Assembly: GCF_947495025.1 (NCBI RefSeq)
Contig: NZ_CANLXG010000002.1
Location: 994,124-1,058,123, forward strand
DNA: 64,000 nt
DNA from: an uncultured Roseobacter sp.
Lineage (GTDB): Bacteria; Pseudomonadota; Alphaproteobacteria; Rhodobacterales; Rhodobacteraceae
Direction of reading: 5' to 3'
In this document: positions 1 through 64,000 of the stretch, one piece after another
How positions within the stretch are numbered: the stretch's first letter is position 1
Layout: every line of letters starts with the position of its first letter
The notes under the pieces: generated by a model
What the model was told of the DNA's origin: nothing
Databases searched by the model: none
Seen by the model: only the letters and a program-made list of their open reading frames with translations
Position numbers and translations under genes: made by a program

Positions 1-85
1 CGTGGGCTTCGGCAGCGGCGACGCCCGCTTGCCAGCCTAAGGGCAGTTTGCTTTAAACGCCCGGACAAAGATCGGAGTCTGACCC

Positions 86-1375
86 TTGGACATCGCTACA
101 CGCGTCTGGAACCATAAATGGAAAATCGACCCGATCGTCAGATCCCTGATCGATACTGATTTCTATAAACTGCTGATGTGCCAGTCGGTATTCCGCAACA
201 AGCCGGACACACGTGTCACCTTCAGCCTGATCAACAGATCGAAAGATGTACCACTTGCCGATCTGATCGACGAAGGCGAACTGCGCGAACAGCTGGATCA
301 TATCCGATCGCTGTCACTGTCTCGCGGCGAAAGCACATGGCTGCGCGGCAATACCTTTTACGGCAAACGCCAGATGTTCCGGCCGGATTTCATGGAATGG
401 TTCGAGCAGCTGCGTCTGCCGCCCTACCACCTTGAGCGCAAAGGCGATCAGTATGAACTGACATTCGAAGGCAGCTGGCCCGAGGTGATGCTTTGGGAAA
501 TTCCAGCCCTCGCGGTGCTTATGGAGCTGCGCGGTCGCGCCGTGCTGAACCGCATGGGCAAATTTGAACTGCAGGTGCTCTATGCCCGCGCGATGACGCG
601 CGTCTGGGAAAAGATCGAGGCGATGCGGGATATTCCCGACCTGTCGATTGCGGATTTCGGCACCCGCCGACGCCACAGCTATCTCTGGCAGGACTGGTGC
701 GTTCAGGCGATGCAGGAAGGACTGGGCGGCGCATTTACCGGCACTTCAAACTGCGCGATCGCCATGCGGCGCGAGCTTGAGGCCATCGGAACCAACGCGC
801 ATGAACTGCCGATGGTCTACGCCGCGCTGGCGCAGGACGATGCAGCACTGGCCCGCGCGCCCTATGATGTCCTGTCCGACTGGCACGAAGAGCATGAGGG
901 CAACCTGCGGATTATTCTGCCGGATACTTTCGGAACTGCCGGCTTTCTGGAACGCGCGCCTGACTGGCTGGCAGGCTGGACAGGTATCCGCGTAGACAGC
1001 GGTGATCCCGCGCAGGCAGCCGAACAGGCGATTGCCTGGTGGCAGTCACGTGGCGAAGACCCGGGCGAAAAGCGGATCATCTTCAGCGATGGTCTGGATG
1101 TGGCAAAAATACGTGAACTGCACCGGCAGTTTGCAGGGCGCACAAACGTCTCCTTTGGCTGGGGCACACTGCTGACAAACGATTTCCGCGGTCTGGTACC
1201 CGACGACCGGCTCGCGCCGTTCTCACTGGTCTGCAAAGCAGTCAGCGCAAACGGCCGCCCCACCGTCAAGCTGTCGGACAATCCCAACAAGGCAATGGGC
1301 CCTGCAGACCAGATCGAACGCTACAAACGTGTCTTCAACGTCGGAGATCAGGCGCTGCAGGAAGTTATCGTCTGA
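86..1375 (+). CDS. pncB: Nicotinate phosphoribosyltransferase
   Basis: 429-aa ORF with SLIDTDFYKLLM, DFGTRRRHS, GTNAHE and VKLSDNPNKA motifs typical of PncB; TTG start. Confidence 0.93.
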   Translation: MDIATRVWNHKWKIDPIVRSLIDTDFYKLLMCQSVFRNKPDTRVTFSLINRSKDVPLADLIDEGELREQLDHIRSLSLSRGESTWLRGNTFYGKRQMFRPDFMEWFEQLRLPPYHLERKGDQYELTFEGSWPEVMLWEIPALAVLMELRGRAVLNRMGKFELQVLYARAMTRVWEKIEAMRDIPDLSIADFGTRRRHSYLWQDWCVQAMQEGLGGAFTGTSNCAIAMRRELEAIGTNAHELPMVYAALAQDDAALARAPYDVLSDWHEEHEGNLRIILPDTFGTAGFLERAPDWLAGWTGIRVDSGDPAQAAEQAIAWWQSRGEDPGEKRIIFSDGLDVAKIRELHRQFAGRTNVSFGWGTLLTNDFRGLVPDDRLAPFSLVCKAVSANGRPTVKLSDNPNKAMGPADQIERYKRVFNVGDQALQEVIV

Positions 1376-1386
1376 AAGGAAACGCG

Positions 1387-2304
1387 GTGCCGTCAGATAC
1401 TCATACAACCCACGATTCAGACGAGGATATCCGTAACCGGGATATCCTGATCTACGTAAACGGCGATATTGTCCCCCGCGATCAGGCGGTGGTTTCCGTC
1501 TACGACAGTGGTTTTCTGCTGGGAGATGGCATGTGGGAAGGTATGCGTCTCTACAATGGCAGATGGGCCTTTTTTGAAGAGCACATGGACCGCTTTTTCG
1601 CATCGTGCAAAACGGTTTCCCTCGATGTCGGCATGGACCGCGCCGGCATCCTTGATGCCTTGACCCGCACCGCAGAGGCAAACGGGATGCACACGGACGT
1701 GCATTGCCGGCTGATGCTGACCCGCGGAATCAAGGTCAAACCTTTCCAGCACCCCTCGCTCAGCCGGACCGGCCCGACGCTCGTGATCATCATGGAACAC
1801 TCAAAGCCGGCAGCCAGCCTGCAGTCTCAGGGTATCCGCCTTGCAACTGTACCGCAGGTGCGGGGCCTGCCCATGTCGCAGGATCCGAAGCTGAACAGCC
1901 ATTCAAAACTTAACTGTGTAATTGCATGTCTGCAGGCCGAAGAGGCCGGCGCCGATGAGGGGCTGATGCTGGATCCGCATGGTTTCGTGAACACGACCAA
2001 CGCCTGCAACTTCTTTATCGTGCGCGGTGGCGAAGTGTGGACGTCCACAGGGGACTATTGCATGAAGGGCGTCACGCGCCAGAAGGTGATCGACCTGTGC
2101 CGCGCGAATGGTATCCCGGTCTTTGAAAAGAACTATTCGCTCTACGAGGCATATGGCGCTGAGGAGGCATTCCTGACGGGAACCTTCGGCGCACAGACAC
2201 CGGTTGCGACGATCGACGGGAAACCCATCGGTGATGGTGAGCGCCCGGTCACAAGGCGGATCCGGGCACTCTACAGCAATCTTATCACGGCCAGCGTCAC
2301 CTGA
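1387..2304 (+). CDS. Class IV PLP-dependent aminotransferase (D-amino acid/branched-chain type)
   Basis: SVYDSGFLLGDGMWEG, KLNSHSKLN (PLP Lys), EGLMLD..G, GVTRQKV and EAFLTGT motifs. Confidence 0.88.
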   Translation: MPSDTHTTHDSDEDIRNRDILIYVNGDIVPRDQAVVSVYDSGFLLGDGMWEGMRLYNGRWAFFEEHMDRFFASCKTVSLDVGMDRAGILDALTRTAEANGMHTDVHCRLMLTRGIKVKPFQHPSLSRTGPTLVIIMEHSKPAASLQSQGIRLATVPQVRGLPMSQDPKLNSHSKLNCVIACLQAEEAGADEGLMLDPHGFVNTTNACNFFIVRGGEVWTSTGDYCMKGVTRQKVIDLCRANGIPVFEKNYSLYEAYGAEEAFLTGTFGAQTPVATIDGKPIGDGERPVTRRIRALYSNLITASVT

Positions 2305-2324
2305 GGACGGATAGGCCAGCAGCG

Positions 2325-2717
2325 TCACACAGCGACGACGCGCTCGCTCTCATGCAACATCCGGATATTGCCGGCTTTGCGATCAGGATTCACCACTCTG
2401 GCTTTTGACGAACTGCGCTCGGCACCTTCGGGAAGAATAATATGCAGTTTTTCGCTCTGGCGGCGGATACCGACACCTGCCCGCTTGGCAACCTGGTAAA
2501 GGTTCACCAGCGCAGTTGAGCGGGACCAGCCCGTCTTCTCCTCGATTTCCTGACTTGTAACACCGTGGATCAGTGCGCCGATCAGCCATGCTGAAATCGT
2601 TCCTTCCTCGGGTGGATTCATTTCGCTGGCATAGCGGCGCGGCTGTACAAGCACGCGATCAGCTTTGCGTTTGCTGAGTGCTTCGAGACGGCGGTTGCGG
2701 GCAAGTTCTGCGTTCAT
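2325..2717 (-). CDS. Hypothetical protein with probable winged-helix domain (DUF3489-like)
   Basis: 130-aa ORF; GVTSQEIEEKTGWSRSTALVNL resembles the G.T..EI...TGW pattern of DUF3489-type wHTH proteins. Recognised by eye. Confidence 0.45.
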   Translation of the reverse strand: MNAELARNRRLEALSKRKADRVLVQPRRYASEMNPPEEGTISAWLIGALIHGVTSQEIEEKTGWSRSTALVNLYQVAKRAGVGIRRQSEKLHIILPEGAERSSSKARVVNPDRKAGNIRMLHESERVVAV

Positions 2718-2734
2718 TGTTAAATCCTGACTGG

Positions 2735-3100
2735 TTACTCTGATACTTTAGCGGGAATTGTTTTTGCGCCTGAAGAAGACTGGGCGGATGTATTCTGCTT
2801 GCTGTCAGACCGGGCGCGAGGCGGTTCTTCGGCGGATACGACAGGAGCGCGGGTCGTGTAGACAACGTTCTGCGGTTGTCTGAGCAGAGACATGACCGGA
2901 ACGTTGCAGTCCTGTTCCCCACCGGTCACCTGCAGTGACGGTGCAGTCCGGTCAGAACAGTCAGTTACATAACCCGCAGCTTCACCCGGACCGGCAAAGG
3001 TGCCGCGTGTCGCAGGTGTCTCGCGCTGCACCGCACAGGCGCAGAGTAATGCCGTCAATACGACGGCTGTCAGCGTATAGGTGCCGCTCCTGAGGTTCAT
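2735..3100 (-). CDS. Hypothetical lipoprotein
   Basis: ATG at 3100 preceded by AGGAG; hydrophobic leader ending in a lipobox-like LCAC. Confidence 0.5.
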   Translation of the reverse strand: MNLRSGTYTLTAVVLTALLCACAVQRETPATRGTFAGPGEAAGYVTDCSDRTAPSLQVTGGEQDCNVPVMSLLRQPQNVVYTTRAPVVSAEEPPRARSDSKQNTSAQSSSGAKTIPAKVSE

Positions 3101-3677
3101 TAAGCAAACTCCTGCAGTGTGCCCCACCCAGGTTTTTGCAGCCGGACCCCATCATCGGATGTGACGCCGGCTGTGCACAGTTATGCCATATTTTCGGCCC
3201 ATTTCAAATTTCGGGGCAGAGCGTGCGCGAAGCGGAAACAGTCTGATGGCACCGGAGAAGATTGGTCTGTGGAATGTATCCATTCGTGATTCCCGCATAT
3301 GTGGAAACGCGCCCGGAAATCGTATTTTATATATATTTAACAATGCATTATGCTTGCGATGCGAATCTGTTACGGCAGAGTTCTCCTATGCCGGGAAAAC
3401 AATCCGAATCGGCAGGCGCGAGGCCGGATTTCAGATAAGCTCTTACGAAAGAACCCTTACGCTGCATTGCCTGGATAATCTGAATTGTGACCAAAAGATG
3501 TCGCTATTTTTGCGATGATCGCGTTGGCACATTGGTACTCGTGTGCCGGGAAAAGAAAGGCAGCCGGATGTTCGGCCAATACCGGACCATCCCTTCTTTC
3601 TGTCTGCGACATGACGTGGCGGGAAAGAAGCCGCATGTGTTGCGTCTGCTGACCGGAATATCAGAATTTCGGGGATC

Positions 3678-3763
3678 TGGTGCCCAGGAGAGGACTCGAA
3701 CCTCCACGTCCATACGGACACTAGCACCTGAAGCTAGCGCGTCTACCATTCCGCCACCTGGGC
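3678..3763 (-). tRNA. tRNA-Leu (CAG anticodon)
   Basis: Reverse complement reads GCCCAGGTGGCGGAATGGTAGACGCGCTAGCTTCAGGTGCTAGTGTCCGTATGGACGTGGAGGTTCGAGTCCTCTCCTGGGCACCA: acceptor stem, D-loop, CAG anticodon, long variable arm, GTTCGA T-loop, encoded CCA. Confidence 0.96.
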
Positions 3764-3934
3764 AGGTGTCGTGGGTCGCCGTTTACGCAATCGCCCAAAG
3801 GGTGTCAAACGGATTTTGGCTGTTTTCAGGACTCTTCACTGCCATATCCCTGCCGGGCCCGCGCGGATTTGCGCCTTGTCTCAGAGCCGCGTCAAATGTA
3901 CATCCGGAGGGATCACGACACAAAGAGGCAAGCG

Positions 3935-4918
3935 ATGTCAAAACTGGTCACTATTTATGGCGGATCCGGGTTCGTAGGACGCTACATCGCGCGCCGTATG
4001 GCGAAAGCGGGCTGGCGTGTGCGCGTCGCTGTGCGGCGCCCCAACGAGGCAATCTTTGTAAAGCCGTATGGTGTCGTTGGTCAGGTGGAGCCGGTACTCT
4101 GTAATATCCGCGATGACGCGTCGGTGGCCCAGGTGATGCAGGGTGCAGATGCTGTTGTGAACTGCGTCGGCATTCTGGCCGAGGCAGGCAGGAACGGTTT
4201 TGATGCGGTTCAGTCCGAGGGAGCAGAGCGTATCGCCCGCACAGCTGCAGCGCAGGGGATCGCCAGCATGGTGCACGTTTCTGCAATCGGCGCCGATCTG
4301 GAATCAGACAGCGACTATTCACGGACGAAGGCCCTGGGGGAGGCGGGTGTACTTGAACACATGCCTGACGCGGTGATCCTGCGGCCGTCCATTGTTTTCG
4401 GTCCGGAGGATCAGTTCTTTAACAGGTTCGCATCAATGACCCGGCTGGGACCTGTGCTGCCTGTCGTCGGTGCGGAAACGCGCTTTCAGCCTGTTTACGT
4501 CGATGACATCGCCCGGGCCGCCGAACTGGCGCTGACAAAGGGCGTGCAACCGGGAGTATACGAGCTCGGTGGACCAGACGTCGCCAGCTTCCGGGAACTG
4601 ATGCAGAAGATGCTGGACGTAATCCATCGTCGCCGCATGATCGTAAGCATACCTTTCTTTGCTGCGCGCATCATGGCGTTTGGCTTTGACCTGCTTCAGA
4701 CACTGACCGGAGGTCTTGTCACCAACAGCATGATCACCCGCGACCAGGTCCGAAACCTTTCGCGGGACAATGTCGTATCGGGTAAAACGATGGGTTTTGA
4801 TGATCTGGGCGTTGCGCCGACATCGATGACATCTGTACTGCCGGAATACCTTTGGCGGTTCCGTCCTTCGGGGCAGTACGATGCCATCAAGGAATCGGCC
4901 AAAAACCTGCGCACCTAG
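3935..4918 (+). CDS. Complex I NDUFA9-family atypical SDR (NAD-dependent epimerase/dehydratase)
   Basis: MSKLVTIYGGSGFVGRY Rossmann motif, VHVSAIGAD, LRPSIVFGPED; start placed at ATG 3935 rather than the upstream ORF start. Confidence 0.88.
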   Translation: MSKLVTIYGGSGFVGRYIARRMAKAGWRVRVAVRRPNEAIFVKPYGVVGQVEPVLCNIRDDASVAQVMQGADAVVNCVGILAEAGRNGFDAVQSEGAERIARTAAAQGIASMVHVSAIGADLESDSDYSRTKALGEAGVLEHMPDAVILRPSIVFGPEDQFFNRFASMTRLGPVLPVVGAETRFQPVYVDDIARAAELALTKGVQPGVYELGGPDVASFRELMQKMLDVIHRRRMIVSIPFFAARIMAFGFDLLQTLTGGLVTNSMITRDQVRNLSRDNVVSGKTMGFDDLGVAPTSMTSVLPEYLWRFRPSGQYDAIKESAKNLRT

Positions 4919-5718
4919 GAATAGGCGTAGACCAGCAGAACGATGCCCAGCAGCACCCTGTATATAACGTACGGGGTGAAACTGACCGTTTTGAGCAGGC
5001 GCATCATGACGACCAGTGCCAGAAGTGCTGCGATGAATGCGAAGGCTGCAGCGATCGCGGCATCCCTGGCCAGGGCCCAGTCCGCCTGACCTGCGACATC
5101 AAGGCTGAGCAAGGCGCCCGAAGCGGCGATTGTCGGGATCGACATCAGCATAGACAGACGGGCAGCGCTCTCACGGTCATAGCCGAGGTGACGGGCGGCG
5201 GTAATGGTGATCCCTGACCGGGAAGTCCCCGGTATCAGTGCCAGGGCCTGTGCCAGACCCATGGTTGCCGCATCGCGCAGCGTCCACTCTTTGGCGGAGC
5301 GTTGCGAGCCACCATTCCTGTCTGCCCAGTACAGCACGAGGCCGAACCCCAGCATCGTCCAGCCGATGACCGCCACCGAACGTATCATTTCGTCGAGCCC
5401 GGCCATTTTGATGATGAATCCGATCAGGACCACCGGGACAGTCGAAATCGCAAGGCACAGCGCCAGAAAAGCGCCGGGAGTGTCAATCCGCCCGCGAAGC
5501 AGGCGCATTGTACCAGCCAGCGCTACAGCGACGTCCGATCTGAAATACAGCACTACGGCAAAAAGCGTGCCGACATGAACAGCCACGTCGATCGCCAGGC
5601 CCTGGTCTGGTGTACCCGTCAGTGCGGGCAGCAGCGCGAGGTGTCCGGAAGAGCTGACAGGCAGGAACTCGGTCAGGCCCTGGATCACCGCAACGATCAG
5701 TAGCTGGAATAAAGTCAC
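4915..5718 (-). CDS. uppP: Undecaprenyl-diphosphate phosphatase (BacA/UppP)
   Basis: QGLTEFLPVSSSGH and ALIPGTSRSG signature motifs; multi-TM. Confidence 0.95.
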   Translation of the reverse strand: MTLFQLLIVAVIQGLTEFLPVSSSGHLALLPALTGTPDQGLAIDVAVHVGTLFAVVLYFRSDVAVALAGTMRLLRGRIDTPGAFLALCLAISTVPVVLIGFIIKMAGLDEMIRSVAVIGWTMLGFGLVLYWADRNGGSQRSAKEWTLRDAATMGLAQALALIPGTSRSGITITAARHLGYDRESAARLSMLMSIPTIAASGALLSLDVAGQADWALARDAAIAAAFAFIAALLALVVMMRLLKTVSFTPYVIYRVLLGIVLLVYAYS

Positions 5719-5862
5719 GCAAGTGCCCCGTAAGCCGGTCGGTTAGCGAGTGGTATAAGGACACGGAATCAAATGGAAAGTGTCAATTTAATTCCGGATC
5801 GGACCTAAAAAAGTGACTGACCGCGCGACAAAGTCAGCAGAAAGAAGTTTTTTCCGCAATAT

Positions 5863-5881
5863 AAGTCAGTATTACTGACTT
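5863..5881. promoter_or_regulatory. Perfect inverted repeat AAGTCAGT-ATT-ACTGACTT, candidate operator
   Basis: 8-bp arms with a 3-bp spacer in the divergent uppP/gltD intergenic region; another AAGTCAG half-site at 5831. Confidence 0.4.
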
Positions 5882-5940
5882 TATTTATGCTCAGGCATCC
5901 CGTATGCGGTGTGGAAGAAAGCTGGTGGAGGATTCTGAAC

Positions 5941-7374
5941 ATGGCCGAACAGCCCATGCTGAAATTTGTGACAGTTGAGCGTGACATGCCCGAAAAGCGT
6001 GATGCTTCTGTACGCAAGGAGGACTTCCGCGAGATTTACGCAGAATATGCAGAGAAAAAGGCGCAGGAACAGTCCAGCCGCTGTTCGCAGTGCGGGGTAC
6101 CCTATTGTCAGAGCCATTGTCCGCTGCACAACAATATCCCCGACTGGCTGCGCCTGACCGCAGAAGGCCGCTTGCAGGAGGCCTATGAGGTCAGCCAGGC
6201 GACGAATACCTTTCCTGAAATCTGTGGCCGCATCTGTCCGCAGGACCGGCTTTGCGAAGGCAACTGCGTAATCGAACAATCGGGTCACGGCACCGTAACA
6301 ATCGGTGCAGTTGAGAAATACATCACAGACACAGCCTGGGAAGAAGGCTGGGTACTGCCTGTGACACCAGCGCAGGAACGTGCGGAATCGGTGGGAATCA
6401 TCGGTGCCGGACCGGGTGGTCTGGCGGCGGCAGACGTGCTGCGCCGTGCCGGCGTTCAGGTAACTGTTTATGACAGGTACGATCGTGCGGGCGGACTGCT
6501 GACCTATGGAATCCCCGGCTTCAAGCTGGAAAAAGAAGTTGTCATGCGTCGTAACGACCAGCTGGAGCAGGGTGGAGTCACCTTTGAGCTGAACACAAAC
6601 GTCGGCGAGGACATCAGCTTTAATGACATCCGTGCGAAACATGACGCGGTGATCATTGCGACCGGAGTGTACAAGTCCCGAGGTCTCGAAGCGCCGGGCG
6701 TCGGAGCCAGCGGCGTCGTCCGTGCAATAGATTTCCTGACCGCGTCGAACCGCAAAAGTTTTGGGGACGCTGTTCCGGAATTCGATTCCGGCGCGCTGAA
6801 CGCAGAGGGCAAACGCGTTGTCGTAATCGGCGGAGGCGACACGGCTATGGATTGTGTGCGTACATCGGTTCGCCAGGGCGCAACATCCGTCAAATGTCTG
6901 TACCGCCGGGACCGTGCCAATATGCCGGGATCTCAGCGCGAAGTGCAGAACGCAGAAGAAGAAGGCGTGGTCTTTGAATGGCTCTCTGCGCCCAAAGGCT
7001 TTACGGGCGATCCGGTCACCGGCGTTATGGTGCAGAAGATGCGCCTTGGCGCACCGGATGCGACCGGACGTCAGACCCCGGAAGTGATCGAGGGCGCTGA
7101 TTATATCGAAGAGGCAGATATTGTGATCATGGCACTGGGTTTTGAGCCCGAGGCGCTGCCAACGCTCTGGGATCAGCCAGAGCTGCCGGTCACCCGCTGG
7201 GGTACAGTCAAGGCCGAGTTCACCACCGGAGCAACAGACCTCGACGGTGTTTATGCCGTGGGAGATATCGTCCGGGGCGCCAGCCTGGTGGTCTGGGCGA
7301 TCCGTGACGGGCGCGATTGTGCCGAAGCAATCCTCGGAAAATTCGGCGCGACGAGCGCAATTGCAGCGGAATAA
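5941..7374 (+). CDS. gltD: Glutamate synthase (NADPH) small subunit
   Basis: RCSQCGVPYCQSHCPLHNNIPDW and GRICPQDRLCEGNC Fe-S motifs; IGAGPGG and IGGGDTAMDC dinucleotide motifs; start at MAEQPMLKF. Confidence 0.95.
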   Translation: MAEQPMLKFVTVERDMPEKRDASVRKEDFREIYAEYAEKKAQEQSSRCSQCGVPYCQSHCPLHNNIPDWLRLTAEGRLQEAYEVSQATNTFPEICGRICPQDRLCEGNCVIEQSGHGTVTIGAVEKYITDTAWEEGWVLPVTPAQERAESVGIIGAGPGGLAAADVLRRAGVQVTVYDRYDRAGGLLTYGIPGFKLEKEVVMRRNDQLEQGGVTFELNTNVGEDISFNDIRAKHDAVIIATGVYKSRGLEAPGVGASGVVRAIDFLTASNRKSFGDAVPEFDSGALNAEGKRVVVIGGGDTAMDCVRTSVRQGATSVKCLYRRDRANMPGSQREVQNAEEEGVVFEWLSAPKGFTGDPVTGVMVQKMRLGAPDATGRQTPEVIEGADYIEEADIVIMALGFEPEALPTLWDQPELPVTRWGTVKAEFTTGATDLDGVYAVGDIVRGASLVVWAIRDGRDCAEAILGKFGATSAIAAE

Positions 7375-7583
7375 CCCGCAACGGTCGCAAATCTTTACAA
7401 CATCGGTGTTGCTCAGGCGCACCGAAGAGACTTCAGGGACGGAAAAATGGCCCATTCGAGGCATGCAGGACCAAAGAATCAGGCAGCAGCTGTCATGCTG
7501 ATGCGCCGTTCTTCTGTCTGCTGTGCGCAGGGTCTGCCATCCGCGCGGTCCGGATCTGCCGGTGACAACGGCGGAGGTCAGTT

Positions 7584-8018
7584 GTGACCGGAGCAGCAAA
7601 GGTCCTCAATGGCCGGTGCCTGTGTGGTGCCGTCACTGTAACGGTACAGACAGAAAACCCGCGTCTGCGCGCCTGCCATTGCGATATGTGCCGACGTCAC
7701 ACAAGTGGAGCATTCTTTTCTGTGGATACCATGCCCGGCACGCTGGTGGTCGAAGGACCTGCAACCAGCTTTGCGTCGTCGGACTGGGCCGAGCGGGGGT
7801 TCTGCGGAACCTGTGGCTCGACGCTGTGGTACGGCACCGTGCATGACGGCATGCGTCATCTGGCTGCGGGACTGTTCGACAATGCGGCAGGTGGTGAACT
7901 GAAACTGGAGTTTTACGCTGACCGCTGCCCATCAGGCTACAGCCTGGCGGGTGATCATCGTCGTCTGAACACCGAAGAGACGATCGCGATGTTTACCGAA
8001 GTGGAGAATAATGCATGA
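7584..8018 (+). CDS. GFA family (glutathione-dependent formaldehyde-activating-like) Zn-binding protein
   Basis: GRCLCGAV...CHCDMCRR...RGFCGTCGS Cys pattern. Confidence 0.88.
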   Translation: MTGAAKVLNGRCLCGAVTVTVQTENPRLRACHCDMCRRHTSGAFFSVDTMPGTLVVEGPATSFASSDWAERGFCGTCGSTLWYGTVHDGMRHLAAGLFDNAAGGELKLEFYADRCPSGYSLAGDHRRLNTEETIAMFTEVENNA

Positions 8019-8443
8019 CGGACCGGATGGAAGGACAGTGCCTGTGTGGTGCCGTGCACATCATCGTGGACGGCGCGCATGACCCGCGTCCTGGCGCCTG
8101 TCATTGCCGGATGTGCCAGCGATGGTCGGGTGGGTTGTTTCTGTGTTTCGAGGCCGATGCCGTGGCAGTGACAGTGGTCGGCGAGGTTGGCCGCTTTGCG
8201 TCGTCGGATTTTGCAGAGCGTGCCTTCTGCCCCCGCTGCGGCTCCCATCTATGGATGCGTGATGGCGACGGAGAATACAACCTGATGCCGGGACTGTTCG
8301 ATGCAGTGCTCGCCGCGCCTTTGCGCTCAGAAGTTTACGTGGACCAGGCGATGGCGTCGGTAAAACTGTCGGGCGACCACCCGACAGCGACGCGCGCTGT
8401 CTATGAATCCAAGAACAGATTTGTCGAAGGAGAAGCCGGATGA
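8015..8443 (+). CDS. GFA family protein (second paralog)
   Basis: GQCLCGAV...CHCRMCQR...RAFCPRCGS; ATGA overlaps with both neighbours. Confidence 0.88.
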   Translation: MTDRMEGQCLCGAVHIIVDGAHDPRPGACHCRMCQRWSGGLFLCFEADAVAVTVVGEVGRFASSDFAERAFCPRCGSHLWMRDGDGEYNLMPGLFDAVLAAPLRSEVYVDQAMASVKLSGDHPTATRAVYESKNRFVEGEAG

Positions 8444-11400
8444 CCGTATATGATGACGCCTGGGTAGCGCAGGAAGAAGCCAAACGGGCTTACATGGCAG
8501 AGCACGGCCTCTATTCTGAGGAAGAGGAGCATTCCTCCTGCGGTGTCGGTCTGGTGGTGTCCCTGAACGGAACGCGCAGCCGCCGGGTAGTGGAAAACGG
8601 TATTCAGGCGCTCAAGGCGATCTGGCACCGGGGCGCCGTGGATGCAGATGGCAAAACCGGCGATGGTGCGGGTATTCATGTGCAGATCCCTGTCGAATTC
8701 TTTTACGACCAAGTACGCCGTACCGGACACACACCACGCGAAGACGAGATGATCGCCGTGGGTCAGGTGTTTCTGCCCCGTACTGATTTTGGCGCGCAGG
8801 AGACCTGCCGGACAATCGTCGAGACCGAAGTCCTGCGCATGGGCTACTATATTTATGGCTGGCGTCACGTGCCCGTCGACATCTCCTGTCTGGGCGAAAA
8901 AGCGAATGCGACCCGCCCCGAGATCGAGCAGATCCTGATCTCCAACGCCAAGGGTGTCGATGAGGACACGTTCGAACGCGAGCTCTATGTCATCCGCCGT
9001 CGCATCGAAAAGGCGGCACTGGCGGCACAGGTGCCGACCCTGTACATCGCGTCGATGTCCTGCCGGTCGATCATCTACAAGGGCATGATGCTGGCCGAGC
9101 AGGTGGCAGAGTTCTACCCCGACCTGATGGACGAACGCTTTGAAAGCGCCTTTGCGATCTATCACCAGCGGTATTCGACCAACACATTTCCGCAGTGGTG
9201 GCTGGCACAGCCGTTCCGGATGCTGGCCCATAACGGCGAAATTAACACACTGCGCGGCAACCTGAACTGGATGAAGAGCCACGAGATCCGCATGGCCTCC
9301 GGTGCTTTTGGCGAGATGGCCGAGGATATCAAGCCGATTGTCCCCGCGGGATCGTCCGACAGTGCGGCGCTTGATGCAGTGTTCGAGGTGCTGGTGCGGG
9401 CCGGGCGCAATGCGCCGATGGCCAAGACCATGCTGGTGCCGGAAAGCTGGTCAAAACAGGCTGTTGAGCTGCCCCAGGCCTGGCGGGACATGTATTCCTA
9501 TTGCAACTCGGTGATGGAACCATGGGACGGTCCGGCGGCCCTGGCCATGACGGACGGACGCTGGGTATGTGCCGGTCTTGACCGTAACGGTCTGCGCCCG
9601 ATGCGGTATGTGGTAACCAACGACGGCATGCTGATTGCCGGGTCTGAAACAGGCATGGTGCCGCTGGACGAAACGCGTGTGGTTGAAAAAGGCGCACTTG
9701 GCCCGGGCCAGCTGCTCGCTGTCGACATGAAGGATGGCGGCCTTTTCCACGACACAGATATCAAGAACAGGCTTGCCGCGAGCCAGCCCTTTGGCGAATG
9801 GGTCGGCAAAATCAACGATCTGGATGCTCAGCTGAGCGGGATCACAGAAAAGGCGATGTTCAGTGGCGATGCCCTGCGCCGCCGTCAGGTCGCCGCGGGA
9901 TACTCCATTGAAGAGCTGGAGCAGATACTGGCCCCCATGGCGGAAGACGCCAAAGAGGCGCTGGCCTCGATGGGCGATGACACGCCCTCGGCCGTTTTGT
10001 CCACCAAATACCGCCCGCTGAGCCACTTCTTTCGACAGAACTTCAGCCAGGTAACCAACCCGCCGATCGACTCCCTGCGCGAGTTCCGCGTAATGAGCCT
10101 CAAAACACGGTTCGGTAACCTCAAGAACGTACTGGATGAAGACAGCAGCCAGACTGAGATCCTGACACTGGACAGTCCGTTTGTAGGCAATGCGCAGTTT
10201 GACGCGCTGGTCGGGCACTTCAATGCTGAGCTGGTCGAGATTGATTGCAGCTTTGCGTCAGGTTCGGGGTCACTGAATGAAGGCCTGGAACGGATCCGGG
10301 CCGAGGCAGAGGATGCCGTGCGTTCCGGTGCCGGCCATCTGGTCCTGACCGATCAGCACAGCAGTGAAGACAGGGTCGCCATGCCGATGATCCTGGCCAC
10401 AAGCGCAGTGCACAGCCATCTGACCCGCAAAGGGTTGCGGACCTTTACTTCGCTGAACGTTCGGTCGGCCGAATGCGTTGATCCGCACTATTTTGCAGTT
10501 CTGGTCGGCTGCGGCGCCACAACCGTCAATGCGTACCTCGCAGAGGACAGCCTTGCTGACCGCATCGAGCGCGGCCTGCTGGACGTAAACCTGACAACCG
10601 CCGTAGCGCGGTATCGCAATGCGATCGATCAGGGCCTGCTGAAGATTATGGCCAAGATGGGCATCTCGGTGATCTCGTCATACCGCGGCGGTCTGAATTT
10701 TGAGGCAGTTGGTCTGAGCCGGGCTATGTGTGCGGAATACTTCCCGGGCATGACCAGCCGGATCTCGGGTATCGGCATCTCTGGCATTCAGCGCAAAGCC
10801 GAGGAGGTGCATGCCAGAGGCTGGGGCAGTGCGCCGTCCGTTCTGCCGATCGGTGGCTTTTACAAGGCGCGGAAATCCGGTGAGACCCACGCCTGGGAAG
10901 CGACGTCAATGCATATGATGCAGATGGCCTGCAACCGCGCGTCCTATGAGATGTGGAAGCAGTATTCTGCAAAGATGCAGAGCAATCCGCCCATTCACCT
11001 GCGTGATCTGCTGGATGTGAAACCGCTGGGCCAGCCTGTTCCGATTGAAGAAGTTGAAAGCATAACCTCCATACGCAAGCGTTTTGTCACGCCGGGTATG
11101 AGTCTCGGCGCGCTGAGCCCTGAAGCGCACAAGACGCTGAATGTCGCAATGAACCGTATCGGTGCGAAATCTGACAGTGGTGAGGGCGGCGAAGACCCGG
11201 CGCACTTTGTGCCGGAAGCAAATGGCGATAACCCGTCGGCCAAGATCAAACAGGTCGCATCGGGCCGTTTCGGGGTCACAGCCGAATACCTGAACCAGTG
11301 CGAAGAACTGGAAATCAAAGTAGCGCAGGGAGCGAAACCCGGTGAGGGCGGCCAGCTGCCCGGCATGAAGGTCACAGACCTGATCGCACGCCTGCGCCAT

Positions 11401-12972
11401 TCAACAAAAGGTGTCACGCTGATCAGCCCGCCGCCGCACCACGATATCTACTCTATCGAGGACCTGGCGCAGCTGATCTATGACCTGAAACAGATCAACC
11501 CGCGCTGCAAAGTAACAGTGAAACTGGTTGCTTCCTCCGGTGTCGGTACAATCGCTGCCGGTGTAGCCAAAGCCAAAGCGGATGTGATCCTGATCTCGGG
11601 CCACAACGGGGGCACCGGTGCTTCGCCGGCTACATCGATCAAATACGCGGGCCTGCCGTGGGAGATGGGACTGACCGAAGCGCACCAGGTTCTGTCGATG
11701 AACAACCTGCGCGAACGTGTCACCCTGCGCACAGACGGAGGATTGCGCACAGGTCGTGACATCGTCATGGCGGCAATGCTGGGGGCCGAAGAATACGGCA
11801 TCGGCACAGCGGCGCTGATCGCGATGGGCTGCATCATGGTTCGGCAGTGCCAGTCAAACACCTGCCCGGTCGGCGTCTGTACCCAGGATGAAAGCCTGCG
11901 CGAGAAATTCACCGGCAATGCGGACAAGGTGGTCAACCTGATCACGTTCTACGCGACCGAAGTCCGGGAAATACTGGCGCAGATCGGTGCGCGCAGCCTG
12001 GATGACGTGATCGGGCGTGCCGATCTGCTGACCCAGGTCAGCCGTGGCTCTGCGCATCTGGATGATCTGGACCTGAACCCGCTGCTGATCACTGTCGATG
12101 GTGCGGCGGACATCGTCTATAACCGCGACAAGGATCGCAACGCGGTGCCGGATACACTGGACAGCCAGATTGTCCGTGACGGCAGCCGGTTCCTCGAAGA
12201 CGGAGAAAAGATGCAGCTGTCCTATGCGGTGCAGAACACGCACCGGACAGTGGGCACGCGCACGTCGAGCCATATCGTCAAGCGGTTCGGGATGCGCAAC
12301 ACGCTGCAGCCCGATCACCTGACGGTAAAACTGTCAGGGTCTGCCGGGCAATCGCTGGGCGCATTTGCGGCACCCGGTCTGAAACTGGAAGTTTCCGGGG
12401 ATGCCAACGATTATGTGGGCAAGGGTCTGTCCGGAGGCATGATTGTCGTGCGCCCGCCAATGGCTTCGCCCATCGTTGCTGCTGAGAACACTATCATTGG
12501 CAATACGGTGCTGTATGGTGCGACGGACGGTTATCTTTTTGCTGCCGGTCGCGCCGGTGAGCGTTTTGCGGTCCGTAACTCGGGCGCAAAGGTCGTGATC
12601 GAAGGCTGCGGATCGAACGGATGTGAATACATGACCGGTGGTGTTGCGGTGATCCTTGGCGACATCGGTGCAAACTTTGGCGCGGGTATGACCGGGGGCA
12701 TGGCTTATCTGTATGATCCGGAGGGTAAGGCGCCTGCGCTCATGAACATGGAGACACTGGTGACCTGCCCTGTAGCGGTTGACCACTGGCTGAGCCAGCT
12801 CGAGGAGCTGCTCGAAATGCACCTGGAAGAGACCGGAAGCCGTCGGGTCGCTGATATCCTTCAGCACTGGGACAGTGAAAAGCAGCATTTCCTTCAGGTC
12901 TGTCCGAAAGAGATGCTGGTGCATCTGCCGGCACCGCTTGGTATCGAAGAGACGGCAGTTCCGGCCGAATAA
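8440..12972 (+). CDS. gltB: Glutamate synthase large subunit
   Basis: 1510 aa; N-terminal CGVG glutaminase nucleophile, HNGEINT, EIKVAQGAKPGEGGQLPG and CQSNTCPVGVC motifs. Confidence 0.97.
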   Translation: MTVYDDAWVAQEEAKRAYMAEHGLYSEEEEHSSCGVGLVVSLNGTRSRRVVENGIQALKAIWHRGAVDADGKTGDGAGIHVQIPVEFFYDQVRRTGHTPREDEMIAVGQVFLPRTDFGAQETCRTIVETEVLRMGYYIYGWRHVPVDISCLGEKANATRPEIEQILISNAKGVDEDTFERELYVIRRRIEKAALAAQVPTLYIASMSCRSIIYKGMMLAEQVAEFYPDLMDERFESAFAIYHQRYSTNTFPQWWLAQPFRMLAHNGEINTLRGNLNWMKSHEIRMASGAFGEMAEDIKPIVPAGSSDSAALDAVFEVLVRAGRNAPMAKTMLVPESWSKQAVELPQAWRDMYSYCNSVMEPWDGPAALAMTDGRWVCAGLDRNGLRPMRYVVTNDGMLIAGSETGMVPLDETRVVEKGALGPGQLLAVDMKDGGLFHDTDIKNRLAASQPFGEWVGKINDLDAQLSGITEKAMFSGDALRRRQVAAGYSIEELEQILAPMAEDAKEALASMGDDTPSAVLSTKYRPLSHFFRQNFSQVTNPPIDSLREFRVMSLKTRFGNLKNVLDEDSSQTEILTLDSPFVGNAQFDALVGHFNAELVEIDCSFASGSGSLNEGLERIRAEAEDAVRSGAGHLVLTDQHSSEDRVAMPMILATSAVHSHLTRKGLRTFTSLNVRSAECVDPHYFAVLVGCGATTVNAYLAEDSLADRIERGLLDVNLTTAVARYRNAIDQGLLKIMAKMGISVISSYRGGLNFEAVGLSRAMCAEYFPGMTSRISGIGISGIQRKAEEVHARGWGSAPSVLPIGGFYKARKSGETHAWEATSMHMMQMACNRASYEMWKQYSAKMQSNPPIHLRDLLDVKPLGQPVPIEEVESITSIRKRFVTPGMSLGALSPEAHKTLNVAMNRIGAKSDSGEGGEDPAHFVPEANGDNPSAKIKQVASGRFGVTAEYLNQCEELEIKVAQGAKPGEGGQLPGMKVTDLIARLRHSTKGVTLISPPPHHDIYSIEDLAQLIYDLKQINPRCKVTVKLVASSGVGTIAAGVAKAKADVILISGHNGGTGASPATSIKYAGLPWEMGLTEAHQVLSMNNLRERVTLRTDGGLRTGRDIVMAAMLGAEEYGIGTAALIAMGCIMVRQCQSNTCPVGVCTQDESLREKFTGNADKVVNLITFYATEVREILAQIGARSLDDVIGRADLLTQVSRGSAHLDDLDLNPLLITVDGAADIVYNRDKDRNAVPDTLDSQIVRDGSRFLEDGEKMQLSYAVQNTHRTVGTRTSSHIVKRFGMRNTLQPDHLTVKLSGSAGQSLGAFAAPGLKLEVSGDANDYVGKGLSGGMIVVRPPMASPIVAAENTIIGNTVLYGATDGYLFAAGRAGERFAVRNSGAKVVIEGCGSNGCEYMTGGVAVILGDIGANFGAGMTGGMAYLYDPEGKAPALMNMETLVTCPVAVDHWLSQLEELLEMHLEETGSRRVADILQHWDSEKQHFLQVCPKEMLVHLPAPLGIEETAVPAE

Positions 12973-13016
12973 CCTCGGCGGTTCACAAGCTGCCATGGCC
13001 CGCCTATACCCGGGCC

Positions 13017-13745
13017 ATGGCAAAACGCAAAACCACCCGAAGCCGCAGGAAGCAGCAGCCCAAGGCACCGCAGTTGTTTATGCGGGCAGTGCGGAGATGG
13101 TTTTTCAGAGCGGCTCTGGCGGTGTCGGCCGTGGTGCTGCTGCTGATCGGGCTGGGCGTTTTGATCAACCCCTGGACGACACCCTATATGTTTGCCGAAG
13201 ATCGCCGTCTGGGCGGTGTGACCTATGAATGGGTCAGTATTGACCAGGTTGCACCGGCTATGGCCCGTGCCGTTGTTGCTGCCGAAGATGCCAACTTCTG
13301 CAATCACTGGGGCTTTGATGTTCAGGCAATCCGGGATGCGATAGAAGATGGTGGCAACAGGGGTGCGTCCACGATCAGTCAGCAGACCGTCAAAAACGTT
13401 TATCTGTGGCATGGTCGTAACTATACCCGAAAAGCGCTCGAAGCGCTGATGACGCCCCTGCTGGAACTGATGTGGTCCAAACGCCGGATCGTGGAGGTAT
13501 ATCTGAACGTGGCTGAGTTCGACAAAGGTGTCTTTGGAGTGAAAGCAGCGGCAGATCACTACTTTGGTGTGGCGCCTGCACACCTGTCTGATCTGCAGGC
13601 GGCGCGGCTGGCGGCGATCCTGCCTGATCCAAAAGGCAGATCAGCTTCGCGGCCTTCGGATTTCGTGCGCAAACGCACCCGGGCGATCCTCTCCGGAGCG
13701 GCAACAATCGGCAAAGATGGCCGATCGGACTGTTTCGAGAGTTGA
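13017..13745 (+). CDS. mtgA: Monofunctional peptidoglycan transglycosylase
   Basis: AVVAAEDANFCNHWGFD, GASTISQQTVKN, RKALEA and EVYLNVAEF GT51 motifs; N-terminal TM. Confidence 0.93.
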   Translation: MAKRKTTRSRRKQQPKAPQLFMRAVRRWFFRAALAVSAVVLLLIGLGVLINPWTTPYMFAEDRRLGGVTYEWVSIDQVAPAMARAVVAAEDANFCNHWGFDVQAIRDAIEDGGNRGASTISQQTVKNVYLWHGRNYTRKALEALMTPLLELMWSKRRIVEVYLNVAEFDKGVFGVKAAADHYFGVAPAHLSDLQAARLAAILPDPKGRSASRPSDFVRKRTRAILSGAATIGKDGRSDCFES

Positions 13746-13801
13746 ATCCAGGCGATCAACCGGGCATTGAGGAAGGGACTTCTGATTTCCGGGATATCCG
13801 C

Positions 13802-14467
13802 ATGGCGCGATTGTTTCACGTCCCCCTGTCACCGTTCTGCCGCAAGGTCCGGCTCAGCCTTGCTGAGAAAAAGATCGAGGTGGAACTCGTCGAGGAAAAA
13901 TACTGGGAGCAGGATGCGGATTTTATGCGTCGCAACCCGGCCGGCAAGGTGCCCGTTCTGCGTATCGACGGGATCATGATGGCCGAGAGCGCTGCGATCT
14001 GTGAGTACATCGAGGAGACGCGGCCCGATCCTGCTCTGATGCCCAAAGACCCGGTGGCGCGGCAGGAAGTCCGCCGCATTGTCGGATGGTTTGATGACAA
14101 GTTTCACACTGAAGTAACGTCAAAGCTCCTTTACGAGCGGGTGAACAAGAAGGTGACCGGGCAGGGATATCCCGACAGCGGCAACGTGAAATCGGGCGCG
14201 AAAGCGATCAAATATCACCTCGATTACATGACCTGGCTGCTGGATCACCGCCGGTGGCTCGCGGGTGATGTGATGACGCTGGCGGATTTCGCCGCGGCGG
14301 CGCATATGAGTTCACTGGACTATATCTCGGATGTCGACTGGAACCGCTCTGATGTGGTCAAGGACTGGTATGCCAAAATCAAATCAAGACCGGCATTCCG
14401 TTCCATTCTGGCAGATCAGGTGTCCGGTTTCCCGCCGCCGCGCCACTACAATGATCTGGACTTCTGA
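13802..14467 (+). CDS. fzlA: Glutathione S-transferase family protein (FzlA-like)
   Basis: LSPFCRKVRL..AEK, NPAGKVPVL and SKPAFRSIL-like GST motifs; mtgA-GST-queG order as for alphaproteobacterial fzlA. Confidence 0.75.
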   Translation: MARLFHVPLSPFCRKVRLSLAEKKIEVELVEEKYWEQDADFMRRNPAGKVPVLRIDGIMMAESAAICEYIEETRPDPALMPKDPVARQEVRRIVGWFDDKFHTEVTSKLLYERVNKKVTGQGYPDSGNVKSGAKAIKYHLDYMTWLLDHRRWLAGDVMTLADFAAAAHMSSLDYISDVDWNRSDVVKDWYAKIKSRPAFRSILADQVSGFPPPRHYNDLDF

Positions 14468-14527
14468 GAACCGCGGGGGGGCTGCCTGCTCCCGGACCAC
14501 CGGGGACAATTCCGGCCAGAAAACGCC

Positions 14528-15562
14528 ATGTCGACGCTGAAAAACCGCATTGTCGCGCAGGCCCTTGACGAGGGCTTCGTCTCATGTGGGTTTTGCAGGC
14601 CCGATGCTTTGCCCGGGTTACCTGAACGGCTCGCCGCTTTTATCGCCGCCGGCTATCACGGTCAGATGGCATGGATGGAAGAGCGGATGCACTGGCGGTC
14701 GGACCCCGCGGCACTGTGGCCCGACGCAAAGAGCGTCGTCATGCTCGCCGAGAGCTATGCGCCGGAATACGATCCGCTGGCTGTTCTGGACCGGCCAGAC
14801 CGTGCGGCGATTTCGGCCTATGCCCAGGGACGGGACTATCACGACGTTGTAAAGAAAAGACTGAAGCGGCTGGCACGCTGGATGGTGCAGGAAACGGGAT
14901 GTGAGGTGAAGGTTTTTGTCGATACTGCGCCCGTTCCTGAAAAAGCACTTGCTGCGGTTGCTGGTCTGGGCTGGCAGGGAAAACACACCAACCTTGTCAG
15001 TCGCGACTGGGGAAACTGGGCGTTTCTGGGCGCTGTTTTCACGACGCTGGAGCTGGAACCGGATGCAGCAGAGGTGGATCACTGCGGGTCTTGCCGGGCC
15101 TGTCTGGAAATCTGTCCGACGGATGCATTTCCCGCGCCTTACCAGCTGGACGCGCGCCGGTGCATTTCTTACCTGACGATTGAACACAGGGGACCTGTCG
15201 CAGAAGATCTGCGTAAGGCGATGGGAAACCGCATCTACGGGTGCGACGATTGCCTCGCCGTTTGCCCATGGAACAAATTTGCTGTTGCGGCGCAGGACAT
15301 GCGCCTGCTTGGTGACGGTTCCCTGACGGCGCCGCGCCTGGCAGACCTCGCAGATCTGACGGATGCAGCGTTCCGGTTAAAATTTTCCGGATCACCCGTA
15401 AAACGCATCGGGCGGGATCGTTTTGTGCGGAACGTTCTTTACGCCATCGGAAACTCAGGACACACCCCGTTGCTGGTCGCGGCCCAGGCGCTCTGCGATG
15501 ACCCGGATGAGGGGGTCGCGGATGCAGCACGCTGGGCAGTGACGCAATTGCGCGCTGTCTGA
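14528..15562 (+). CDS. queG: tRNA epoxyqueuosine(34) reductase
   Basis: [32 protein letters not shown] and [14 protein letters not shown] motifs. Confidence 0.95.
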
Positions 15563-15625
15563 CGTGTTCGGGCTGGAAAATCCTTGTGCAGAGGATATGG
15601 CTTACCCGAACAGAGGAGGCCCGGA

Positions 15626-17665
15626 ATGGCTATTTTACTCGGGGTAGATACCGGTGGCACTTACACGGACGCAGTCCTGCTGGAGGATGAAGAACGTGTG
15701 CTGGCTTCCGCCAAGGCTCTGACGACACGTGAGGATCTGGCAGTCGGCATAGGTTCTGCGGTAACGTCTGTGCTGGAGGCATCAGGCACCAGGCCGGGGG
15801 ATATTTCGCTTGCTTCTCTTTCGACAACGCTTGCCACCAATGCGTTGGTCGAAGGCCAGGGGGGGCGCGCGGCGCTGGTGTTTATCGGGTTTCGGGAGCG
15901 GGATCTGGAGGCGCACGGCCTGCGCGAGGCCCTGAAGGGCGACCCGGTGCTGATCTGTGCTGGCGGGCACAATCATGCAGGCGCGCAGAACGCACCACTG
16001 GATGAGGTTTCGGTTCGTGACTTCGCCCGTCGCTGGGGGCATGAGGTGAGCGGGTTCGCAGTCGCAGCTCAGTTTGCAACGCGCAATCCAACGCATGAGG
16101 TCCGTGCAGCAGCTATCATCCGGGAAGAAACCGGACGACCGGTTTCAGCATCGCATCAGCTTTCCGCAAAACTCAACGGGCCCAAACGAGCGCTGACGGC
16201 GCTGCTGAACGCACGCCTGATCGGGATGATTGAACGCCTGATCGGCCGGGCAGAAGCCGTTCTGAGCGACATCGGTGTGAAGGCGCCTATGATGGTTGTG
16301 CGCGGCGACGGAGCGCTGATCTCGGCAGACCAGGCGCGCGAGAAACCTATCGAAACCATTCTTTCAGGCCCGGCGGCGTCGATCGTTGGCGCGCGTTGGC
16401 TGACGGGAGCGGAAAATGCGCTGGTCAGTGATATCGGAGGCACAACGACCGACGTGGCGCTGCTGCGCGACGGGCGACCATCGGTTGACCCTGCCGGTGC
16501 GCGTGTGGGCGGATACCGTACAATGGTCGAGGCAGTCGCAATGCGTACCACGGGCCTGGGCGGGGACAGTGAGGTCCATCTGCAAAGCGAAGGTCTGGCT
16601 GGTGGTGTGGTGCTGGGACCGCGACGGGTTTTGCCGGTTTCGCTTGCGGCATTTCTGGCGCCGGATGTTGTGCATGCCGCGCTGGATCAGCAGTTGCGGA
16701 GCACCGTGCCCGGAGAGTTTGACGGACGTTTCCTGCGAAGACTTGAAGGACAGAACGCCGAAGGTCTGGGCGCGCGGGAAGCCGCGCTTCTCGAACGAAT
16801 CGACACGCAGATGCAGCCACTTGGGCCAGTGCTGCGCATGCGGGTTGAGCATGAGGCGCTGCGCCGACTGGTGGACCGGGGGCTGGTGCAGATCAGCGGT
16901 GCGACACCCTCAGACGCCAGCCATGTAGTTGGCGGATTGTCTGACTGGGACGGTGCCGCGGCGGAGAAAGCGCTGACGCTTCTGGCACGCCGACGATCGG
17001 GGTCAGGATCTGTTTATGCGTCTGATGCGCCTGAAATGGCGCGGATGATTATCCGACAGATGACGTTGCAGACAACGACCGCACTTCTGGAAGCCGGCTT
17101 CGCGGAAGAGGATGGAGCGCTCGGAGAAGCGCCGGAGGCACTGGCGCGTCACCTGCTTGTGCATCATGGGCTGAGAGGGCACCGAAACATGGTGCGCCTC
17201 GAGGCAGGGCTGAACCTGCCGGTGGTCGGGCTGGGCGCATCGGCGCGGTTCTATTACCCCGAGGTCGGCAGGATGGTGGGTTCGGAGATGATACTGCCGG
17301 AACATGGCGGGGTGGCCAATGCGATTGGCGCAGTTGCGGGTCGTGTCACGATGCGTGAAACAGGCCATGTGACATCTGCCGGAGAAAACCTTTACCGTGT
17401 CCATGGCTCTGGTGAACCAGAGGATTTTTCCTGCCAGGATGAAGCGCTGAGAGTGCTTGAGGGTCGCCTGCGCGAGGATGCCGTTTCCCGGGCGCAGCGC
17501 GCTGGCGCCGGTGACATCAGCACAAATACCACGCGTGATATCCGTACAGCTGAAATCGACGGACGAAGTGTTTTCGTGGAAGCCGTTCTGACCGTCGAAG
17601 CAACCGGGCGCCCACGTGTGGCTCCGGTTTCACGGGATCAGGACGCGAGGCGGGCCGGGGTCTGA
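15626..17665 (+). CDS. Hydantoinase/oxoprolinase family protein
   Basis: [31 protein letters not shown] and SDIGGTTTD motifs. Confidence 0.85.
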
Positions 17666-19707
17666 ATGTTCCGTGCTGTTGTGTGGTCACCGGTCTGGAA
17701 GGACAGTGTCAGTTCGCTGAGTGAGGATACCTCGTCGACCAGCAACTGAGTTGCTGCGTTGGTTTCCTCGAACATTGCGGCGTTCTTCTGTGTGACACCG
17801 TCAAGGTTGCCGATCGCGGTGGAGATTTCCGACAGACCGCCCGCCTGCTCGGTTGCCGCCGACGCCATGTCACTGACCATGTCTGAAACATTGCTGACGG
17901 CCCGTTCTATTTCAGCCAGCGCATCGCCGGTTTTTGAAACAAGTTCCACACCCTGGCCGACCTGTCCGGATGATGTAGCGATCAGCGACGCGATCTGCGT
18001 CGCTGCCTCTGACGATCTCTGAGCAAGTGCACGCACTTCGGAGGCGACAACGGCAAAACCGCGGCCAGCTTCGCCTGCCCGTGCGGCTTCGACGCCTGCA
18101 TTGAGCGCCAGCAGATTGGTCTGAAAGGCAATGTCGTCAATGACTGAAGTGATTTTGGAAATCTCTGACGAGCTGTCGGAGATTGCGTCCATTGCAGAGC
18201 GGGCTTCGGACATGATCGAGCTTCCGTCTTCAGCATATGTTCTTGTTTTCCGAACTTCTGAGGCGGTGGAGCGGGCCGTTTCGGCGGTGGATTTTACAGA
18301 CGCGGACATCTCGGTGATCGCACCGGCGGTCTGTTCCAGCGCGGCGGCCTGGCTTTCTGTACGCTGGCTCAGGCTGGACGAGGCGTTTGAAATTTCAGTA
18401 ACGCCGGCGTGGATCTGGTTTGAGGAGTGAATCACGCTACGTACCAGATCCCGTAACCGCTTTTGCGTTGAATTGAAGTCAAGGCGCAGCTGCTCGTATT
18501 CCTGAGAGAAACCTTCGTTGATCTCAACATCCAGATTGCCGGTTGCAAGTTCGGCAAGACCCTCGCTCAGCCGTCCAACAGCGAAAATCCGGGGCGTGAT
18601 GTCGGTTGCGAATTTGACGACCTTGACAGGATCACCGTTTGGTCCGAACACCGGATTGTAGGTGGCCTCGATCCAGACGTCTGAGCCATCTTTGTGTTTG
18701 CGGCGGTATTCACCGGCATGGAATTTGCCCGACCGGAGCAGTTCCCAGTGATCCTTGTATTCCTTCTTTTCTGCCTCCCCGCGGGGCATGAACATGCTGT
18801 GATGCCTGCCCTTCACTTCTTCTAGCGTGTAGCCCATCGCATTCAGAAACAGATCGTTGGCCGTGCGGATACGGCCGTCCATATCGAATTCGATCACGGC
18901 CTGAACCCGGGCGATGGCCTTGACCTGATCTGCAGCTTCTTCGCGGTTGGTAACGTCATCGGCGATTTTCAGGATACCGATCTGCACACCATGAGAATCC
19001 AGCACAGGTGCATAGACGCACTGCAGCCACATCGGGCGCTGGTTCCGGCCAAACCGTTTGAAAATTCCTGATTTCAGCTCGCCGCCGTTAATCTGTTGCC
19101 AGAAGCGGGCATATTTTTCCGTTCCCTCATATTCCTCGTGAACGAACATCGTGTGATGTTTCCCGATAACATCTTCGGCCGCATAACCTGTAATTTCGAG
19201 AAACCGGTCATTCGCTTCCAGCACCGTGCCGTCCCTGCCGAAATAGACTTTTGCCTGTTCCCGCGAAATTGCCTCGAACTGACTGCGCGTGTTTCTAGCG
19301 TCATTTTCCCGCTGCGTCACGTCACGCATGATTTTTACAAGGCACGCGCCGTTGTGATCTTTTTCGGCGAGCGGCAAGTAAGTGGCTGACACCCACAGAG
19401 ACCTGCCATCGCGCGTGGCACGCGGGAGAATGTCCGTGGCCGAAGTGCCCCGTTCCAGCGCGTCTGCAAACGACGTATCGCTGCCTGCCTCTGCCTGGGT
19501 ATGGTCAATCAGTTCGTCGTGTTGCACACCCAGGGCTTCTTCCGGCGTATACCCCATAATCCGGCAGAACTGATCATTGACACGTACGATTTTGCCTGTG
19601 CGGTCAAACCAGACCAGACCGTGGTTTGTGCTCAGCGCGTCGAGCAGGGCGTCCGCAGGCGGCACAGCGTTTTTTTTGCGATCAGTCTTCTGCGCGAAAA
19701 ATGGCAT
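17638..19707 (-). CDS. Soluble methyl-accepting chemotaxis protein with three PAS domains
   Basis: Three PAS repeats (xFxxDG.I..AN..F....GY..EE..G.HH) and the MCP hairpin [34 protein letters not shown]; no obvious TM segment. Confidence 0.92.
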
Positions 19708-19794
19708 AAAAAGCTCCTGATGGTTTCCGGCCTTTTACCCATCAGGAACTTAAAATCTTCTTTATCCCAAACAGCGAATACCGCTTCAGGGATG

Positions 19795-19842
19795 AAAAAC
19801 ACCGGATGGTCCCGACCGGGTGGTGCCTGCCGGGACCGTCTG
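19795..19842 (-). terminator. Probable intrinsic terminator downstream of msrA
   Basis: On the minus strand, hairpin CAGACGGTCCCG...CGGGACCATCCG is followed closely by TTTTT, immediately after the msrA stop. Confidence 0.5.
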
Positions 19843-19843
19843 T

Positions 19844-20356
19844 TTATTCTGCGGCTTCTTTGCGCTTTGGCAGTACCCACTCCGCTCTGGGAAAGTGGCA
19901 GGTGTACCCGTTCGGAATCCGCTCCAGGTAGTCCTGGTGCTCGGGCTCGGCTTCCCAGAAAGGACCTGCCGCCTCAACTTCTGTCACCACTTTTCCAGGC
20001 CAGATTCCAGAGGCTTCCACGTCAGCAATTGTGTCCAGAGCCACCTGTTTCTGCGTTTCGTCCACGTAGTAGATTGCAGAACGGTAGCTGAGACCGACGT
20101 CGTTACCCTGCCGGTTCAGCGTGGTAGGGTCGTGAACCTGGAAAAACAGCTCCAGCAGACCCCGATAACTGATCAGCTTGGGATCAAAGATGACCTCGAT
20201 CCCTTCGGCGTGGGTGCCGTGATTACGGTAAGTCGCGTTGGCCACATCGCCACCGGTATAGCCCACCCGTGTGGAAATCACGCCCGCACGTTTGCGGATC
20301 AGATCCTGCATGCCCCAGAAGCATCCGCCTGCCAGTACGGCGCGTTCAGTGCTCAT
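19844..20356 (-). CDS. msrA: Peptide-methionine (S)-S-oxide reductase
   Basis: [25 protein letters not shown] and AEPEHQDY motifs. Confidence 0.96.
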
Positions 20357-20802
20357 GCGACGTCCTCCACCTGGTTGAGGTATTCGCCATATCCTTCGGC
20401 TTCCATATCGTCGCGGTGTACAAACCGCAGAGACGCCGAATTGATGCAGTAGCGCAGGCCGCCCCGATCCGCCGGGCCGTCCGGAAAAACATGGCCAAGA
20501 TGGCTGTCACCATGGGTCGAGCGGACTTCGGTCCGTATCATGCCTAGGGATGCGTCGCGCAGTTCCTGAACATGGGCAGGTTCGATGGGTTTGGTGAAAC
20601 TGGGCCAGCCGCAGCCGCTCTCGTATTTGTCGGCCGAGGCAAAGAGTGGCTCGCCCGAAACGATATCCACGTAAATTCCAGGGTCTTTGTTACCAAGCAG
20701 CTTGCCCGTGCCCGGGCGTTCGGTGCCGTTCTGTTGAGTGACGCGGTATTCTTCCAGCGACAGTTTCCTGATCGCCTCGTCGGTCTTTTCATATCTGGGC
20801 AT
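20353..20802 (-). CDS. msrB: Peptide-methionine (R)-S-oxide reductase
   Basis: [28 protein letters not shown] and RYCINSASL; start placed at MPRYEK. Confidence 0.95.
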
Positions 20803-20936
20803 AAAGGGCTCCCGTTTTCCTTTGTTCTTAAGATAAGAGCGCGCGGCCCGATGAAAAGAGGAAACTATTCCGGAACGGATCACGTGTCTGAGGGGAAACG
20901 CGGACTATATGACCCCCAACGGATCAGGAGGCGACG

Positions 20937-21464
20937 ATGAGACGACCTGCAACTGTACTGGCATTCATACTGTCGACGGGAACGGCGCTTGCCGGTGTCG
21001 GACCCCACAGCTTTGCGTCTATTGATGGCGGAACGCTTGAAACTGCAGACTGGGCCGGGCAGCCGGTACTGGTGGTGAATACTGCGTCACAGTGTGGTTT
21101 TACCGGCCAGTATGATGGCCTGCAGGCGCTCTATGACCGCTACCGCGACGAGGGTCTGGTCGTCATGGCGGTCCCTTCGGATGATTTCAGCCAGGAACTG
21201 GACAGCGCCGAAGAGGTCAAGGAATTCTGCGAGCTGAACTTTGCGCTGGATCTGCCGATGGCAGACATCACCCGTGTCAAAGGACGCGATGCGCATCCCT
21301 TTTACCGCGAGGTCCGCGAAGAGACCGGTTTCGTGCCGCGCTGGAATTTCAACAAGGTGCTGATTGGTCCGGATGGTGCCGTCGTTGACACGTGGGGGTC
21401 ACGCACGAAACCTCTCTCGCGTGAGATTACCGGCGCAATTGAGGCTTTGCTCGACGGGTCCTGA
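20937..21464 (+). CDS. Glutathione peroxidase family protein
   Basis: VVNTASQCGFTGQY, PSDDFSQE and PRWNFNKVL motifs; N-terminal signal peptide. Confidence 0.9.
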   Translation: MRRPATVLAFILSTGTALAGVGPHSFASIDGGTLETADWAGQPVLVVNTASQCGFTGQYDGLQALYDRYRDEGLVVMAVPSDDFSQELDSAEEVKEFCELNFALDLPMADITRVKGRDAHPFYREVREETGFVPRWNFNKVLIGPDGAVVDTWGSRTKPLSREITGAIEALLDGS

Positions 21465-21493
21465 ATGACAGACTGGCGGCGGGAGGATCCGCG

Positions 21494-22123
21494 ATGCCAG
21501 CCGACAAGCCTGATCTCGACACCGCCTACGCGCTGGAGACGCCCGAAGACAACAGGGCGCTCTATGCCGGCTGGGCAGAGACCTATGAAGAGACCTTTGC
21601 CCGGGCGATGGATTTCCGGATGCCTGGCCACGTGGCACAAAAGTTTGTGGAAACCGGTGGACAGGGCCCCGTGCTGGATGCGGGCGCAGGCACAGGGCTG
21701 CTGGGGCAGGCGCTGCATGATGCCGGCATCCCGGATATCGATGGTCTGGATCTGTCGCCCGAAATGCTGGATGTTGCACGGCGCAAGAACGTCTACCGCG
21801 ATCTTGTCGTTGGGGATATGACCAGGCCTTTGCCGCTGCCTGATGCCACCTGGTATGGCATCGTCAGTTCGGGTACTTTCACCCACGGTCATGTCGGCCC
21901 GGACGCTTTCGACGAGCTGATGCGTGTGGCCGCACCCGGTGCGCTGTTCGTTGTGACCATCAAGACAGAGCTTTTCGACAGCGCAGGTTTTGGCGCCAAA
22001 TTCGCAGGTTTCGGGGGCAAGATCAAAGGCCTGGAGAGTGTCGAACTGCCAATCTATGGCCCGGCGGCCACCGGCGATCACCGTGATGACAAGGGGCTGG
22101 TGGTCAGCTTCCGCAAGTCCTGA
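21494..22123 (+). CDS. Class I SAM-dependent methyltransferase
   Basis: VLDAGAGTGLLG, GLDLSPEML and SSGTFTHGHVGP motifs. Confidence 0.85.
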   Translation: MPADKPDLDTAYALETPEDNRALYAGWAETYEETFARAMDFRMPGHVAQKFVETGGQGPVLDAGAGTGLLGQALHDAGIPDIDGLDLSPEMLDVARRKNVYRDLVVGDMTRPLPLPDATWYGIVSSGTFTHGHVGPDAFDELMRVAAPGALFVVTIKTELFDSAGFGAKFAGFGGKIKGLESVELPIYGPAATGDHRDDKGLVVSFRKS

Positions 22124-22126
22124 GGG

Positions 22127-23110
22127 TCAGGTATCGTCGCGCCACATCAACCGGGCGCTGCCGCCCTCAAGGCCCGGGCTGATCCCATAGGCAGCGCGAT
22201 AGCTTTTGGAGAAATGCGACAGGGATCTGAACCCGCAGGTCACACAGACATCAGTGACCGAGAAATCGGTCTGTCGCAGCAGGTCCCGCGCCTTTTCCAG
22301 GCGCAGCCGCAGATAGTGCCGTTTGGGGGAATTGCCCACATACCGCGCGAAAAGTCTTTCCAGCTGCCGGGTGGACAGGCCAACAAGACCAGAGATCTCA
22401 TCAGGTGTCAGCGGGTCCTCTGTGTTGTTCTGCATGATCTGCATGGCGAGCGCCAGTTTCGCGTTGCGTACTCTGGTGCGGGGCTGCAGGGCCATGCGCT
22501 GGGCATGATCCGGCAGTCGCGGATCGGTATAAACCATCTGGTCGGCGACCCATGTTGCCAGATCATCGCCGTAGTCCCGCCGGATCCGGTCGAGCATCAT
22601 GTCCATTGATGCCGCGCCTCCGGCGGTCGTGAAGACCCGCCCATCGACGGAGAAGATGCTGTCCTCCATAATAACGTCCGGCAACACTTCGGTCAGGGCT
22701 GCGCGGTACTCCCAGTGGGTCGTGACCCGTTTGCCTGACACCAGACCGGCCAGTGCGAGCACGTAAGTGCCCGATGAAAGCGCGCCATAGTCCATGCCCT
22801 TGCGCGTCTCGCGTCGCAGCCAGTTCAGCATTTTGCGGCTGGTTGCCTGCCCTGCATCTTCGCCCGCACAGACGACAATCGTCTCATGGCGGCTCAGTTC
22901 ATCCAGGGGACCGTCCACACCCACGCAGACGCCATTATAGGCCGGTACCGGCGCGCCGGTTTCTGACAGTATCCGCCACGCGTAATACGGGCCGCCCGAA
23001 GGGTAGCGGTTGGCAAGGCTCAGCGCTTCGAGTGCGCAGGAGAAACCCAGCTGCGAAAACCCCGGGATCAGGACAAAGGCATAGGATCTGGCAGCTGGTT
23101 CGTCGCGCAT
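22127..23110 (-). CDS. GlxA-family AraC transcriptional regulator
   Basis: N-terminal DJ-1-like domain (RVTTHWEY, TTAGGAASMDM) and C-terminal AraC double HTH (LSTRQLERLF...LRLEKARDLL...CGFRSLSHFS). Confidence 0.92.
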   Translation of the reverse strand: MRDEPAARSYAFVLIPGFSQLGFSCALEALSLANRYPSGGPYYAWRILSETGAPVPAYNGVCVGVDGPLDELSRHETIVVCAGEDAGQATSRKMLNWLRRETRKGMDYGALSSGTYVLALAGLVSGKRVTTHWEYRAALTEVLPDVIMEDSIFSVDGRVFTTAGGAASMDMMLDRIRRDYGDDLATWVADQMVYTDPRLPDHAQRMALQPRTRVRNAKLALAMQIMQNNTEDPLTPDEISGLVGLSTRQLERLFARYVGNSPKRHYLRLRLEKARDLLRQTDFSVTDVCVTCGFRSLSHFSKSYRAAYGISPGLEGGSARLMWRDDT

Positions 23111-23174
23111 CGGTGTGGCGTCCCTTTTGGGTACGCACCAGAATAGCGGCTTTGAGTGGCCCCCAAAACCGCGT

Positions 23175-24044
23175 TTACGACACAGTTTGTCGCGAAATCT
23201 GCACCGCCAGAATTCCCAGCGCGATCACAACCACACCCAGCAGGTCACGCGCGCCCAGCGGTTCGGACAGCAAAAGCGCCGCAACGGCCACACCCAGAAA
23301 CGGATTGAGAAAGTGGAACGTCGCTGCGCGGGTTGCCCCGATCCGGTTGACCAGCCAGAACCACACGAGTGTCGCTGCAAGGCCCGGAACGAGGGTGGTG
23401 TAGGCAAATGCCGCCGCAAGCGTCCAGCTCGGGTTCAGCCGAGGTGTTTCGAATAGAAGCGTCGCGAGCCCGCAGGCAAGGCACCCTACCAGCATCTGCA
23501 GGCCGACAATCATCAGAAAATTCCCGCCGGACGTAGCACCCCTTACCGACAGCGTCGCGATGGTAAGGGCAACGACGGCAATCCCGCACAGAACCAGCCC
23601 GGTGATATCGACCCCGCCATCGATACGTGCGCCCATGATCATGCCGACCCCGGCCACACCGGCGATCAGGCCCGCAATGCCCAGAGGGCGCAGGCGTTCG
23701 CCCAGAAACATCCAGCCCGCAAGTGCCACCAGCAGTGGCATGGTCGAAGCGATGATTGCCGCGACCGACGCCTGGATTGTCTGCATCGCCACAAAGTTCA
23801 GTCCCAGATACACCGCATTCTGCAAAACGCCGAACACGATGGTCGCGCGCCACTGTGCCGGTGTCAGCCGCCAGGACTGACCCAGCGCCATCGCGATTCC
23901 GACACCCAGCAGGCCCGAGATGGCGTAGCGCAGGGTCAGCGCTGCCATGGGCGAGGCATCAGCAACGATAATTCGGGCGGAGGTGAAGGCAGAGGACCAC
24001 ATGACAGCAAAGGCCAGCCCCATCAGAATTGCGCGGATGTCCAT
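23175..24044 (-). CDS. DMT/EamA family transporter
   Basis: 289 aa, about ten TM segments in two EamA repeats (MWSSAF...LRY; RIGATRAATFHFLNP). Confidence 0.88.
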   Translation of the reverse strand: MDIRAILMGLAFAVMWSSAFTSARIIVADASPMAALTLRYAISGLLGVGIAMALGQSWRLTPAQWRATIVFGVLQNAVYLGLNFVAMQTIQASVAAIIASTMPLLVALAGWMFLGERLRPLGIAGLIAGVAGVGMIMGARIDGGVDITGLVLCGIAVVALTIATLSVRGATSGGNFLMIVGLQMLVGCLACGLATLLFETPRLNPSWTLAAAFAYTTLVPGLAATLVWFWLVNRIGATRAATFHFLNPFLGVAVAALLLSEPLGARDLLGVVVIALGILAVQISRQTVS

Positions 24045-24176
24045 ATGGCTGCTGTTTTACCCTGTGGTTGCCGTGCCGCGACCATCGGGGAAATCGCGCA
24101 GCGCTGCAAGCGGCATGAGCAGTTGACACGGACCCCGGTCGGGGCGTTCATCGGGGCAATCTGACGGAGAGGCACC

Positions 24177-24803
24177 ATGATCCCACCCGACGTACTGTTT
24201 GTCTTTGCAGCAGCCTCGGTTGCGCTGGCCCTGGCACCCGGACCGGACAATATTTTTGTTCTGACGCAGTCTGCGCTCAGCGGCCGGATGGCGGGCGTGC
24301 TGGTGACCCTTGGCCTGGCAACCGGCGTGATGGTGCATACAACCCTCGTAGCGCTGGGCGTTGCGGTGATCTTCCAGACCTCACAGGCAGCATTTACCGC
24401 TCTCAAGATTGCAGGGGCCGGGTATCTTCTGTGGCTTGCATGGAAGTCATTTCGCGCAGGTGCCGCGGATGTGGCGGGCAGGGGCGTGCGGCGTCTCCCC
24501 GCAAGCCAGCTCTACACTCGTGGGGTGATCATGAACCTGACTAACCCCAAAGTAGCGATCTTTTTCCTCGCATTCCTGCCGCAGTTTGCGGACCCGGCGC
24601 GGGGGTCGGTCACTGTGCAGATTTTTCTGTTCGGTGCGGTCTTTGCTCTGTGTGCGCTTGTGATCTTCAGCGCGGTTGCCTGGGCGGCCGGGTTCCTCGG
24701 CCAGTGGCTCGGGGCAAGCCCTCGCGCGCAGGTCGCACTGAACCGGATCGCAGGAATTGTCTTTGCGGGCCTCGCGCTGCGGCTGCTGACCGCTCAGCGC
24801 TGA
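24177..24803 (+). CDS. LysE/RhtB family amino-acid exporter
   Basis: LALAPGPDNIFVL and NLTNPKVAIFFLAFLPQF motifs. Confidence 0.92.
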   Translation: MIPPDVLFVFAAASVALALAPGPDNIFVLTQSALSGRMAGVLVTLGLATGVMVHTTLVALGVAVIFQTSQAAFTALKIAGAGYLLWLAWKSFRAGAADVAGRGVRRLPASQLYTRGVIMNLTNPKVAIFFLAFLPQFADPARGSVTVQIFLFGAVFALCALVIFSAVAWAAGFLGQWLGASPRAQVALNRIAGIVFAGLALRLLTAQR

Positions 24804-25005
24804 TCTGCTGACATCGTCGCTTTTTTGGCGTCAATGCCGCGATGGATAACTGCCCGGCCCGGGGTAGCCACAGATTTCAGCCCTGCCGGTCAGGCGTGAT
24901 GTGCAGATCCCGAAGGGAATATCTGTTGAGGTGCGGCCTGGCGGAACTTACCCATACAAAGCAGCCCTCCTGTCATGGGCTGATTTCCGGAAAGGACAGA
25001 ACCTT

Positions 25006-25422
25006 ATGATTGCATATGTCACCGTAGGAGCAGATGACATCGCCCGGGCGGAACAGTTCTACTCTGCTATACTGCCTGTTCTTGGTTACAGGCTGGAAAA
25101 GTACCATGGCGACCTGAGTTACATACCGTCCGTACAGCCTGACCAGATTTCAGCTTCACCGGATTTCTATGTCAAATCGCCGTTTAACGGTGGTCCCGCG
25201 AGCGCCGGAAACGGGGCAATGGTTGCTTTTGAGGTCAGCAGTCAGAAACAGGTCCGCGAGCTTCATGCAGCGGCGGTGGCAGCCGGCGGCTCAGACGACG
25301 GGCAGCCGGGCTTTCGTGCATCGTATGGACCTCAGTTTTATGTGGGCTATCTGCGCGACCCTCAGGGCAACAAAATCGCGCTGTTCTCTGACAATCCGGA
25401 TGAACCGGGGCGGGACGGTTAA
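25006..25422 (+). CDS. VOC (glyoxalase/bleomycin resistance) family protein
   Basis: MIAYVTVGADDIARAEQFY...GNGAMVAF...YVGYLRDPQGNKI. Confidence 0.88.
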   Translation: MIAYVTVGADDIARAEQFYSAILPVLGYRLEKYHGDLSYIPSVQPDQISASPDFYVKSPFNGGPASAGNGAMVAFEVSSQKQVRELHAAAVAAGGSDDGQPGFRASYGPQFYVGYLRDPQGNKIALFSDNPDEPGRDG

Positions 25423-25459
25423 CACCGCGTTCAACCACGCCCCGGATATTGTCTTCAGC

Positions 25460-25486
25460 AACAGGCGGAAGGAAAGGCCGCCTGTT
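25460..25486. terminator. Hairpin between the convergent VOC gene and the eCIS operon end
   Basis: Perfect 9-bp arms AACAGGCGG/CCGCCTGTT; no clear U-tract on either side. Confidence 0.3.
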
Positions 25487-25505
25487 CGCAGGGAAAGGAG
25501 CAGCT

Positions 25506-28500
25506 CTATGGCATCGGCCCGTTTTTTATTCTCTGGACGAAATTGTAAATCATGATGCTGCCCAGCAGGGCGATCAGGATCCACATAAGAATGCCCGGCC
25601 AGACCGCGCGCGGGTCGCAGAAACTGAGCACCAGCAGCGTGGCGACAAGCACCAGGTTGCCGATCCACACCAGCCCGATGGTCAGGAAGCGAAACGCGAT
25701 ACGATCGACGATACCGCTGTAGAAAGACCGCCAGGTCAGAAGTACAACAATTGCGAAAAGTGCCATGGCTGCCAGTGTAATCGCCGCGCGGTTGGGGCAG
25801 GAAAAGTCGCACACCCGGCTGACGGGCCCCTCGAAACTGGCCAGCAGAGGTGGCAGACGCGGTGTGTTGAAATGCCTGGCAATGATACCTGCAATGGCCG
25901 CCGTCTCGACACCCGCCGGGTCCGGCACCGGCCAGAAACCCACACCCGAGAAGTTGTCCTTGAAATAGACCACGTCATCCTCAAACTGTGAGAAGGGCGC
26001 AGGCGTGCGCGTATCGACCGCGTTTGCCTTGACCGATGTCAGGACAAATTCATGCCCCCCCGGGGGCAGCACCGGTATGATGCTGCGCAGCACGCTGGCG
26101 CGCAACTCGCCCTGAAACAAACCCTGTTCCATGCGGTAGCGCAGGCCCTTCTTGGCGTCTGTGGTGGGGCGCTCGAGAAAGAGCAGAATTTTGTCGATAA
26201 TCCTCGTGGTTTCACGGCCAAGGTCTCTGGGGCCATCCGTCTGCGAGGTGTCTGCATTCTCGTCAGCAAGTACCAGTGGGCTGGGTATCAGCAATTCATA
26301 GAGTTCATCAAAGAGCGGCTGGTCGAGACTTTCACCGACGAGCGGGAAGTCAAACGCCACATTGATGCGCAGACGGTCCCGGTTCGGCAGCGCTTCGTAC
26401 AGATCCTTGACGATGCTGATGAGGATTTTCATTTCATCCCCGCCCAGATCGTTGCCCTGATAACCGTGGAAAATGAGCGTCACACCATCGGGCTGAACCG
26501 GATCAAAGAGCGTCGGGACAGCGTCCCGGATATGTCCGAGTTCATAACTCTCGAACCGTTCGAAAGGGGCCATTTCGGTGGCAATGTCGTCGATCACATC
26601 CTCGATTGTCGCATCGTCCCACTGTGTCCAGTCCCGCAGATCAAACGCGAGGTCTGCGCGCGCCCGGAACTGGTGTGCTGAATTCACAAAGTCACGTTTC
26701 GCTGCCCGCCACTGTTCGCGGTTGCGCAGGGTCACCCGGGTACTGCCCGCATCCGAGAACTCCAGCCCGTAAAATGCGACCTGCCCTGTGAGGCTGAAAT
26801 CGATCTGCGTTCGGGCCGGTGGCGCGGGTGGTGCATCTTCTCCGTCCGCGCCCGCCGCGGGTTCTGTACCTGCACGTACGGGCGTCGGCGCAAACCAGAA
26901 CGGGTAAAAGCCGTATACCTGCAGATCTGCTTCGCGTCGTTCCGGGACACATTTACAGTCCGGCACCGCAAAATCGCCGAACACCCGGGTAATCTCGGGA
27001 TCCGTGATGTTTTTCTGCGCCTTCTGGATAATGCGTTCTGTCACGAACTGGGAAAATGGCACCTGGCCGTCGATCACCGGAATATTGGCAAGCGCTTCCT
27101 CGAACAGCCGATAGCTGGGGTAAGCAACGCCGTTCAGTGTCCGGAGCCGGTCGGGCAGATCCTGCGCGGTGGCGTCGGCAACAGCCGCTCGCACATAGGG
27201 CAAAGCCAGAATTTCGTCGCGCAGAGCAGGTGTAAGAGACCATTCCGACGATACGGCGGGTTCTATGATCGCAATCTGGGTGTCGACGGTGCGCGCCACC
27301 TGTCGGGCGGCGGTCGCCTCAAGTGCTGAGCGTACCTGGGCCCGCATCAGCTCGGGCACGGTAGCATCGGCAATCGGTGTGGATTTGATGGCGTCCGACA
27401 GTTCGGGGTTGTCGATGGCGCTTTCCACAGCGTCGTCTGTAGCCTCGGTCACCGTGATCTTTGGAGTCGGATCGGGCGCGCCCTCTTCTTCATCCTCCAG
27501 TTCGATCAGCGCCGTATCCGTGGGCGGCGGTACGGGCTCGGAGGCGGCAGCCAGGGTGTCGGCGGCGGCGGTGATCTCCTCTCCGACCAGAGCTTCCTGT
27601 GCGCTGACGAGACCTGCGCGGATGCGGTTTACCAGCTCTGCGCGTGTCGGAGTGCGGGCGGGGGCCAGCTCTGTCAGTACGGGGACTGCAGTCTCAAGCT
27701 CTGCGCGTGCCAGCAGGGCGTCAGTCGCATCCGGTTTCAGCAGGAAAGTCAGCGGCAGAGTCTCAGGCCCGGTGACCAGCTCTTCGATCTCGGCCAGTAC
27801 GCAGTCGTCAAGGTCGCTCGCCAGTGCCGGCCGCAACTGGCGCCAGAGCGCCTGTGGACTGTCAAAACCACCGTTCTCCCCGGCAAAAGCGTCCAGCTTG
27901 GGAGACAGGGAGACGAAAAATTCGAGCGATGCAATGTCTTCATCGTTGAGCGCATACCAGGTAAGCGTCTGTTCCTGCGGGCGTGGCGAGCAGGGGCCAC
28001 CTGTGTACACGGTAGAACCATCGCCGCCTTCGTTCTGTGCGTTGTAGTCATCAATCAGGGTGAGCACCGCAGGCAGCGTCCCTGCGAGACGGCGCAGGCG
28101 TTTTCTGGTGCCCTCGTCTTCCTGTGTGTCACCTGCCGCGATCCAGCCGAGGAAATCGTCACTCTGCAGCACACGCAGAGCGCCGACGCGGCTGGAACCC
28201 AGACGGCCCAGACGCTCCATGGCCTGTTGCCAGGCGTCGATACCTCCGGCGACGGGCAACATCGCACAGATGTCGGCCTCGGTTTTGTCCTTGAAGAGCC
28301 TGGTCAGGGTGGCAAGTGCCCGCGCTCCGTCGGGGTATTGTGCCAGCGCACCCCCCGGATCTTCGCAGGTGAAGGTTACAGCACTCCGTCCCAGTGCAAG
28401 GGTCTTCATTGCTGTGGTACCTGCAAGCCGCAGACCCAGTGTGCTGCGTGCCAGGGCATCGCCACCGGCCGTGAGATCAAGTTCAAAGAGCTGCTCTGAC

Positions 28501-28823
28501 CAGCCTGGGAAATTTTGCTGCAGGCGTGCATACTGCACCGCCAGTTGCAGCGTCGAGCGCACGTCATCCAGCCCCGCCGGGCGCGGTACATCCTCGCAAA
28601 GCTGTTGCAGTTTCTGACGCGTATAGGTGCCAAGCCGTCCGTCTGTCAGCAGGGCGTTATTGTCATTGTAGGCTGTTCGCAGACCCAGCTGAACTTCGCC
28701 GATACTCGCGGGAACCAGTTTGTCCTCTGTCAGGTCCATCAGGTCGCTGCAGGCGGCAGCGAGGACTGTACTCATCGAAAAATACAGGATTATTGCAGAC
28801 AGAAAACGGCTGAGACGGGTCAT
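25506..28823 (-). CDS. Large eCIS-associated envelope protein (signal peptide, PG-binding-like motif, GH18-like barrel lacking catalytic motif, C-terminal TM helices)
   Basis: 1105 aa; leader MTRLSRFLSAIILYFSMSTVLAAAC; EVQLGLRTAY...DGRLGTYTRQKL; QVYGFYPFW and PDGVTLIFHGY; about three hydrophobic segments at the C-terminus; ATGA overlap with the ATPase gene. Confidence 0.6.
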   Translation of the reverse strand: MTRLSRFLSAIILYFSMSTVLAAACSDLMDLTEDKLVPASIGEVQLGLRTAYNDNNALLTDGRLGTYTRQKLQQLCEDVPRPAGLDDVRSTLQLAVQYARLQQNFPGWSEQLFELDLTAGGDALARSTLGLRLAGTTAMKTLALGRSAVTFTCEDPGGALAQYPDGARALATLTRLFKDKTEADICAMLPVAGGIDAWQQAMERLGRLGSSRVGALRVLQSDDFLGWIAAGDTQEDEGTRKRLRRLAGTLPAVLTLIDDYNAQNEGGDGSTVYTGGPCSPRPQEQTLTWYALNDEDIASLEFFVSLSPKLDAFAGENGGFDSPQALWRQLRPALASDLDDCVLAEIEELVTGPETLPLTFLLKPDATDALLARAELETAVPVLTELAPARTPTRAELVNRIRAGLVSAQEALVGEEITAAADTLAAASEPVPPPTDTALIELEDEEEGAPDPTPKITVTEATDDAVESAIDNPELSDAIKSTPIADATVPELMRAQVRSALEATAARQVARTVDTQIAIIEPAVSSEWSLTPALRDEILALPYVRAAVADATAQDLPDRLRTLNGVAYPSYRLFEEALANIPVIDGQVPFSQFVTERIIQKAQKNITDPEITRVFGDFAVPDCKCVPERREADLQVYGFYPFWFAPTPVRAGTEPAAGADGEDAPPAPPARTQIDFSLTGQVAFYGLEFSDAGSTRVTLRNREQWRAAKRDFVNSAHQFRARADLAFDLRDWTQWDDATIEDVIDDIATEMAPFERFESYELGHIRDAVPTLFDPVQPDGVTLIFHGYQGNDLGGDEMKILISIVKDLYEALPNRDRLRINVAFDFPLVGESLDQPLFDELYELLIPSPLVLADENADTSQTDGPRDLGRETTRIIDKILLFLERPTTDAKKGLRYRMEQGLFQGELRASVLRSIIPVLPPGGHEFVLTSVKANAVDTRTPAPFSQFEDDVVYFKDNFSGVGFWPVPDPAGVETAAIAGIIARHFNTPRLPPLLASFEGPVSRVCDFSCPNRAAITLAAMALFAIVVLLTWRSFYSGIVDRIAFRFLTIGLVWIGNLVLVATLLVLSFCDPRAVWPGILMWILIALLGSIMIYNFVQRIKNGPMP

Positions 28824-30163
28824 GACGTGCGTCCTTCTTTGCGCATTTCAGCGGTAACGGCGGATTTGATATCTTCTGCGGCAACGGAAGATGCGCCGCG
28901 TCGCAGCGCGCCCACGGCCGCATGGCGCACCACATTGGTGATGGCCGCACCGGACAGATCATGGGTGCGCGCGAGTGCCCTGAGGTCGATGTCCTCCGCA
29001 ACGGGCACACCAGAAAGGGTGTTTTGCCACAGCTGAAGTCTTTCGGGTACGGTCGGCCGGGCAAACCCGATGGCACTCTGGAACCTCCGGAAGAAGGCAT
29101 CATCTATGTTGCTGCGCAGGTTACTCGCAAGGATCACAAGGCTCTGGCACTCCTCAATGCGCTGCAGCAGGTAAGAGACTTCCTGGTTTGCGTGACGGTC
29201 ATTTGATGATGCAGTTGCCGTGCGGGTGCCAAAGAGCGCGTCGGCCTCATCAAAAAACAGAATCCAGTCCCGTTCAGCGGCCATGTCGAAAATCAGACCG
29301 AGGTTCTTTTCCGTTTCGCCAATATATTTGGATACAACCATCGACAGGTCGACGCGGTAAACATCGAGACCTGTGCGCTGACCCAGCAGGGTTGCTGTCA
29401 GTGTCTTGCCTGTGCCCGGGGGGCCGTAGAAAAGCGCCTTGTAGCCTCTCCCGAACTGTCGTTCGAGCCCCCAGTCCTGCAGGATCGTATCGCGGTTTTC
29501 GAGCCATGCGAGGATGTGCTGCAACTGGTCCCGCACGCCGGCGGGCAGAATGAGGTCCTCCCAGCCGAGTTTCGTCGTCAGCCGTCTGGCGGGAAAATTC
29601 GGCGAGAAATCGGGCCGGGGTGGTTTCCCGTCACAGAGTGCGACAACGCGGTGTACCGGGATGTCGAGGCGGCTGACGTGGGAGGGCGGTGTCTGGGTGA
29701 GCGTGACGCCCGCACTGACCCGCAGCGGATTATCAGGTTCAAACAGCCGCATGGCGGCGATCCGTGCGGCAGTATCCGTGCCCGCGATCAGAAAGAGCGC
29801 CGTTTCAACCGAGGGCACAAAGGCGGTACCCGCGTCCGGGTGCCCGCCAAACTGCGAAAATGCGCGGTCAATGGCAGAGTTTTTCACATAGAACGGGTCG
29901 AGTACTGCTGAGTTGACATGCGGGGCGACGGCCAGGGCCAGCACCAGCCGCGCCGTAGCATTCATGCCAGTGCGCGCGATCAGATCACCCAGTGCAGTTC
30001 CCCGTGGCTGCTCTGGTGCAGGCGGCACAGTGAAAGGTGCCGTCGTGCCATCGAAGAAATGTCCCAGGCGGGCTTCGATCACCTGTTCAAGCCAGCGGAT
30101 CTCATGCGAGACAGCATCGGCATGTGTTGCCTGTGCTGTGCCGGGAGGGGAGGAGTCATTCAT
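28820..30163 (-). CDS. eCIS AAA+ ATPase (Afp15/Pvc15-like)
   Basis: Walker A GPPGTGKT, VDLSMVVSKYIGETEKNL, Walker B LFFDEADALFG, DRHANQEVSYLLQRIE. Confidence 0.93.
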   Translation of the reverse strand: MNDSSPPGTAQATHADAVSHEIRWLEQVIEARLGHFFDGTTAPFTVPPAPEQPRGTALGDLIARTGMNATARLVLALAVAPHVNSAVLDPFYVKNSAIDRAFSQFGGHPDAGTAFVPSVETALFLIAGTDTAARIAAMRLFEPDNPLRVSAGVTLTQTPPSHVSRLDIPVHRVVALCDGKPPRPDFSPNFPARRLTTKLGWEDLILPAGVRDQLQHILAWLENRDTILQDWGLERQFGRGYKALFYGPPGTGKTLTATLLGQRTGLDVYRVDLSMVVSKYIGETEKNLGLIFDMAAERDWILFFDEADALFGTRTATASSNDRHANQEVSYLLQRIEECQSLVILASNLRSNIDDAFFRRFQSAIGFARPTVPERLQLWQNTLSGVPVAEDIDLRALARTHDLSGAAITNVVRHAAVGALRRGASSVAAEDIKSAVTAEMRKEGRTS

Positions 30164-33100
30164 CGCTGTCCTCCCGCCAGGTCACATGACAGGGCAGAGG
30201 CATCCACGGCAGAGTTACCGGCCCCGGACTCCAGGGCAGGCTGTCGAGAAGCATGTCGAACGGGCCGGGCGTGACCCGCAGATGCGCACCGGTGGCATCG
30301 AGCCGCAGCGTACCGGCGCGGCGCAGGAATGCTTCGCGCAACCCGTCCGGAGACGTAGCCCCCAGCCGGGACCATCTTTCAATCACCGAGCGCAACAACC
30401 CATCCATCAGAGCATCGGCATCAGCATCGGGTTTGGTTGGAAGGGGCAGCGGAGCCGCCGGATCGACCCCCAGCAGGATATTGTGCAGCGGGTCGGGCGC
30501 GGGCACGGTCGTGTCCGGAGTGCCGGCAAGAGCCAGCAGAAGACCACGCGCAAGCGGCAGATCACCGGTTTCCAAGGCGCGCCCCTGTCGTTCTATGCCC
30601 GTCCGGTCAAACAGCAATGCATAGAACGGATGCAGCAGCACCAGTCCGGCCGTTTCAGAAACCAGCAGCGTTTCACCGTCCGTTTCGTTTGTCGCCTGAG
30701 CGGGTATCGCGACGGGCCGTGCACTTTCCTGGCCAGAGGGTGCGGCAGTGTCCGGGGTGCTGGTCAAAAGTGTTTCCAGCGCAGCCCGTGTCTGTCGATG
30801 CAGCCCGGTGGCGTCCGGACCCGGAGCAGTACCAAGGCGCGCGGAGACCGTGCGCAGGGCAAGAGTCCGGCGGTTCTCATCAGGCTCCAGCTGCGCAAGC
30901 AGATCGTCCAGTCGACGGCTCAGCGGCAAACCGGGCGGAGGCGCGCTTGTCGCATTGTGCAACAGGGCGCACATGACCGCAAAACGCGACTGCGGGTCGT
31001 CGTGCGCACGGCCCGGCCAGAGCTGTTCCACGAGGCGCAAGGCTGCCACCACAGTGCTGTCAGATGCGGGCAGTGTGACTCTGGCGATCTGTTCAAGCTG
31101 ACTGATGAGTTCCTCGTCGGTGCGTTCTGTGCTTTCAGGTTCGTCGGCTGTAACAGGTACTTTCCGCGTCGCGGCACGATAACCCGGCGTATCCGGAACG
31201 TGTCCGTCCCGTGTCGCAACCGGTTGGGTGATATGATCTTCTGTGCTGTTTTCGCTGGCGAGGGCCCCGGTGCCGGAACGTGACACTGCAGTCTCCGACA
31301 CTGCGCCGTGCGCTCGTACCGGGGTTTTGGCATCCGGGTTTTTACGATCAGAAAAATGCGCCTCAGCTGTTGCGATCCTGAGGTCGTCCGAACGCCCCGA
31401 AGTGGTATCCTGTTCCCCTGCCCGTGTTAAATCCTGATCTGGCGGATCAGATGCTTCGTCAGAAACATACGGATTCGTATGTTTCTTGCTCTTTTGTCCT
31501 GGCTGTTCAGCAGGTGCAGCACGCTGGATTGTTGTGTCTTCGCCGGCGTTCTGGCGTGCACCGGAAATTTCCCGATCCTCGTGGTCATGCACTGATCGGT
31601 GCGTGTGGTTATCCCAAACGTCGGATGAACCTTCCCGGGTCGACGGTATGTCGCCTGAATTTTCATGGTTGTTGCCCCGGGCCGCATCCGCCTCACGGCC
31701 GGATTCCCCGCCCACGGGCAGGGTCAGGGAACGCCCGGAAACCTGCGTTTGCGCATTGGCAGCGCCGAGAACGCGCAGTATTTCGCTCCGGGTCAGTCCA
31801 GCGATGCGCAGGACTTCGGTCAACGGGTCGATCGCCAGGGCGTCCGGTGTTTCACCGGCATCCGGATCATCTGCATCTTCCACCGCCAGACTGGCAAGGT
31901 CGTTGAAACGGGCGTTTTCAGTCGTGAAGCCTGTTTCGGGTTCGGCGCGGGCAAGTTTTTCGAAATCGAGTGTCCTGTCTGCAAGAAGCAGCAGCGTGGC
32001 TTTGCGGAGAGCTTCGGCCGGGTGATCGGCTTCTTCGGACAGGTCGCTCAGTCGGTCCCTCAGCAATCTGGCTGCCGGCGACAGAAGTCCGTGCGCAAGA
32101 ACCAGGAGTTCCGGTGTATCAAGCAGGGCCAGCGATGCCGTGAATGCATCCGGTTCTGACGCCTGAAAAGCACGCAGCGTTTCGGAATCAAGATCGTTTC
32201 CGCGCAGCATCGCCGTGTGGTCAGACGCGGGGTCAGAAAATTGTCTGTTCCGGGAAGAGAGCGCGGTCAGCGGATCCGGAGCGACACGGCCGCTTTTGCC
32301 AGCATTCCGGATTTCCGGGTTTTCTTGCAGCGGGTTTGAGACGCGTTTTGTGTCTGTGTCATTATTCGCGGAGCGCCGGCGGCTCTCATCGCCCGGAACG
32401 TCCCATGGAGAGCCATCCGCGGCCTGACTCAGCTTGCCCGAGGCTTGTCGCCCGTGCGCATCGGACAAGCTCCCTCCATTGCGCTCGGAAGGTGTGGCAG
32501 CATTTCCTGTGGCCGGGGGTGCAGTACTGACCACAGGCAGCAACGTTATCAGCCGGGCGATCAGACGCGATGCCGTTTTCTGTGCGTCTTCCCGGCTCGT
32601 TCCGCGATGAACCAGACCTTCGATGATGCGCTTTTCTGCGAACTTGAGGTCAGTCAGTTTGTCTGCACTCAGGATGTTCTGCCAGTCGATACTGTCAGAG
32701 ACAGTCCGGCCCTTTAACCGTTGACCCGGCAGAGATGTGGAAAGCGCTTTGTCCGCCAGACGGCGCAGTAACACAGACACACCAGCGGAAGTTTTAGCCA
32801 GACGGTCGATCTCGTCAGCAAACAAAGTACCTTCATCAGAGTTCCCCGGCACTCTTTCGGACCCGAAAGTTGGATCAGGCACATCTGCCCGGGTATCTGA
32901 CGGGATCACGCTTTTTCTTTCGCGATCAGCAGTGTCCAGAACACTGATCAGCTCGGACTGCAAAGCCGGGTCGGTTGCGAGCGGGGAAAGTCCGGCGATG
33001 CGCAGGGCAGCTAGTGCACCGGCCTCTTCCGGATACTCTTCCAAACGCAAGCGTATGGTTTCCTGAGAAGGCGTGGCCCCGAAGCGATTTGCCCAGTCAA

Positions 33101-33566
33101 AAAATCCCCGGGCCCGGGCGATGAGAACGTTGTGGCGTGCATCGTCCCAGCCGACCGGCGTTGACCGATTATCGCTGGGCGCAGAGACAACCGGTGAGGC
33201 CGAGGACACCGGCGATGCCAGTTTTTTCTCGGAAGGCGAAGCCTGTTCAGGATCTGCATTGAGAAACCGGCTGAGCGCGGCCTCCAGTTTATGCGCCAGA
33301 ATCCAGCGAACTTCAGACCACACAGGATCATCAGGCCAGTCGCCCAGATCAATGTCAATCTGTGGCGCATAAAGCGTCACCTCAGACCAGCGGGGGTGGT
33401 CGAGCACCTCTGACAATGCAGGCAGTATTTCCTTACGGACTGCCGCCAGAAGTTGCTCTGGCGATGAAAGCGGACCCTGTGCGGCAGTAATCTCAAAGGC
33501 TGCATCGACCGATGCAATGACCGCGTTCACCTGTTGAGGGGGTGATATGGGAGCGGCAGACGGCAT
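30156..33566 (-). CDS. Contractile injection system tape measure protein (Afp14-like)
   Basis: N-terminal IDIDLGDW segment and C-terminal AGLVLLHPF...LLRSVIERWSRLG..SPDGLREAFLRRAG...DMLLDSLPW...LPWM...VTW block typical of CIS tape measures; position between baseplate and ATPase. Confidence 0.85.
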   Translation of the reverse strand: MPSAAPISPPQQVNAVIASVDAAFEITAAQGPLSSPEQLLAAVRKEILPALSEVLDHPRWSEVTLYAPQIDIDLGDWPDDPVWSEVRWILAHKLEAALSRFLNADPEQASPSEKKLASPVSSASPVVSAPSDNRSTPVGWDDARHNVLIARARGFFDWANRFGATPSQETIRLRLEEYPEEAGALAALRIAGLSPLATDPALQSELISVLDTADRERKSVIPSDTRADVPDPTFGSERVPGNSDEGTLFADEIDRLAKTSAGVSVLLRRLADKALSTSLPGQRLKGRTVSDSIDWQNILSADKLTDLKFAEKRIIEGLVHRGTSREDAQKTASRLIARLITLLPVVSTAPPATGNAATPSERNGGSLSDAHGRQASGKLSQAADGSPWDVPGDESRRRSANNDTDTKRVSNPLQENPEIRNAGKSGRVAPDPLTALSSRNRQFSDPASDHTAMLRGNDLDSETLRAFQASEPDAFTASLALLDTPELLVLAHGLLSPAARLLRDRLSDLSEEADHPAEALRKATLLLLADRTLDFEKLARAEPETGFTTENARFNDLASLAVEDADDPDAGETPDALAIDPLTEVLRIAGLTRSEILRVLGAANAQTQVSGRSLTLPVGGESGREADAARGNNHENSGDIPSTREGSSDVWDNHTHRSVHDHEDREISGARQNAGEDTTIQRAAPAEQPGQKSKKHTNPYVSDEASDPPDQDLTRAGEQDTTSGRSDDLRIATAEAHFSDRKNPDAKTPVRAHGAVSETAVSRSGTGALASENSTEDHITQPVATRDGHVPDTPGYRAATRKVPVTADEPESTERTDEELISQLEQIARVTLPASDSTVVAALRLVEQLWPGRAHDDPQSRFAVMCALLHNATSAPPPGLPLSRRLDDLLAQLEPDENRRTLALRTVSARLGTAPGPDATGLHRQTRAALETLLTSTPDTAAPSGQESARPVAIPAQATNETDGETLLVSETAGLVLLHPFYALLFDRTGIERQGRALETGDLPLARGLLLALAGTPDTTVPAPDPLHNILLGVDPAAPLPLPTKPDADADALMDGLLRSVIERWSRLGATSPDGLREAFLRRAGTLRLDATGAHLRVTPGPFDMLLDSLPWSPGPVTLPWMPLPCHVTWREDSDE

Positions 33567-35692
33567 CAGGCGACCTGCTCTGTATCGGATGCCTGTTCCG
33601 GTTCTGCGGAATTGGGGCTGTCCCTGTCCGCATCGGTTCTTTCACTGGCGTCAAAGTCCTGCCAGTGGACGCGGACATGGATATGCGCCGGTGCGAGCTG
33701 CGCGACCAGACCTTCGACATAGTTACGAAAGCTCTGCATCGCGCAACGCGCTGTCCAGCCGGGCAGCATCAGATCAGCGGTATGCGCGCTGCCACTGCCA
33801 TCCTCTTCCAGTATAATCCGCTCCGACAGATGGGCGGCCTCGGATGCACGATGCAGGTAATTCCACGTCGCACGCAGGCGCGCCACCGTTTCCATCGCTT
33901 CGTCCTTGTCTCTGATAACCGCACAACGCTGCAGGCCCGTGCCATTGCCAGGGTCATACAGGACCTGCCAGCTGCCACCGGGATACGGGACGATGGCAAG
34001 GCTGTCTGCGTCTGCAAGCCGCCGGAAATCCGCGCTGCACAATGCCCCGTCTGTGACAAAAGGCGACAGTTCCGCAAGGCGCTCCGGTGAGAGCCGTTCC
34101 GCATGGTCCCTCAGAGGCACGAGCATATCGAAAGGGTTGAGGGCACCAACCATGATGATCCGGTCATCGTCCTGTGCAACCGGGTCAGCGGAATCATCAA
34201 GATGCAGACCAAACCGGCGCAGCACCGAAGTCTGATCGCTGTTCTCGGTCAGGTTCAGGTCGGCCAGAATGGCAAGTTCAGCAAGAAATCCACCCGGCCC
34301 TTCGGGCCCCGGACCTGTCGCCCGTGCACTGTTCAGCCAGGGCAGGGCAAAGAGATATTCCAGCCGCCATTCAATCGCAAACCGGTGCCGGGCGCGAACT
34401 GACATATAGTGATGCAGTCCACTGTGACGCGTGGCAGGCATTTCGGCACCCTGGAGCGCAATGAGGTAATCCAGCAGTTTCACGCGCATCCTGTGTGCCA
34501 CCGGATCATCTGTCTTCTGATGCGGCCGGGCCGTGAATATCCGGGGCAGGGCATCCAGATCCGCGATCATGTCGCGCAGAACACCGTCGATCGCCTCCCG
34601 ATATTCCGAAATCAGATCACCTGGGTCGTGCATTGAATAACCCTCGGCGCGGTACAGCCCGGGCAAAAGGCTGTCCACGTGTGACTGACCAAACTGCCGC
34701 CGCCTGCCGGGCCGCATGACATCCCAGTCCGGACCGTCGACATGGTGCACTGCAGCAGCAATCGTTTCTGCAGCAATGCGGTTGTACTCTTCGCGGATAC
34801 GCGCCGGGTCAAGCGCCACCGCCGCGCCGTTCAGCGTCAGTGTCAGCCCGATCTGGTCGCGTGTCCGGGGCAGGACAGAGCGGTAGAAAACGGCGTCGCC
34901 GGCTGCGGGCATTTCCCGTGTGCCGGGCTGTCGCAGGCTGAACGCGCCGATATCCCGAACGCCGGGCAGTGCACGCAGATCATTGAGGTGCTCGCTGATG
35001 TCTCCGGGCTTGCCGACATCGGACCGCGCCGGTGCGAGCAGCCTCTCCGGCGCTTCCCAGACATCCGCACGCCGGGCCGCGTGATCTGCACGGGACGCGC
35101 CGCTGAGGATATCGGACACCTGATGATAGAGAGCCGCGGCCACTGTCTCAGGCAGGGCGGCCTCTGTGATTTCGACCTCACCGTGCAAAACAACCCGCAG
35201 GGGTCGGGCAATCACCACTGACCCCAGATCGGTACAGAGTGGTCGGGCGCGTCTGAACAAAGCGCGGAAAGTGCCGACAGCGTCCACGCCGGCGTCTTCC
35301 TCGCCAGAGGGAACCAGTATGACGTCCAGTCTTCCAGGTCTCGCGGGATCATGCGGCGCGATAACGACCCGTTCGATACCGGGGCATGTCCCTATCCATG
35401 TCTGCAGATCCTCGCGGCGGACCGGCATGCTGCCCAGCACTTTGCGCGGGCGGAACAGCGCAAGATCGTGAAAACAGAAGTGCCCGCGCGGATTGGTCAG
35501 CAGATCGCGCACCGGCAGCCCGGCCTGCCACGCCACCTGGCTGAGCGCAAAACAGGTCTGTTCGAGCAGCGTTACGCCCGGATCATGCAGGTTGTAATCC
35601 GTCCAGATATCGCCGGAGGCTTCTTGTGCATATTCAACGGCCGCGCGCCGCAGATCAGCAAAGGCAGTGAGGGGATCAGGCGACCTGGTCAC
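33566..35692 (-). CDS. eCIS baseplate protein (Afp12/Pvc12-like)
   Basis: N-terminal SGDIWTDYNLHDPGVTLLEQ motif, RARPLCTD and C-terminal LAPAHIHVRVHW. Confidence 0.88.
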   Translation of the reverse strand: MTRSPDPLTAFADLRRAAVEYAQEASGDIWTDYNLHDPGVTLLEQTCFALSQVAWQAGLPVRDLLTNPRGHFCFHDLALFRPRKVLGSMPVRREDLQTWIGTCPGIERVVIAPHDPARPGRLDVILVPSGEEDAGVDAVGTFRALFRRARPLCTDLGSVVIARPLRVVLHGEVEITEAALPETVAAALYHQVSDILSGASRADHAARRADVWEAPERLLAPARSDVGKPGDISEHLNDLRALPGVRDIGAFSLRQPGTREMPAAGDAVFYRSVLPRTRDQIGLTLTLNGAAVALDPARIREEYNRIAAETIAAAVHHVDGPDWDVMRPGRRRQFGQSHVDSLLPGLYRAEGYSMHDPGDLISEYREAIDGVLRDMIADLDALPRIFTARPHQKTDDPVAHRMRVKLLDYLIALQGAEMPATRHSGLHHYMSVRARHRFAIEWRLEYLFALPWLNSARATGPGPEGPGGFLAELAILADLNLTENSDQTSVLRRFGLHLDDSADPVAQDDDRIIMVGALNPFDMLVPLRDHAERLSPERLAELSPFVTDGALCSADFRRLADADSLAIVPYPGGSWQVLYDPGNGTGLQRCAVIRDKDEAMETVARLRATWNYLHRASEAAHLSERIILEEDGSGSAHTADLMLPGWTARCAMQSFRNYVEGLVAQLAPAHIHVRVHWQDFDASERTDADRDSPNSAEPEQASDTEQVA

Positions 35693-36552
35693 AGCAGCCC
35701 CGCATCGCGATCACTGTCTTCACGTGCGCCGGTCATCATACTGTCAAACCAAAGCTGGGTCAGGTAGTAGCGCACCACTTTGCCTTCGCCGAAATTCGCA
35801 TTGGTGCGCAGCTGCAGCCGGAAGTGGTGTTGCTGTGTGTCTGCAACCCAGCGCAGGCGCAGCCGGTCCGCATAGGAGCCATACATCGCCGTCTGCGTTT
35901 TGATAGAACGACGCCGGAACAGCCAGTTCAGGATGGGGTTGCGCGGATGATAGGCATTCATGGCGATGGCGTGCATCATTGAATATCGCCCCTTGCGCGG
36001 CTCACCCCCCGTACCAGCGGTGACCTCAAAACACTGACAGCCGGTCAGCGGTTGGGTGATGTCGTGCCATTTGCCATCCGCTCTGACATGCGGAATGCGG
36101 TGGCTGGTCACCCCGATCCTGCCACGCATCCGTGCCACACCATCGACATCGAGGCGCCAGTCCGGTGCTTCGTGTGCAACCCCGACGCGCCCGTCCCGCG
36201 TGATACTGAGCCCCGCCGGGCCCGGTCCGTCGGCGGTGTTTTCTTCCTCTGCAGCGCCTGGCGCGAACTCGAGCGCTGACTTGCCCTGGTCCGGCCGGAA
36301 ATGCAGTGCGCCGGGCGCATCACCGTGTTCCAGCACCCAGGACGGTTTGGGTGTTCCCAGACCCTGATACAGGCTTAGAACACGCAGGGAGGAACCAACC
36401 GAGTTCAGCCGCAACCCGTCTGCGTCCGTTTTGGCAAAGCCGTCATCAACCTGATTAACGGTGCTGTCGATCAGGTCCCGGTATTCAGCCGCCGTGGGCA
36501 GAGCGCCGCTGCGGAAAAAGGATTTGAGAGTAGCGCGATCTTGTTTTGTCAC
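35689..36552 (-). CDS. Short eCIS tail fibre / fibre-attachment protein (Afp13-like)
   Basis: N-terminal RATLKSFFRSGALPTAAEYRDLIDST as in CIS fibre N-termini; one GRVGV..EAPDWRLDVDG fibre-type repeat; GTGA overlaps on both sides. Confidence 0.65.
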   Translation of the reverse strand: MTKQDRATLKSFFRSGALPTAAEYRDLIDSTVNQVDDGFAKTDADGLRLNSVGSSLRVLSLYQGLGTPKPSWVLEHGDAPGALHFRPDQGKSALEFAPGAAEEENTADGPGPAGLSITRDGRVGVAHEAPDWRLDVDGVARMRGRIGVTSHRIPHVRADGKWHDITQPLTGCQCFEVTAGTGGEPRKGRYSMMHAIAMNAYHPRNPILNWLFRRRSIKTQTAMYGSYADRLRLRWVADTQQHHFRLQLRTNANFGEGKVVRYYLTQLWFDSMMTGAREDSDRDAGLL

Positions 36553-39500
36553 GGGATATTCCTCTGGCCGACGATGAGCATGTCGCCGACAGTCAGGTTG
36601 CCGATGCCGGCAGCTGAGGGGGCTTCATCATCAATTTCTGGCAGGATTGTCAGGATATGGTCCGCCGTCGACAGCGGCAGGCTCCATGGAAATCTGGGGG
36701 TCAGCACAGGGCCATAGGTGCCGCCGCGCGGGTCGTTTACCTCCTGAGCCGTGTCCAGAAGCTGATAGCTCCGGGCATCATCACCCACGAGGTGCAGAAC
36801 AGAAAAATCGGTGATGTCATCGACATATGGCAGTGCTGCGATATGGGCGCGCAGCATGTGTACGTTCAGCGACCAGCCGAAGCGCGCAAGAGAATCGTCG
36901 GCAGTCCAGACAGAGAGGTACCGGGCCAGGTCGCGACGCAGCATCTGCGCCATCGCCCCGTTTTCACGATCTGCGGTGACCGAAAGCTTGGCACGTACCT
37001 GCAGCCGTTCAAAGGTTGGATTAACAACATCCAGCTGCGCCTCTTCACTCACATAGTCGCTCAGCCAGTCACGGATGCGTTCAAGGGTGGCCACGTCAAA
37101 CAGGGCGGGCGCAGGCGTATGCAGTGCAGGATCTGCTGTGGGTTTCCGGGTCACAACCAGAGTGACAGTTCCCGGAGCAGGCGCCGGAGTTTTCCGGCTG
37201 AGATGCGGCAGACATTTTGCCATCCAGACCTCAGGGAATTTTTCGAGCACCATCCGCTCCATGTCCCAGGGGCGCACACCGCGACGACGGTGACGCAGCC
37301 TTTCGCCCACGCGGGCGGTAAACGCATCGGGAGGTTCCGGCGGTCGTATTTCCGCGGGTGTCACGATTTCGGACGGCGGAGAGAGGCCCGGCTGCGCCTG
37401 AGAAAAGGACCATGTGCGTGGTGTTCCATGGTTCTTCCAGGTGTCATCACGCCTGCAGACCCAGACACCGTTGACGGAAACCCTGCTCAGCGCGGGGAAG
37501 ATTTCGAGGTGTGGGCGCGTTGCTACGGCGGCCAGCCAGACACCGCCAGCGGGCATTTCGGGCGAATGATCCGTTGCATCGTCGGGCAGGTCGATCACCA
37601 CAAGGCCGGACCGCATCAGCCCGGCGGTGGTATCAGAGGAAAGTGCCGTTTCCGGCAGGTCGGCCCATCCGTGCGCGGACAGGTATTTCCACCGTATCGG
37701 GTTTGCATCAGGCACCAGGCGCAGATGCCCCGACTGGGCCATATCGAAGGCCAGTGTTACGGGGCCGGTGGCATCAGCACCCGTCAGCTGAAAGGCCACA
37801 TGTCCATAACCCATACGTTCGGGAAACAGCCGGATGCCGCGCAACATACGCTGTGGAAAGACCCCGACACGGCCAAAAGGCCCGACCTGGTGTACTGTTT
37901 CCCCAGGACGGGCGGTGTCCGGAGCATTCAGCTCGATCGTCGCTTCTGCGGTGTATGCCAGTGAGAAACGGCTGATTTCGGGCACATAGGGCGCTGGTGG
38001 AATTTTCCGGGTGCCCAGCGGGAGAAGACGCGGGCGCATCGCGTTCACGAGGGCAACCGGATACTGCCCTGCCAGAAAACCATCGGCCGTGCCGGCAAGC
38101 CGCATCCGAATCATGCCTGCACGTACGGTCTGGCGTGACTGGTATTCGGCTGCTGTCACGACGCCCGTCGCGGGGATAGAGTGGCCGGACACCTGTCCGG
38201 TGAATTCCCACGCCGGCAGCAGCGCACCCGTGACGCCCTCGGTCTGAAACAGCGGAAGCGGTGCATCGCTGACCGGCTTCCATCCGTCCCCGCTGAGATA
38301 TTCGACGGTCAGTTCAGGCGCAGGCACCTCTATGTTACGACCATATGCTTCATAGTGGGCGTCAAAGCCACCAAGCGGATCGGGCATACCGCTCCAGCTG
38401 AGGCTGATACTGACCCGGGTGACCGGCTTACGTCCCATTTCAGCGCAACCTACCTGGAAGGTCGCGCCATCGCGGGGTCGAGGGCCAAAAGGTCTGAACG
38501 TCTGATCGGTCACGACGGGCCCGGTGTCCGAAAAAGCAGCCAGCCTCCGCAGACCGGTGACCTGCGTGCGTATCGCGACGGTTTCGATCGTGTAGCTCTC
38601 GAAGAACGAAACCGGGCAAAGCCGCGAGTCGGTGGCGTACCGCAGGGCCAGCACAGGGGCATGCTCCGGACCGGTCAGCGCCGGTGCGCTTTCGTCATAG
38701 CGCAGGCTCAGCGTGATGCCTCCAGCGGCCTGGGCATGCCGGATCGGCAGAACCTGCATGATGTCCGGTCGCAGAGGGCCATCTTCGGTGGTGACTGTGA
38801 TGTCAAAAGCGTCGCCGAGCAGGCTCTGAAACACATCTTCGGGCGGGTAGTCGATTGTACCGTCGGGTTTCTGGGAGAAAGCCGCAAAGATCATCGAGCT
38901 CTGGCCGTGGTCTGTATCGGTTTCCGTGCTGCGTCCTGTAAGCTCGGGGCGAAACCGCTGCACCAGTGCATAGATCTGGTCCCAGTAGTCACCTGCCGGA
39001 AAGTCATACTGCTCGATGAGCGACAGCGTCACAATGCGCCCCAGCAGGAGGCGCAGTTGTCCTGGTCTTTCAACCCGGTTCATCAGATAGCGATAGACAA
39101 GTGACAGGGAGGTCGTCTGGTTCGTTTCAGCAGCGAATTCTGTCACCCCGTGCGTCAGCTCTTCAGCGGCGGTTTCCGTTTTTCCTGTGCAGAACGCCCT
39201 GACCAGCGCAGTATCTGCCGCGAGCGCAAGCCGGACTTCCGGATCTGCCCATTCGGGTGTTGTGGTCAGGTTCCGCCGCAGGTCTGGTATTACGCTCGCC
39301 CGTACCGAGGCCTTTCGCCGCTCGGCGCGCTCTCTGATCTCGGCGCGTGTCAGGGGCCGGGATCCGGCGGGCAGGTTTGAGGCCCGCCTCATGTGCAGGG
39401 TGACTTCTATCCGCCGGGTCCCCTCCGCCAGCGAAAGCACAGGCGAGGCAATATCGAGGCCAGTGTCGAGTGGCAGTTCGGATCCGCTGGCAAACAACGT

Positions 39501-40550
39501 CGATCCATCGGGCCGAGGGTCAGCGCCGATGCGTGCGGCACGCAGGCCGGTGATCCCTGCCAGAGCACGATTGTAGGAGATATCCGGGTTCGTCTCGTAA
39601 CTCAGCACGCAGATGTCGCTGATCCGTGCGGTGCTGAGTGGCACAGCGGCTTCTGTACTGAACTGTTGTACAGTACCGTCCGGTAACAGCGCCTCCAGAC
39701 CTGCACCCTGCTTCAGAACGCCCGGCCGCGGGACCTTGCCGAGATCCAGGAGAACCATCTCCGGACTGGCATCTGCAGGTTTCTGCCCGATAATGTCGCG
39801 ATAGTAGTGTTGGGTGTGCCGTGCGGGCAGCTGATTGATCACCGCATCCACGTGGCCTGCTGTCCGCAATTCGGCTATCAGCAGGCCGAGGCCCGGATCT
39901 ATTCCGCCGGACACAATCCTTGCATCAAAGGCTTTGCGGGCCATGGGCTGCAGTGCGCTGACGGCGTTGCGCAGAATGGTGTGGATGGCACGCAGCCGTT
40001 CGCGCGTAGCGCGCGCAGCGGCCAGAGCGCCGGCCGACCGCTCAGCCTCGCGCACAGTCCTGTGCTCGCCCGCGCGGCGCAGCACCACGGATGGCTGCAC
40101 TCCGGCAAGTGACTGAACAAGTGTCGTCAGAGCGACTTCCTTATCCATCTGCTCAAGCTGGCGCGAGAAAACGACCGGCTTTTGCAACCTTATGCGGCGG
40201 AGCCATCCGTCTAGTCGTGCGGCGAGTGCACTGATCTGCGACAGCGCGCTGGCAGGTTCCTGCTCGAGTGCCTCGGCAAATTCAAAGCCCGCATCGTCTG
40301 CCCTGAAGGAAAGCAGCTGTGCGTAGAGCCATGCGGGTTCATTCTGAAAAAGCCGCGCCCATGGTCCCGCCCGGCGATCTTCTGACGCTACGGCAACATC
40401 TGCTGCGCCCAGACGCTCGCCCGCCGCAGCAAAAGCCTGTGCAAGGTCGTCCGGGCGCACCTCGAACCGGCGTGGCGCGAGTGGACGGGGCAGGCGCCGC
40501 GTGGCCAGTGAGCCGGGTGTCACCCTGATATCCTGCCAGCGGTGGCTCAT
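36549..40550 (-). CDS. eCIS baseplate J/gp47-like protein (Afp11/Pvc11-like)
   Basis: HTQHYYRDIIGQKP, FRPFGPRPRDGATF.VG, RVGERLRHRRRGVRPWDMERMVLEKFPEV and PTFERLQVRA motifs; start placed at MSHRWQD. Confidence 0.9.
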   Translation of the reverse strand: MSHRWQDIRVTPGSLATRRLPRPLAPRRFEVRPDDLAQAFAAAGERLGAADVAVASEDRRAGPWARLFQNEPAWLYAQLLSFRADDAGFEFAEALEQEPASALSQISALAARLDGWLRRIRLQKPVVFSRQLEQMDKEVALTTLVQSLAGVQPSVVLRRAGEHRTVREAERSAGALAAARATRERLRAIHTILRNAVSALQPMARKAFDARIVSGGIDPGLGLLIAELRTAGHVDAVINQLPARHTQHYYRDIIGQKPADASPEMVLLDLGKVPRPGVLKQGAGLEALLPDGTVQQFSTEAAVPLSTARISDICVLSYETNPDISYNRALAGITGLRAARIGADPRPDGSTLFASGSELPLDTGLDIASPVLSLAEGTRRIEVTLHMRRASNLPAGSRPLTRAEIRERAERRKASVRASVIPDLRRNLTTTPEWADPEVRLALAADTALVRAFCTGKTETAAEELTHGVTEFAAETNQTTSLSLVYRYLMNRVERPGQLRLLLGRIVTLSLIEQYDFPAGDYWDQIYALVQRFRPELTGRSTETDTDHGQSSMIFAAFSQKPDGTIDYPPEDVFQSLLGDAFDITVTTEDGPLRPDIMQVLPIRHAQAAGGITLSLRYDESAPALTGPEHAPVLALRYATDSRLCPVSFFESYTIETVAIRTQVTGLRRLAAFSDTGPVVTDQTFRPFGPRPRDGATFQVGCAEMGRKPVTRVSISLSWSGMPDPLGGFDAHYEAYGRNIEVPAPELTVEYLSGDGWKPVSDAPLPLFQTEGVTGALLPAWEFTGQVSGHSIPATGVVTAAEYQSRQTVRAGMIRMRLAGTADGFLAGQYPVALVNAMRPRLLPLGTRKIPPAPYVPEISRFSLAYTAEATIELNAPDTARPGETVHQVGPFGRVGVFPQRMLRGIRLFPERMGYGHVAFQLTGADATGPVTLAFDMAQSGHLRLVPDANPIRWKYLSAHGWADLPETALSSDTTAGLMRSGLVVIDLPDDATDHSPEMPAGGVWLAAVATRPHLEIFPALSRVSVNGVWVCRRDDTWKNHGTPRTWSFSQAQPGLSPPSEIVTPAEIRPPEPPDAFTARVGERLRHRRRGVRPWDMERMVLEKFPEVWMAKCLPHLSRKTPAPAPGTVTLVVTRKPTADPALHTPAPALFDVATLERIRDWLSDYVSEEAQLDVVNPTFERLQVRAKLSVTADRENGAMAQMLRRDLARYLSVWTADDSLARFGWSLNVHMLRAHIAALPYVDDITDFSVLHLVGDDARSYQLLDTAQEVNDPRGGTYGPVLTPRFPWSLPLSTADHILTILPEIDDEAPSAAGIGNLTVGDMLIVGQRNIP

Positions 40551-40551
40551 A

Positions 40552-41544
40552 TCATTCGGCCTCCGCATCGTCTTCGGCTGCCGGGGGCAGGTCTGACAGG
40601 AAAACACCCGTCAGGGTTCCCGCGTCGCTCTCGATCAGGAACGTCCCACCGGCAGAAACAGGCGGTGCGGGGCGTTCTTCGGGCGCGAACTGTGCGGACT
40701 CAAAAACTGCCCGGAAAGGCACGGCGTCACGCCCCGTTTTAAAGGGCGGCAGTAGCGGGCCATCGCCGTCCTGCACGGAAACCACGCCTTTGCCGCTGCT
40801 GACGAACCGTCCGCCGCACTGAAACAGGTTGGTCCACGTCAGTCTGTCAAATGGCAGATCTGCGTCAAATCCACTGGCTGCAAAAGCACCCCGGCCTGAA
40901 CCGTACCCCGCCTGAAGTGAAAAACGGCCCCTGGCCTTTGTGACAGTAACACCGCCGTCGGTATCAGGGGTGATCAGTTCCAGCGCAATTGGCCCCGAAA
41001 AGGTCACCGAGCCGGTCGATGGAATTTCCACCTCGGCCGCACCCGGCCCGATGACCATCGGCCCGCTGAAAGCCAGATCAAAAATATTGTAGGAAACATC
41101 ATAGACGTTGGGCAGCGCGCCGGTTGTGCCAAACCCGCCACGTTCGGTTGCATCCGCCTTGCGCGACCCAACACCCGGCGTGCTGTCGCCGGGCCGGTCC
41201 TCGACCTGCGCAGACCGGTCAATAAAGGAAAACCGTGGCGCAAGTCCCAGGGTCGAACTGCTCCCGATCAGCAGAACGGTATCATAGTCATAGCCTGCGG
41301 TAGCGGACCGGCGCAGAAGCGAGCCCGCCATTTCCTTGTCATCAGCGTCTTCTGCCAGGCAGGGTCCGGCAGCCGGGGCGATACCGATAATACGTGTCGT
41401 CTCGGTCGACCGCAGAAATTCGGGCAGGGCCAGTTCCGGCAGCTCAGGCAGCGGTATTTCTTCCAGCACTGAACAGCTGCCAAGGGTCAGTGCGACCCCA
41501 AGACCGGCGACCCGGCCAGCTGCTGATATGTGGAACCCTGCCAT
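40552..41544 (-). CDS. Putative lipoprotein with TbpB/fHbp-like beta-barrel, inside the baseplate genes
   Basis: Lipobox LGSC after a hydrophobic leader; IPSTGSVTFSG...AGGTFLI...GTLTGVFLS pattern; GAGGA RBS; 1-bp gap to the downstream baseplate ATG. Confidence 0.55.
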   Translation of the reverse strand: MAGFHISAAGRVAGLGVALTLGSCSVLEEIPLPELPELALPEFLRSTETTRIIGIAPAAGPCLAEDADDKEMAGSLLRRSATAGYDYDTVLLIGSSSTLGLAPRFSFIDRSAQVEDRPGDSTPGVGSRKADATERGGFGTTGALPNVYDVSYNIFDLAFSGPMVIGPGAAEVEIPSTGSVTFSGPIALELITPDTDGGVTVTKARGRFSLQAGYGSGRGAFAASGFDADLPFDRLTWTNLFQCGGRFVSSGKGVVSVQDGDGPLLPPFKTGRDAVPFRAVFESAQFAPEERPAPPVSAGGTFLIESDAGTLTGVFLSDLPPAAEDDAEAE

Positions 41545-41550
41545 GCGTCC

Positions 41551-41988
41551 TCAGATCGCCAGAACCGGCGTATCAGACACAAGCGTGCCTTCGCGGATAT
41601 AGAAGGGGTAAACCATATTCGAACGCGAGTTTGACTGATCGACGGTGTAGTCAAGCGCAACTCCGATGCGTCCTTCGAGCCAGTCCCGCATAATCACCTC
41701 AACGCGGTGCAGTGTGACGCGGGGCTCAAAAAAGAGGATGGCCTGGCGCACTGCCGTTTCGATCCCCGCCTGTGTTTCTGCGTTGTTCGGTTCAAAAACG
41801 TAGTCGTGGATGCGACATCCATAGGCAGGTTGCATGATCCGTTCGCCGGGCCTTGTGTTCATCAGAATGCGCAGACTTTCGGCCACGTCCTCTTCTGCTT
41901 CTGCCATGCGGATCTCGCCGGTTGCCGGATCAAATTCAGGCGGGAAATGCCACCCGCGGCCAAGAAATCCCGGATCACGCTCTGCCAT
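41551..41988 (-). CDS. GPW/gp25 baseplate wedge protein (Afp9-like)
   Basis: FLGRGWHFPP...ESLRILMNTRPGERIMQPAYGC...FFEPRV...NSRSNMVYPFY. Confidence 0.93.
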   Translation of the reverse strand: MAERDPGFLGRGWHFPPEFDPATGEIRMAEAEEDVAESLRILMNTRPGERIMQPAYGCRIHDYVFEPNNAETQAGIETAVRQAILFFEPRVTLHRVEVIMRDWLEGRIGVALDYTVDQSNSRSNMVYPFYIREGTLVSDTPVLAI

Positions 41989-41991
41989 GGT

Positions 41992-42282
41992 TCATCCCCC
42001 GATGATCACAGTTGGCGCGCCCGCGACGATCACACCGCCATGTGCGGTTGTGTCCCCCATCCGGGCTGCCGGGCTGCCGCCGATCATCACCGTGGCCGAA
42101 CCTTTGGTGATTGAAGCCGTTGGTCCCACACAGACACAGTTATCGCCCTGGACCGCCGCCGGAAGGCCGACAATCAGTACAGTTGCCTCGCCGGGTCCCA
42201 CGATCGGTCCGCCTACATGAGGCACTACACCGTTCACTGCGGGACAGGTGTGCATATCGGTCAGTCTTGCTGCTGGTGGCAT
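41992..42282 (-). CDS. PAAR spike-tip protein (Afp10-like)
   Basis: PPAARLTD, GLPAAVQGD and GSPAARMGD repeats. Confidence 0.95.
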   Translation of the reverse strand: MPPAARLTDMHTCPAVNGVVPHVGGPIVGPGEATVLIVGLPAAVQGDNCVCVGPTASITKGSATVMIGGSPAARMGDTTAHGGVIVAGAPTVIIGG

Positions 42283-42314
42283 CCCCCCGGACCCCCTCTT
42301 GTTGTCTTGTCGTT

Positions 42315-44081
42315 TCAGTTAATCATCACAATCGAGCCCTCGACCGTGGTCTGCCCTCCGGACGACAGTTTGGCGGTCGCGTTGCCCTCGACCGTCAGTT
42401 CGGTCTGTGCCGTGCAGGTGATGTTCATGCCTTCGATGGTTGCATCCTGCGTGGCCTCTGCGGTGATGTTCTGCGTCGCCGTAATGGAAATGTCCTTGTC
42501 GGACGTGATGGCGATACCGCTGTCATCCATGACGATGGAATTGCCGTTCATGTCCTCCATGGAAAACGTGCTGGCGTCGTCATCCAGCGTCAGCGTATGC
42601 CCGCCCGGCGTGCTGACCGTGATGATCTTTTTGTCGTCGTCAAAGGTCATCCTGAGTTCCGAGCGGGTGGTGATTGTCTTGAGGTTATTGTCCTCTTCGG
42701 CGTCAATCGGCCGTGCCGCGGTTCCGTTGTGCAGTGAGCCGACAATGACCGGCGCTTCCGGATCAGCGTTCAGAAAGGCCACAACCACCTCGTCGCCCGT
42801 TTCGGGCAGAAACTGGATACCTGCCGCTGACGAGGCATAAGGCTGTGCATAGCGCGCCCAGACCTTTGCCGGCGGATCACCGACGAGGGGCAGTTCGATC
42901 TGGATGCGCAGCCGGGTATCGGGGTCTTCGGCCACGGTAAGGACCTTGCCGATCTGCAACCCGTGTATCGGCGCATTCATCGCCTCAGCGGCAGGGCTGG
43001 CAAAGCCCGTGCTGTCTGACGTCCAGTCCGGCGGCAGGCCCAGCCTGCACACCGTCAGCCAGGTGCCCGCCTCGATCCTGTGCTCGACAGAGACAGCATA
43101 TCCTGTGCCGCTGTAGCGTTCGCCAAAACCCTTGATTTCAAGGGTTTTGCCTGGTTCGATCATGTTGTTTCCCTGATAGGTGACAGAGCCCGAAACTGCC
43201 CCCAGACCTGCCCGCGTGGTCCGCGCCTTGCTCCGCGTGGTCAGCTCGGCAGATGCAACCGTTGCGGCGGTAAAGGCGGTATGCTCGCGGTCGCTGAGAA
43301 CTTCGGCGAGATTTGCGGCCGTGACATTGTCCGGTGTCAGCCCGGTCACAGTCGCAGAGGTGCCCGACACAGTTTCCTGTGTGGTGTCGTCCCAGGATGT
43401 CGCGCTGGCCGATTTGATCATGCGCTGGGAATCGATCTCGATGTCGAGCTCCAGAACATCAGCGCCCACGGTGACCTCCAGTGACACCGCCGCCGAGGTA
43501 TCCGGTGCTTTGACAGAAACCTTGCCTGCAATGACATTGACCACCAGGCCGTTGCGGTCCGCCAGCAGGCGCAGATAATCCCAGTCGGTTGTGCCTGCGC
43601 GCAGCTTGTCTGCTGCGGTATCCGTCGTGGCCTCCACATCCGCCGTCAGACCGGCATCGCCGATGATGTCAGATATGACGTCACTGTCCTTTTTCTCCTC
43701 ATAGCGCACCGACTTGCGGATTTCGGTCATCCCGATGGCCTTGTCGCGGCAATAAAGCTCAAGGCGCAGACCTGTATTGCTGTCGATCCTGGCACGGCTC
43801 GAAATAATCAGCCCCTTGAACAGCGTCTGATCCGCCCCGTCGCCGTAGAAGGCGGCGATCTCTATTTCCTTGCCCGCCACAAAGTCCGCAGCGTCGAGCT
43901 CATCAAAGTCATCCGTCTGCAGCGAACCGGACAAAATGGTGACCTGTGCCTCGGGGATACGGTTCAGACCGCTGCGGACCCGCACGGAGGCGATGAGTAT
44001 GTCGTCAGAGATCTGCGCCCCTTCGATCTTGACGGTGACCCCGACGGATCCTGTTGAACCTGTTTCCGGACTGTCAGCCAT
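42315..44081 (-). CDS. VgrG-like central spike protein (Afp8-like)
   Basis: LNRIPEAQV, TDWDYLRLLADRNG, gp5 OB-fold region QFLPETGDEVVVAFLNADP..PVIVGSLHN and C-terminal beta-repeats ending TTVEGSIVMIN. Confidence 0.92.
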   Translation of the reverse strand: MADSPETGSTGSVGVTVKIEGAQISDDILIASVRVRSGLNRIPEAQVTILSGSLQTDDFDELDAADFVAGKEIEIAAFYGDGADQTLFKGLIISSRARIDSNTGLRLELYCRDKAIGMTEIRKSVRYEEKKDSDVISDIIGDAGLTADVEATTDTAADKLRAGTTDWDYLRLLADRNGLVVNVIAGKVSVKAPDTSAAVSLEVTVGADVLELDIEIDSQRMIKSASATSWDDTTQETVSGTSATVTGLTPDNVTAANLAEVLSDREHTAFTAATVASAELTTRSKARTTRAGLGAVSGSVTYQGNNMIEPGKTLEIKGFGERYSGTGYAVSVEHRIEAGTWLTVCRLGLPPDWTSDSTGFASPAAEAMNAPIHGLQIGKVLTVAEDPDTRLRIQIELPLVGDPPAKVWARYAQPYASSAAGIQFLPETGDEVVVAFLNADPEAPVIVGSLHNGTAARPIDAEEDNNLKTITTRSELRMTFDDDKKIITVSTPGGHTLTLDDDASTFSMEDMNGNSIVMDDSGIAITSDKDISITATQNITAEATQDATIEGMNITCTAQTELTVEGNATAKLSSGGQTTVEGSIVMIN

Positions 44082-44087
44082 GATCCC

Positions 44088-44771
44088 TCACCTCATCGGC
44101 GGGAACCGCAGGAGCGTATTCGGCTCAAGGTCCCGGAAATTATCGAGATCGTTGTGGGCGGCGATTTCGAGGTATTTGCCTGCATCCTTGTAGATGCGGT
44201 GGCACAGCAGCGGCAGCGTGTCGCCGGTCTGAACACGAACGAGGTGCGTGAGGTCGGGCGAGCGTCGCTTTGCTTCCAGGGCTTCCTGGGCGGCAGTGCG
44301 CGCTTCGATGAAGTTCAGCTTTATTTTTGCCCGCAGGGCGGTGCCATCGGGATGAAACAGTGTGTAGTCAACCGACATTTCCGTAAGCCGGCCAAAGAAT
44401 TCTTTCAGTCCGTTGCCCCAGATAATTTTGACGGCCGTCGGTTCGTGTTCATCTCCGTCATAATCATAGCAGACGGTGCGCAGTTTATCGATCTGATCCG
44501 CTACGGGCTCAGTGGAGCCGGGCACGACGCCCGTTCCGTCGATGGTCAGTGAAAAGTTGAGCTTCTCCGGATCGGCCATGGAATACTTGGGAATTGCGCC
44601 GGACTTGCCGACAGCGCTGTCACCCTTGCCCATCGTACCGGTGTACTTCAGCGAATAGTTATGGCTGTAGTTTTCAGGGTTGATCGTTGCCTCAAAGGTG
44701 TTGGCATCACCACTTTTAGGCTCGATTTTACCCGACTGGATCGCACAGCGCACAATTTTCAGCTTGGCCAC
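44088..44771 (-). CDS. Tube initiator with C-terminal LysM domain (Afp7-like)
   Basis: INPENYSHNY, YTLFHPDGTALRAKIKLNF and LysM-like VQTGDTLPLLCHRIY...YLEIAAHNDL. Confidence 0.9.
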   Translation of the reverse strand: MAKLKIVRCAIQSGKIEPKSGDANTFEATINPENYSHNYSLKYTGTMGKGDSAVGKSGAIPKYSMADPEKLNFSLTIDGTGVVPGSTEPVADQIDKLRTVCYDYDGDEHEPTAVKIIWGNGLKEFFGRLTEMSVDYTLFHPDGTALRAKIKLNFIEARTAAQEALEAKRRSPDLTHLVRVQTGDTLPLLCHRIYKDAGKYLEIAAHNDLDNFRDLEPNTLLRFPPMR

Positions 44772-44774
44772 GGC

Positions 44775-44954
44775 TCAGCGCTCCCTGCCGCGGCGAGCCG
44801 CATCCGCCAGCCGATCGTCCATTTCGCGCAGCAGATCACGACGCATCATCTCAAGCGCCGTCTCCAGGTCTTCGCGTTGCTCCGCGGGCCGTGTGTCATC
44901 CCGCGCCGGACCAAAGCGCCCTTTCAGCACAAGCGTACCGATCTCGACCGCCAT
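44775..44954 (-). CDS. Small Afp6/DUF5908-like protein, 59 aa (below the ORF-track cutoff)
   Basis: Translated by hand: MAVEIGTLVLKGRFGPARDDTRPAEQREDLETALEMMRRDLLREMDDRLADAARRGRER*; TGATG overlap with the tube gene; occupies the afp6 position between afp5 and afp7. Confidence 0.8.
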   Translation of the reverse strand: MAVEIGTLVLKGRFGPARDDTRPAEQREDLETALEMMRRDLLREMDDRLADAARRGRER

Positions 44955-45409
44955 CAGACTGACCTCACCAGTGTGGTATAGGCCAGTTCAATTGTCTCAA
45001 CCGCCAGTTCATTTTTCATTGCGTCAAATCCCCCAACCGTCCATTTGACCGGATACGCGTTTCCGACGGTCCACACGGCCACCGGAATACGCTTTTCATT
45101 CAGCAACGACACCGTGATGTCCTTGGGCACGATGGCCTCGGCAAAATCGCCCTCGATGGTCGATTTGCACCACTGCACGAGACCACTGGCCTGGGTGGTC
45201 ATTCCGCGTTTCAGCTTGAGATTCCCGCGCTTTGCAGGTTTCGGAAGCTGATGCACGAAACGGTTTTCGCCACCCTCGACCACCGGCTCGGTTTCCAGGC
45301 TGCTTTCGAGCCCGGAAACCTCCTGAAACGCCATGTCGGGCACCGGTGGGACCATTCCCACGAACATGACCGAAAAATGAAACGCAACAGGAGGGCTGAG
45401 CAGGTCCAT
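44954..45409 (-). CDS. Tail tube protein 2 (Afp5-like)
   Basis: PPVAFHFSV, FQEVSGL, EGGENRFVHQLP, LKLKRG and NAYPVKWTVGGFDAMKNELAVETIELAY. Confidence 0.93.
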   Translation of the reverse strand: MDLLSPPVAFHFSVMFVGMVPPVPDMAFQEVSGLESSLETEPVVEGGENRFVHQLPKPAKRGNLKLKRGMTTQASGLVQWCKSTIEGDFAEAIVPKDITVSLLNEKRIPVAVWTVGNAYPVKWTVGGFDAMKNELAVETIELAYTTLVRSV

Positions 45410-45413
45410 ATGG

Positions 45414-45872
45414 TTACGCGTTCTCGATCACGAAACCTTCGTGTGCGATCTCGATGCTCTCCACCGCAACCTCATTGCCTTCGGCCTTGAGATCGGTGCT
45501 GGTCACCTTGACCGGGAAGGCATTCTGCACCTTCCAGACCATCGTGGGCGCCTGGGTTTCATCGAGCAGCGAAATAGTGATCGCCTTGCGCTTGATCACG
45601 TTCATCTGGATCTCGGCGAACCAGTCCCAGATCGCGTTATCCTGAATGAACACACCCTTCTTCATGGTGATATTCCCTGATTTGAGCATCCCGGGCATTT
45701 TCACCTTGGAGAACACCGGACTGTTGCCTGCGCGGTACTCCAGTACCTCGCTTTCGATATCCAGACCGGAGACTTCCTGAAAAGCCAGTTCCGTGTCGTC
45801 CCACTTTACCTGAAAGTGGAACTTGGGAAGCGGCCAGACCGCCGTTGTCTGGGCGGAGCCATCATCTGCCAT
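45414..45872 (-). CDS. Tail tube protein 1 (Afp1-like, T4 gp19 family)
   Basis: WPLPKFHFQV, FQEVSGL, KMPGMLKSGNITMKKG and NAFPVKVTSTDLKAEGNEVAVESIEIAHEG. Confidence 0.95.
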   Translation of the reverse strand: MADDGSAQTTAVWPLPKFHFQVKWDDTELAFQEVSGLDIESEVLEYRAGNSPVFSKVKMPGMLKSGNITMKKGVFIQDNAIWDWFAEIQMNVIKRKAITISLLDETQAPTMVWKVQNAFPVKVTSTDLKAEGNEVAVESIEIAHEGFVIENA

Positions 45873-45897
45873 GTTAAATGTCCTTCCTGTTCAAAAC

Positions 45898-48240
45898 TTA
45901 TGATTTCTGCATTTGTTGCTGGAACGTGATCTCGATGAATTCCGCCGGACGTGTCACGGCCACCAGGACGGTGATCAGCAGCTTGCCCTCAAGAATATCC
46001 ACCGGCGTCATCGTCTCGCCGAGGCCGACATGCACGCTGAACGCATCGGTAGGCACGGCACCCGCCAGACCGCCCGCTTTCCAGACCGAGGTCAGGAAGT
46101 TTTCGATCATCGACCGGATCGTGACCCAGGTCTGGGCTGTGTTCGGTTCAAAGACATAGGCCTTGGCCGCGAGCCGGATCGATTCCTCGATCATGATCAT
46201 GGTGCGGCGCACGTTGATGTAACGCCAGTCCAGGCTGTTGCCATCGAGCGTACGCGCGCCCCAGACGAGGGTCCCCTCACCAACGAACGGCCTGATCGCG
46301 TTGATCGATTTGCCCGTTGTGGAAACGTTGAGGTTTTCCTGCTGGCCGTGATCGATGTTGACCATCGGCCCGGTGACGCCGGCTACCGAAACGTTTGCGG
46401 GCGCTTTCCAGACACCCCGCGTGTTGTCGACGGCCGTATAGACGCCGGCCATGGCTGCCGCGGGTGGCATGACGTTCATATAGGCGGCGATGGCATTCAT
46501 CACGTCCGTATAGAGCGGCACGGTGGCCCGCATGGTTTTATCGATCGTGCTGGTCATCGGGTCTGGCGGTGGATTTTCGTCCACGACGCCATCGACGAGG
46601 ATCTTGATCTCTTTCGCCTCGGACAGTTCGCCGCCGACAACCAGTTTGTAACGGACGGCGGTTTCAGCGCCGCGGAACTCTGCGTTGGGGGCAAGCACGA
46701 TATCGGTGCCATCAACCGTCCAGACACCCACACCCTTGCGGGTTACGGTTTTGTCTTTCACGGCAGCCACAGCAGCGGCCTCTGCCTCTGCTACGGCGGT
46801 CTGCAGCGGAGCAAGATCCGCATCGTCAGCCGCGTCATTCAGTGCAGTGCGCGCGGTCTGTACCGCGTCCGAGGCGTTCTTGACGGCCACTTCGTCAACA
46901 GCATCGGCGCCCAGCAGAACCACGTCATCAATGGTTGTGCCTTCTTCGGCGACCGAGATCTTTACCGGCTTTTCCTTGACCACATCGGGCAGGCCGATCA
47001 CGTCAGAGCCGACAGAGACAACGATTGTCCGCGCGGAGGTTTTGACACCTTCGTTGTCGGTGACCACGAGCTCAAAGAAACCGCCGGACCCGTCGCTGCC
47101 ATTATGCACGAAACGGATCTTTCCGTCGTCGATGTCTTTTTGCGTAAAGGCAAAGACCGCATCGGCACCTGCGAGCGCTTCTGCGCCGGCGTTTTTGGCG
47201 CCGGTGACGATCTTGCCTTTCATCTGTGCCAGAACATCCGCCGGATCGCCCTCGATCTTGTACTGAAGCTCGGAGGCCTCTGCGAGGTCGTCGGCTGCGT
47301 TGATATCAGTACCTTTCAGCACGGAGATGCCGCCCCTGGTCACCGAGATGGTAAAGTCCCCTGTCACCACTGCAGTGCCGACCTTGAGGATTTCAGGCAC
47401 CAGCGCCTTGTCCATATTTACCGAGCGTTTGAGCAGCGAGATAAACTTGTTGCGGCTGCCCAGCTCTATGTTTTCAAAGGTAAAGTCGCGCGACTGGTAT
47501 ACCGCGCTGTCGAGCCAGGGATAGTAAGCCGCACCGTAGTCGAGGTAATTTGCGCCAACATCCATGCGGAACCGTGCGATCGGGTCGCCACGCGGGCTGC
47601 GTTCATCGAGGTAACCGCCATGTACGTCCAGAATGGCGAAACGGTTTTTCATCGTGTAACCGCAGTGCGCGAGCATCTGTTGCTGAACCTTGGCACCGTT
47701 CTGGCGGTTCAGGCGCGTTGTCTCGGGGATCACAACCATCGTCGGCTCTGGTTCTTTTTCCAGCCGCTTGATCGCTTTGAGCATTGCATCGGCGTCAATG
47801 GGGTCGCTGTAGGACCCGATTGAAGTGACGTAGCAGGTGCCGCCACCATTGAGAAAGAATGCCCGCATCGCCGAGTAAAGCGTATAGGCGGTGTTCGTCT
47901 GGATCAGTTCGAATTTTTCAGGACCCGCAGGTCCGTTGGCTGTAAAAACTGCCTGTGGCAGCTCGGCGGCTGCGGCCATGTCTGCATCTTCGCCATAGGG
48001 CTGGCCGGTTCGCTCCTCGAAAGGCTGCATTCTGAACACCGGCTCCGGAGCGCCGCCGAAATAGCCATGATACTCCGAGACCGAAGTGATCTTCATCGGC
48101 GTCTCGTGCAGGGAAACGTTCCCGTTCACCGCTTTTTCAGTATAGCCGATAAAGGCCGGAACTGCCGTTGCGACCTGCACGACAGAGTTGGGAAAGGCGC
48201 TCTTTTCGACAATGTAGACGCCGGGGGTTTTCATGACCAT
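45898..48240 (-). CDS. Tail sheath protein (Afp2/3/4-like) with large internal insertion
   Basis: MKTPGVYIVE, TAVPAFIGYTEK, YGAAYYPWL, PPAAAMAGVY...RGVWKAPAN, WGARTLDGNS.DWRYINVRRT and PAEFIEITFQQ; about 265 extra residues in the middle. Confidence 0.95.
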   Translation of the reverse strand: MVMKTPGVYIVEKSAFPNSVVQVATAVPAFIGYTEKAVNGNVSLHETPMKITSVSEYHGYFGGAPEPVFRMQPFEERTGQPYGEDADMAAAAELPQAVFTANGPAGPEKFELIQTNTAYTLYSAMRAFFLNGGGTCYVTSIGSYSDPIDADAMLKAIKRLEKEPEPTMVVIPETTRLNRQNGAKVQQQMLAHCGYTMKNRFAILDVHGGYLDERSPRGDPIARFRMDVGANYLDYGAAYYPWLDSAVYQSRDFTFENIELGSRNKFISLLKRSVNMDKALVPEILKVGTAVVTGDFTISVTRGGISVLKGTDINAADDLAEASELQYKIEGDPADVLAQMKGKIVTGAKNAGAEALAGADAVFAFTQKDIDDGKIRFVHNGSDGSGGFFELVVTDNEGVKTSARTIVVSVGSDVIGLPDVVKEKPVKISVAEEGTTIDDVVLLGADAVDEVAVKNASDAVQTARTALNDAADDADLAPLQTAVAEAEAAAVAAVKDKTVTRKGVGVWTVDGTDIVLAPNAEFRGAETAVRYKLVVGGELSEAKEIKILVDGVVDENPPPDPMTSTIDKTMRATVPLYTDVMNAIAAYMNVMPPAAAMAGVYTAVDNTRGVWKAPANVSVAGVTGPMVNIDHGQQENLNVSTTGKSINAIRPFVGEGTLVWGARTLDGNSLDWRYINVRRTMIMIEESIRLAAKAYVFEPNTAQTWVTIRSMIENFLTSVWKAGGLAGAVPTDAFSVHVGLGETMTPVDILEGKLLITVLVAVTRPAEFIEITFQQQMQKS

Positions 48241-48255
48241 GCTTCGGGTCCTCCT

Positions 48256-48990
48256 TTAAAAGATCGATACGTAAATGTCGGATTGGATCAGCGCGCCGGC
48301 CCCGTCGGGCGCAGGCACTGAGGTGAAAAGCGGCTGCGGTGCGGGCAGCACAGGAATGAGTGTGCGGGGGCCAAACGGTCCCGGGCGCGAGAGGCTGAAA
48401 CGCTGCAGCGGCCTGGCCCGTGCTGGCAGGGCGCTGCGCGTGCGGATGACGTGGGCGGGTGTTCCATCGGGCAGATCGACCGTGCCCAGCGGGTCAAATT
48501 CCACTTCACCCTCGCTGTCTTCGATAATCACTTCGTCACTGCCGGGACCTGTCACATGATAAGCCCAGTGAGAGGCGACAGCTTCGCAACGCAGCGTCAT
48601 GCGGCGCAGACTGCCGGGCACCAGACCGATGCTGACCTGAGCAAGTTTGCGGCTTGCCGCCGGCTGCGGCACCTCAGAGGGTCCTGCGGCACTGAGCAGC
48701 GCGTGATCAAGATGCCCGGGCAGGCCGATCTGCGGTACATACGTCCAGTCCGCCCCTTCGGTCAGTGCGATTACATCCGTGTTCTGTACATCCAGATCGA
48801 GTGACACGCTTTCGGGAAGATCGGTGTTATCTTCTTCTGCAACGATCAGCACCTTCGGGCCCATTTGCCGCAGCAGCAGACCCGCTTTGTCAAAACCGGC
48901 AGCATCACTCGGGCGAACGGTAACCGGGGGCATGTTTGGTGCGTAGTAATCGTGTTCCAGTCTCAGCTGCGCAATTGCCCCCCAGGTCAT
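48256..48990 (-). CDS. eCIS hypothetical protein, possible cap adaptor (Alg16B position)
   Basis: Lies between DUF4255 and the sheath; N-terminal LRLEHDYY...GLLLRQ pattern. Function inferred from position only. Confidence 0.5.
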   Translation of the reverse strand: MTWGAIAQLRLEHDYYAPNMPPVTVRPSDAAGFDKAGLLLRQMGPKVLIVAEEDNTDLPESVSLDLDVQNTDVIALTEGADWTYVPQIGLPGHLDHALLSAAGPSEVPQPAASRKLAQVSIGLVPGSLRRMTLRCEAVASHWAYHVTGPGSDEVIIEDSEGEVEFDPLGTVDLPDGTPAHVIRTRSALPARARPLQRFSLSRPGPFGPRTLIPVLPAPQPLFTSVPAPDGAGALIQSDIYVSIF

Positions 48991-49565
48991 CAGCTCGCCT
49001 CCGATGGTCTGGCTTCGCCACCCGGCGCCCGGATCAGCGGTGTGATCGACCGCACCGCGCCTGCGTCGATCATGACCGAGCGCATCTTGAACATAACAGA
49101 TGGTACGTAACGACCCCCAAGGTTGCCCCAGAGCTGTCCGACTTCCTCGACCTTCAGGTTCGAGATTTCGACGGTCAGCTGTGCGATACCTGCGGGCATT
49201 TCTGGCACCAGCTGGGGGGTCATCACCGGATTGGCCTGGAAAAACATCAGCGCCGCGGATATGAGCTTGAGCCCCTCGCCGTAGATTTCCGGATCGTGGC
49301 CCGAAGCGAGCATAAAATAGATGTCCAGATGGACTGGCGGTGCCATACCCATCTGCACCGCTGAACGTGGCCGGCTTCCGCGCGGAACCGAATCCTGTGC
49401 AATATTGGTCAGAAAAAGCGTCAGGCGGTTGCGCGATTCTGCTGTGGGTTTGCCCTCCGCATCCGACAGCGGGCCCACGGCGACCAGATCCTCTGACACA
49501 GCGAACAACGCGGACAGATGCGCGTTCAGCCGGTCGCTCACGAGGGTTAGGGCGTGATCAATCAC
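48990..49565 (-). CDS. DUF4255 cap/tail terminator protein (Afp16/Pvc16-like)
   Basis: PPVHLDIYFML, YGEGLKLISAALMFFQANP, LWGNLGGRYVPSVMFKMR; GTG start after an AGGAGG RBS. Confidence 0.92.
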   Translation of the reverse strand: MIDHALTLVSDRLNAHLSALFAVSEDLVAVGPLSDAEGKPTAESRNRLTLFLTNIAQDSVPRGSRPRSAVQMGMAPPVHLDIYFMLASGHDPEIYGEGLKLISAALMFFQANPVMTPQLVPEMPAGIAQLTVEISNLKVEEVGQLWGNLGGRYVPSVMFKMRSVMIDAGAVRSITPLIRAPGGEARPSEAS

Positions 49566-49738
49566 AGCGTCGCTCCACCTCCTGTTTCAGACAGGTAAGA
49601 AAAGCCGGCGCAAAGGGAATCGCAGAGCGTGGCAGCAGCTTCACCTTTCTTTAACAGCTTTCCGCAGCGTAACCATGAGTTGTTCAAAAGCAATATCGTT
49701 CGCCTGATTTTTTCAATTTTTCCGGGTGGAGCGCATCA

Positions 49739-50353
49739 TTATTCTACTTTTGGTCCATACTTCAGAACGGCTTTCACGACGCCCGACACAAGCAGGCCGC
49801 TCGCAAGAAACCACAGAGAAACATAGAGATAGATACCCAGCATCAGCCGGTCGTCGCTTTGCTGTGAAATCACGGTATTGGCCCGCCCGACGATTTCGTT
49901 TGCGCCAATGACCGAGGCGGTAGCCGAAGCCATGATGATGATGAGAAAGTACTGTGTCCAGGCGATCACAAAGGTTTCGCGGGCCCCCGGACTGCCCGCC
50001 GCCCGCTGCTGGAAATACCCCAGCGACTGATCCGAACAAAAACCGATCACAGGAAAGATCAGCGCCAGCGATGCTTTTATCCAGAGCGGGACAGGATAGA
50101 TATTACCGCCCAGGTCAAGCTCGCTGGGGATCATCGAGGCCATATAGAAAAGCAGAACAAAACTCGGGACATTCCGGCAGATGTTGGTCGCGAGTCTGGA
50201 TGGCGCATCGAGCAGTGTCACCCCGCCGTGGCGGAGCCGCCCGAAGCCCATACCGATGATCGTGCCGACGCCCATTGCGATAGCGGAAATGATCAGGTTC
50301 ATCGCGAAACCTGCGGCCAGATAGCTGGTGTGTGGGAGAACCTCTGCAATCAT
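49739..50353 (-). CDS. Polar amino-acid ABC transporter permease-like protein (divergent)
   Basis: LAAGFAMNLIISAIAM..GTIIG and RNVPSFVLLF as in HisM/GlnP-type permeases; ATGA overlap with the upstream gene. Confidence 0.75.
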   Translation of the reverse strand: MIAEVLPHTSYLAAGFAMNLIISAIAMGVGTIIGMGFGRLRHGGVTLLDAPSRLATNICRNVPSFVLLFYMASMIPSELDLGGNIYPVPLWIKASLALIFPVIGFCSDQSLGYFQQRAAGSPGARETFVIAWTQYFLIIIMASATASVIGANEIVGRANTVISQQSDDRLMLGIYLYVSLWFLASGLLVSGVVKAVLKYGPKVE

Positions 50354-51996
50354 GCGCGCACCAGCCTGCGCCGCAACGCCCTGAAGACCCACAACAGGCC
50401 GAGCACCAGCAGAAAGTAAAACACCAGCAGACCATTCATCATCGTGGCGGTGTCCGCACCCTCTGAGACCAGAAGATTGATGGTCGAGATCAGCTCACCA
50501 ACCGCGATGGCACTTGCCATGCCCGCTGCCTTTACGATGTTCACGCAGGCGGCCACCAGCCCGTCAAACCCGCGGGAGATTGCGCCGGGCAGCAGAGACA
50601 GTAGCGGTGTCCCAGGTCGTTCTCCCTGTTCTGCCGTGAGGGCGTGGCTGAGGATGATCGTATTTGTTGCGCCGGCATAAAGCGACAGGATCACCGCCGC
50701 GATCCCGAAGGATCCGGGCACAAAGCCACCTGAGTTCCCGAGGATACCGCCAAGACCGAAGAAAACGATATAAAGCTGAAGGATCGGAGGGGTCATCCGG
50801 GCCACGGTGATCAGCGCCTTCTGGGGCAGGAGCAGGATCCGACCCAGCAGGCCAAACCGGGAAAGCGTGGCATTCAGCAGCGACAGGGTCACACCCACAG
50901 TCAGCGACCCGACGATTGCAAGCGCGCTGAGACCCAGTGTCAGAGCCAGACCTCTGGCCAGACGCGCGCGGTTATACGGGCTGGCGGCGGCGCGCAGATC
51001 AATGCCGGTGATGTCATAGAGCGTAACGATCCAGCCAGGCGGATCAGGGTCGGGCGAAGACTGCAGCGGCGCCTCATTCAGGCATCTGTCGCGGTGCTGG
51101 CCGGTCTGAGGGTCCCGTGCACAGACCCCTTTGCCATTCTGTGTGGCCCGCCAGAGCGCATGTTTGCCAAGCACGAAATCGCTGCGCGGTATGCTCCATT
51201 TGTCCTGCAGTTCCAGGATGCGGCCCGAAGCATGCCATTCGCCAATCATGTCGGAGACAAAACGGCCAAGGTCTTCCTGTTCGGTCCCCTTTGCGACGAG
51301 AATGGCCCAGGGGGTTACCAGAATGGCCTCGTCCATGATGCGAAGGGCCGGGTCGGGCTGGGCCAGTATCAGCTGGGCCAAGGCTGTGTCGTCAAAGGCC
51401 CAGCCAACGCAGCGCTCCTGCTGCAGCGCCAGCCGCGAGTCCCGGTTGGACGAGAAATACTCGCCATCAATCCCGTACTCCTCTTCGAGCGCCCGGTTAT
51501 AATATGCGCCGCGGTTCAGGCACAGTTTTTCGCCGCGCAGATCCGCCCATGACCTGAAATCATATTCCCTGCGGGTCAGCACGACGACCCCGCTGGAGTA
51601 GTAGTTGGGTTGCAGCAATCCCGATTGCCTGCGCCGCTCGGCTGTATCACCGGTCGTCGCAATCACCACATCCACAACGCCCTGATTCACGCGTCCCATG
51701 CGGTTGCCCGAAGTTACCGCCTGAAGCTCGAGTTCTACGCCCATACGGCGCGCCAGATCCCGTGCAAGGTCGGGTTCCAGCCCAACAATCGCGCCGTTCG
51801 CATCGCGCATACCCCAGGGAGGATAGTCGTCCTTGACCCCTGCAATCAGTGTTCCGCGCTGCAGGATATGAGCCAGCCGCCCCGTCGGGTCATCGGGCAT
51901 CCTGGCGACCATATCCGGAGAAACATTCTGAGCCAGGGCGCCCTGAACCTGCAGCGTCAGGAGCAATGCCAGAATGGGGGCCAGCACTCTCAGCAT
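50350..51996 (-). CDS. Fusion of family-3 substrate-binding domain and ABC permease domain
   Basis: Signal peptide; RGTLIAGVKDDYPPWG...GLEPDLARDLA (SBP_bac_3); C-terminal GLALTLGLS...RMTPPILQLYIVFFGL permease; ATGCTGA overlap with the methyltransferase stop. Confidence 0.8.
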   Translation of the reverse strand: MLRVLAPILALLLTLQVQGALAQNVSPDMVARMPDDPTGRLAHILQRGTLIAGVKDDYPPWGMRDANGAIVGLEPDLARDLARRMGVELELQAVTSGNRMGRVNQGVVDVVIATTGDTAERRRQSGLLQPNYYSSGVVVLTRREYDFRSWADLRGEKLCLNRGAYYNRALEEEYGIDGEYFSSNRDSRLALQQERCVGWAFDDTALAQLILAQPDPALRIMDEAILVTPWAILVAKGTEQEDLGRFVSDMIGEWHASGRILELQDKWSIPRSDFVLGKHALWRATQNGKGVCARDPQTGQHRDRCLNEAPLQSSPDPDPPGWIVTLYDITGIDLRAAASPYNRARLARGLALTLGLSALAIVGSLTVGVTLSLLNATLSRFGLLGRILLLPQKALITVARMTPPILQLYIVFFGLGGILGNSGGFVPGSFGIAAVILSLYAGATNTIILSHALTAEQGERPGTPLLSLLPGAISRGFDGLVAACVNIVKAAGMASAIAVGELISTINLLVSEGADTATMMNGLLVFYFLLVLGLLWVFRALRRRLVRA

Positions 51997-52796
51997 GAGG
52001 CCTCTGCACATATTCCGTAGCCCCAGCGCACCGGGCAGACGGGCGTCAGCAAACGATCGATCCAGCGTGCCAGTCCGTTGTGCAGTAACCAGCTTTCGGG
52101 CAATACGCTTTCACAACTCAGGCGCTCCAGCGCAAAACCGGCTGCTGTCAGCTCGCGTGTCAGTTTCTGTGGATCAAAAAGCTGGTAGTGCAACACCACG
52201 TCCTGTCCGTCGTCCGTGCGACGGCGGTAATGGACCAGCCCGTCGCGCGCGCTGTCTGTCTGTTCCGAGCGGAAACGTCGTGCGCGATTTGGAACAGAAA
52301 TGAGCAGGCGACCCGCCCCTGGTTTCAGCGCGGCCCGCATCCGGCCAAGCGCGTCAGCGCGTGCTGCCGGGTCCGTTATGTGCCCCAGAACGCCGAAAAG
52401 GCAGAGCACCAGATCGACCCGGCCAGACACCTCGATATAGTGATCAAGGTCGGTCGTTTCCGGTCCGATGACCGCCAGGTCGGTCCAGCCCGAAGCAGCG
52501 GCCCGGGCGCGTACTGTTTCCAGTGCCGCCGGGCTGACGTCAAACCCCGCCGCCCGTGAGACAAGGCCCTGGAGGCGCAGCAGATAGCGCCCGCTGCCGC
52601 AACCGAAATCCAGCACCGCCGCGTCGGGGCCGAGCAGATGCGTGATCCGGCGCCACATTGTCCTGTTCGGGCTGGGATAGCGTCTGTCATAGAATCCGGA
52701 TGTAAAATAGAGCTGATACGACGCGCGTGTGGTCGCGTCGCCCGGGGTCACCGGCGGCGTGTCCGCGTCGGGTTTTTCTGTCTCGTGGACGGTCAA
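51990..52796 (-). CDS. Class I SAM-dependent methyltransferase
   Basis: VLDFGCGSGRYL, GFDVSPAAL and DLVLCLFGVLGHI motifs. Confidence 0.85.
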   Translation of the reverse strand: MTVHETEKPDADTPPVTPGDATTRASYQLYFTSGFYDRRYPSPNRTMWRRITHLLGPDAAVLDFGCGSGRYLLRLQGLVSRAAGFDVSPAALETVRARAAASGWTDLAVIGPETTDLDHYIEVSGRVDLVLCLFGVLGHITDPAARADALGRMRAALKPGAGRLLISVPNRARRFRSEQTDSARDGLVHYRRRTDDGQDVVLHYQLFDPQKLTRELTAAGFALERLSCESVLPESWLLHNGLARWIDRLLTPVCPVRWGYGICAEASC

Positions 52797-54085
52797 TTCG
52801 GGCTGACGCTGCCGGTACCCAACACGTCCTCCAGCCGCTTGCGCCAGTCGCGGTTCCGCATCTGTCGAATGAGCGCCCGGTCAATCTGGCGTCGCAGATC
52901 TTCGGACACGGACGTATGCGAAATACCCCAGCCATAAGGCTCATTGCGATAGACATTTGGCAGGACGGCGATCTTGCCTTCGTAAGTATCCTGACGGCTC
53001 AGGTAAGTCAGGGCGATCCAGTCACCCAGCACGGCGTCCACCTCATCTTTGGCCAGAAGGTTGGCAGCCTGCCGCCAGCTGCTGACGAGGCGCACACCGC
53101 CGGCCAGTGCAGGATCATCGTCGACGGTAATGTCTTCCCGCTCGGGGTCTTCCGGATTGCAGACCAGCTGGTTGACACGACGATCCAGCGCGGACGCCAC
53201 GTCTGACCCGGGTTCAGTGTCGCTTTTGAGTTTGCCGTATTCGGTCAGCAACAACGCCTGAGCCGTCGAGCAATCCAGCGTGGCGATGGTCATATTGGTA
53301 AGTTCAGATGCGGGAACTTTTTGCTGCGCGCCGACAGAACCTACAAAGGCCGAGGTCAGAACGCCCAGCAGGGTTGCCGAGAGTGCCGTACCGACGACGG
53401 CCAGAAAGATTTCCAGCACTTTGGCGACCGCGGTCGAATATCCGTCTCCGACGCCCCGCAGCCCGATGGTCCGGATGATCGACTCCAGCAGCGATCGCAG
53501 CCACAGAGACGTGCGCCCGCCGGGATCGTTTTCCTTTGCAAACAGCAGCCAGCGGATGAGGAACGCCATGATCAGGTTAAAGGTCAGAAAGAGCAGAACC
53601 GCCTGGGCGACCGTAGGGTGCAGAATGGTTTCAGACACAATCTTCCTGGCCTGCGTAAAATCGATTGCATTCGACGGCGGCAAAGCCAGAGCCAGCCCCG
53701 ATGACAGGTACTGCTGGGAGAAATCATAGGATTCCATGCGCTGGGACGTGATTGTCAGAGGTGCTATGACGACGTCTATCCGGCCGGATACCAGCCCGAC
53801 TTCCTGACCGTCGATTGTGTTGCACGCAACAAAGGTCACTTCGGGTGCTACCGAGCGGCCTACATCGTCCAGCACAAACAGCGATCTCTCGACACGGCGC
53901 CAGAGGTCATAGGCAAAACCGGCCGGTGCGCCGGAACTGTCAAAGAAGGAAAAAGGTTCCGCGTTGTCGCGCAACGCTACCACAATATCTCCGCCCGGAC
54001 GGACCTGCGGGCATGCGTGTGCGGAAGGTGCAAAGCCGGTGACTGCGCTGACGAGCACTGAGAACAGGAGCAATGCGCGGATCAT
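52793..54085 (-). CDS. Prokaryotic ionotropic glutamate-receptor-like protein (split SBP domain + TM1-pore-TM2)
   Basis: S1: AEPFSF...GFAYDLW...DVVIAPLTITSQRMESYDFSQQY; TM1; pore-like SIIRTIGLRGVGDG; TM2 ending LTSAFV; S2: DAVLGDWIALTYL...EPYGWGI. Confidence 0.75.
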   Translation of the reverse strand: MIRALLLFSVLVSAVTGFAPSAHACPQVRPGGDIVVALRDNAEPFSFFDSSGAPAGFAYDLWRRVERSLFVLDDVGRSVAPEVTFVACNTIDGQEVGLVSGRIDVVIAPLTITSQRMESYDFSQQYLSSGLALALPPSNAIDFTQARKIVSETILHPTVAQAVLLFLTFNLIMAFLIRWLLFAKENDPGGRTSLWLRSLLESIIRTIGLRGVGDGYSTAVAKVLEIFLAVVGTALSATLLGVLTSAFVGSVGAQQKVPASELTNMTIATLDCSTAQALLLTEYGKLKSDTEPGSDVASALDRRVNQLVCNPEDPEREDITVDDDPALAGGVRLVSSWRQAANLLAKDEVDAVLGDWIALTYLSRQDTYEGKIAVLPNVYRNEPYGWGISHTSVSEDLRRQIDRALIRQMRNRDWRKRLEDVLGTGSVSPN

Positions 54086-54318
54086 CAGTCTTTGCTCTTT
54101 TCCGGAGTTTTATGGCTTCAATTCAACTATTTAAACGAGAAACGGGTAATTTTTATCAACCCTAAGGCAACAATCCGCCGATATGCAAGAAACAATTCAT
54201 GCGGGAACCTGGAATTCGGCAACAACCTATACTCTTGATATGACGTAAGGTCATCTCTACCCTTGCGGGAACGGATTATGTTCAATCCCCGTTGCGCTTT
54301 TGCAGGAGCTGGCCCCGG

Positions 54319-56826
54319 ATGAGAATACGTGAGGCTCAGAGATACCGGCAGCAGTCTGCGGGTCCCTCAGCCGCCCGACCCGCGCCGGTCCCGCAGGATG
54401 GACCAGGTCTGTCCGGTCTGCGGGCCGCGGCAGATCTCAGCCACCCCCGCCAGCAAACGTCAGCGCTTCAGGCGCGCGCGCGCGGGCACAATGCCACCGG
54501 CGCCCGGCCTGCAGTACCGGTTATGCAACGCGCCGCCGTGATCCCCTATGACACGTGGAAGTCACGCAGCACCAAGGCCGGCATGAAGCGTTCGGAACTG
54601 CTGTTGCGGATCGATGAGGCACTCATCCTGTATCAGGCCTCTGTGTTTCTTGACGTCAAAACGCAAAAGACCCGGCTGCAGGCGCTGAGCAGAAGGATCA
54701 ACGCCTGGATCGGATCGAAGAACGCGAAATATGCCAGCAAGAAGCGTAATTCGCGCCGCATGAAAGAGGTGCAGGACCTTAAAGATCAGGTGGATGCCAA
54801 ACAGATTGAGCTGAACAATGTGCCGGACGACAACCCGGATGTTGGCAAAAGAACGATTTTTACATTCGACGTTTACAACCGCATCCGCCTGCGCGTGCAG
54901 CAGATCATGTCTGTCCCGCCGAGGGATATTGAAACCGCGACGGCTGAAAAGATGGTGTCGGGCCTTGCAGAGATGCGTGAGCAGGTGCGCGATATCGACG
55001 GCTACCACGACCCTGTAACGGCGATCTGGGATGCCTGTTCTGTCATGATCGCGCTGGGGGAAACACGTCTGAATGTCGCGGTGGCGGCGAAGACGCGCAG
55101 GAGGCATCCCCGCCCCGTCCCGCTGGAGCGTTATAAGTCACGGTACCGCCGTCATTATGCCCGCGCCGAAGCGCAGATCGCTGCCCAGAACGATACGGGC
55201 CATACCGTTGCGCCGCACGTGCTGGCCTCAATGCAGAAGACGCGTGAGGATGTGGCTCTTTATTCTTCTGTCGCGGGCAAGGGTGATGGCGCAGAGGCGG
55301 ATTTTGATCTGCCCGAAGGGTTCGAGGACTCGATGGACCTCGCTGGTGAGGCCATGAACGCGCTGGGCATGCAGGGCACGGGCGGCGTCGGAAACGAGGG
55401 CCTTGAAGACTACTGGAAGACCACAATTCCAGAAGGTGAATCCGAACAGAAGACCGCAGCCAAACAGATGGCGGCTACCATCATGGGCGGGTTGCACAGT
55501 GCCATTGAGGACGACCCCGGTGCCATGGACAAGGTATCGGGCGGCGCGGATATCGGTGCGAGCGCGGTGATGAGCGTCAGGCTGGGGGCCGAACTGGGCC
55601 GGCTGTTTGCCATTGTCTCTGACTGTAACCGGCGGCTGAAAACAGACCCCGGGAACAGCAAGCTGAAGGCAAAGCGCCGAAAGGCCATCGCAGAACTGAC
55701 CTTTCTGTCGACTGTTGGCACCACCGAAATGCTGGGAAAGTACCTGGGCGGCGCCTTCACCGCGATGCGGGGGGACGGGCACAAATTCGACTCCAACATG
55801 TTCAGCAGTGACAGCACGGATGTCAGCACCGACATGAAGCTGACGGGTGATGCCGCGGGCGTGGTCCTCGGCGCCGTGAACAGCGTCAAAGACATTGTAA
55901 ACATGTGCAAGAATATCTTTGCCCGTGCGAAGCCGGTCAAAAACGACAGTAAATCGCTGGGTGAGCATGGTCAGGATCTGTTCGATTCCGTGCACGAGAT
56001 TGCCGGTGCGACCAACAGCGTGGCGAAATCCTATTCGGCCGTGCGCAAACTCTACGAGCAGATCGCGGCGGGCGGACAGATTGCCTCTGAAAATGCCGGT
56101 GCTGTGTCCGATGTAGTGCGCGGCACTGTCAATAATGTGCCTGTTATCCCCGTGCTCGGCCTGATCAAAGGCTGTATGGATTTTGTGAGCGAGGGCATCA
56201 AACTGGCCCGCACCGGTCACGCTGCGCACAAGGCCAAAGCGATGGGCAAAAAGCTCACCGCACAGTTCAGTGAACCGCTTTACCTTGCGTTTGTTGTCAC
56301 CAGAGACAAATTCGTAAAGCAGATCAACCGGGCAATCATTGATCTCATCCACGCGGCCGCCTCTATTACATCCGGTGCTCTGTCGGTCAGTGGACTGGGT
56401 GCCGGGATCGGTGCGGCCATCGGAATGGTATCTCTCGCGGCCAAACTGACACAGACCGGTATCCGCAAATTTAAACAGCATCGACGTGATAAAAAAGGCG
56501 GCGAAGAAACCAACCTGGAAAAGGCCGCAGCAACAGCGGATGGCGAAGAATTCGTCAATCACGCGCTGTTGCTCACTCAGGAAAAACTGGCCGGCAAGAA
56601 AAAGCGCGGACGCTATAACCTCGACAAGACCACCGCCAACAAAGAGTTCCGGTATAATTTTGCGGCGATGGAAATCCTCCGTGCACCGGAAGAAGAGCGC
56701 AAATGGTTCTTTGATGCACTGAACATACGTCGGGATGTTCAGCGGATCGAAAACAACGACACACCTGGCTTTAACAAAGAACAGGCCAAAATGGCGCTGA
56801 TCATCAAAAGCCTCAAGGAAAGGTAG
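54319..56826 (+). CDS. Putative eCIS cargo/toxin protein
   Basis: About 835 aa; low-complexity leader ending VMQR, then a 4-helix membrane-localisation-like segment and Gly/Ala-rich hydrophobic helices; divergent from the eCIS operon and followed by chaperone-like and DUF4157 genes. Start placed at ATG 54319. Confidence 0.6.
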   Translation: MRIREAQRYRQQSAGPSAARPAPVPQDGPGLSGLRAAADLSHPRQQTSALQARARGHNATGARPAVPVMQRAAVIPYDTWKSRSTKAGMKRSELLLRIDEALILYQASVFLDVKTQKTRLQALSRRINAWIGSKNAKYASKKRNSRRMKEVQDLKDQVDAKQIELNNVPDDNPDVGKRTIFTFDVYNRIRLRVQQIMSVPPRDIETATAEKMVSGLAEMREQVRDIDGYHDPVTAIWDACSVMIALGETRLNVAVAAKTRRRHPRPVPLERYKSRYRRHYARAEAQIAAQNDTGHTVAPHVLASMQKTREDVALYSSVAGKGDGAEADFDLPEGFEDSMDLAGEAMNALGMQGTGGVGNEGLEDYWKTTIPEGESEQKTAAKQMAATIMGGLHSAIEDDPGAMDKVSGGADIGASAVMSVRLGAELGRLFAIVSDCNRRLKTDPGNSKLKAKRRKAIAELTFLSTVGTTEMLGKYLGGAFTAMRGDGHKFDSNMFSSDSTDVSTDMKLTGDAAGVVLGAVNSVKDIVNMCKNIFARAKPVKNDSKSLGEHGQDLFDSVHEIAGATNSVAKSYSAVRKLYEQIAAGGQIASENAGAVSDVVRGTVNNVPVIPVLGLIKGCMDFVSEGIKLARTGHAAHKAKAMGKKLTAQFSEPLYLAFVVTRDKFVKQINRAIIDLIHAAASITSGALSVSGLGAGIGAAIGMVSLAAKLTQTGIRKFKQHRRDKKGGEETNLEKAAATADGEEFVNHALLLTQEKLAGKKKRGRYNLDKTTANKEFRYNFAAMEILRAPEEERKWFFDALNIRRDVQRIENNDTPGFNKEQAKMALIIKSLKER

Positions 56827-56833
56827 ACCATCA

Positions 56834-57367
56834 GTGGCAACGCCCGAAGAGATGGCAGATGCACTGGACAGGGCAGGATTGCGCCCCGTGCTGACAGACT
56901 GCGCGCCGGAGCCCTATCATATCGCGGTTCCGTTCCCCGATCAGAGTGTCGAGGAAGAGCCGGTTCTGCGGATCAACCTGCTTGCTTCCGCAGATGGGGA
57001 TCTTGAACTGTGGCAGTTTATTTCGGTCATCCCGGCGCAGGCGGTGTCCGACCGGGCGTGGGCGCTGGTGCGCAACATGCTGAACACGGTGAACCTGTCA
57101 CTGACAGTTGGCAAAGTGCTGGCGATCGAAGACGAACAGATGATCTATTTCAGCTGCAATCATCTGGCCCCGCCCGGAGACAGCGCACTGAAGAGCGGCC
57201 CGCCAGTGGCGCACTTTATTCTGGAGAATCTGGTGGTGCTTACTCCGGCGCTGGTTGACGCGCTGAGTACCGATCCGCCGCCTGATTTCGGCGCTGCAGA
57301 AAGGGTGTTGGATGAAACGCACAAGGCTTTGAGCGAACTCGCAGAGGCAATTTCAACTGAGAGGTGA
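56834..57367 (+). CDS. CesT/YbjN-like chaperone or immunity protein
   Basis: 177 aa, acidic; LNTVNLSLTVGKVLAIEDEQMIYF resembles the YbjN/CesT N-x-x-x-x-x-G-K-x-x-x-D core; 7 bp after the cargo stop. Confidence 0.5.
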   Translation: MATPEEMADALDRAGLRPVLTDCAPEPYHIAVPFPDQSVEEEPVLRINLLASADGDLELWQFISVIPAQAVSDRAWALVRNMLNTVNLSLTVGKVLAIEDEQMIYFSCNHLAPPGDSALKSGPPVAHFILENLVVLTPALVDALSTDPPPDFGAAERVLDETHKALSELAEAISTER

Positions 57368-57419
57368 AAAGCTCTCTGAAATGTGCCAGGATAGCTCGCA
57401 TACCGAAAAGGACGTAACT

Positions 57420-58151
57420 ATGGCTCAGATATTCGCATCGGAACGCAGTCAGGTCAGCACCTCTGCCGCCAAATCCGGCAGAGGAAGTGGCGACACTGCT
57501 CCCGAACTGGTGCTTGCTGATCTTCAGAGCGATGCGGACCGGAGTGCCGCAACAGGGCGTCTTGCGCAGATGCAGAGCCGCGAGCGTGGTCCGGCACAGC
57601 GTATGGAGGAGGAAGAGCTGCAGGGCAAATTTATTGGTGAGCCGGCCCAGCGAATGGAGGAAGAAGAGGCTTTGCAGGGTAAGTTTACCGGCGACACGGT
57701 CCAGCGGATGGAAGAAGAGGAACTGCAGGGCAGGTTTGCTGAAAAGCCGGCCCAGCGGATGGACGAAGAAGAAGCGCTCCAGGGTAAGTTCGCCGCAGCA
57801 CCCGTTCAGCGCACAGAGGACGGCGGCGGGATGCCTGCGGGTCTGAAGGCAGGTGTTGAAAGCCTTTCCGGGATGGCGATGGACGACGTAAAAGTACATT
57901 ATAACTCGTCAAAGCCCGCGGCGCTGCAGGCGCATGCCTATGCGCAGGGCACCGATATTCACCTCGGCCCCGGGCAGGAGAAACACCTGGGCCATGAAGC
58001 CTGGCACGTCGCTCAGCAGAAACAGGGCCGGGTCAAACCCACGATGGAAATGGGCGGCACGCCTGTGAATGATGATGCGGGTCTGGAAAGCGAGGCCGAC
58101 ACGATGGGTGCCAAAGCCGCTCAGATGGCGTCAAAGGATCCGGAGACCTGA
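57420..58151 (+). CDS. DUF4157 (eCIS core) domain protein without C-terminal toxin domain
   Basis: MPAGLKAGVESLSGMAMDDVKVHYNSSKPAALQAHAYAQGTDIHLGPGQEKHLGHEAWHVAQQKQGRVKPT, the canonical DUF4157 with HExxH; start placed at MAQIF. Confidence 0.92.
   Translation: MAQIFASERSQVSTSAAKSGRGSGDTAPELVLADLQSDADRSAATGRLAQMQSRERGPAQRMEEEELQGKFIGEPAQRMEEEEALQGKFTGDTVQRMEEEELQGRFAEKPAQRMDEEEALQGKFAAAPVQRTEDGGGMPAGLKAGVESLSGMAMDDVKVHYNSSKPAALQAHAYAQGTDIHLGPGQEKHLGHEAWHVAQQKQGRVKPTMEMGGTPVNDDAGLESEADTMGAKAAQMASKDPET
57591..57812 (+). repeat. Four in-frame tandem repeats of (P/T)(A/V)QRM(E/D)EEE(A)LQG(K/R)F
   Basis: Units of 17, 18, 17 and 18 aa, visible in DNA as repeated CAGCGxATGGAxGAxGAAGAG, followed by a partial PVQR. 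Confidence 0.9.
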
Positions 58152-58190
58152 TCTCACGCTGCCCACCCGAACACTTCGCCCCAGGCGGAC

Positions 58191-58865
58191 TCAGATCACC
58201 TTGATCACGTCTTTGTCGATGGCCAGCATGTAACCGCGCCGCGCGATATTCTTGACGAGCAGTTCAGATACGATCTGGTTGCCAAGCGTATCCCGAAGAC
58301 GTTTGATACGGGTAGCACCGGCGGCTTCTTCGCAATCTGCCGGGCTGCGGCCCGAGATCATCCCTTCGATTTCTGACCCCGACAAAACGTCATCGTCCAT
58401 CCGGGCTTCAGCCAGTACCGACATTGTCTCCATGGCTGCATCAGTCAGGCGGAAGCCAAGGTTATTCAGATAGACGGTGTTTTCCTCGCGGCTGATCAAC
58501 AGTGAACTGACCTGGATACCGGCACGTTCGATCTGAGCCATACGGCGATTAAAGCCGACAAGCAGCACCAGAAACACCAGTGCTGCGACGAGCATTGCCG
58601 TCGCAAAAACCAGCAGCACAAAAATCACCAGCCGGTAACTGGCCAGCGTATCGGAAAACGCTGTGCCTGACTGGGCCAGTATCTCAAGCAGCTTTATCTC
58701 GGCCTGTGCCGTCAGGTTGTCGTTTTCGATAAACAGCCGTTCAACACGGGCATTGAAAGCATTTGCATCGGGCAGTGCCCAGAACAGCATTGCCGCGGCA
58801 ACGGCCAGTATCAGGACAATACCCACAATACCAAAAACCGCGATCCGCCCGCCAGAGCGGCGCAT
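58191..58865 (-). CDS. Membrane-anchored protein with C-terminal winged-helix DNA-binding domain
   Basis: Two TM segments, then FRLTDAAMETMSVLA...RIKRLRDTLG...VKNIARRGYML (OmpR-type wHTH end); start uncertain (58865 or GTG 58895). Confidence 0.7.
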   Translation of the reverse strand: MRRSGGRIAVFGIVGIVLILAVAAAMLFWALPDANAFNARVERLFIENDNLTAQAEIKLLEILAQSGTAFSDTLASYRLVIFVLLVFATAMLVAALVFLVLLVGFNRRMAQIERAGIQVSSLLISREENTVYLNNLGFRLTDAAMETMSVLAEARMDDDVLSGSEIEGMISGRSPADCEEAAGATRIKRLRDTLGNQIVSELLVKNIARRGYMLAIDKDVIKVI

Positions 58866-58866
58866 G

Positions 58867-59154
58867 TCAGAAGCGGAGGTAGTTTGGTCCTGCACTCTGT
58901 TTCCTTTCAGCCAGCCCGTCGGCATTAAACACTGACACGATGTTCAGCAAGGTCCAGCCCTGCGCGGAAAGACGCGCAGAAAGCTCTGCTCTTGCGGCCT
59001 GCTTCGAACACTGTGAGATCTCGGCCACGCCATAGTGCAGCCGCAGCGGGTTATCCTGTTTGGCTTTGTAATCAGCATAGCAGTCGGCAGCCTGAACGAC
59101 GTTGCCGATGCATATCGCGATGGTCAGCACAAAGATGAGAGCGGTCTGTTTCAT
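58867..59154 (-). CDS. Conserved-looking secreted hypothetical protein
   Basis: Signal peptide MKQTALIFVLTIAICIGNVVQA, then DCYADYKAKQDNPLRLHYGV; stop 1 bp from the next start. Confidence 0.7.
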   Translation of the reverse strand: MKQTALIFVLTIAICIGNVVQAADCYADYKAKQDNPLRLHYGVAEISQCSKQAARAELSARLSAQGWTLLNIVSVFNADGLAERKQSAGPNYLRF

Positions 59155-59329
59155 ACCCCGACTTTGCGCCTGCATACCGGGATATTCAATAACAAAGGGG
59201 GTTTAGCGCCGCTGTTATCAGATAGCAGCCGGGCGATATTGCCTGTCGGCGGGGAGTGGGGCCAGTTTGATTGCACAACAGGCCGCCGGTCAGCGGATGG
59301 CCCGCAGAAAACTCGAAAGGACCAGCCTC

Positions 59330-59803
59330 ATGTACAGGAAATTCATTGCCACAGTCGCCGCCGCCGCCGTCTGCATCACCGCTGTTGGTGCCGCGCCGGC
59401 CAAAGCCGATGAGGATGTACTGAGGGCACTGGCGGCGATTGCCGGTGTTGCGATCGTCGCCAAAGTGATCAGCGACCGGAACGACCGTAAGCGCAATAAA
59501 GCTGTAACCCGTAACACGTATAAACCGGTGCAGCGCAGTCTTGATCCGGTTTACCGGCTGGAGCCACGTCCACTGCCCCGTCGCGCCCAGCGACGCCTGT
59601 TGCCGGGCGACTGCCTGCGCAGCATTCCGACGCGCGACAGAACATACCGCGTTTTCGGTAAGCGCTGCCTCGAGAAACACTACAGCTATACCAACGAACT
59701 TCCCCATTCCTGCAAGGTGAAGTTCAAAGGCCCGAACGGCAAGCGCAGAGGCTGGGATGCCCGCTGCCTGCGCCGTGAGGGGTACCAGTTGGCCCGCCGC
59801 TGA
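59330..59803 (+). CDS. Secreted Arg-rich hypothetical protein
   Basis: Signal peptide MYRKFIATVAAAAVCITAVGAAPAKA; four Cys in the C-terminal half; AAGGA RBS. Confidence 0.7.
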   Translation: MYRKFIATVAAAAVCITAVGAAPAKADEDVLRALAAIAGVAIVAKVISDRNDRKRNKAVTRNTYKPVQRSLDPVYRLEPRPLPRRAQRRLLPGDCLRSIPTRDRTYRVFGKRCLEKHYSYTNELPHSCKVKFKGPNGKRRGWDARCLRREGYQLARR

Positions 59804-59895
59804 GGACGGGTCATCGCTGGCGCCGCCCGACCCCGGCCGGTGCCACACCTGGGGAGGGGGTGTTCGGGCACTTCCTCCCAATTTAACCAGTGCGG

Positions 59896-59928
59896 CGCGC
59901 GTTCCGGGAAGGGGACGCGCGTTTTTTT
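59896..59928 (+). terminator. Intrinsic terminator
   Basis: CGCGCGTTCC-loop-GGGACGCGCG hairpin followed by T7. Confidence 0.7.
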
Positions 59929-59974
59929 GTGCCTGCGGGTTGAACTGTTGCTGTGTTCGGTCAATCACAGGGGG

Positions 59975-60602
59975 ATGAAACCGGATTTTGACATGGAACG
60001 CGCTGTCATGGCGATCGGCACCGAGCGGGTGGCCGGCGTGGATGAAGTGGGGAGGGGGCCCCTCGCCGGGCCGGTTACGGCCGCGGCCGTCATCCTTGAC
60101 CCTGACAATATCCCCGACGGCCTGAACGATTCAAAGCAGTTGTCGAAAAAGCGCCGGGAACACCTGGCGGACCTGCTGATGGCATGTGCGGAGGTCTCGG
60201 TCGGGCATGCGTCTGTTGCCGAGATCGAGCAGATGAATATCCTGCGGGCCAGTCATATTGCCATGCAGCGGGCTCTGGCCGGTCTAAGGTCAGCACCGGA
60301 TCACGTGCTGATCGACGGGTCCATGATCCCGCGGGGGCTCAATCTGCCCGCGACGCCGGTTGTAAAGGGAGACACCCGGTGCCTGTCCATTTCGGCTGCG
60401 TCGATTGTCGCGAAAATTGCCCGTGACAGGATCATGGTGGATTTGGCGCAACAGCATCCCGGCTATGGATGGGAAACCAACATGGGATATGGATCAAAAA
60501 GTCACATGGAGGCGCTTCAAAATCTTGGGCCGACCCCACACCATAGACGTACTTTCCGGCCGGTCCACAATATGTTGTATCAAGAGAAAATCGTAAGCAG
60601 TT

Positions 60603-60604
<2 letters not shown>
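59975..60604 (+). CDS. rnhB: Ribonuclease HII
   Basis: AGVDEVGRGPLAGPV, LNDSKQLS, VLIDG, VKGD and ISAASIVAKIARD motifs. Confidence 0.96.
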
Positions 60605-61792
<1,188 letters not shown>

Positions 61793-61867
61793 ACATACGA
61801 AATTCACGAACACCGCCGGTGCCTGTGGCCTTCTGAACGAGGCTGCCTGTAAAGGCACACACCTCAG

Positions 61868-61895
61868 ACCCCGCCATTTATGGCGGGGTTTTTTT
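61868..61895 (+). terminator. Intrinsic terminator after ccrM
   Basis: ACCCCGCCA-TTTA-TGGCGGGGT hairpin followed by a T-run. Confidence 0.8.
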
Positions 61896-62325
61896 ACAGC
61901 CCGTACCGGGGTTTCCTTTTCTGACGGGCCTTGAGCGCATCATGAATGAAACGGGCACCAAAGTCAGACTTGTCCACGACATGGCGAACCCCCGCAATTT
62001 GTGCCTTCTGATACATAAACGGTGTCGGAAAATCACTGACCATGATCACCGGAATATCTGCATGCGCAGGGTCCTCGGACAGTTCGACAGCGAAATTCGC
62101 ACCGATACCGTCCGGCAGACTGTTGTCCAGCAGGATCAGATCGGTGCGCATCTGCTTTACACGGTCGCGCGCTTCGGCAAGGGTCGCGGCCATAACGACC
62201 TTCATGTTGCTGAAACTGCGGGCCATGATACGGCGAAATTTTTCCTGATCGAATGCGCTGTCCTCGACGACCAGACAGGTCCCGTTGTTCCCGCCGCCGA
62301 CAGCGCTCATTGCCTGAACATACAT
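61894..62325 (-). CDS. Single-domain response regulator
   Basis: LVVEDS, LILLDNSLPDG (phospho-Asp), PVIMVS and conserved Lys in VVDKS. Confidence 0.88.
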   Translation of the reverse strand: MYVQAMSAVGGGNNGTCLVVEDSAFDQEKFRRIMARSFSNMKVVMAATLAEARDRVKQMRTDLILLDNSLPDGIGANFAVELSEDPAHADIPVIMVSDFPTPFMYQKAQIAGVRHVVDKSDFGARFIHDALKARQKRKPRYGL

Positions 62326-62411
62326 AATAAACTCTCACGCCTCTCCACCTGATCAGGCACCATGGCAGAGAACCACTAACAATTGGTTTGCGCTGTTATG
62401 ATCCGGGGTGT

Positions 62412-63533
62412 TCAGGTGCCGTTGTACGGGGTCCAGTCGTCAATATCCGGATAGTGCCGGGCGCGCCATTGCCGGACGCGCGGGTTCATGATCCGCCGCC
62501 AGAGCGGAGGAAACATCGCCGCCATTGTCATCACAGGATATCCGTAGGGCAGCTGGGGTGCTTCGGCTTCCGGATAGGTCTGCAGCACCGGAAAACGTCT
62601 GTCAGGCTTGAAATGGTGGTCAGAATGCCGTTGCAGATTGATCAGCAGCCAGTTCGACGCGCGCTGATCCGAGTTCCAGGAGTGATGCGGCTGAACAGGT
62701 TCAAACCGGTTATCGTCGAGCTGCCTGCGGGTAAGGCCGTAGTGTTCGATATAGTTCACCAGCTCCAGCTGCCACACGGCAGTACCCGCCTGAACAGCAA
62801 AGAGCCCCAGGCCCGACCAGCCACCGAGCATCAAAGCCAGCGTGATCATGCCCGACTGCAGGATCAGATACCGCAGGAACGGGTTGGCCGGCGTCTTCCA
62901 GGCCAGTCCCCGACGCGCCAGCATCCGCGTCTCTGCACGCCATGCAGACACAAACGACTGGCGCAGAACGCGCGGATAAAACCGATGGAAACCTTCGTTA
63001 TACCGCGCTGTGACTGCATCCCGCGGTGTGCCCACCCAACGATGGTGCACCAGCAGGTGTTCGGACCGGAAATGGGAATAAAGTACCATGGCCAGCAGAA
63101 TATCGGCCATCCAGCGTTCAGCCCGGCTGCGCTGATGCATCAGCTCATGGCTGTAGTTGATGCCGATCGTGCCGGTAATGACCCCAACGCCAAAGAACAG
63201 CCCGATCCGTTCCGGCGTGCTGAGATGGCCGGCCTGCGGGACGTACCACACAAGCCAGAAAAGCATCACGAACTGCAGCGGTGTCCAGATCAGAGTGATC
63301 AGCGTGTGCCATCGCAGCGCATGCGCCGGGGTCATCGGATCGGCATTATCAGTGTTGCGGCCGATCGCCAGATCCAGGCCGGAAAACAGATACCATGTCA
63401 CAAGGGGCAGAAGCGCGATCGTCCAGCCCCCCTGCAGCGCGCCCACAACGGCGAGCGGCGGCAGAGCGAGCGAGACCCAGAAAGGTGCGGCACTGGGTGG
63501 CCGGGTTTCTGGTATGGCTGTTTCAGCTGGCAT
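62412..63533 (-). CDS. alkB: Alkane 1-monooxygenase (membrane di-iron hydroxylase)
   Basis: His boxes HELMH, EHLLVHH, NYIEHYG and LQRHSDHH. Confidence 0.92.
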   Translation of the reverse strand: MPAETAIPETRPPSAAPFWVSLALPPLAVVGALQGGWTIALLPLVTWYLFSGLDLAIGRNTDNADPMTPAHALRWHTLITLIWTPLQFVMLFWLVWYVPQAGHLSTPERIGLFFGVGVITGTIGINYSHELMHQRSRAERWMADILLAMVLYSHFRSEHLLVHHRWVGTPRDAVTARYNEGFHRFYPRVLRQSFVSAWRAETRMLARRGLAWKTPANPFLRYLILQSGMITLALMLGGWSGLGLFAVQAGTAVWQLELVNYIEHYGLTRRQLDDNRFEPVQPHHSWNSDQRASNWLLINLQRHSDHHFKPDRRFPVLQTYPEAEAPQLPYGYPVMTMAAMFPPLWRRIMNPRVRQWRARHYPDIDDWTPYNGT

Positions 63534-63586
63534 GGCGCAATCCTAAGCCGCGCCGCATTGCTGCGCCAAGCATGACGCGACGACGC

Positions 63587-64000
63587 TCACCGGATAAGAT
63601 CGAAAGCTTTGCGCATGACAGTCGGCAGATCCGAAGGCCGGAAGTTTTCCGGAGCAACAAATGCCCCCCTGTCACATTGCGTTCCGGAATCGATCTGAGC
63701 CGTCCGGACCCTGAGCAGCAGATGAAAGTGGGTGAAGGTGTGACGTATCTCGGCATCAACCGGTTGCCAGTCTGCCGGGCAGGGCGGCGGCGTTTCGGGG
63801 AGTGGTTCAGAGACGTCAATCCAGTCCGATCCGGGCCAGCCGAGCATCCCGCCCAGCAGGCCTTTGTCAGGGCGGGTCTCAAGCAGCCAGGCGCCATCCC
63901 GGCGTTGCCCCACAAAGATGATCCCGTGGCGCACAGGTTTCGCCTTTTTGGGTTGTTTGCGCGGCAGGTCCGGTGCCGTGCCGAGTCGCCTGGCCTCGCA
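63587..64000 (-). CDS. mutY: A/G-specific adenine glycosylase, C-terminal part (5' end outside window)
   Basis: Frame is open to the window edge (CEARRLGTAPDLPRKQPKKAKP...); RPDKGLLGGMLGWP, IRHTFTHFHL and LPTVMRKAF match the MutY C-terminal domain. Confidence 0.9.
   Translation of the reverse strand, partial: CEARRLGTAPDLPRKQPKKAKPVRHGIIFVGQRRDGAWLLETRPDKGLLGGMLGWPGSDWIDVSEPLPETPPPCPADWQPVDAEIRHTFTHFHLLLRVRTAQIDSGTQCDRGAFVAPENFRPSDLPTVMRKAFDLIR

Follow-up and report, generated by a model that had tools for sequence, protein, structure and literature searches.

The injection-system operon

The window, i.e., the whole 64,000-nucleotide stretch of DNA that was analysed, holds between positions 25506 and 58151 a complete contractile injection system (CIS). 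Its operon occupies 49565 to 25506 on the minus strand as a single run, in which most junctions overlap by 1-8 bp, the cap gene leads, and there is one sheath gene. An earlier note on this DNA had described just such a layout, which ORF coordinates and family scans confirm. The four accessory elements named there (sheath insertion, lipoprotein, terminal membrane protein, and upstream module) are all present, as is a divergent cassette, and the genes of these elements are conserved in relatives together with the CIS core, rather than occurring apart from it as the note had allowed. Across the genome, a family scan found CIS_TMP matched only once. Flanking the operon are a co-directional four-gene membrane module, which spans 49739 to 54085 upstream of the cap gene, and the divergent cargo cassette, which spans 54319-58151. 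In gene order the operon reads:

48990..49565, minus strand: cap protein (Cis16a-like), the operon's first gene; Pfam Pvc16_N, E 1.6e-28
48256..48990, minus strand: 244-aa protein, its position alone making it a cap-adaptor candidate (Cis16b)
45898..48240, minus strand: single sheath protein (Cis2), 780 aa; SalCis2 match, Phage_sheath_1C plus Cadherin_3
46561..47373, minus strand: within the sheath gene, insert of ~270 aa with cadherin-like domain (Cadherin_3, E 3.3e-9), CshA-like beta domain, and Ala-rich helical hairpin
45414..45872, minus strand: tube protein (Cis1); Phage_T4_gp19, E 2.6e-48
44954..45409, minus strand: second gp19-type tube protein; Phage_T4_gp19, E 3.4e-43
44775..44954, minus strand: 59-aa ORF, Cis6/Afp6-like plug candidate from ORF call and slot in relatives
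44088..44771, minus strand: tube-baseplate connector (Cis7-like); CIS_tube, E 2.6e-44
42315..44081, minus strand: VgrG-like spike (Cis8); Phage_base_V, E 2.1e-20, plus Phage_GPD
41992..42282, minus strand: PAAR tip protein (Cis10); ORF, with PAAR_motif in the homologue from locus L059
41551..41988, minus strand: gp25-like baseplate wedge (Cis9); GPW_gp25, E 1.7e-26
40552..41544, minus strand: 330-aa lipoprotein, predicted TbpB-like handle-plus-barrel fold; lipobox, AF2, Foldseek
36549..40550, minus strand: large baseplate protein (Cis11-like), ~1333 aa, likely start ATG at 40550; SalCis11 match
35689..36552, minus strand: 287-aa protein, Cis13-like, putative anchor facing the membrane and not a fibre; slot between Cis11-like and Cis12-like genes
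33566..35692, minus strand: baseplate protein (Cis12-like), 708 aa; SalCis12 match
30156..33566, minus strand: tape measure protein (Cis14), 1136 aa; CIS_TMP, E 2.4e-44
28820..30163, minus strand: AAA+ ATPase (Cis15); AAA, E 1.3e-26, plus AAA_lid_3
25506..28823, minus strand: 1105-aa envelope protein, SalCis20 homologue; profile A1 versus PDB 9R9A

The cap gene opens the operon across all close relatives. Behind it the 244-aa gene is also kept, its product having no Pfam match and matching, by PDB sequence, neither SalCis16b nor any other solved cap adaptor. The slot of the 59-aa ORF is filled in relatives by a gene of 57-59 aa, one of these with a weak DUF5908 match. The connector's C-terminus appears LysM-like on visual reading, identity of the PAAR tip protein among relatives is 68-92%, and homologue alignments to the Cis11-like protein open at query residues 20-24. 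As the nearest locus is that of Roseobacter weihaiensis H9, the host is placed in the Roseobacter group, which agrees with the roseobacter-type host proposed earlier.

Relationship to SalCIS

SalCIS is the CIS of Salmonella enterica subsp. salamae (Ejaz et al., preprint June 2025, Nat Commun April 2026; PMC13266070), with PDB entries 9R9H, 9R9I, 9R9N, 9RCE, and 9R9A. By PDB sequence match it comes first for sheath, Cis11, and Cis12, followed by AlgoCIS and tCIS, with Afp and PVC far behind. For the sheath the best solved match is SalCis2 (PDB 9R9H, E 4.5e-168, versus 3.7e-96 for tCIS and 1.7e-95 for AlgoCIS), for the Cis11-like protein it is SalCis11 (PDB 9RCE_A, 1323 aa, E 5.2e-81, with AlgoCIS and tCIS at E 2e-45 and 6e-35), and for the Cis12-like protein SalCis12 (PDB 9RCE_B, E 4e-27, then Alg12 and Cis12 of tCIS); the membrane protein, too, has its best solved match in SalCIS. 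Likenesses extend to layout, i.e., a cap gene in first place, a single sheath, a long Cis11 separated from Cis12 by a compact Cis13-like gene, a signal-peptide/3-TM envelope protein after tape measure and AAA ATPase, and DUF4157/HEXXH cargo.

By its sequence the locus is a SalCIS-type CIS (eCIS clade Ib) whose core architecture already is published. As that basic architecture has been characterised as SalCIS, by structures and cryo-ET, the nearest solved system therefore is SalCIS, and not MAC or AlgoCIS. The earlier designation as MAC/AlgoCIS-type, rather than prophage or canonical T6SS, survives as to clade, since clade Ib of the SalCIS paper (PMC13266070) includes both AlgoCIS and T6SS-iv, but not as to nearest solved system. 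The locus differs from T6SS in having neither a TssB/C split sheath nor ClpV. AlgoCIS (Algoriphagus machipongonensis) and the Anabaena tCIS resemble it in their single sheath with extra surface domains, two-layer cap, long gp5-like spike, and HEXXH cargo; they differ in that AlgoCIS is released and tCIS is thylakoid-anchored through baseplate and fibre extensions. Neither a SalCis20-type protein nor an iGluR-type module was found reported for AlgoCIS or tCIS in those portions of the publications that were available.

In 29/29 related loci, including those of Bacteroidota and gammaproteobacteria, the gene for the 287-aa protein separates the Cis11-like from the Cis12-like gene; a Pfam domain is seen in 0/483 homologues, and there is no match in the PDB, which holds no SalCis13. 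The previously proposed order of baseplate, fibre, baseplate, tape measure, and ATPase stands as an order but loses its fibre label, with this protein read instead as a putative Cis13-like anchor. In every relative from Rhodobacteraceae or gammaproteobacteria with the region visible, the gene for the 1105-aa protein comes after that for the ATPase. The 1105-aa protein matches SalCis20 by profile (A1 versus PDB 9R9A, E 8.4e-23) over four stretches, which are collinear and reach from the N-terminus to the TM region, and has by TM scan the same predicted topology, i.e., a Sec signal peptide, a large periplasmic part, and three C-terminal TM helices. What had been called a terminal membrane/PG-binding protein is so far a membrane protein, but no PG_binding domain is matched in Pfam even at E 5.

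The 1105-aa protein and SalCis20 are very divergent, matching by profile only, and SalCis20 has 864 aa rather than 1105. SalCis20 is described as a SalCIS inner-membrane protein with a GH18/SleL-like region (PMC13266070). The sole motif in common is DGxxGxxT; opposite DGITLDID of SalCis20, Rhodobacteraceae proteins read DGVTLI..GY, and the DxD positions are missing from the window's protein, so that hydrolase activity of these 1105-aa-type proteins is doubtful. As the terminal protein matches SalCis20, the idea of a cell-tethered machine is one already published for this clade. That is, SalCIS particles adjoin the inner membrane, are associated with it, and are not released, with the authors leaving open both the mode of membrane anchoring and the activating conditions (PMC13266070). 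By extension from SalCIS work, particles here would assemble in the cytoplasm, their baseplates docking at the inner membrane via the 287-aa Cis13-like and SalCis20-like proteins, and would not simply be released in the manner of Afp or PVC.

The cargo cassette consists of three genes:

54319..56826, plus strand: 835-aa candidate cargo/toxin; no Pfam match
56834..57367, plus strand: acidic 177-aa protein paired with the candidate toxin, putative chaperone or immunity protein; kept behind toxin homologue
57381..58151, plus strand: DUF4157/eCIS_core protein with HEAWH motif and QRMEEEE-LQGKF repeats, the cassette's last gene; eCIS_core, E 2.7e-10

Homologues of the 835-aa protein, at 42% identity, occur in the same CIS-adjacent cassette in Roseovarius aestuarii (L030) and in L063, with the 177-aa gene directly behind in both, and in most relatives a DUF4157 homologue has the cap or GluR gene for a neighbour. 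The cargo may be taken, if provisionally, as the DUF4157 metallopeptidase-like protein along with the 835-aa protein and its partner. In the SalCIS paper a DUF4157/HEXXH effector is present in every operon of the cluster, which the window's DUF4157 protein fits (PMC13266070).

Lipoprotein and sheath insert

The lipoprotein gene lies between the gp25 and Cis11 genes. Its product has the lipobox LGSC, with the lipobox Cys present in 16/16 aligned homologues, and an AF2 model with pLDDT >90 across about residues 130-320, for which Foldseek returns as top matches the TbpB C-lobe (E 5e-6), NHBA, fHbp, and LbpB. The baseplate-embedded lipoprotein noted earlier thereby is borne out as TbpB-like at the level of predicted fold. 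The gene is present in all Rhodobacteraceae loci with a readable region (19 besides the window) and absent from gammaproteobacterial and Bacteroidota related loci; where loci are split, it remains beside Cis11 and opens the baseplate operon. Comparative genomics shows it, as judged by gene content, to be specific to the Rhodobacteraceae branch and always to be found directly before the Cis11 gene.

In T6SSs the contractile machine is anchored in the envelope by TssJ-TssL-TssM, i.e., by a lipoprotein together with inner-membrane proteins that have periplasmic domains. The lipoprotein and inner-membrane proteins here are conceptually alike but have no sequence or fold relationship to these, TssJ having a transthyretin-like fold versus the TbpB-like fold of the window's lipoprotein. 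The latter may lengthen the envelope anchor in the direction of the outer membrane.

Alternatively, the lipoprotein, possibly along with the four-gene module, could protect the producer as periplasmic immunity against the DUF4157 metallopeptidase-like effector. Periplasmic lipoproteins are common as T6SS immunity proteins, and in the split loci L043 and L046 lipoprotein and DUF4157 genes are back-to-back. That placement is explained by there being two divergent operons, however, and the lipoprotein gene is tied to the Cis11 gene rather than to the effector gene, from which it is ~15 kb distant in unsplit loci. One SalCIS HEXXH effector is toxic only if sent to the periplasm, with no immunity gene found there (PMC13266070), which would fit such a role. 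Overall we consider periplasmic immunity very improbable, and continue with the lipoprotein as a candidate part of the anchor.

The sheath insert covers about residues 290-560 and is lacking from the SalCIS sheath, which is 519 aa in length. Sheaths of relatives carry Cadherin_3, CshA_repeat, and Big_9, and the number of insert domains among them is 0, 1, or 2 (alignment A4). The cadherin/CshA-like decoration thus varies, and comparison of genomes shows it to be a variable addition by the Rhodobacteraceae branch.

Ig-like decorations on phages are thought to act as surface or mucus stickers, and the insert consequently bears upon whether this might be a classical released eCIS, with particles freed by producer lysis, the 1105-aa protein helping to breach the cell wall, and the Ig-like sheath domains binding target surfaces or mucus. 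The insert's domains indeed are typical of extracellular adhesins (Cadherin_3, CshA_repeat), its fast variation among close relatives fits an exposed surface, SalCis20 carries that GH18/SleL-like region, and clade Ib also holds AlgoCIS and MACs, both of which are released. By contrast, SalCIS, the nearest characterised system, stays unreleased beside the inner membrane, family scans find no holin, endolysin, or spanin cassette in the locus, and the acidic DxD positions of SalCis20 are not seen in the aligned Rhodobacteraceae proteins. Release would therefore appear unlikely, if well short of negligible. Rather, we view as reasonably probable a SalCIS-type, membrane-docked CIS to which Rhodobacteraceae have added a lipoprotein, a sheath decoration, and a sensing module.

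For these three additions, i.e., lipoprotein, decorated sheath, and iGluR-type module, no description was found in the literature searched; the earlier concern that the same architecture might already be characterised hence applies to the basic plan but not to them. The main text of the SalCIS paper does not contain the word 'lipoprotein', and its available sections describe no iGluR/SBP-permease/methyltransferase module (PMC13266070).

The iGluR-type four-gene module

The module upstream of the cap gene encodes:

52793..54085, minus strand: iGluR-type protein with S1 lobe, M1, pore loop, M2, and S2 lobe; split SBP_bac_3 plus Lig_chan-Glu_bd
51990..52796, minus strand: class I SAM-dependent methyltransferase; Methyltransf_23, E 1.4e-16, plus Methyltransf_25, _12, and _11
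50350..52011, minus strand: periplasmic amino-acid-binding domain fused to divergent ABC-permease-like membrane domain; SBP_bac_3, E 5.3e-24
49739..50353, minus strand: second divergent permease-like membrane protein; TIGR01726 below cut-off, four TM segments

The iGluR-type protein matches the GluR0 ligand-binding domain (E 2.5e-8), and its AF2 model (pLDDT 84) is matched by Foldseek to the full LBD-TMD of AMPA receptors (E 4e-14, about 430 columns). For the upstream ligand-sensing module proposed earlier, an iGluR-like channel is borne out at the level of modelled fold. A PLTITxxR ligand-binding signature and a GDW motif are invariant across 42 homologues. With GluR0 (Synechocystis Slr1257) and other prokaryotic iGluRs the protein has in common the S1-M1-P-M2-S2 topology and the arginine signature PLTITxxR, but its pore loop reads RTIGLRGVGDG, without a TVGYG filter, versus the K+ filter TVGYGD of GluR0. 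In the SBP-permease fusion a TIGR01726 3-TM subdomain is below cut-off, there is no BPD_transp_1 match at E 0.01, and the membrane domain matches no solved permease. An ATPase gene is absent from the module, both in the window and in relatives inspected for module composition.

The module adjoins CIS genes, co-oriented, in 15/17 contexts examined, usually with the DUF4157 cargo gene on one side and the cap gene on the other, and does so in three different positions: upstream of the cap gene (the window, R. weihaiensis, Roseobacter SGMAG-43, Rhodovulum steppense, G110, G171, and Roseobacter YSTF-M11), upstream of the lipoprotein gene (Amaricoccus sp. B4 and MAG L061), and downstream of gp25 (Cereibacter ovatus). 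Reduced modules keep the GluR gene, either alone (G214 and L063) or with the methyltransferase (L059). In a 401-genome family sample the GluR gene is present in 5/7 close CIS loci versus 1/394 other genomes, for which the Fisher p of 1.5e-9 is an overstatement, as related genomes are not independent. Genome comparison shows the module to be, by its distribution, an addition by the Rhodobacteraceae branch in about half of loci, one which stays CIS-adjacent through rearrangements. From the other half, e.g., Yoonia/Loktanella, G156, and G198, it is missing, and the machine therefore would not require it.

Might the module instead be an independent amino-acid channel or uptake cassette, and neighbour to the CIS island without functional tie? 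It is missing, as noted, from many CIS loci, and CIS-free copies occur in housekeeping surroundings. One belongs to Sulfitobacter sp. D35 (G067), whose genome is 99% complete and has no match to sheath or Cis13; its neighbours there are lgt and the genes for a universal stress protein (Usp) and an alanine symporter. Another stands alone on one metagenome contig. Co-oriented adjacency in three positions along with near absence from the other 394 family genomes argue instead for a tie, however, and a transporter role is weakened because the ATPase gene is missing and the permease degenerate. Such independence we hold to be decidedly unlikely.

On the preferred reading, that of a sensing module added to a membrane-docked CIS, the module would sense a periplasmic alpha-amino-acid-like ligand and couple this sensing to assembly or firing. 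Gene linkage supports the putative ligand-triggering of the CIS, and a CIS-linked module might show the trigger of the machine. A literature search returned no iGluR-type gene linked to an injection system. The nearest published counterpart, as an idea, to a membrane protein that binds a ligand and partners a cytoplasmic CIS is CisA of the Streptomyces coelicolor CIS, a membrane protein needed for firing, whose extracytoplasmic domain is solute-binding-protein-like and which its authors propose to be a stress or signal sensor (eLife 2025, PMC12237407). CisA differs in being of another protein family and CIS clade, and in being a single bitopic protein, one with neither channel, permease-like domain, nor methyltransferase.

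Layout and class of the locus

The locus (25506-58151) is a genuine, complete contractile injection system (CIS). Its core, as judged from sequence comparison, belongs to the SalCIS type, which has been characterised recently, that is, to the type of the membrane-associated CIS of Salmonella enterica subsp. salamae (PMC13266070). The headline architecture is already known. New here instead are a branch-wide TbpB-like lipoprotein, a variable, adhesin-like decoration of the sheath, and a CIS-linked module of iGluR, SBP-permease and methyltransferase genes.

Parts were identified by Pfam and NCBIfam scans on an ORF map, and on this basis the earlier note's description of the locus is accurate. 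The CIS operon is a single minus-strand run, 49565 to 25506, with overlaps of 1-8 bp at most junctions. The features are as follows, with operon parts given from start to end.

Features of the locus
Operon start, minus strand: cap (Pvc16_N), then a 244-aa protein
Next, minus strand: one 780-aa sheath protein, two gp19-type tube proteins, a 59-aa ORF in the Cis6 plug slot
Next, minus strand: CIS_tube protein, VgrG-like spike, PAAR protein, gp25
Next, minus strand: 330-aa lipoprotein, ~1333-aa baseplate protein, 287-aa protein, 708-aa baseplate protein
Operon end, minus strand: 1136-aa tape measure, AAA+ ATPase, 1105-aa protein
49739-54085, minus strand: upstream module, of SBP split by membrane helices, SAM methyltransferase, SBP plus permease-like fusion, and second permease-like protein
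54319-58151, plus strand: divergent cassette, of a candidate toxin (835 aa, without known domain), an acidic protein of 177 aa, and an eCIS_core (DUF4157) protein with HEAWH

CIS_TMP has one match in the whole genome. A prophage origin was rejected, there being no capsid, terminase or integrase family match among the ORFs scanned (22.1-60 kb). Pfam at E 5 was of no help with the toxin, its partner, the lipoprotein, or the 1105-aa, 287-aa, 244-aa and 708-aa proteins. The 244-aa product of the second gene has a sequence match to no CIS chain in the PDB, and its position is conserved among relatives; oxalate decarboxylases, its sole PDB matches (E about 1e-3), were treated as due to chance. The equivalence of this protein to SalCis16b, and of the 287-aa protein to SalCis13 (for which the PDB has no entry), is putative and based on gene position. 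A scan of 49300-54700 for promoters and terminators gave little information; it listed no terminator-like site in the 173 bp ahead of the cap gene.

SalCIS ranks first among solved structures for each part tested. Against the PDB, the sheath best matches 9R9H (E 4.5e-168, 564 bits), followed by tCIS (326 bits) and AlgoCIS (324 bits), both at about 1e-95, with Afp and PVC at 1e-40 to 1e-56. The ~1333-aa baseplate protein has as its best match, over two stretches, 9RCE_A (SalCis11, 1323 aa; E 5.2e-81), and for the 708-aa protein it is a chain named SalCis12 (E 4e-27). These entries belong to SalCIS, which appeared on bioRxiv in June 2025 and in Nat Commun in April 2026 (PMC13266070). Its authors describe "a distinct cluster of CISs", placed in eCIS clade Ib together with AlgoCIS and the Amoebophilus T6SS-iv (PMC13266070). 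The earlier note's assignment to a MAC/AlgoCIS type had the clade right, but by PDB ranking the nearest relative is SalCIS instead.

As described in PMC13266070, SalCIS has a cap-first operon with a cap adaptor (Cis16b) and a single sheath, a SalCis11 extended by an extra domain IV (residues 419-549), DUF4157/HEXXH effectors, and a compact Cis13, in the authors' model a trimer that serves as membrane anchor, in place of a long tail fibre. The window's locus shares with it the cap gene (Pvc16_N) in first place, one sheath protein grouping with SalCis2, and a DUF4157/HEXXH cargo protein (eCIS_core E 2.7e-10, HEAWH). Afp and PVC (clade Ia), by contrast, have several sheath paralogues, the cap last and a long Afp13-type fibre, whereas here there is one sheath, the cap is first and no gene is fibre-like; their parts are distant matches only. 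A canonical T6SS is built with a TssB/TssC sheath, ClpV and TssJLM, whereas here there is a single phage-type sheath, an Afp15-type AAA ATPase and a tape measure, and no gene of the locus matched T6SS families.

Distribution of the architecture

Among 401 genomes of the same family, 47 have a sheath match; six of these, not counting the window, are close relatives. Another CIS lineage of this family is more distant (G097, G042, G386 and G136 among the sampled genomes; L013-L019 among the compared loci), with the cap gene last, in classical order, and a sheath of ~500 aa without insert; lipoprotein, Cis13-like and SalCis20-like genes are absent there.

When species-representative genomes were scanned with the 287-aa (Cis13-like) family, 29 loci were found across three phyla or classes, and in 29/29 this gene is flanked by Cis11-like and Cis12-like genes. 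The Rhodobacteraceae among these are Roseobacter weihaiensis H9 (nearest, at 83% identity), Roseobacter MAGs, Roseovarius aestuarii, Sedimentitalea, Rhodovulum steppense, R. marinum, Yoonia and Loktanella species, Cereibacter ovatus, and Amaricoccus sp. B4. Outside of that family are Competibacterales and Chromatiaceae MAGs (Gammaproteobacteria) and six Bacteroidota MAGs. Among the 120 matches listed for the 287-aa protein, none is from Salmonella. Another member of the window's genus (G349, genome 100% complete) has neither a sheath nor a Cis13-like or GluR match; the system therefore is an accessory trait, with the whole island variable within the genus.

Some of these loci look altered. That of Rhodovulum marinum DSM 18063 (L036) appears decayed, with Cis11, Cis12, ATPase and SalCis20-like genes matching in separate pieces; the GluR homologue of that species (G405:C8:46433-47491) has an internal TAA stop. 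In Cereibacter ovatus JA234, the second tube gene (L058:8422-9606) matches over residues 2-60 only and then runs into VgrG from residue 187. The CIS_tube gene is missing there, with the remaining locus and its module intact, an arrangement which, going by the sequence, seems to reflect a deletion by which the particle would be disabled.

Terminal membrane protein, lipoprotein and sheath insert

The 1105-aa protein ending the operon has, by TM scan, a signal peptide, a large periplasmic domain and three C-terminal TM helices. A single-sequence PDB search with it returned nothing. A profile of five sequences, i.e., the protein and four relatives, gave a match to 9R9A (E 8.4e-23) whose four stretches are collinear and run from an N-terminal DGxxGxxT motif through the TM helices. 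That entry is SalCis20 (PMC13266070), and so by both profile and topology the window's locus encodes a further SalCIS feature, a SalCis20-type membrane protein. Both the terminal membrane protein pointed out in the earlier note and that note's idea of cell tethering thus are already published for the clade. Wherever the region is visible in Rhodobacteraceae and gammaproteobacteria, a SalCis20-like gene follows the ATPase gene. As Pfam at E 5 gave nothing, the labels PG_binding and GH18 are taken from motifs and from the SalCis20 paper. In alignment, the Rhodobacteraceae proteins read DGVTLI..GY where SalCis20 reads DGITLDID, and because of this replacement the protein is expected to be a scaffold rather than an active hydrolase.

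A homologue of the 330-aa lipoprotein is found between gp25 and Cis11 in all Rhodobacteraceae loci with this region visible. In loci that are split into two operons, it is the lipoprotein gene which heads the baseplate operon, so the gene stays with Cis11. Its lipobox Cys is kept in 16/16 aligned homologues, and among the gammaproteobacterial and Bacteroidota loci tblastn detected no counterpart. A profile of the lipoprotein had no match among PDB sequences. An AlphaFold2 model, for which 16 sequences were aligned, has high confidence from about residue 130 to about 320, and with it Foldseek recovered the TbpB C-lobe (E 5e-6) and the NHBA C-domain (TM 0.69), along with fHbp and LbpB. The predicted fold is thus a handle plus an eight-stranded barrel, as in Slam-dependent (TbpB-like) surface lipoproteins. 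For Slam itself (DUF560, PF04575) the genome, 99.9% complete, had no match, and control genomes were equally silent. The word "lipoprotein" is absent from the main text of the SalCIS paper (PMC13266070). That the protein serves as an immunity factor would be a very unlikely alternative, to be weighed with the gene's constant place beside Cis11.

Into the sheath are inserted ~270 residues where SalCis2 has a short segment only. The first part of this insert matches Cadherin_3 (E 3.3e-9), and the sheaths of relatives match CshA_repeat and Big_9 as well. In an alignment of eight sheaths, that of Amaricoccus (526 aa) has no insert, that of G198, another genome of the family, has one domain (626 aa), and most others have two (726-743 aa), with an extra Ala-rich hairpin in the window and Sedimentitalea sheaths (767-780 aa). 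The insert is a fast-changing surface decoration. Possibly it serves in lateral bundling of particles, as has been seen for SalCIS and T6SS-iv, or instead in adhesion, should particles get outside. The latter touches on a different view of the whole, that of a released eCIS with an adhesive sheath, which we consider rather unlikely. The adhesin-type matches of the insert are in keeping with it; to be set against these is the behaviour of SalCIS, for which release is undetectable and tomograms place particles beside the inner membrane (PMC13266070).

The upstream module and the cargo cassette

The first module protein (430 aa, GluR) matches SBP_bac_3 over residues 34-416, with TM segments splitting the match at about 154-186 and 219-250; it also matches the ligand-binding domain of GluR0 (E 2.5e-8). 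Its model (pLDDT 84) aligns over its full length, by Foldseek, to the AMPA receptor LBD-TMD (E 4e-14). Shared with iGluRs and GluR0, that is, is a ligand-binding domain interrupted by M1, a pore loop and M2. The K+ filter of GluR0, TVGYG, is however not found, the pore loop instead reading RTIGLRGVGDG (consensus RTxGLxGxGD among 42 homologues); this pore region is also where model confidence is lowest, with pLDDT <50 at residues 208-213. As the PLTITxxR arginine signature and the GDW motif are invariant across the 42 homologues, the protein probably still binds an alpha-amino-acid-like ligand.

The SBP_bac_3 domain of the 553-aa fusion looks intact. The membrane half of this protein had no BPD_transp_1 match at E 0.01 and no match to a solved permease at E 10, and in the permease-like proteins the N-terminal 3-TM subdomain alone was matched, under its cut-off. 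A polar-amino-acid ABC importer needs a BPD_transp_1/EAA coupling region along with a cognate ATPase gene, and the 553-aa and 217-aa proteins provide for neither; an ATPase gene is absent from the window's module as well as from nine related modules.

The module lies upstream of the cap gene in the window, R. weihaiensis, Roseobacter SGMAG-43, Rhodovulum steppense, two further genomes of the family (G110, G171) and Roseobacter YSTF-M11. It is upstream of the lipoprotein gene in Amaricoccus B4 and one MAG (L061), and downstream of gp25 in Cereibacter ovatus. The cap-upstream modules are flanked by the DUF4157 cargo gene and the cap gene, i.e., they are inside of the locus. Reduced modules also occur, consisting of GluR alone (G214, L063) or of GluR and the methyltransferase (L059). 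In the sample of 401 genomes, the GluR gene accompanies 5/7 close CIS loci and is found in 1/394 other genomes, an association for which the Fisher p of 1.5e-9 overstates the evidence, the genomes being related rather than independent.

The module is missing from Yoonia and Loktanella loci, G156 and G198, which counts against an obligatory role. It also is found away from the machine: the full module of Sulfitobacter sp. D35 (G067:C1:811000-815400) has as neighbours lgt and the genes for a universal stress protein (Usp) and an alanine symporter, and this genome, 99% complete, matched neither sheath nor Cis13; one metagenome contig (L062) has the module alone. Such cases are what would be expected were the module but an unrelated neighbour of the CIS. 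Given its association with close CIS loci, and its recurrence in three positions within them, we see this as distinctly unlikely. Our reading is rather of a self-contained periplasmic ligand-binding membrane unit, recruited to, and kept by, this CIS lineage. No paper linking an iGluR-type gene or SBP-permease to a CIS was found in the literature searched; the closest published idea is that of Streptomyces CisA, with an SBP-like outer domain and proposed by its authors to be a sensor (PMC12237407).

Upon the part identities, closest relatives, conservation patterns and two folds established here, a mechanism may be proposed. By analogy with SalCIS, the CIS would assemble in the cytoplasm and dock at the inner membrane via its Cis13-like and SalCis20-like proteins. 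The lipoprotein might then extend this dock toward the outer membrane, and the module might couple a periplasmic amino-acid-type signal to CIS assembly or firing. On a further-reaching reading, a periplasmic amino-acid sensor would be formed by the iGluR-like channel, the methyltransferase and the degenerate, SBP-fused permease pair, and would gate assembly or firing of an envelope-anchored CIS, with the TbpB-like lipoprotein and SalCis20-like protein as trans-envelope dock. This further reading is tentative and rather improbable. If true, then a ligand-triggered, T6SS-like action would have evolved independently within eCIS clade Ib, and this would be the first glutamate-receptor-type channel wired to a bacterial injection machine.

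What triggers the firing of contractile injection systems is an open question, and for SalCIS its authors describe activating conditions as unknown and anchoring as unresolved (PMC13266070). The module is a testable lead on the former, i.e., a conserved unit in which a channel and two amino-acid-binding domains of intact appearance are linked genetically to the machine; as to the latter, the extra lipoprotein could complete an envelope dock. The locus is present in cultivable Rhodobacteraceae isolates, and natural controls exist in the form of related loci without the module (Yoonia, Loktanella) and of a module without the machine (Sulfitobacter sp. D35). As roseobacters are abundant on marine surfaces and hosts, the system may matter for algal, larval or bacterial interactions.

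Beside the cargo cassette, at 58191-58925 (minus strand), is encoded a further protein of 244 aa, with three TM segments and, at its C-terminus, a weakly matched winged helix (Trans_reg_C, E 0.005). It had a tblastn match in no related locus and therefore is probably outside of the system. The cassette of toxin, partner and DUF4157 protein also adjoins the CIS in Roseovarius aestuarii and in L063. Homologues of the toxin and of the DUF4157 protein have in common an N-terminal motif of LQ[RQ]KA[DN] type, ~40 residues in, which is followed by xQR repeats. It lies within 54319-54560 and 57381-57620 in the window, and is seen as well in the R. aestuarii locus (L030), L063, L059 and L060, thereby spanning genera; the motif is a candidate cargo-loading signal. 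In Roseobacter sp. YSTF-M11 (L060:8278-9849), a DUF4157 domain carries a fused C-terminal extension, 300 aa long, hydrophobic and rich in Gly and Ala. The resemblance of this extension to the C-terminal part of the 835-aa toxin in the window suggests that cargo domains are shuffled modularly.

What the first reader, a model, noticed from the sequence alone, without database searches (positions are those of the whole stretch)
25506..28823. 1105-aa PG-binding / pseudo-GH18 membrane protein as last gene of the eCIS operon
Seen: ATGA-coupled to the ATPase gene. It has a signal peptide, then EVQLGLRTAY...DGRLGTYTRQKL (PG_binding_1-like), a long acidic linker, a GH18-like barrel (QVYGFYPFW at ~26900) and about three C-terminal TM helices. 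At ~26461-26492 PDGVTLIFHGY replaces the catalytic DGxDxDxE. Known: some CIS are membrane-anchored (Amoebophilus T6SS-iv, Anabaena thylakoid CIS) or use a membrane adaptor (Streptomyces CisA). Inference: a periplasmic anchor/adaptor or glycan (chitin-oligomer) sensor that positions or triggers the particle.
Basis: partly seen in the sequence, partly recalled or inferred. Interest (0 to 1): 0.72.

Follow-up and report, generated by a model that had tools for sequence, protein, structure and literature searches.

The report
SalCis20-type membrane partner of injection system
This gene encodes an inner-membrane protein with a cell-wall-binding domain and a chitinase-fold domain lacking the catalytic residues; it always travels with one lineage of phage-tail-like injection machines and belongs to the SalCis20 family solved in Salmonella in 2026, so it is real but no longer undescribed.

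Summary
Window 25506-28823 (-) is a 1105-aa ORF that overlaps the stop of the CIS AAA+ ATPase gene by ATGA. It has a signal peptide, a PG_binding_1-like domain, a mostly helical acidic region, a GH18-like barrel and three C-terminal TM helices.

No Pfam, NCBIfam or PHROGs model hits it. Family profiles match PDB 9R9A, SalCis20 of the Salmonella salamae CIS (Ejaz et al., Nat Commun 2026): E 1.7e-11 for the Rhodobacterales-only profile, 2.7e-77 for the wide one. The sheath and the large baseplate protein also hit SalCIS chains best, so the operon is SalCIS-like.

The family reaches several phyla. In 71 of 80 loci it directly follows tape-measure and ATPase genes; the other nine are cut by contig ends.

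The positions matching the GH18 DxDxE motif read T, I and H here. Across 122 relatives the first two are never Asp and the third is acidic in only 65.

I conclude it is an inner-membrane docking partner that engages peptidoglycan, and probably binds it without cutting. This scan has already reached the same reading on other genomes. Verdict: new member of a known kind.

The parts
25506..28823 (-). Whole gene: 1105-aa SalCis20-family (Cis20-like) inner-membrane protein
   Evidence: ORF. The Rhodobacterales-only profile A1 hits PDB 9r9a_B (SalCis20) at E 1.7e-11 in four collinear segments. The wide profile A2 hits it at E 2.7e-77.
28752..28823 (-). N-terminal Sec-type signal peptide (residues 1-24), ending ...VLAAA|C
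   Evidence: Hydrophobic segment 7-29. SalCis20 has a Sec signal cleaved at residue 42. The conserved Cys25 lies several residues after the likely cleavage site in distant relatives, so a disulfide role is likelier than lipidation. A lipobox-like reading of LAAAC is not excluded.
28536..28718 (-). PG_binding_1-like domain (residues ~36-96)
   Evidence: hhalign against genuine PG_binding_1 domains: E 1e-5 / 82% (Rhodobacterales columns) and E 2.4e-13 / 98% (94 wider relatives). PF01471 is sub-threshold in 5 of 10 distant relatives. No Pfam hit on the window protein itself.
26964..28526 (-). Acidic, mostly helical periplasmic region (residues ~100-620) with three conserved Cys pairs; variable in length across the family
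   Evidence: AF2 predicts helices at pLDDT about 80-90; only 436-448 falls below 50. Composition and Cys positions. The N-terminal part varies from about 0 to 800 aa among relatives.
25869..26957 (-). CxC motif plus GH18-like (beta/alpha)8 barrel (residues 623-985)
   Evidence: Foldseek: top hits are GH18 (Ym2 2e-6, Ym1, insect chitinases, ChiB, EndoS2, AMCase, BT1282). The A2 profile aligns beta1-beta5 to PF00704-bearing YaaH-like proteins. hhalign against a genuine GH18 alignment gives E 0.0016 in the same register.
26460..26492 (-). Beta4 segment PDGVTLIFHGY, which occupies the place of the GH18 DGxDxDxE motif
   Evidence: Register: family DGVTLyFD aligns with GH18 DGIDIDWE / DGINLDFE. Across 122 relatives, position 782 is T in 108 and never D; position 784 is Y/I/V/F and never D; position 786 is D44, P21, E21, H15.
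25536..25811 (-). CxxxCPNR motif and three transmembrane helices (residues 1005-1096), with an invariant CD in the short periplasmic TM2-TM3 loop
   Evidence: Hydropathy. AF2 helices 1012-1033, 1051-1069, 1075-1101. C1005, C1009, P1010, R1012, C1069 and D1070 are nearly invariant family-wide. SalCis20 shows three TM helices per monomer in cryo-EM.
25509..25535 (-). Short predicted cytoplasmic C-terminal tail VQRIKNGPMP
   Evidence: The last residue is Pro in 119 of 122 relatives, and the tail ends P-x-P in 75 of 122. A cytoplasmic location follows from signal peptide + three TM helices + positive-inside residues (inference).
28820..30163 (-). CIS AAA+ ATPase (Cis15-like), translationally coupled to the gene above
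   Evidence: PF00004 1.3e-26 and AAA_lid_3. The same 4-nt overlap occurs in Rhodovulum, Paracoccus and Roseobacter sp. EG26 loci.
30156..49565 (-). Rest of the SalCIS-like structural operon: cap (Pvc16_N), 244-aa protein, sheath, two gp19-type tubes, CIS_tube, VgrG-like spike, PAAR, gp25, 330-aa protein, 1352-aa baseplate protein, 287-aa and 708-aa proteins, 1136-aa tape measure
   Evidence: Pfam hits. Sheath's best PDB hit is SalCis2 9r9h at E 4.5e-168, against tCIS 4e-96 and AlgoCIS 2e-95. The 1352-aa protein's best hit is SalCIS baseplate chain 9rce_A at E 5e-81, against AlgoCIS 2e-45.
54292..58151 (+). Divergent putative cargo cassette, ending in a DUF4157/eCIS_core protein (57420-58151)
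   Evidence: PF13699 at E 2.6e-10. The cassette was pointed out by first-reader notes e1-5276696 and e1-5276698. DUF4157/HExxH proteins are the SalCgo-type putative effectors of SalCIS.

Best explanation
The gene encodes the Roseobacter-lineage version of Cis20 (SalCis20 family), the only integral membrane protein of a SalCIS-type, membrane-associated contractile injection system.

Shown here:
- It is homologous to SalCis20.
- It has the same architecture: signal peptide, large exported domain with a GH18/SleL-like barrel, and three C-terminal TM helices.
- It carries a PG_binding_1-like domain.
- It sits in strict synteny behind the tape-measure and ATPase genes wherever the family occurs.

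Inferred mechanism:
- After Sec export, the N-terminal ~1000 residues lie in the periplasm.
- There the PG_binding_1-like domain and the GH18-like barrel hold on to the peptidoglycan glycan strand.
- The three TM helices fix the protein in the inner membrane. They expose only a short Arg-rich loop and a conserved Pro-ended tail to the cytoplasm.
- That small cytoplasmic face, probably as a dimer, is the docking site for the baseplate or its fibre-like protein.
- The machine would thus be positioned, and perhaps licensed to fire, at a wall-tethered spot of the cell's own inner membrane.

The three positions that carry the GH18 catalytic Asp-Asp-Glu read Thr, Ile and His here, and they are not conserved in the family. 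The barrel therefore most likely binds the wall like a chitinase-like lectin and does not cut it.
For: Homology to SalCis20:
- Profile A1 (36 Rhodobacterales sequences only) hits PDB 9r9a_B at E 1.7e-11 over four collinear segments: the PG-binding-like part, the middle, CxC plus beta1-beta3, and beta8 plus the TM helices.
- The wide profile A2 hits it at E 2.7e-77.
- 9R9A is SalCis20: a Sec signal, three TM helices, a periplasmic SleL-like fold, a homodimer, and signal-dependent membrane localisation.

The operon is SalCIS-like:
- The sheath and the 1352-aa baseplate protein have SalCIS chains as their best PDB hits by 35-70 orders of magnitude.
- A DUF4157 protein lies in a divergent cassette.

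Association with CIS genes:
- In 401 Rhodobacterales genomes the gene is present in 15 and CIS_TMP in 18. All 15 have CIS_TMP about 1.4 kb upstream.
- In 80 loci from Alpha-, Beta- and Gammaproteobacteria, Nitrospirota, Phycisphaeraceae and Desulfocapsaceae, 71 show TMP-ATPase-Cis20 on one strand. The other 9 are truncated upstream. There is no counterexample.

Topology and folds:
- Hydropathy, conserved Cys pairs and Arg-rich loops support the topology.
- No other operon protein has a TM segment by the same test.

Loss of catalytic positions: 782 is never Asp, 784 is never Asp, and 786 is D44/P21/E21/H15 among 122 relatives.

In Salmonella, deleting SalCis13 and SalCis20 together gave the most intact extended particles. 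That fits a docking or trigger role.
Against: - No experiment exists for this organism.
- Binding to peptidoglycan is inferred, not shown.
- The authors of the SalCis20 structure favour a hydrolase that remodels the wall. SalCis20 itself reads DGITLDID at beta4, keeping Asp at the second and third catalytic positions.
- Within the Rhodobacterales clade the ends of the barrel strands carry invariant or near-invariant polar residues: E688, D728, H786, D825, E884 and R885. These could form a non-canonical active site.
- The cytoplasmic surface is very small, about 14 + 9 residues. Docking of SalCIS to SalCis20 is so far only modelled.
- TM-scores to GH18 structures are modest, 0.40-0.45.
Confidence: 0.6

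Rival explanations
1. It is an active peptidoglycan hydrolase, tethered to the inner membrane. It opens a local gap in the cell wall so that the injection system can be inserted or can fire through the envelope. This is the proposal of Ejaz et al. for SalCis20, by analogy with MltE for the T6SS.
For: - The barrel is related to YaaH/SleL-type GH18 proteins, and it is combined with a PG_binding_1-like domain, as in many wall hydrolases.
- The SalCis20 paper reports conservation of several residues of the SleL catalytic core and a negatively charged pocket.
- The Rhodobacterales clade conserves E688, D728, H786, D825 and E884 at the barrel strand ends.
Against: - In the register supported, the residue matching the catalytic Glu is His here. 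Across 122 relatives it varies as D/P/E/H/R/N, including 21 Pro.
- The Asp that orients the substrate's N-acetyl group in GH18 enzymes is never present.
- No enzymatic assay has been published for any family member.
- PF00704 does not match.
Confidence: 0.2
2. It is a sensor. The periplasmic barrel binds a soluble glycan such as chito-oligosaccharides or released muropeptides, and passes the signal through the three TM helices to trigger firing.
For: - Several GH18-fold proteins without catalytic residues act as lectins; Ym1 and Ym2 are the top fold hits.
- Streptomyces CisA is proposed to sense signals through its periplasmic domain.
- The TM2-TM3 loop (CD) and the C-terminal Pro are conserved.
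Against: - There is no signalling domain on the cytoplasmic side, only about 23 residues.
- The nearest true GH18 relatives by sequence are wall-acting YaaH/SleL types, and a PG_binding_1-like domain is present.
- Nothing points to chitin. The genome has no PF00704 match at E<=1e-20.
Confidence: 0.1
3. It is a release factor. The three TM helices have the N-out/C-in topology of class I holins. Together with a wall-acting domain they would lyse the producer cell to set extracellular particles free.
For: - Many eCIS are released by lysis (established knowledge of Afp, PVC and MACs).
- The operon has no recognisable holin, endolysin or spanin.
- The topology resembles class I holins (own knowledge).
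Against: - No release of SalCIS particles or proteins was detected in Salmonella, and particles lie at the inner membrane.
- The catalytic residues are not conserved.
- Purified SalCis20 is a stable homodimer, not a hole-forming oligomer.
Confidence: 0.06
4. It is a cargo or immunity protein that merely sits at the usual place for effectors, behind the ATPase gene.
For: eCIS effectors are commonly encoded after the ATPase gene (established knowledge). No HExxH or other effector is recognisable in the minus-strand operon.
Against: - A Sec signal peptide plus three TM helices is incompatible with loading into the tube lumen.
- The gene is conserved in order and architecture across several phyla, unlike variable cargo.
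- A separate cargo cassette exists at 54-58 kb.
- SalCis20 is barely detected in purified particles: relative abundance 0.004.
Confidence: 0.03

Closest known systems
SalCis20 of the Salmonella enterica subsp. salamae CIS (PDB 9R9A; Ejaz et al., Nat Commun 2026;17:5272, PMC13266070; preprint 10.1101/2025.06.01.657177)
   Same: - Homologous by profile: E 1.7e-11 and 2.7e-77.
- Same architecture: Sec signal, PG-binding-like N-terminal part, CxC, SleL/GH18-like barrel, three C-terminal TM helices.
- Encoded in a CIS operon whose sheath and baseplate are each other's closest solved relatives.
   Different: - Very distant: the window protein alone finds nothing in the PDB at E<=10.
- 1105 aa here against 864 aa.
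- Beta4 reads DGVTLIFH here and DGITLDID in SalCis20. The Salmonella protein keeps Asp at the second and third catalytic positions, and this one keeps neither.
- Here the gene is translationally coupled to the ATPase gene. I could not fetch the Salmonella locus to compare gene order.
- The main text of the paper mentions no Rhodobacterales.
GH18 chitinase-like lectins and YaaH/SleL-type GH18 cortex-lytic enzymes (Ym1/Ym2; B. cereus SleL, 4S3J)
   Same: - A (beta/alpha)8 barrel with GH18-type strand motifs: VYGFYPFW at beta1, ...DW at beta3, DG at the start of beta4, G...W at beta8.
- Ym2 and Ym1 are the top Foldseek hits.
- YaaH-like PF00704 proteins are hit by the family profile at E 1.4e-9 and 7e-8.
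- Like Ym1/Ym2, it lacks the catalytic acids.
   Different: - No PF00704 match.
- hhalign to genuine GH18 is only E 0.0016 at 16% probability.
- TM-scores are about 0.4.
- It is anchored in the membrane and is part of a CIS operon.
CisA of the Streptomyces coelicolor CIS (PMC12237407)
   Same: A membrane protein encoded with a cytoplasmic CIS and required for its firing and membrane contact, with an extracytoplasmic domain proposed to sense or bind something. It is a functional analogue.
   Different: CisA has the opposite layout: a long disordered cytoplasmic N-terminus, one TM helix, a small solute-binding-like periplasmic domain and a predicted pentamer. There is no sequence relationship, and no signal peptide, GH18 barrel or PG_binding_1 domain.
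T6SS envelope helpers (TagL/TssL peptidoglycan-binding domains; MltE/TagX wall-cutting enzymes)
   Same: Inner-membrane-linked proteins that tie a contractile machine to the cell wall or open it locally. This is the analogy drawn by Ejaz et al..
   Different: The folds are unrelated (OmpA-like domains, lytic transglycosylases). SalCIS-type operons lack the T6SS membrane complex.

Membership tests
SalCis20 (Cis20) family | Detectable sequence homology to SalCis20 (PDB 9R9A) | tested here: met
   Profile of 36 Rhodobacterales sequences: E 1.7e-11, four collinear segments. Wide profile: E 2.7e-77. The single sequence alone finds nothing.
SalCis20 (Cis20) family | [quoted passage not shown] | tested here: met
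   Hydrophobic segment 7-29 after a basic N-terminus, ending in AAA|C. This is a prediction only; no dedicated signal-peptide predictor was available.
SalCis20 (Cis20) family | Three C-terminal transmembrane helices | tested here: met
   Hydropathy and AF2 helices 1012-1033, 1051-1069, 1075-1101. This module is at the C-terminus in all 136 relatives that have a complete core.
SalCis20 (Cis20) family | Large periplasmic domain with a SleL/GH18-like hydrolase fold | tested here: met
   Foldseek: the first 32 hits are all GH18. The profile matches YaaH-like PF00704 proteins. 9R9A itself is not in the Foldseek library copy, which is dated 2026-04-08.
SalCis20 (Cis20) family | Encoded in a SalCIS-type CIS operon | tested here: met
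   Sheath's best hit is SalCis2 at 4.5e-168. The 1352-aa baseplate protein's best hit is 9rce_A at 5e-81. A DUF4157 protein lies nearby. A SalCis13 homologue could not be identified because no sequence was available.
SalCis20 (Cis20) family | Homodimer in the membrane; signal-dependent membrane localisation | not testable with these tools
   Needs purification or microscopy. Only single-chain prediction is offered.
Glycoside hydrolase family 18 (PF00704) | Match to the family model | tested here: not met
   No Pfam family at E<=1. hhalign against genuine GH18: not significant for the clade profile; E 0.0016 at 16% probability for the wide profile.
Glycoside hydrolase family 18 (PF00704) | Catalytic DxxDxDxE motif at the end of beta4 | tested here: not met
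   The motif reads DGVTLIFH here. Across 122 relatives, D2 and D3 are never Asp and the Glu position is D44/P21/E21/H15/R6/N5. Register.
Glycoside hydrolase family 18 (PF00704) | GH18-type (beta/alpha)8 barrel | tested here: met
   Foldseek best E 2e-6, probability 1.00 for the GH18 hits, TM 0.40-0.45.
PG_binding_1 (PF01471) | Match to the domain model or profile | tested here: inconclusive
   No Pfam hit on the window protein. Sub-threshold (14-21 bits against a cut-off of 23) in 5 of 10 distant relatives. Profile-profile E 1e-5 / 82% and 2.4e-13 / 98%. So it is homologous at profile level but below the family's curated threshold.
Streptomyces CisA | Cytoplasmic disordered N-terminus, single TM helix, periplasmic solute-binding-like domain | tested here: not met
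   Opposite topology and different domains.

The most novel reading that the evidence does not exclude
Across the whole family, the GH18 barrel may be a non-catalytic peptidoglycan lectin. Cis20 would then be the cell's own 'receptor' for its injection machine: a wall-tethered inner-membrane dock whose tiny cytoplasmic face (an Arg-rich loop plus the Pro-ended tail) is recognised by the fibre-like baseplate protein and licenses firing outward through the producer's envelope. That would make SalCIS-type systems a third, widespread way of coupling a contractile machine to a membrane, found in several phyla including marine Roseobacter. It would also revise the published 'hydrolase' reading.
Probability: 0.35. 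Interest if true: 0.6.

Novelty: new member of a known kind. Interest (0 to 1): 0.33.

Why it matters
SalCIS-type systems were described only in 2025-26 and from one enterobacterial example. This window shows the same membrane partner in a marine Roseobacter.

The searches here show two further points. First, the partner gene is a fixed component of the lineage, sitting behind the tape-measure and ATPase genes in every assessable locus across several phyla. Second, most members, including this one, lack the residues a GH18 enzyme needs.

That sharpens the open question of how these machines meet the inner membrane. A wall-binding dock and a wall-cutting enzyme predict different results in simple binding and muropeptide assays. 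Roseobacter species that carry the gene would be non-pathogenic hosts in which to test it. The value is incremental: the family, its fold and the anchoring idea are already published.

Tried and rejected
Searches that found nothing on the single protein:
- Pfam, NCBIfam and PHROGs: no family at E<=1.
- phmmer against PDB sequences: nothing relevant.

Dead ends:
- hhalign of the clade-only alignment against a genuine GH18 alignment was not significant, and its best local match was in a different register. Only the wider alignment gave the beta3-beta5 register.
- I searched the big protein database with the wide profile to retrieve SalCis20 itself, so that I could fetch the Salmonella locus for a gene-by-gene comparison. 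It returned mostly the Rhodobacterales clade and not SalCis20. Orthology of the 287-aa and 708-aa proteins to SalCis13 therefore stays open.
- The paper's supplements are not held.
- No model coordinates are returned by the tools, so disulfides, the pocket geometry and a superposition on 9R9A could not be examined.

Ideas considered and dropped:
- Outer-membrane lipoprotein tether through Cys25. LAAAC fits a permissive lipobox. However, 9 of 35 close relatives have Asn at position -1, and distant relatives place the Cys 3-8 residues after an AxA site.
- Homology to CisA: different architecture.
- An HExxH effector inside the minus-strand operon: none found.
- A second membrane protein in the operon: none by hydropathy.

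Full report
**1. The observation**

The window holds an ORF at 25506..28823 on the minus strand (1105 aa). Its ATG overlaps the TGA of the preceding ORF 28820..30163; the junction reads ATGA on the coding strand.

The preceding ORF is an AAA+ ATPase (PF00004, 1.3e-26). Upstream on the same strand lie:
- a CIS tape-measure protein, gp25, a VgrG-like spike and a CIS tube protein;
- two gp19-type tube proteins, a sheath and a Pvc16-type cap.

The context is therefore a contractile injection system (CIS) operon, and the gene is its last member on that strand.

- residues 42-72 for the PG-binding-like stretch;
- 635-643 (nt 26895-26921) for QVYGFYPFW;
- 778-788 (nt 26460-26492) for PDGVTLIFHGY.

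Hydropathy shows an N-terminal hydrophobic segment (7-29) and three C-terminal membrane helices. The Cys residues are conserved in pairs, as expected for an exported protein.

One detail needs correcting. The 'acidic linker' is acidic (17% D+E), but AlphaFold2 models it as confident helices. Only about 436-448 is disordered (mean pLDDT 83.5).

**2. What it is**

The single protein matches no model in Pfam, NCBIfam or PHROGs at E<=1, and nothing relevant in PDB sequences.

It has 35 full-length relatives at 36-88% identity. All that carry names are Rhodobacterales (Roseobacter, Paracoccus, Rhodovulum) (alignment A1).

A profile of these found 560 cluster representatives in a 1.8-billion-protein library. 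The shared part is the C-terminal ~550 residues: CxC, barrel and three TM helices. This core is always at the C-terminus, behind an N-terminal part of very variable length.

A profile of 122 of these relatives (A2) hits one solved structure, 9r9a_B, at E 2.7e-77. The Rhodobacterales-only profile still hits it at E 1.7e-11, in four collinear segments spanning the whole protein.

9R9A is SalCis20 of the Salmonella enterica subsp. salamae CIS (Ejaz et al., Nat Commun 2026, PMC13266070). As described there, SalCis20 has:
- a Sec signal cleaved at residue 42;
- a large periplasmic domain with a fold like B. cereus SleL;
- three TM helices;
- a homodimer in detergent;
- membrane localisation that depends on the signal sequence.

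The window's sheath has SalCis2 as its best solved relative, at E 4.5e-168 against about 1e-95 for tCIS and AlgoCIS. The 1352-aa baseplate protein best matches SalCIS baseplate chain 9rce_A, at 5e-81 against 2e-45. A DUF4157/eCIS_core protein of the kind called SalCgo in Salmonella lies in a divergent cassette at 57420-58151 (lead from first-reader notes).

The whole locus is thus a SalCIS-type system, and the gene is its Cis20.

**3. The domains**

*Barrel.* A barrel-only model (residues 615-1010; pLDDT 85, pTM 0.86) gives 38 Foldseek hits at E<=1e-3. The first 32 are all GH18: the non-catalytic lectins Ym2 and Ym1 first, then chitinases, EndoS2 and BT1282. GH84 follows. TM-scores are a modest 0.40-0.45; the full-length model gave the same ranking more weakly.

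At sequence level, the wide profile reaches two proteins that carry PF00704, one of them named YaaH-like. The E-values are 1.4e-9 and 7e-8 for a 5.8-billion-sequence database. The alignment covers beta1-beta5 and puts the family's DGVTLyFD on their DGINLDFE.

hhalign against an alignment of 17 genuine GH18 domains, which I took from proteobacterial genomes, gives the same register at E 0.0016 but only 16% probability. The clade-only alignment gives nothing.

*PG-binding region.* PF01471 is sub-threshold in 5 of 10 distant relatives. Profile-profile comparison with 26 genuine PG_binding_1 domains from related genomes gives:
- E 1e-5 / 82% for a plain column cut of A1;
- E 2.4e-13 / 98% for 94 wider relatives.

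The second set was cut out around a DG..G..T motif, which biases it somewhat.

**4. Catalytic residues**

In the supported register, the GH18 motif D-G-x-D-x-D-x-E corresponds to residues 779-786. The family keeps D779 (117 of 122) and G780 (118 of 122). For the three catalytic positions:
- 782 is Thr in 108 and never Asp;
- 784 is Tyr, Ile, Val or Phe and never Asp;
- 786, the catalytic Glu position, is D44, P21, E21, H15, R6, N5.

The window protein reads T, I, H. SalCis20 itself reads DGITLDID, so it keeps acids at the last two positions.

The canonical substrate-assisted GH18 mechanism needs the third Asp and the Glu (established knowledge of GH18). It is therefore not available to this protein or to most of the family.

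The residues that are nearly invariant family-wide are mostly aromatic or lie on helices alpha6 and alpha7: K891, K892, R895, Q946, D950, Y953 and N957. Inside the Rhodobacterales clade, however, the barrel strand ends carry conserved E688, D728, H786, D825, E884 and R885. A non-canonical site therefore cannot be excluded.

A side remark from my own knowledge: SleL/YaaH is usually described as a GH18 N-acetylglucosaminidase, not as the amidase stated in the paper.

**5. Association with the injection system**

In three distant loci (Rhodovulum steppense, Paracoccus marinaquae, Roseobacter sp. EG26) the order is TMP, ATPase, Cis20, with the same 4-nt overlap. The downstream flanks are unrelated.

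In a sample of 401 Rhodobacterales genomes the gene occurs in 15, spread over 6 genera. CIS_TMP occurs in 18.
- All 15 carriers have CIS_TMP about 1.4 kb upstream.
- Of the three CIS_TMP genomes without the gene, two have a different, short tape measure.
- The third has its tape measure at the end of a small contig.

These genomes are related, so this is not a statistical test.

A pattern scan of 185,579 species genomes found 158 loci, of which 80 were kept. They come from Alpha-, Beta- and Gammaproteobacteria, Nitrospirota, Phycisphaeraceae and Desulfocapsaceae.

A tblastn of the window's CIS proteins against these 80 shows TMP and ATPase directly upstream on the same strand in 71. These usually also carry the 708-aa, 287-aa and 1352-aa proteins. 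The remaining nine have less than about 1.7 kb of upstream sequence. I found no locus with the gene away from a CIS. Some loci have the sheath half on the opposite strand, as in the bidirectional Salmonella operon.

**6. How it probably works**

*Shown:* homology, architecture and association.

*Inferred topology:* signal peptide, exported bulk, TM1 out-to-in, Arg-rich loop inside, TM2, short CDP loop outside, TM3, and a 9-residue tail inside. This matches the cryo-EM and localisation data for SalCis20.

By the same hydropathy test, it is the only integral membrane protein of the operon. The last residue is Pro in 119 of 122 relatives, which suggests a recognised C-terminal peptide.

The Salmonella paper provides three relevant results:
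- CIS bundles are seen next to the inner membrane.
- No particle release was detected.
- The double deletion of SalCis13 and SalCis20 gave the best yield of intact, extended particles.

The most economical reading is therefore a wall-tethered inner-membrane dock for the baseplate or its fibre-like protein. Such a dock would position the machine and possibly license firing. Given the lost catalytic residues, I favour wall binding over wall cutting for this protein.

The rivals are laid out in the report sections:
- active hydrolase, which is the authors' own proposal;
- soluble-glycan sensor;
- lysis factor;
- cargo.

**7. Comparison and novelty**

The protein is a distant new member of the SalCis20 family, not a new kind.
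- It is not a GH18 family member by the family's own criteria (model match and catalytic motif both fail), although it has the GH18 fold.
- It is an analogue, not a relative, of Streptomyces CisA.
- No paper in the library links CIS and Roseobacter or uses the name Cis20 apart from the Salmonella paper.

This scan has already met the family on several other genomes and reached the same reading. I saw those notes only after my own identification, and they are not independent evidence.

- the Rhodobacterales clade;
- the strict TMP-ATPase-Cis20 synteny across several phyla;
- the family-wide count of the catalytic positions;
- profile-level support for the PG_binding_1 domain.

**8. Limits**

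- No coordinates are returned for the models, and 9R9A is absent from the Foldseek library copy. No direct superposition was possible.
- The Salmonella locus could not be fetched, and the paper's supplements are not held.

Noticed in passing
window 41992-42282 (-): A 96-aa PAAR-like ORF (MPPAARLTDMHTCP...VIIGG) sits between the VgrG-like spike gene and gp25. It falls below the ORF length cut-offs I used for listing.
   Followed up: partly
window 30156-33566 (-): The tape-measure protein is 1136 aa, but only its last ~200 residues match CIS_TMP (PF19268, positions 265-463). The first ~900 residues are long, Ala/Ser/Asp-rich and unmatched. A 2026 J Bacteriol paper (PMC13277306) describes CIS effectors related to tape-measure proteins, so this part might carry a payload function.
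   Followed up: no
window 40552-41544 (-): The 330-aa protein between gp25 and the 1352-aa baseplate protein starts MAGFHISAAGRVAGLGVALTLGSCSV..., a signal peptide with a lipobox. If it really is a lipoprotein, it would be a second exported component encoded inside the baseplate block (compare first-reader note e1-5276691).
   Followed up: partly
window 45898-48240 (-): The sheath protein is 780 aa against 519 aa for SalCis2. It carries an inserted cadherin-like domain (PF16184, 3.3e-9, residues 297-398).
   Followed up: partly
L001 13403-16648 (Rhodovulum steppense): In Rhodovulum, three further genes without Pfam hits (215, 595 and 241 aa) follow the Cis20 homologue on the same strand, before ribosomal protein genes. 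They may be lineage-specific cargo.
   Followed up: no
alignment A2, profile positions ~217-437 (middle region of gamma/beta-proteobacterial relatives): The repeated helical module of the variable middle region (pattern YxLTxxxLxxL...IPxxxLxxLxxLxxxxYxxxxxF) hits the insertion domain of Cas7-11 (PDB 7zol, residues 1062-1239) at E 2e-6. It is unclear whether this is a shared repeat module or a compositional effect.
   Followed up: no
loci L040, L041, L043, L052, L054, L082: In these Alpha- and Gammaproteobacterial loci, the cap-sheath-tube-spike-gp25 half of the system lies directly downstream of the Cis20 gene on the opposite strand (convergent halves). In the window the whole system is on one strand.
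   Followed up: partly
PMC13266070, section on SalCis20: The paper calls SleL an N-acetylmuramoyl-L-alanine amidase. To my knowledge SleL/YaaH is a GH18 N-acetylglucosaminidase, which matters for what 'conserved catalytic core' means in that paper.
   Followed up: no

What the first reader, a model, noticed from the sequence alone, without database searches (positions are those of the whole stretch)
46570..47370. Sheath protein decorated with cadherin/CSPG-like and CshA-like adhesin domains
Seen: about 265 aa inserted between the YYPWL region and the conserved C-terminal sheath core. First part: FTISVTRGGISVLKGTDINAADD...LQYKI...FAFTQKDIDDGKIRFVHNGSDGSGGFFELVVTDNEG, matching the CSPG/cadherin-like repeat pattern FTQxDIDxGxIxYxHxGS. 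Then an Ala-rich helical hairpin inside a second beta domain, KGVGVWTVDGTDIVLAPNAEFRGAETAVRYKL, resembling CshA-type fibril/Ig repeats. Known: sheath insertions at this site project outward, and every sheath subunit would carry one. Inference: a particle coated with many adhesin domains for multivalent binding, bundling into arrays or tethering.
Basis: partly seen in the sequence, partly recalled or inferred. Interest (0 to 1): 0.78.

Follow-up and report, generated by a model that had tools for sequence, protein, structure and literature searches.

The report
Contractile sheath decorated with Ig-like domains
The only sheath gene of a phage-tail-like injection machine in a marine Roseobacter carries a 267-residue insert of two Ig-like domains of the kind that form the stalks of giant bacterial adhesins. 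The insert is real and under purifying selection, relatives have gained and lost it repeatedly, and its function is untested.

Summary
The 780-aa sheath gene (45898-48240, minus strand) has a 267-residue insert (residues 291-557 = 46570-47370) that the closest solved sheath (SalCis2, PDB 9r9h) and many orthologues lack. The first domain is a Cadherin_3/CSPG repeat, above Pfam's cut-off, with a CSPG4-like fold. The second is a diverged CshA_repeat/Big_9-type beta-sandwich. It is below threshold in this protein but clear in orthologues and by profile comparison. A 45-residue helical hairpin is spliced into it.

The locus is a complete SalCIS-type (clade Ib) contractile injection system with one sheath gene, so every subunit carries the insert. 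The insert replaces the surface loop of sheath domain III, the same site where the AlgoCIS sheath has its outward domains.

Among 50 orthologues the insert is absent, single, double, or double with hairpin, with at least 12 state changes. It evolves faster than the core but under purifying selection.

The adhesion, bundling or tethering reading is untested. Both domain families are stalk modules of adhesins, not binding tips, and SalCIS itself was seen only inside cells.

Verdict: a new variant of a known kind (accessory Ig-like sheath domains), of moderate interest.

The parts
45898..48240 (-). Sheath gene (780 aa), the only sheath gene of the genome
   Evidence: One intact ORF. Phage_sheath_1C matches residues 671-775. 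Best solved relative is SalCis2, 9r9h, E 4.5e-168. Single match in the genome.
47371..48240 (-). N-terminal sheath core, residues 1-290, ending in the two helices (260-273, 281-288) of the surface helix-loop-helix domain III
   Evidence: Aligns to SalCis2 residues 3-252. Helices come from the AlphaFold2 model.
47005..47370 (-). Insert domain 1, residues 291-412: Cadherin_3 / CSPG-repeat beta-sandwich
   Evidence: PF16184 scores 37-42 bits against a cut-off of 25.5. Foldseek to the CSPG4 repeat 7ml7_B / 7n8x_B gives E 3e-5, TM 0.52-0.54, rmsd 4.5 A. pLDDT is above 90.
46894..47004 (-). Insert domain 2, first half, residues 413-449 (CshA_repeat/Big_9-type beta-sandwich)
   Evidence: AlphaFold2 strands. 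Profile match to CshA_repeat segments at 98.7 % probability.
46759..46893 (-). Ala-rich, acidic helical hairpin, residues 450-494, spliced into domain 2
   Evidence: Helices 450-456, 458-468 and 477-494 at high pLDDT. Absent from the 14 two-domain orthologues without hairpin. At least 4 gains or losses on the core tree.
46585..46758 (-). Insert domain 2, second half, residues 495-552 (GVGVWTV...FxPxxxFxG...Y motif of CshA-type repeats)
   Evidence: PF19076 is below threshold here, 17.5 bits. It passes in 29 of 50 orthologues. hhalign E 3e-16.
45898..46584 (-). Linker (residues 553-560) and C-terminal sheath core with stop codon
   Evidence: Aligns to SalCis2 from about residue 297 to 519. PF04984 and PF17482 match.
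48990..49565 (-). Cap protein gene (Pvc16_N), first gene of the structural operon
   Evidence: PF14065, E 1.6e-28.
48256..48990 (-). 244-aa gene between cap and sheath. No family match; its position suggests a cap adaptor.
   Evidence: No Pfam family and no credible solved relative. A gene of 201-269 aa sits at the same position in L003 and L008-L010.
44954..45872 (-). Two tube genes (gp19-like), directly downstream of the sheath gene
   Evidence: PF06841, E 2.6e-48 and 3.4e-43.
28820..44954 (-). Rest of the structural operon: 59-aa ORF, CIS_tube/LysM, VgrG, PAAR, gp25, 330-aa ORF, Cis11-like (1352 aa), 287-aa ORF, Cis12-like (708 aa), tape measure (1136 aa), AAA ATPase
   Evidence: Pfam matches. 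Best solved relatives are SalCis11 (9rce_A, E 5e-81) and SalCis12 (9rce_B, E 4e-27). 59-aa ORF.

Best explanation
The insert is an accessory surface decoration of the sheath of a SalCIS-type (clade Ib) contractile injection system. It consists of two Ig-like beta-sandwich domains of the kind that build the stalks of giant adhesins (a Cadherin_3/CSPG repeat and a CshA_repeat/Big_9-type domain), plus a helical hairpin. Together they replace the loop of the surface-exposed helix-loop-helix domain III.

Shown:
- Domain identities and folds.
- The insertion site.
- There is one sheath gene, so every subunit carries the insert.
- Close orthologues in intact operons lack it, so it is dispensable for the sheath core.
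- It is under purifying selection, but more relaxed than on the core.
- It is strongly acidic (net -21) and free of cysteine.

Inferred:
- The module faces outward and takes no part in tube binding or the contraction handshake.
- Hundreds of copies line the particle. The estimate is about 400, from the 1136-aa tape measure at the AlgoCIS figure of 0.229 nm per residue and the SalCIS rise of 3.92 nm per ring of six.
- It acts through avidity. Weak contacts repeated many times would bind surface polymers of target or host cells after release, or other particles. Both are conceivably helped by the divalent cations of sea water.
For: - Cadherin_3 is above Pfam's cut-off.
- The insert-only AlphaFold2 model has pLDDT 96.4 and pTM 0.87 and shows two beta-sandwiches and the hairpin.
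- The best single-domain fold match is the CSPG4 repeat; the other matches are tandem Ig or cadherin pairs of adhesion proteins and Ig-like phage structural and decoration proteins.
- Domain 2 relates to CshA_repeat through orthologues and profile comparison.
- The insert sits at the SalCis2 domain III loop and at the same site as Alg2's extra residues, whose domains III and IV point outward (PMC13266070; PMC8894135).
- The genome has a single sheath gene.
- Insert states are none, one domain, two domains, or two plus hairpin. At least 12 state changes occur on a tree built from core columns only. States CSh, CS-, -S- and --- all occur in CIS operons.
- dN/dS is 0.02-0.26 for the domains against 0.02-0.06 for the core.
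- Identity to orthologues is 22-76 % in the insert against 62-93 % in the core.
- Net charge is -21 over 267 residues and is acidic in nearly all orthologues.
- Accessory Ig-like sheath domains, proposed to help adhesion or stability, are common in phages (PMC9230969).
Against: - No binding, localisation or structural experiment exists for this protein.
- Both domain families are stalk or spacer modules of adhesins, not known ligand-binding tips (PMC10952558, PMC8286594).
- SalCIS, the closest characterised system, was seen only in the cytoplasm near the inner membrane, with no release detected. It already bundles without an insert (PMC13266070).
- dS is saturated, so the dN/dS values are rough.
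- A coat of net charge -21 per subunit would repel rather than attract other particles unless cations bridge them.
Confidence: 0.5

Rival explanations
1. Structural reinforcement. The inserts of neighbouring subunits touch each other or the sheath wall. They would cement the long extended sheath or tune its firing threshold, with no outside ligand.
For: - Using SalCIS helical parameters (rise 39.2 A, twist 21.6 degrees, 18 nm diameter; PMC13266070), neighbours along a protofilament lie about 5-6 nm apart at the surface. That is within reach of a two-domain module of roughly 9 nm (geometric inference).
- pTM 0.87 suggests a rigid two-domain unit.
- Cementing by accessory sheath domains has been proposed for phages (PMC9230969).
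- The SalCIS authors propose that its X-loop stabilises the extended state (PMC13266070).
Against: - Orthologues in intact operons do without the insert.
- The insert evolves much faster than the core and changes state often, which is unusual for a load-bearing lattice contact.
- No multimer model could be made.
Confidence: 0.2
2. Intracellular role. As proposed for SalCIS, the particle stays in the cytoplasm attached to the inner membrane. The acidic Ig-like coat would then set spacing in bundles, keep the long particle clear of the nucleoid and other particles, or dock a cytoplasmic partner.
For: - Sheath, Cis11 and Cis12 all match SalCIS best.
- SalCIS was found in cytoplasmic bundles of 1-10 and was not released under the tested conditions (PMC13266070).
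- The insert has no cysteine and needs no disulfide.
- It is strongly acidic, at net -21.
Against: - The non-sheath relatives found for both domains are giant tandem-repeat proteins of the adhesin type, a protein class known as extracellular (PMC8286594).
- Other clade Ib systems (AlgoCIS, MACs) are released (PMC8894135).
- The SalCIS authors say release under other conditions cannot be excluded.
- The SalCis20-like membrane protein of this locus could not be confirmed by sequence.
Confidence: 0.18
3. Nearly neutral passenger. A tolerant surface loop has picked up promiscuous Ig-like domains that fold independently and do nothing specific.
For: - Gain and loss are frequent.
- Constraint is relaxed relative to the core.
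- The Cadherin-only state was found, where checked, only in orphan sheath genes under relaxed selection, dN/dS 0.34.
Against: - dN/dS is well below 1 in all three parts.
- The two-domain architecture is kept across several Rhodobacterales genera (Roseobacter, Paracoccus, Rhodovulum, Yoonia, Litoreibacter) down to about 70 % core identity.
- The insert adds about 34 % to the length of the particle's most numerous protein.
Confidence: 0.1

Closest known systems
SalCis2, the sheath of the Salmonella enterica subsp. salamae CIS (PDB 9r9h/9r9i/9r9n/9rce; Ejaz et al. 2026, PMC13266070)
   Same: Closest solved relative (E 4.5e-168), with strong alignment on both sides of the insert. Both are single-sheath clade Ib systems. 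The baseplate proteins Cis11 and Cis12 of the window also match SalCIS best. In both, domain III is a surface helix-loop-helix.
   Different: SalCis2 has 519 aa, and its domain III loop is short and disordered. Here that loop is replaced by 267 residues forming two Ig-like domains and a hairpin. The host is a marine alphaproteobacterium, not an enterobacterium.
Alg2, the sheath of AlgoCIS from Algoriphagus machipongonensis (PDB 7adz; Xu et al. 2022, PMC8894135)
   Same: Best fold match of the whole model. Alg2 carries about 245 extra residues at the same topological site, between YYPF (residue 242) and residue 489. Its extra domains III and IV extend outward, and IV is hinged.
   Different: No Alg2 chain was among the 50 best fold matches of the insert alone, so the inserted domains appear unrelated and independently acquired. 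AlgoCIS is a released extracellular particle.
Accessory Ig-like domains of phage tail sheath proteins (Evseev et al. 2022, PMC9230969) and Ig-like phage decoration proteins such as Hoc
   Same: Extra beta-sandwich domains inserted into the sheath, away from the tube-contacting core. They are dispensable for contraction and are proposed to aid adhesion or stability. The insert's fold matches Ig-like phage structural and decoration proteins.
   Different: That survey describes such domains mainly in phages and notes that non-phage sheaths mostly lack them. The families here (Cadherin_3, CshA_repeat) have no PHROGs match.
Cadherin_3 / CSPG repeats of giant bacterial repeat proteins and of CSPG4 (PDB 7ml7, 7n8x)
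   Same: Domain 1 passes the Pfam model. It matches the CSPG4 repeat in fold and weakly in sequence. Its nearest non-sheath relatives are proteins of 1000-6200 aa with 5-34 such repeats.
   Different: Here there is a single copy embedded in a cytoplasmically made structural protein with no signal peptide. It is not a tandem array in a secreted giant protein. No copy exists elsewhere in this genome.
CshA repeat (stalk) domains of fibrillar adhesins (PF19076; Big_9 PF17963; PMC10952558, PMC8286594)
   Same: Domain 2 is homologous by orthologue Pfam hits and by profile comparison.
   Different: It is below the Pfam cut-off in this protein and is interrupted by a 45-residue helical hairpin. In CshA the repeats form the stalk, and the separate NR2 domain does the binding. 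No such adhesive tip domain is present here.

Membership tests
Contractile sheath protein of a CIS (Afp2/Cis2 type) | Conserved C-terminal sheath domain (PF17482) and N-terminal KTPGVYI strand-exchange segment | tested here: met
   PF17482 scores 44.9 bits against a cut-off of 26.9. The N-terminus aligns residue for residue with SalCis2, Cis2 of tCIS, and Alg2.
Contractile sheath protein of a CIS (Afp2/Cis2 type) | Encoded in an operon with tube, spike, baseplate, tape measure, cap and AAA ATPase genes | tested here: met
   Pvc16_N, gp19 x2, CIS_tube, VgrG, PAAR, gp25, CIS_TMP and AAA are all present. Cis11- and Cis12-like genes are present.
SalCIS-type CIS cluster (clade Ib) | Sheath, Cis11 (with extended domain IV) and Cis12 closest to those of SalCIS | tested here: met
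   Best solved matches are 9r9h (E 4.5e-168), 9rce_A (E 5e-81) and 9rce_B (E 4e-27). The domain IV extension itself was not examined.
SalCIS-type CIS cluster (clade Ib) | SalCis20-like integral membrane protein with a periplasmic hydrolase-like domain, and inner-membrane association of the particle | tested here: inconclusive
The 1105-aa last gene (25506-28823) has no Pfam family and no solved relative by sequence. Localisation cannot be tested with these tools.
Cadherin_3 (PF16184, CSPG repeat) | Score at or above Pfam's gathering cut-off | tested here: met
   37.1 bits in the whole protein and 41.8 bits on the isolated segment; cut-off 25.5.
Cadherin_3 (PF16184, CSPG repeat) | Beta-sandwich fold like a solved CSPG repeat | tested here: met
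   Foldseek to 7ml7_B and 7n8x_B: E 3e-5 to 6e-5, TM (normalised to target) 0.52-0.54, rmsd 4.5 A over about 130 columns. The query model has pLDDT 96.
Classical cadherin EC domain (PF00028) | Match to the EC-domain model with its Ca2+-binding linker motifs | tested here: not met
   No PF00028 hit even at E up to 1. Protocadherin fold matches are generic two-domain alignments with rmsd above 17 A. Ca2+ binding is not testable here.
CshA_repeat (PF19076) / Big_9 (PF17963) | Score at or above Pfam's gathering cut-off in this protein | tested here: not met
   17.5 bits, E 0.007, against a cut-off of 27. The score is 17.3 bits with the hairpin removed in silico.
CshA_repeat (PF19076) / Big_9 (PF17963) | Homology shown through orthologues and profile comparison | tested here: met
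   Among 50 orthologues, PF19076 hits 29 (best E 8e-10) and Big_9 hits 11. hhalign of the sheath domain-2 profile against segments that hit PF19076 at 2.5e-8 to 7.8e-27 gives 98.7 % probability, E 3e-16. The segments were found with this insert as query, so the set is not independent.
Fibrillar adhesin | Secretion signal, cell-surface anchor, tandem stalk repeats and an adhesive tip domain | tested here: not met
   Pfam finds only the two sheath families and one Cadherin_3 copy, and no adhesive-tip or anchor family. There is one copy of each stalk-type domain, not a tandem array. The N-terminus is the conserved sheath strand-exchange segment; no signal-peptide predictor was run.

The most novel reading that the evidence does not exclude
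The sheath itself is the targeting or assembly surface of this injection machine. Several hundred acidic Ig-like modules, with the fast-evolving helical hairpin as the exposed tip, would bind target-cell or algal surface polymers side-on, or link particles into ordered arrays in a Ca2+/Mg2+-dependent way. Lineages would retune this by swapping domains in and out of one sheath loop. That would make the sheath a second, modular specificity determinant beside the tail fibres, and a natural site for engineering display on CIS particles.
Probability: 0.15. Interest if true: 0.7.

Novelty: new variant of a known kind. Interest (0 to 1): 0.4.

Why it matters
- Sheaths are usually treated as the conserved engine of contractile injection systems, with specificity assigned to fibres and baseplate.
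- A clade in which one surface loop of the sheath repeatedly gains and loses adhesin-type Ig-like domains shows a tolerant, evolvable display site. It would be present in hundreds of copies per particle.
- That is useful for engineering CIS-based delivery particles. It also offers natural comparisons (none, one domain, two domains, two plus hairpin) for asking what sheath decorations do.
- It extends the newly described SalCIS-type cluster to marine Rhodobacterales.
- It does not by itself reveal a new mechanism. Accessory Ig-like sheath domains are well known in phages and in AlgoCIS.

Tried and rejected
- **A donor for the domains in the same genome:** none; the sheath is the only match.
- **PHROGs families for the insert:** none.
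- **Sequence match of the insert to solved structures:** only a weak CSPG4 hit, E 0.009. The kainate-receptor hits at E 0.3-0.9 are chance.
- **Precise dN/dS:** dS is saturated (about 1-2.5, sometimes undefined) for every available pair, so only the direction of the contrast is used.
- **Recent foreign origin of the insert:** rejected. GC and GC3 of the insert (0.594, 0.678) do not stand out from those of the flanking core (0.566-0.605, 0.686-0.794).
- **Using the closest with/without pair (P0076, P0101) as evidence about CIS function:** set aside, because both are orphan sheath genes outside any CIS operon.
- **Literature:** no paper in the library links a CIS sheath with cadherin-like domains. 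The one relevant hit concerns tail fibres.
- **Earlier scan notes by sequence:** none.
Full report
**1. What is at the coordinates**

Window 45898-48240 (minus strand) is one intact ORF of 780 residues. The finding's span, 46570-47370, translates in frame to residues 291-557, VVTGDFTISV...VDENP. Pfam finds the sheath C-terminal domain (PF17482, residues 671-775) and part of the sheath subtilisin-like domain.

The gene sits in a complete contractile-injection-system operon on the minus strand:
- cap (Pvc16_N), a 244-aa gene, the sheath, and two gp19-type tube genes;
- a 59-aa ORF, CIS_tube/LysM, VgrG, PAAR and gp25;
- a 330-aa ORF, a 1352-aa Cis11-like protein, a 287-aa ORF and a 708-aa Cis12-like protein;
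- a 1136-aa tape measure (CIS_TMP), an AAA ATPase and a 1105-aa last gene.

**2. Is there an insert?**

Yes. The closest solved structure is SalCis2 (519 aa, PDB 9r9h, E 4.5e-168). It is the sheath of the Salmonella enterica subsp. salamae CIS (identified through; PMC13266070). Residues 2-270 and roughly 560-780 of the window protein align strongly to it, and the roughly 290 residues between have no real counterpart.

Among the best 120 database relatives, lengths fall into classes of about 515-560, 610-660, 720-745 and 765-820 aa. In an alignment of 50 of them, the segment between the conserved flanks measures 43-70, 135-191, 242-259 or 291-341 residues.

**3. What the insert is made of**

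*Domain 1 (residues 291-412).* Cadherin_3 (PF16184) scores 37.1 bits in the whole protein and 41.8 bits (E 1.2e-10) on the isolated segment, against a curated cut-off of 25.5. This is well beyond chance.

An AlphaFold2 model of residues 288-560, built with 37 orthologues, has mean pLDDT 96.4 and pTM 0.87. It shows two beta-sandwiches with a helical element inside the second. The full-length model agrees, with pLDDT above 90 across the insert.

Foldseek against the PDB gives the CSPG4 repeat as the best single-domain match (7ml7_B, 7n8x_B; E 3e-5 to 6e-5; TM 0.52-0.54 normalised to the target; rmsd 4.5 A). All other good matches are generic tandem Ig or cadherin pairs with rmsd of 12 A or more: protocadherins, NCAM, intimin D00-D0, GhpA and SrpA. 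phmmer also finds CSPG4 weakly, E 0.009. The classical cadherin EC model does not hit.

*Domain 2 (residues 413-449 plus 495-552).* CshA_repeat (PF19076) reaches only 17.5 bits, E 0.007, against a cut-off of 27. Removing the hairpin in silico does not help. Three further results support the assignment:
- The same domain in orthologues passes. Of 50 orthologues, 33 hit Cadherin_3, 29 hit CshA_repeat (best E 8e-10), 11 hit Big_9 and 7 hit Cadherin_5.
- Segments of giant proteins that phmmer finds with this domain are bona fide CshA_repeat/Big_9 domains, E 2.5e-8 to 7.8e-27.
- A profile of the sheath domain matches a profile of those segments at 98.7 % probability, E 3e-16. Those segments were selected with this insert as query, so the set is not independent.

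*Hairpin (residues 450-494).* It is predicted as helices 450-456, 458-468 and 477-494 at high confidence. The 14 two-domain orthologues without it join the flanking strands directly.

One qualification: membership in CshA_repeat rests on orthologues, not on this sequence alone.

**4. Where the insert sits**

[quoted passage not shown] In the window protein, helices 260-273 and 281-288 precede the insert and helices 561-573 and 575-588 follow it. The insert therefore replaces that loop.

AlgoCIS Alg2 has about 245 extra residues at the same place, between YYPF at residue 242 and residue 489. Its additional domains III and IV extend outward, and IV is hinged (PMC8894135, section 9). Alg2 is the best fold match of the whole model but is not among the 50 best matches of the insert alone. 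The two insertions therefore look independent.

Outward exposure is thus inferred by homology.

**5. Every subunit carries the insert**

The genome (99.9 % complete) has one sheath gene and no other match to PF17482. It has no other copy of the insert domains either.

The copy number can be estimated from the 1136-aa tape measure. Using the AlgoCIS coefficient of 0.229 nm per residue (bioRxiv 10.64898/2026.05.27.728243) and the SalCIS rise of 3.92 nm per hexameric ring gives about 260 nm, about 66 rings and about 400 copies. This is an extrapolation.

**6. What system this is**

Cis11 and Cis12 of the window also match SalCIS best (9rce_A, E 5e-81; 9rce_B, E 4e-27).

SalCIS belongs to clade Ib and is 600 nm long and 18 nm wide. 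It was seen as cytoplasmic bundles of 1-10 particles close to the inner membrane. Neither sheath, tube nor effectors were detected outside cells under the tested conditions. Its authors propose inner-membrane anchoring through SalCis13 and the membrane protein SalCis20 (PMC13266070, sections 6, 9-12, 14).

This matters for the adhesin reading. If this particle also stays inside the cell, the decoration faces the cytoplasm. Other clade Ib systems (AlgoCIS, MACs) are released, so both options remain open.

**7. Evolution of the insert**

I scored each of the 50 orthologues for Cadherin_3 domain (C), second domain (S) and hairpin (h):

| State | Number of orthologues |
|---|---|
| CSh | 16 |
| CS- | 14 |
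| -S- | 8 |
| C-- | 4 |
| --- | 8 |

On a maximum-likelihood tree built from core columns only, the states need at least 12 changes: at least 5 for C, 8 for S and 4 for h. The states are nevertheless clustered, since shuffled labels average 28.4 changes. This was the quick method, and 18 of 47 inner branches are poorly supported.

I checked the gene context of eight loci:
- CSh in the window and in Roseobacter weihaiensis (L003), CS- in Rhodovulum marinum (L008), -S- (L009) and --- (L010) all lie in syntenic CIS operons.
- The two C-- genes examined (P0076, P0044) and the insert-less P0101 are orphan sheath genes with no CIS genes within 9-10 kb.
- P0076 and P0101 are 82 % identical on both flanks and differ by a clean indel of about 96 residues that is exactly the Cadherin_3 domain. 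A remnant, GSLAITAP in place of GDFTITVP, points to deletion.

Identity of orthologues to the window protein is 62-93 % in the core but 22-76 % in the insert domains. Nei-Gojobori estimates against four close orthologues give the following dN/dS ranges:

| Region | dN/dS |
|---|---|
| Core | 0.02-0.06 |
| Cadherin_3 domain | 0.02-0.26 |
| Domain 2 | 0.05-0.19 |
| Hairpin | 0.10-0.57 |

dS is saturated, so only the direction of the contrast is reliable. The insert is under purifying selection, but several-fold more relaxed than the core.

The insert has net charge -21 over 267 residues, against -6 over the 513 core residues. It has no cysteine and is acidic in nearly all orthologues. Its GC content does not stand out from that of the flanking core.

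The system is sporadic. Of 400 genera sampled in the family, 12 have a sheath homologue, and the other genome of the same genus has none. The named sources of insert-bearing sheaths are all Rhodobacterales: Roseobacter, Paracoccus, Rhodovulum, Yoonia, Litoreibacter and Roseovarius.

**8. Where the domains came from**

I searched the 273-residue insert against 1.84 billion representative proteins. It finds 447 proteins (132 at E up to 1e-10). Apart from a few sheaths, nearly all are proteins of 1000-6200 aa matched in 5-34 stretches. The best, P0122 (4060 aa), has 30 Cadherin_3 repeats plus DUF4347. P0130 has 14 Cadherin_3 repeats and 13 Cadherin_4 repeats.

So both domains belong to the repeat repertoire of giant adhesin-like proteins. 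In CshA the repeats form the stalk and a separate NR2 domain binds fibronectin (PMC10952558). Big_9 is listed among stalk domains (PMC8286594). Calling them adhesin domains is therefore correct as a matter of ancestry but says little about binding.

**9. Comparison with what is known**

- A survey of 112 phage sheath models found that accessory domains are mostly Ig-like, lie away from the tube, are not needed for contraction, and might help adhesion or stability. It also noted that non-phage sheaths mostly lack them (PMC9230969).
- Among CIS, Alg2 has outward domains III and IV (PMC8894135).
- The insert's fold also matches Ig-like phage tail, fibre and capsid-decoration proteins in BFVD. No PHROGs family matches it.
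- NCBI already names several orthologues 'cadherin-like domain-containing protein'.
- I found no paper that describes a CIS sheath with such domains.

**10. Verdict**

- The functional part (adhesion, arrays, tethering) is plausible but untested. It is tempered by the stalk nature of the domain families and by the apparently intracellular habit of the closest characterised system.
- I rate it a new variant of a known kind, of moderate interest. Its main value is a natural series of sheath-loop variants and a tolerant display site.

Noticed in passing
L006:10001-11902 (Roseovarius marisflavi), L007:10001-11614 (Roseovarius gaetbuli), L011:9001-10935 (Roseovarius sp. Pro17): These are intact sheath homologues standing alone, with no tube, spike, baseplate or cap gene within 9-10 kb. 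In L006 and L007 the gene is syntenic among housekeeping genes and sits 85 bp downstream of a co-directional 545-aa DUF4140/DUF4139 gene. dN/dS between the two is 0.34, against 0.02-0.14 for the neighbouring genes. They are either decaying remnants or sheath proteins put to another use. Whether a CIS exists elsewhere in these genomes was not checked.
   Followed up: partly
window 25506-28823 (-): The 1105-aa last gene of the operon has no Pfam family and no solved relative by sequence. If it is the same protein, this particle may be anchored to the inner membrane.
   Followed up: partly
L010:7592-14915: In the locus of the insert-less orthologue P0074, the CIS genes stop after gp25 and are followed by unrelated genes (GCS2, ATP synthase). 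The baseplate, tape measure and ATPase genes must lie elsewhere or be missing.
   Followed up: no
window 49739-54085; L003:4138-8511; L008:4295-7659: The SBP_bac_3 / methyltransferase / SBP-permease genes just upstream of the cap gene recur at the same position in Roseobacter weihaiensis and Rhodovulum marinum, next to an eCIS_core (DUF4157) gene. They are therefore a conserved companion of this CIS type, not a chance neighbour.
   Followed up: partly
window 44775-44954 (-): A 59-aa ORF lies between the second tube gene and the CIS_tube/LysM gene. ORFs of 56-57 aa sit at the same position in L003 and L008-L010, with a weak DUF5908 hit in L008. It is probably the small spike-plug (Afp6/SalCis6-like) protein.
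   Followed up: no
window 48256-48990 (-): The 244-aa gene between cap and sheath has no family. Its only solved-structure hits are weak matches to oxalate decarboxylase cupins (E about 1e-3), probably chance. By position it could be the cap adaptor (Cis16b). Its length varies from 201 to 269 aa among relatives.
   Followed up: no
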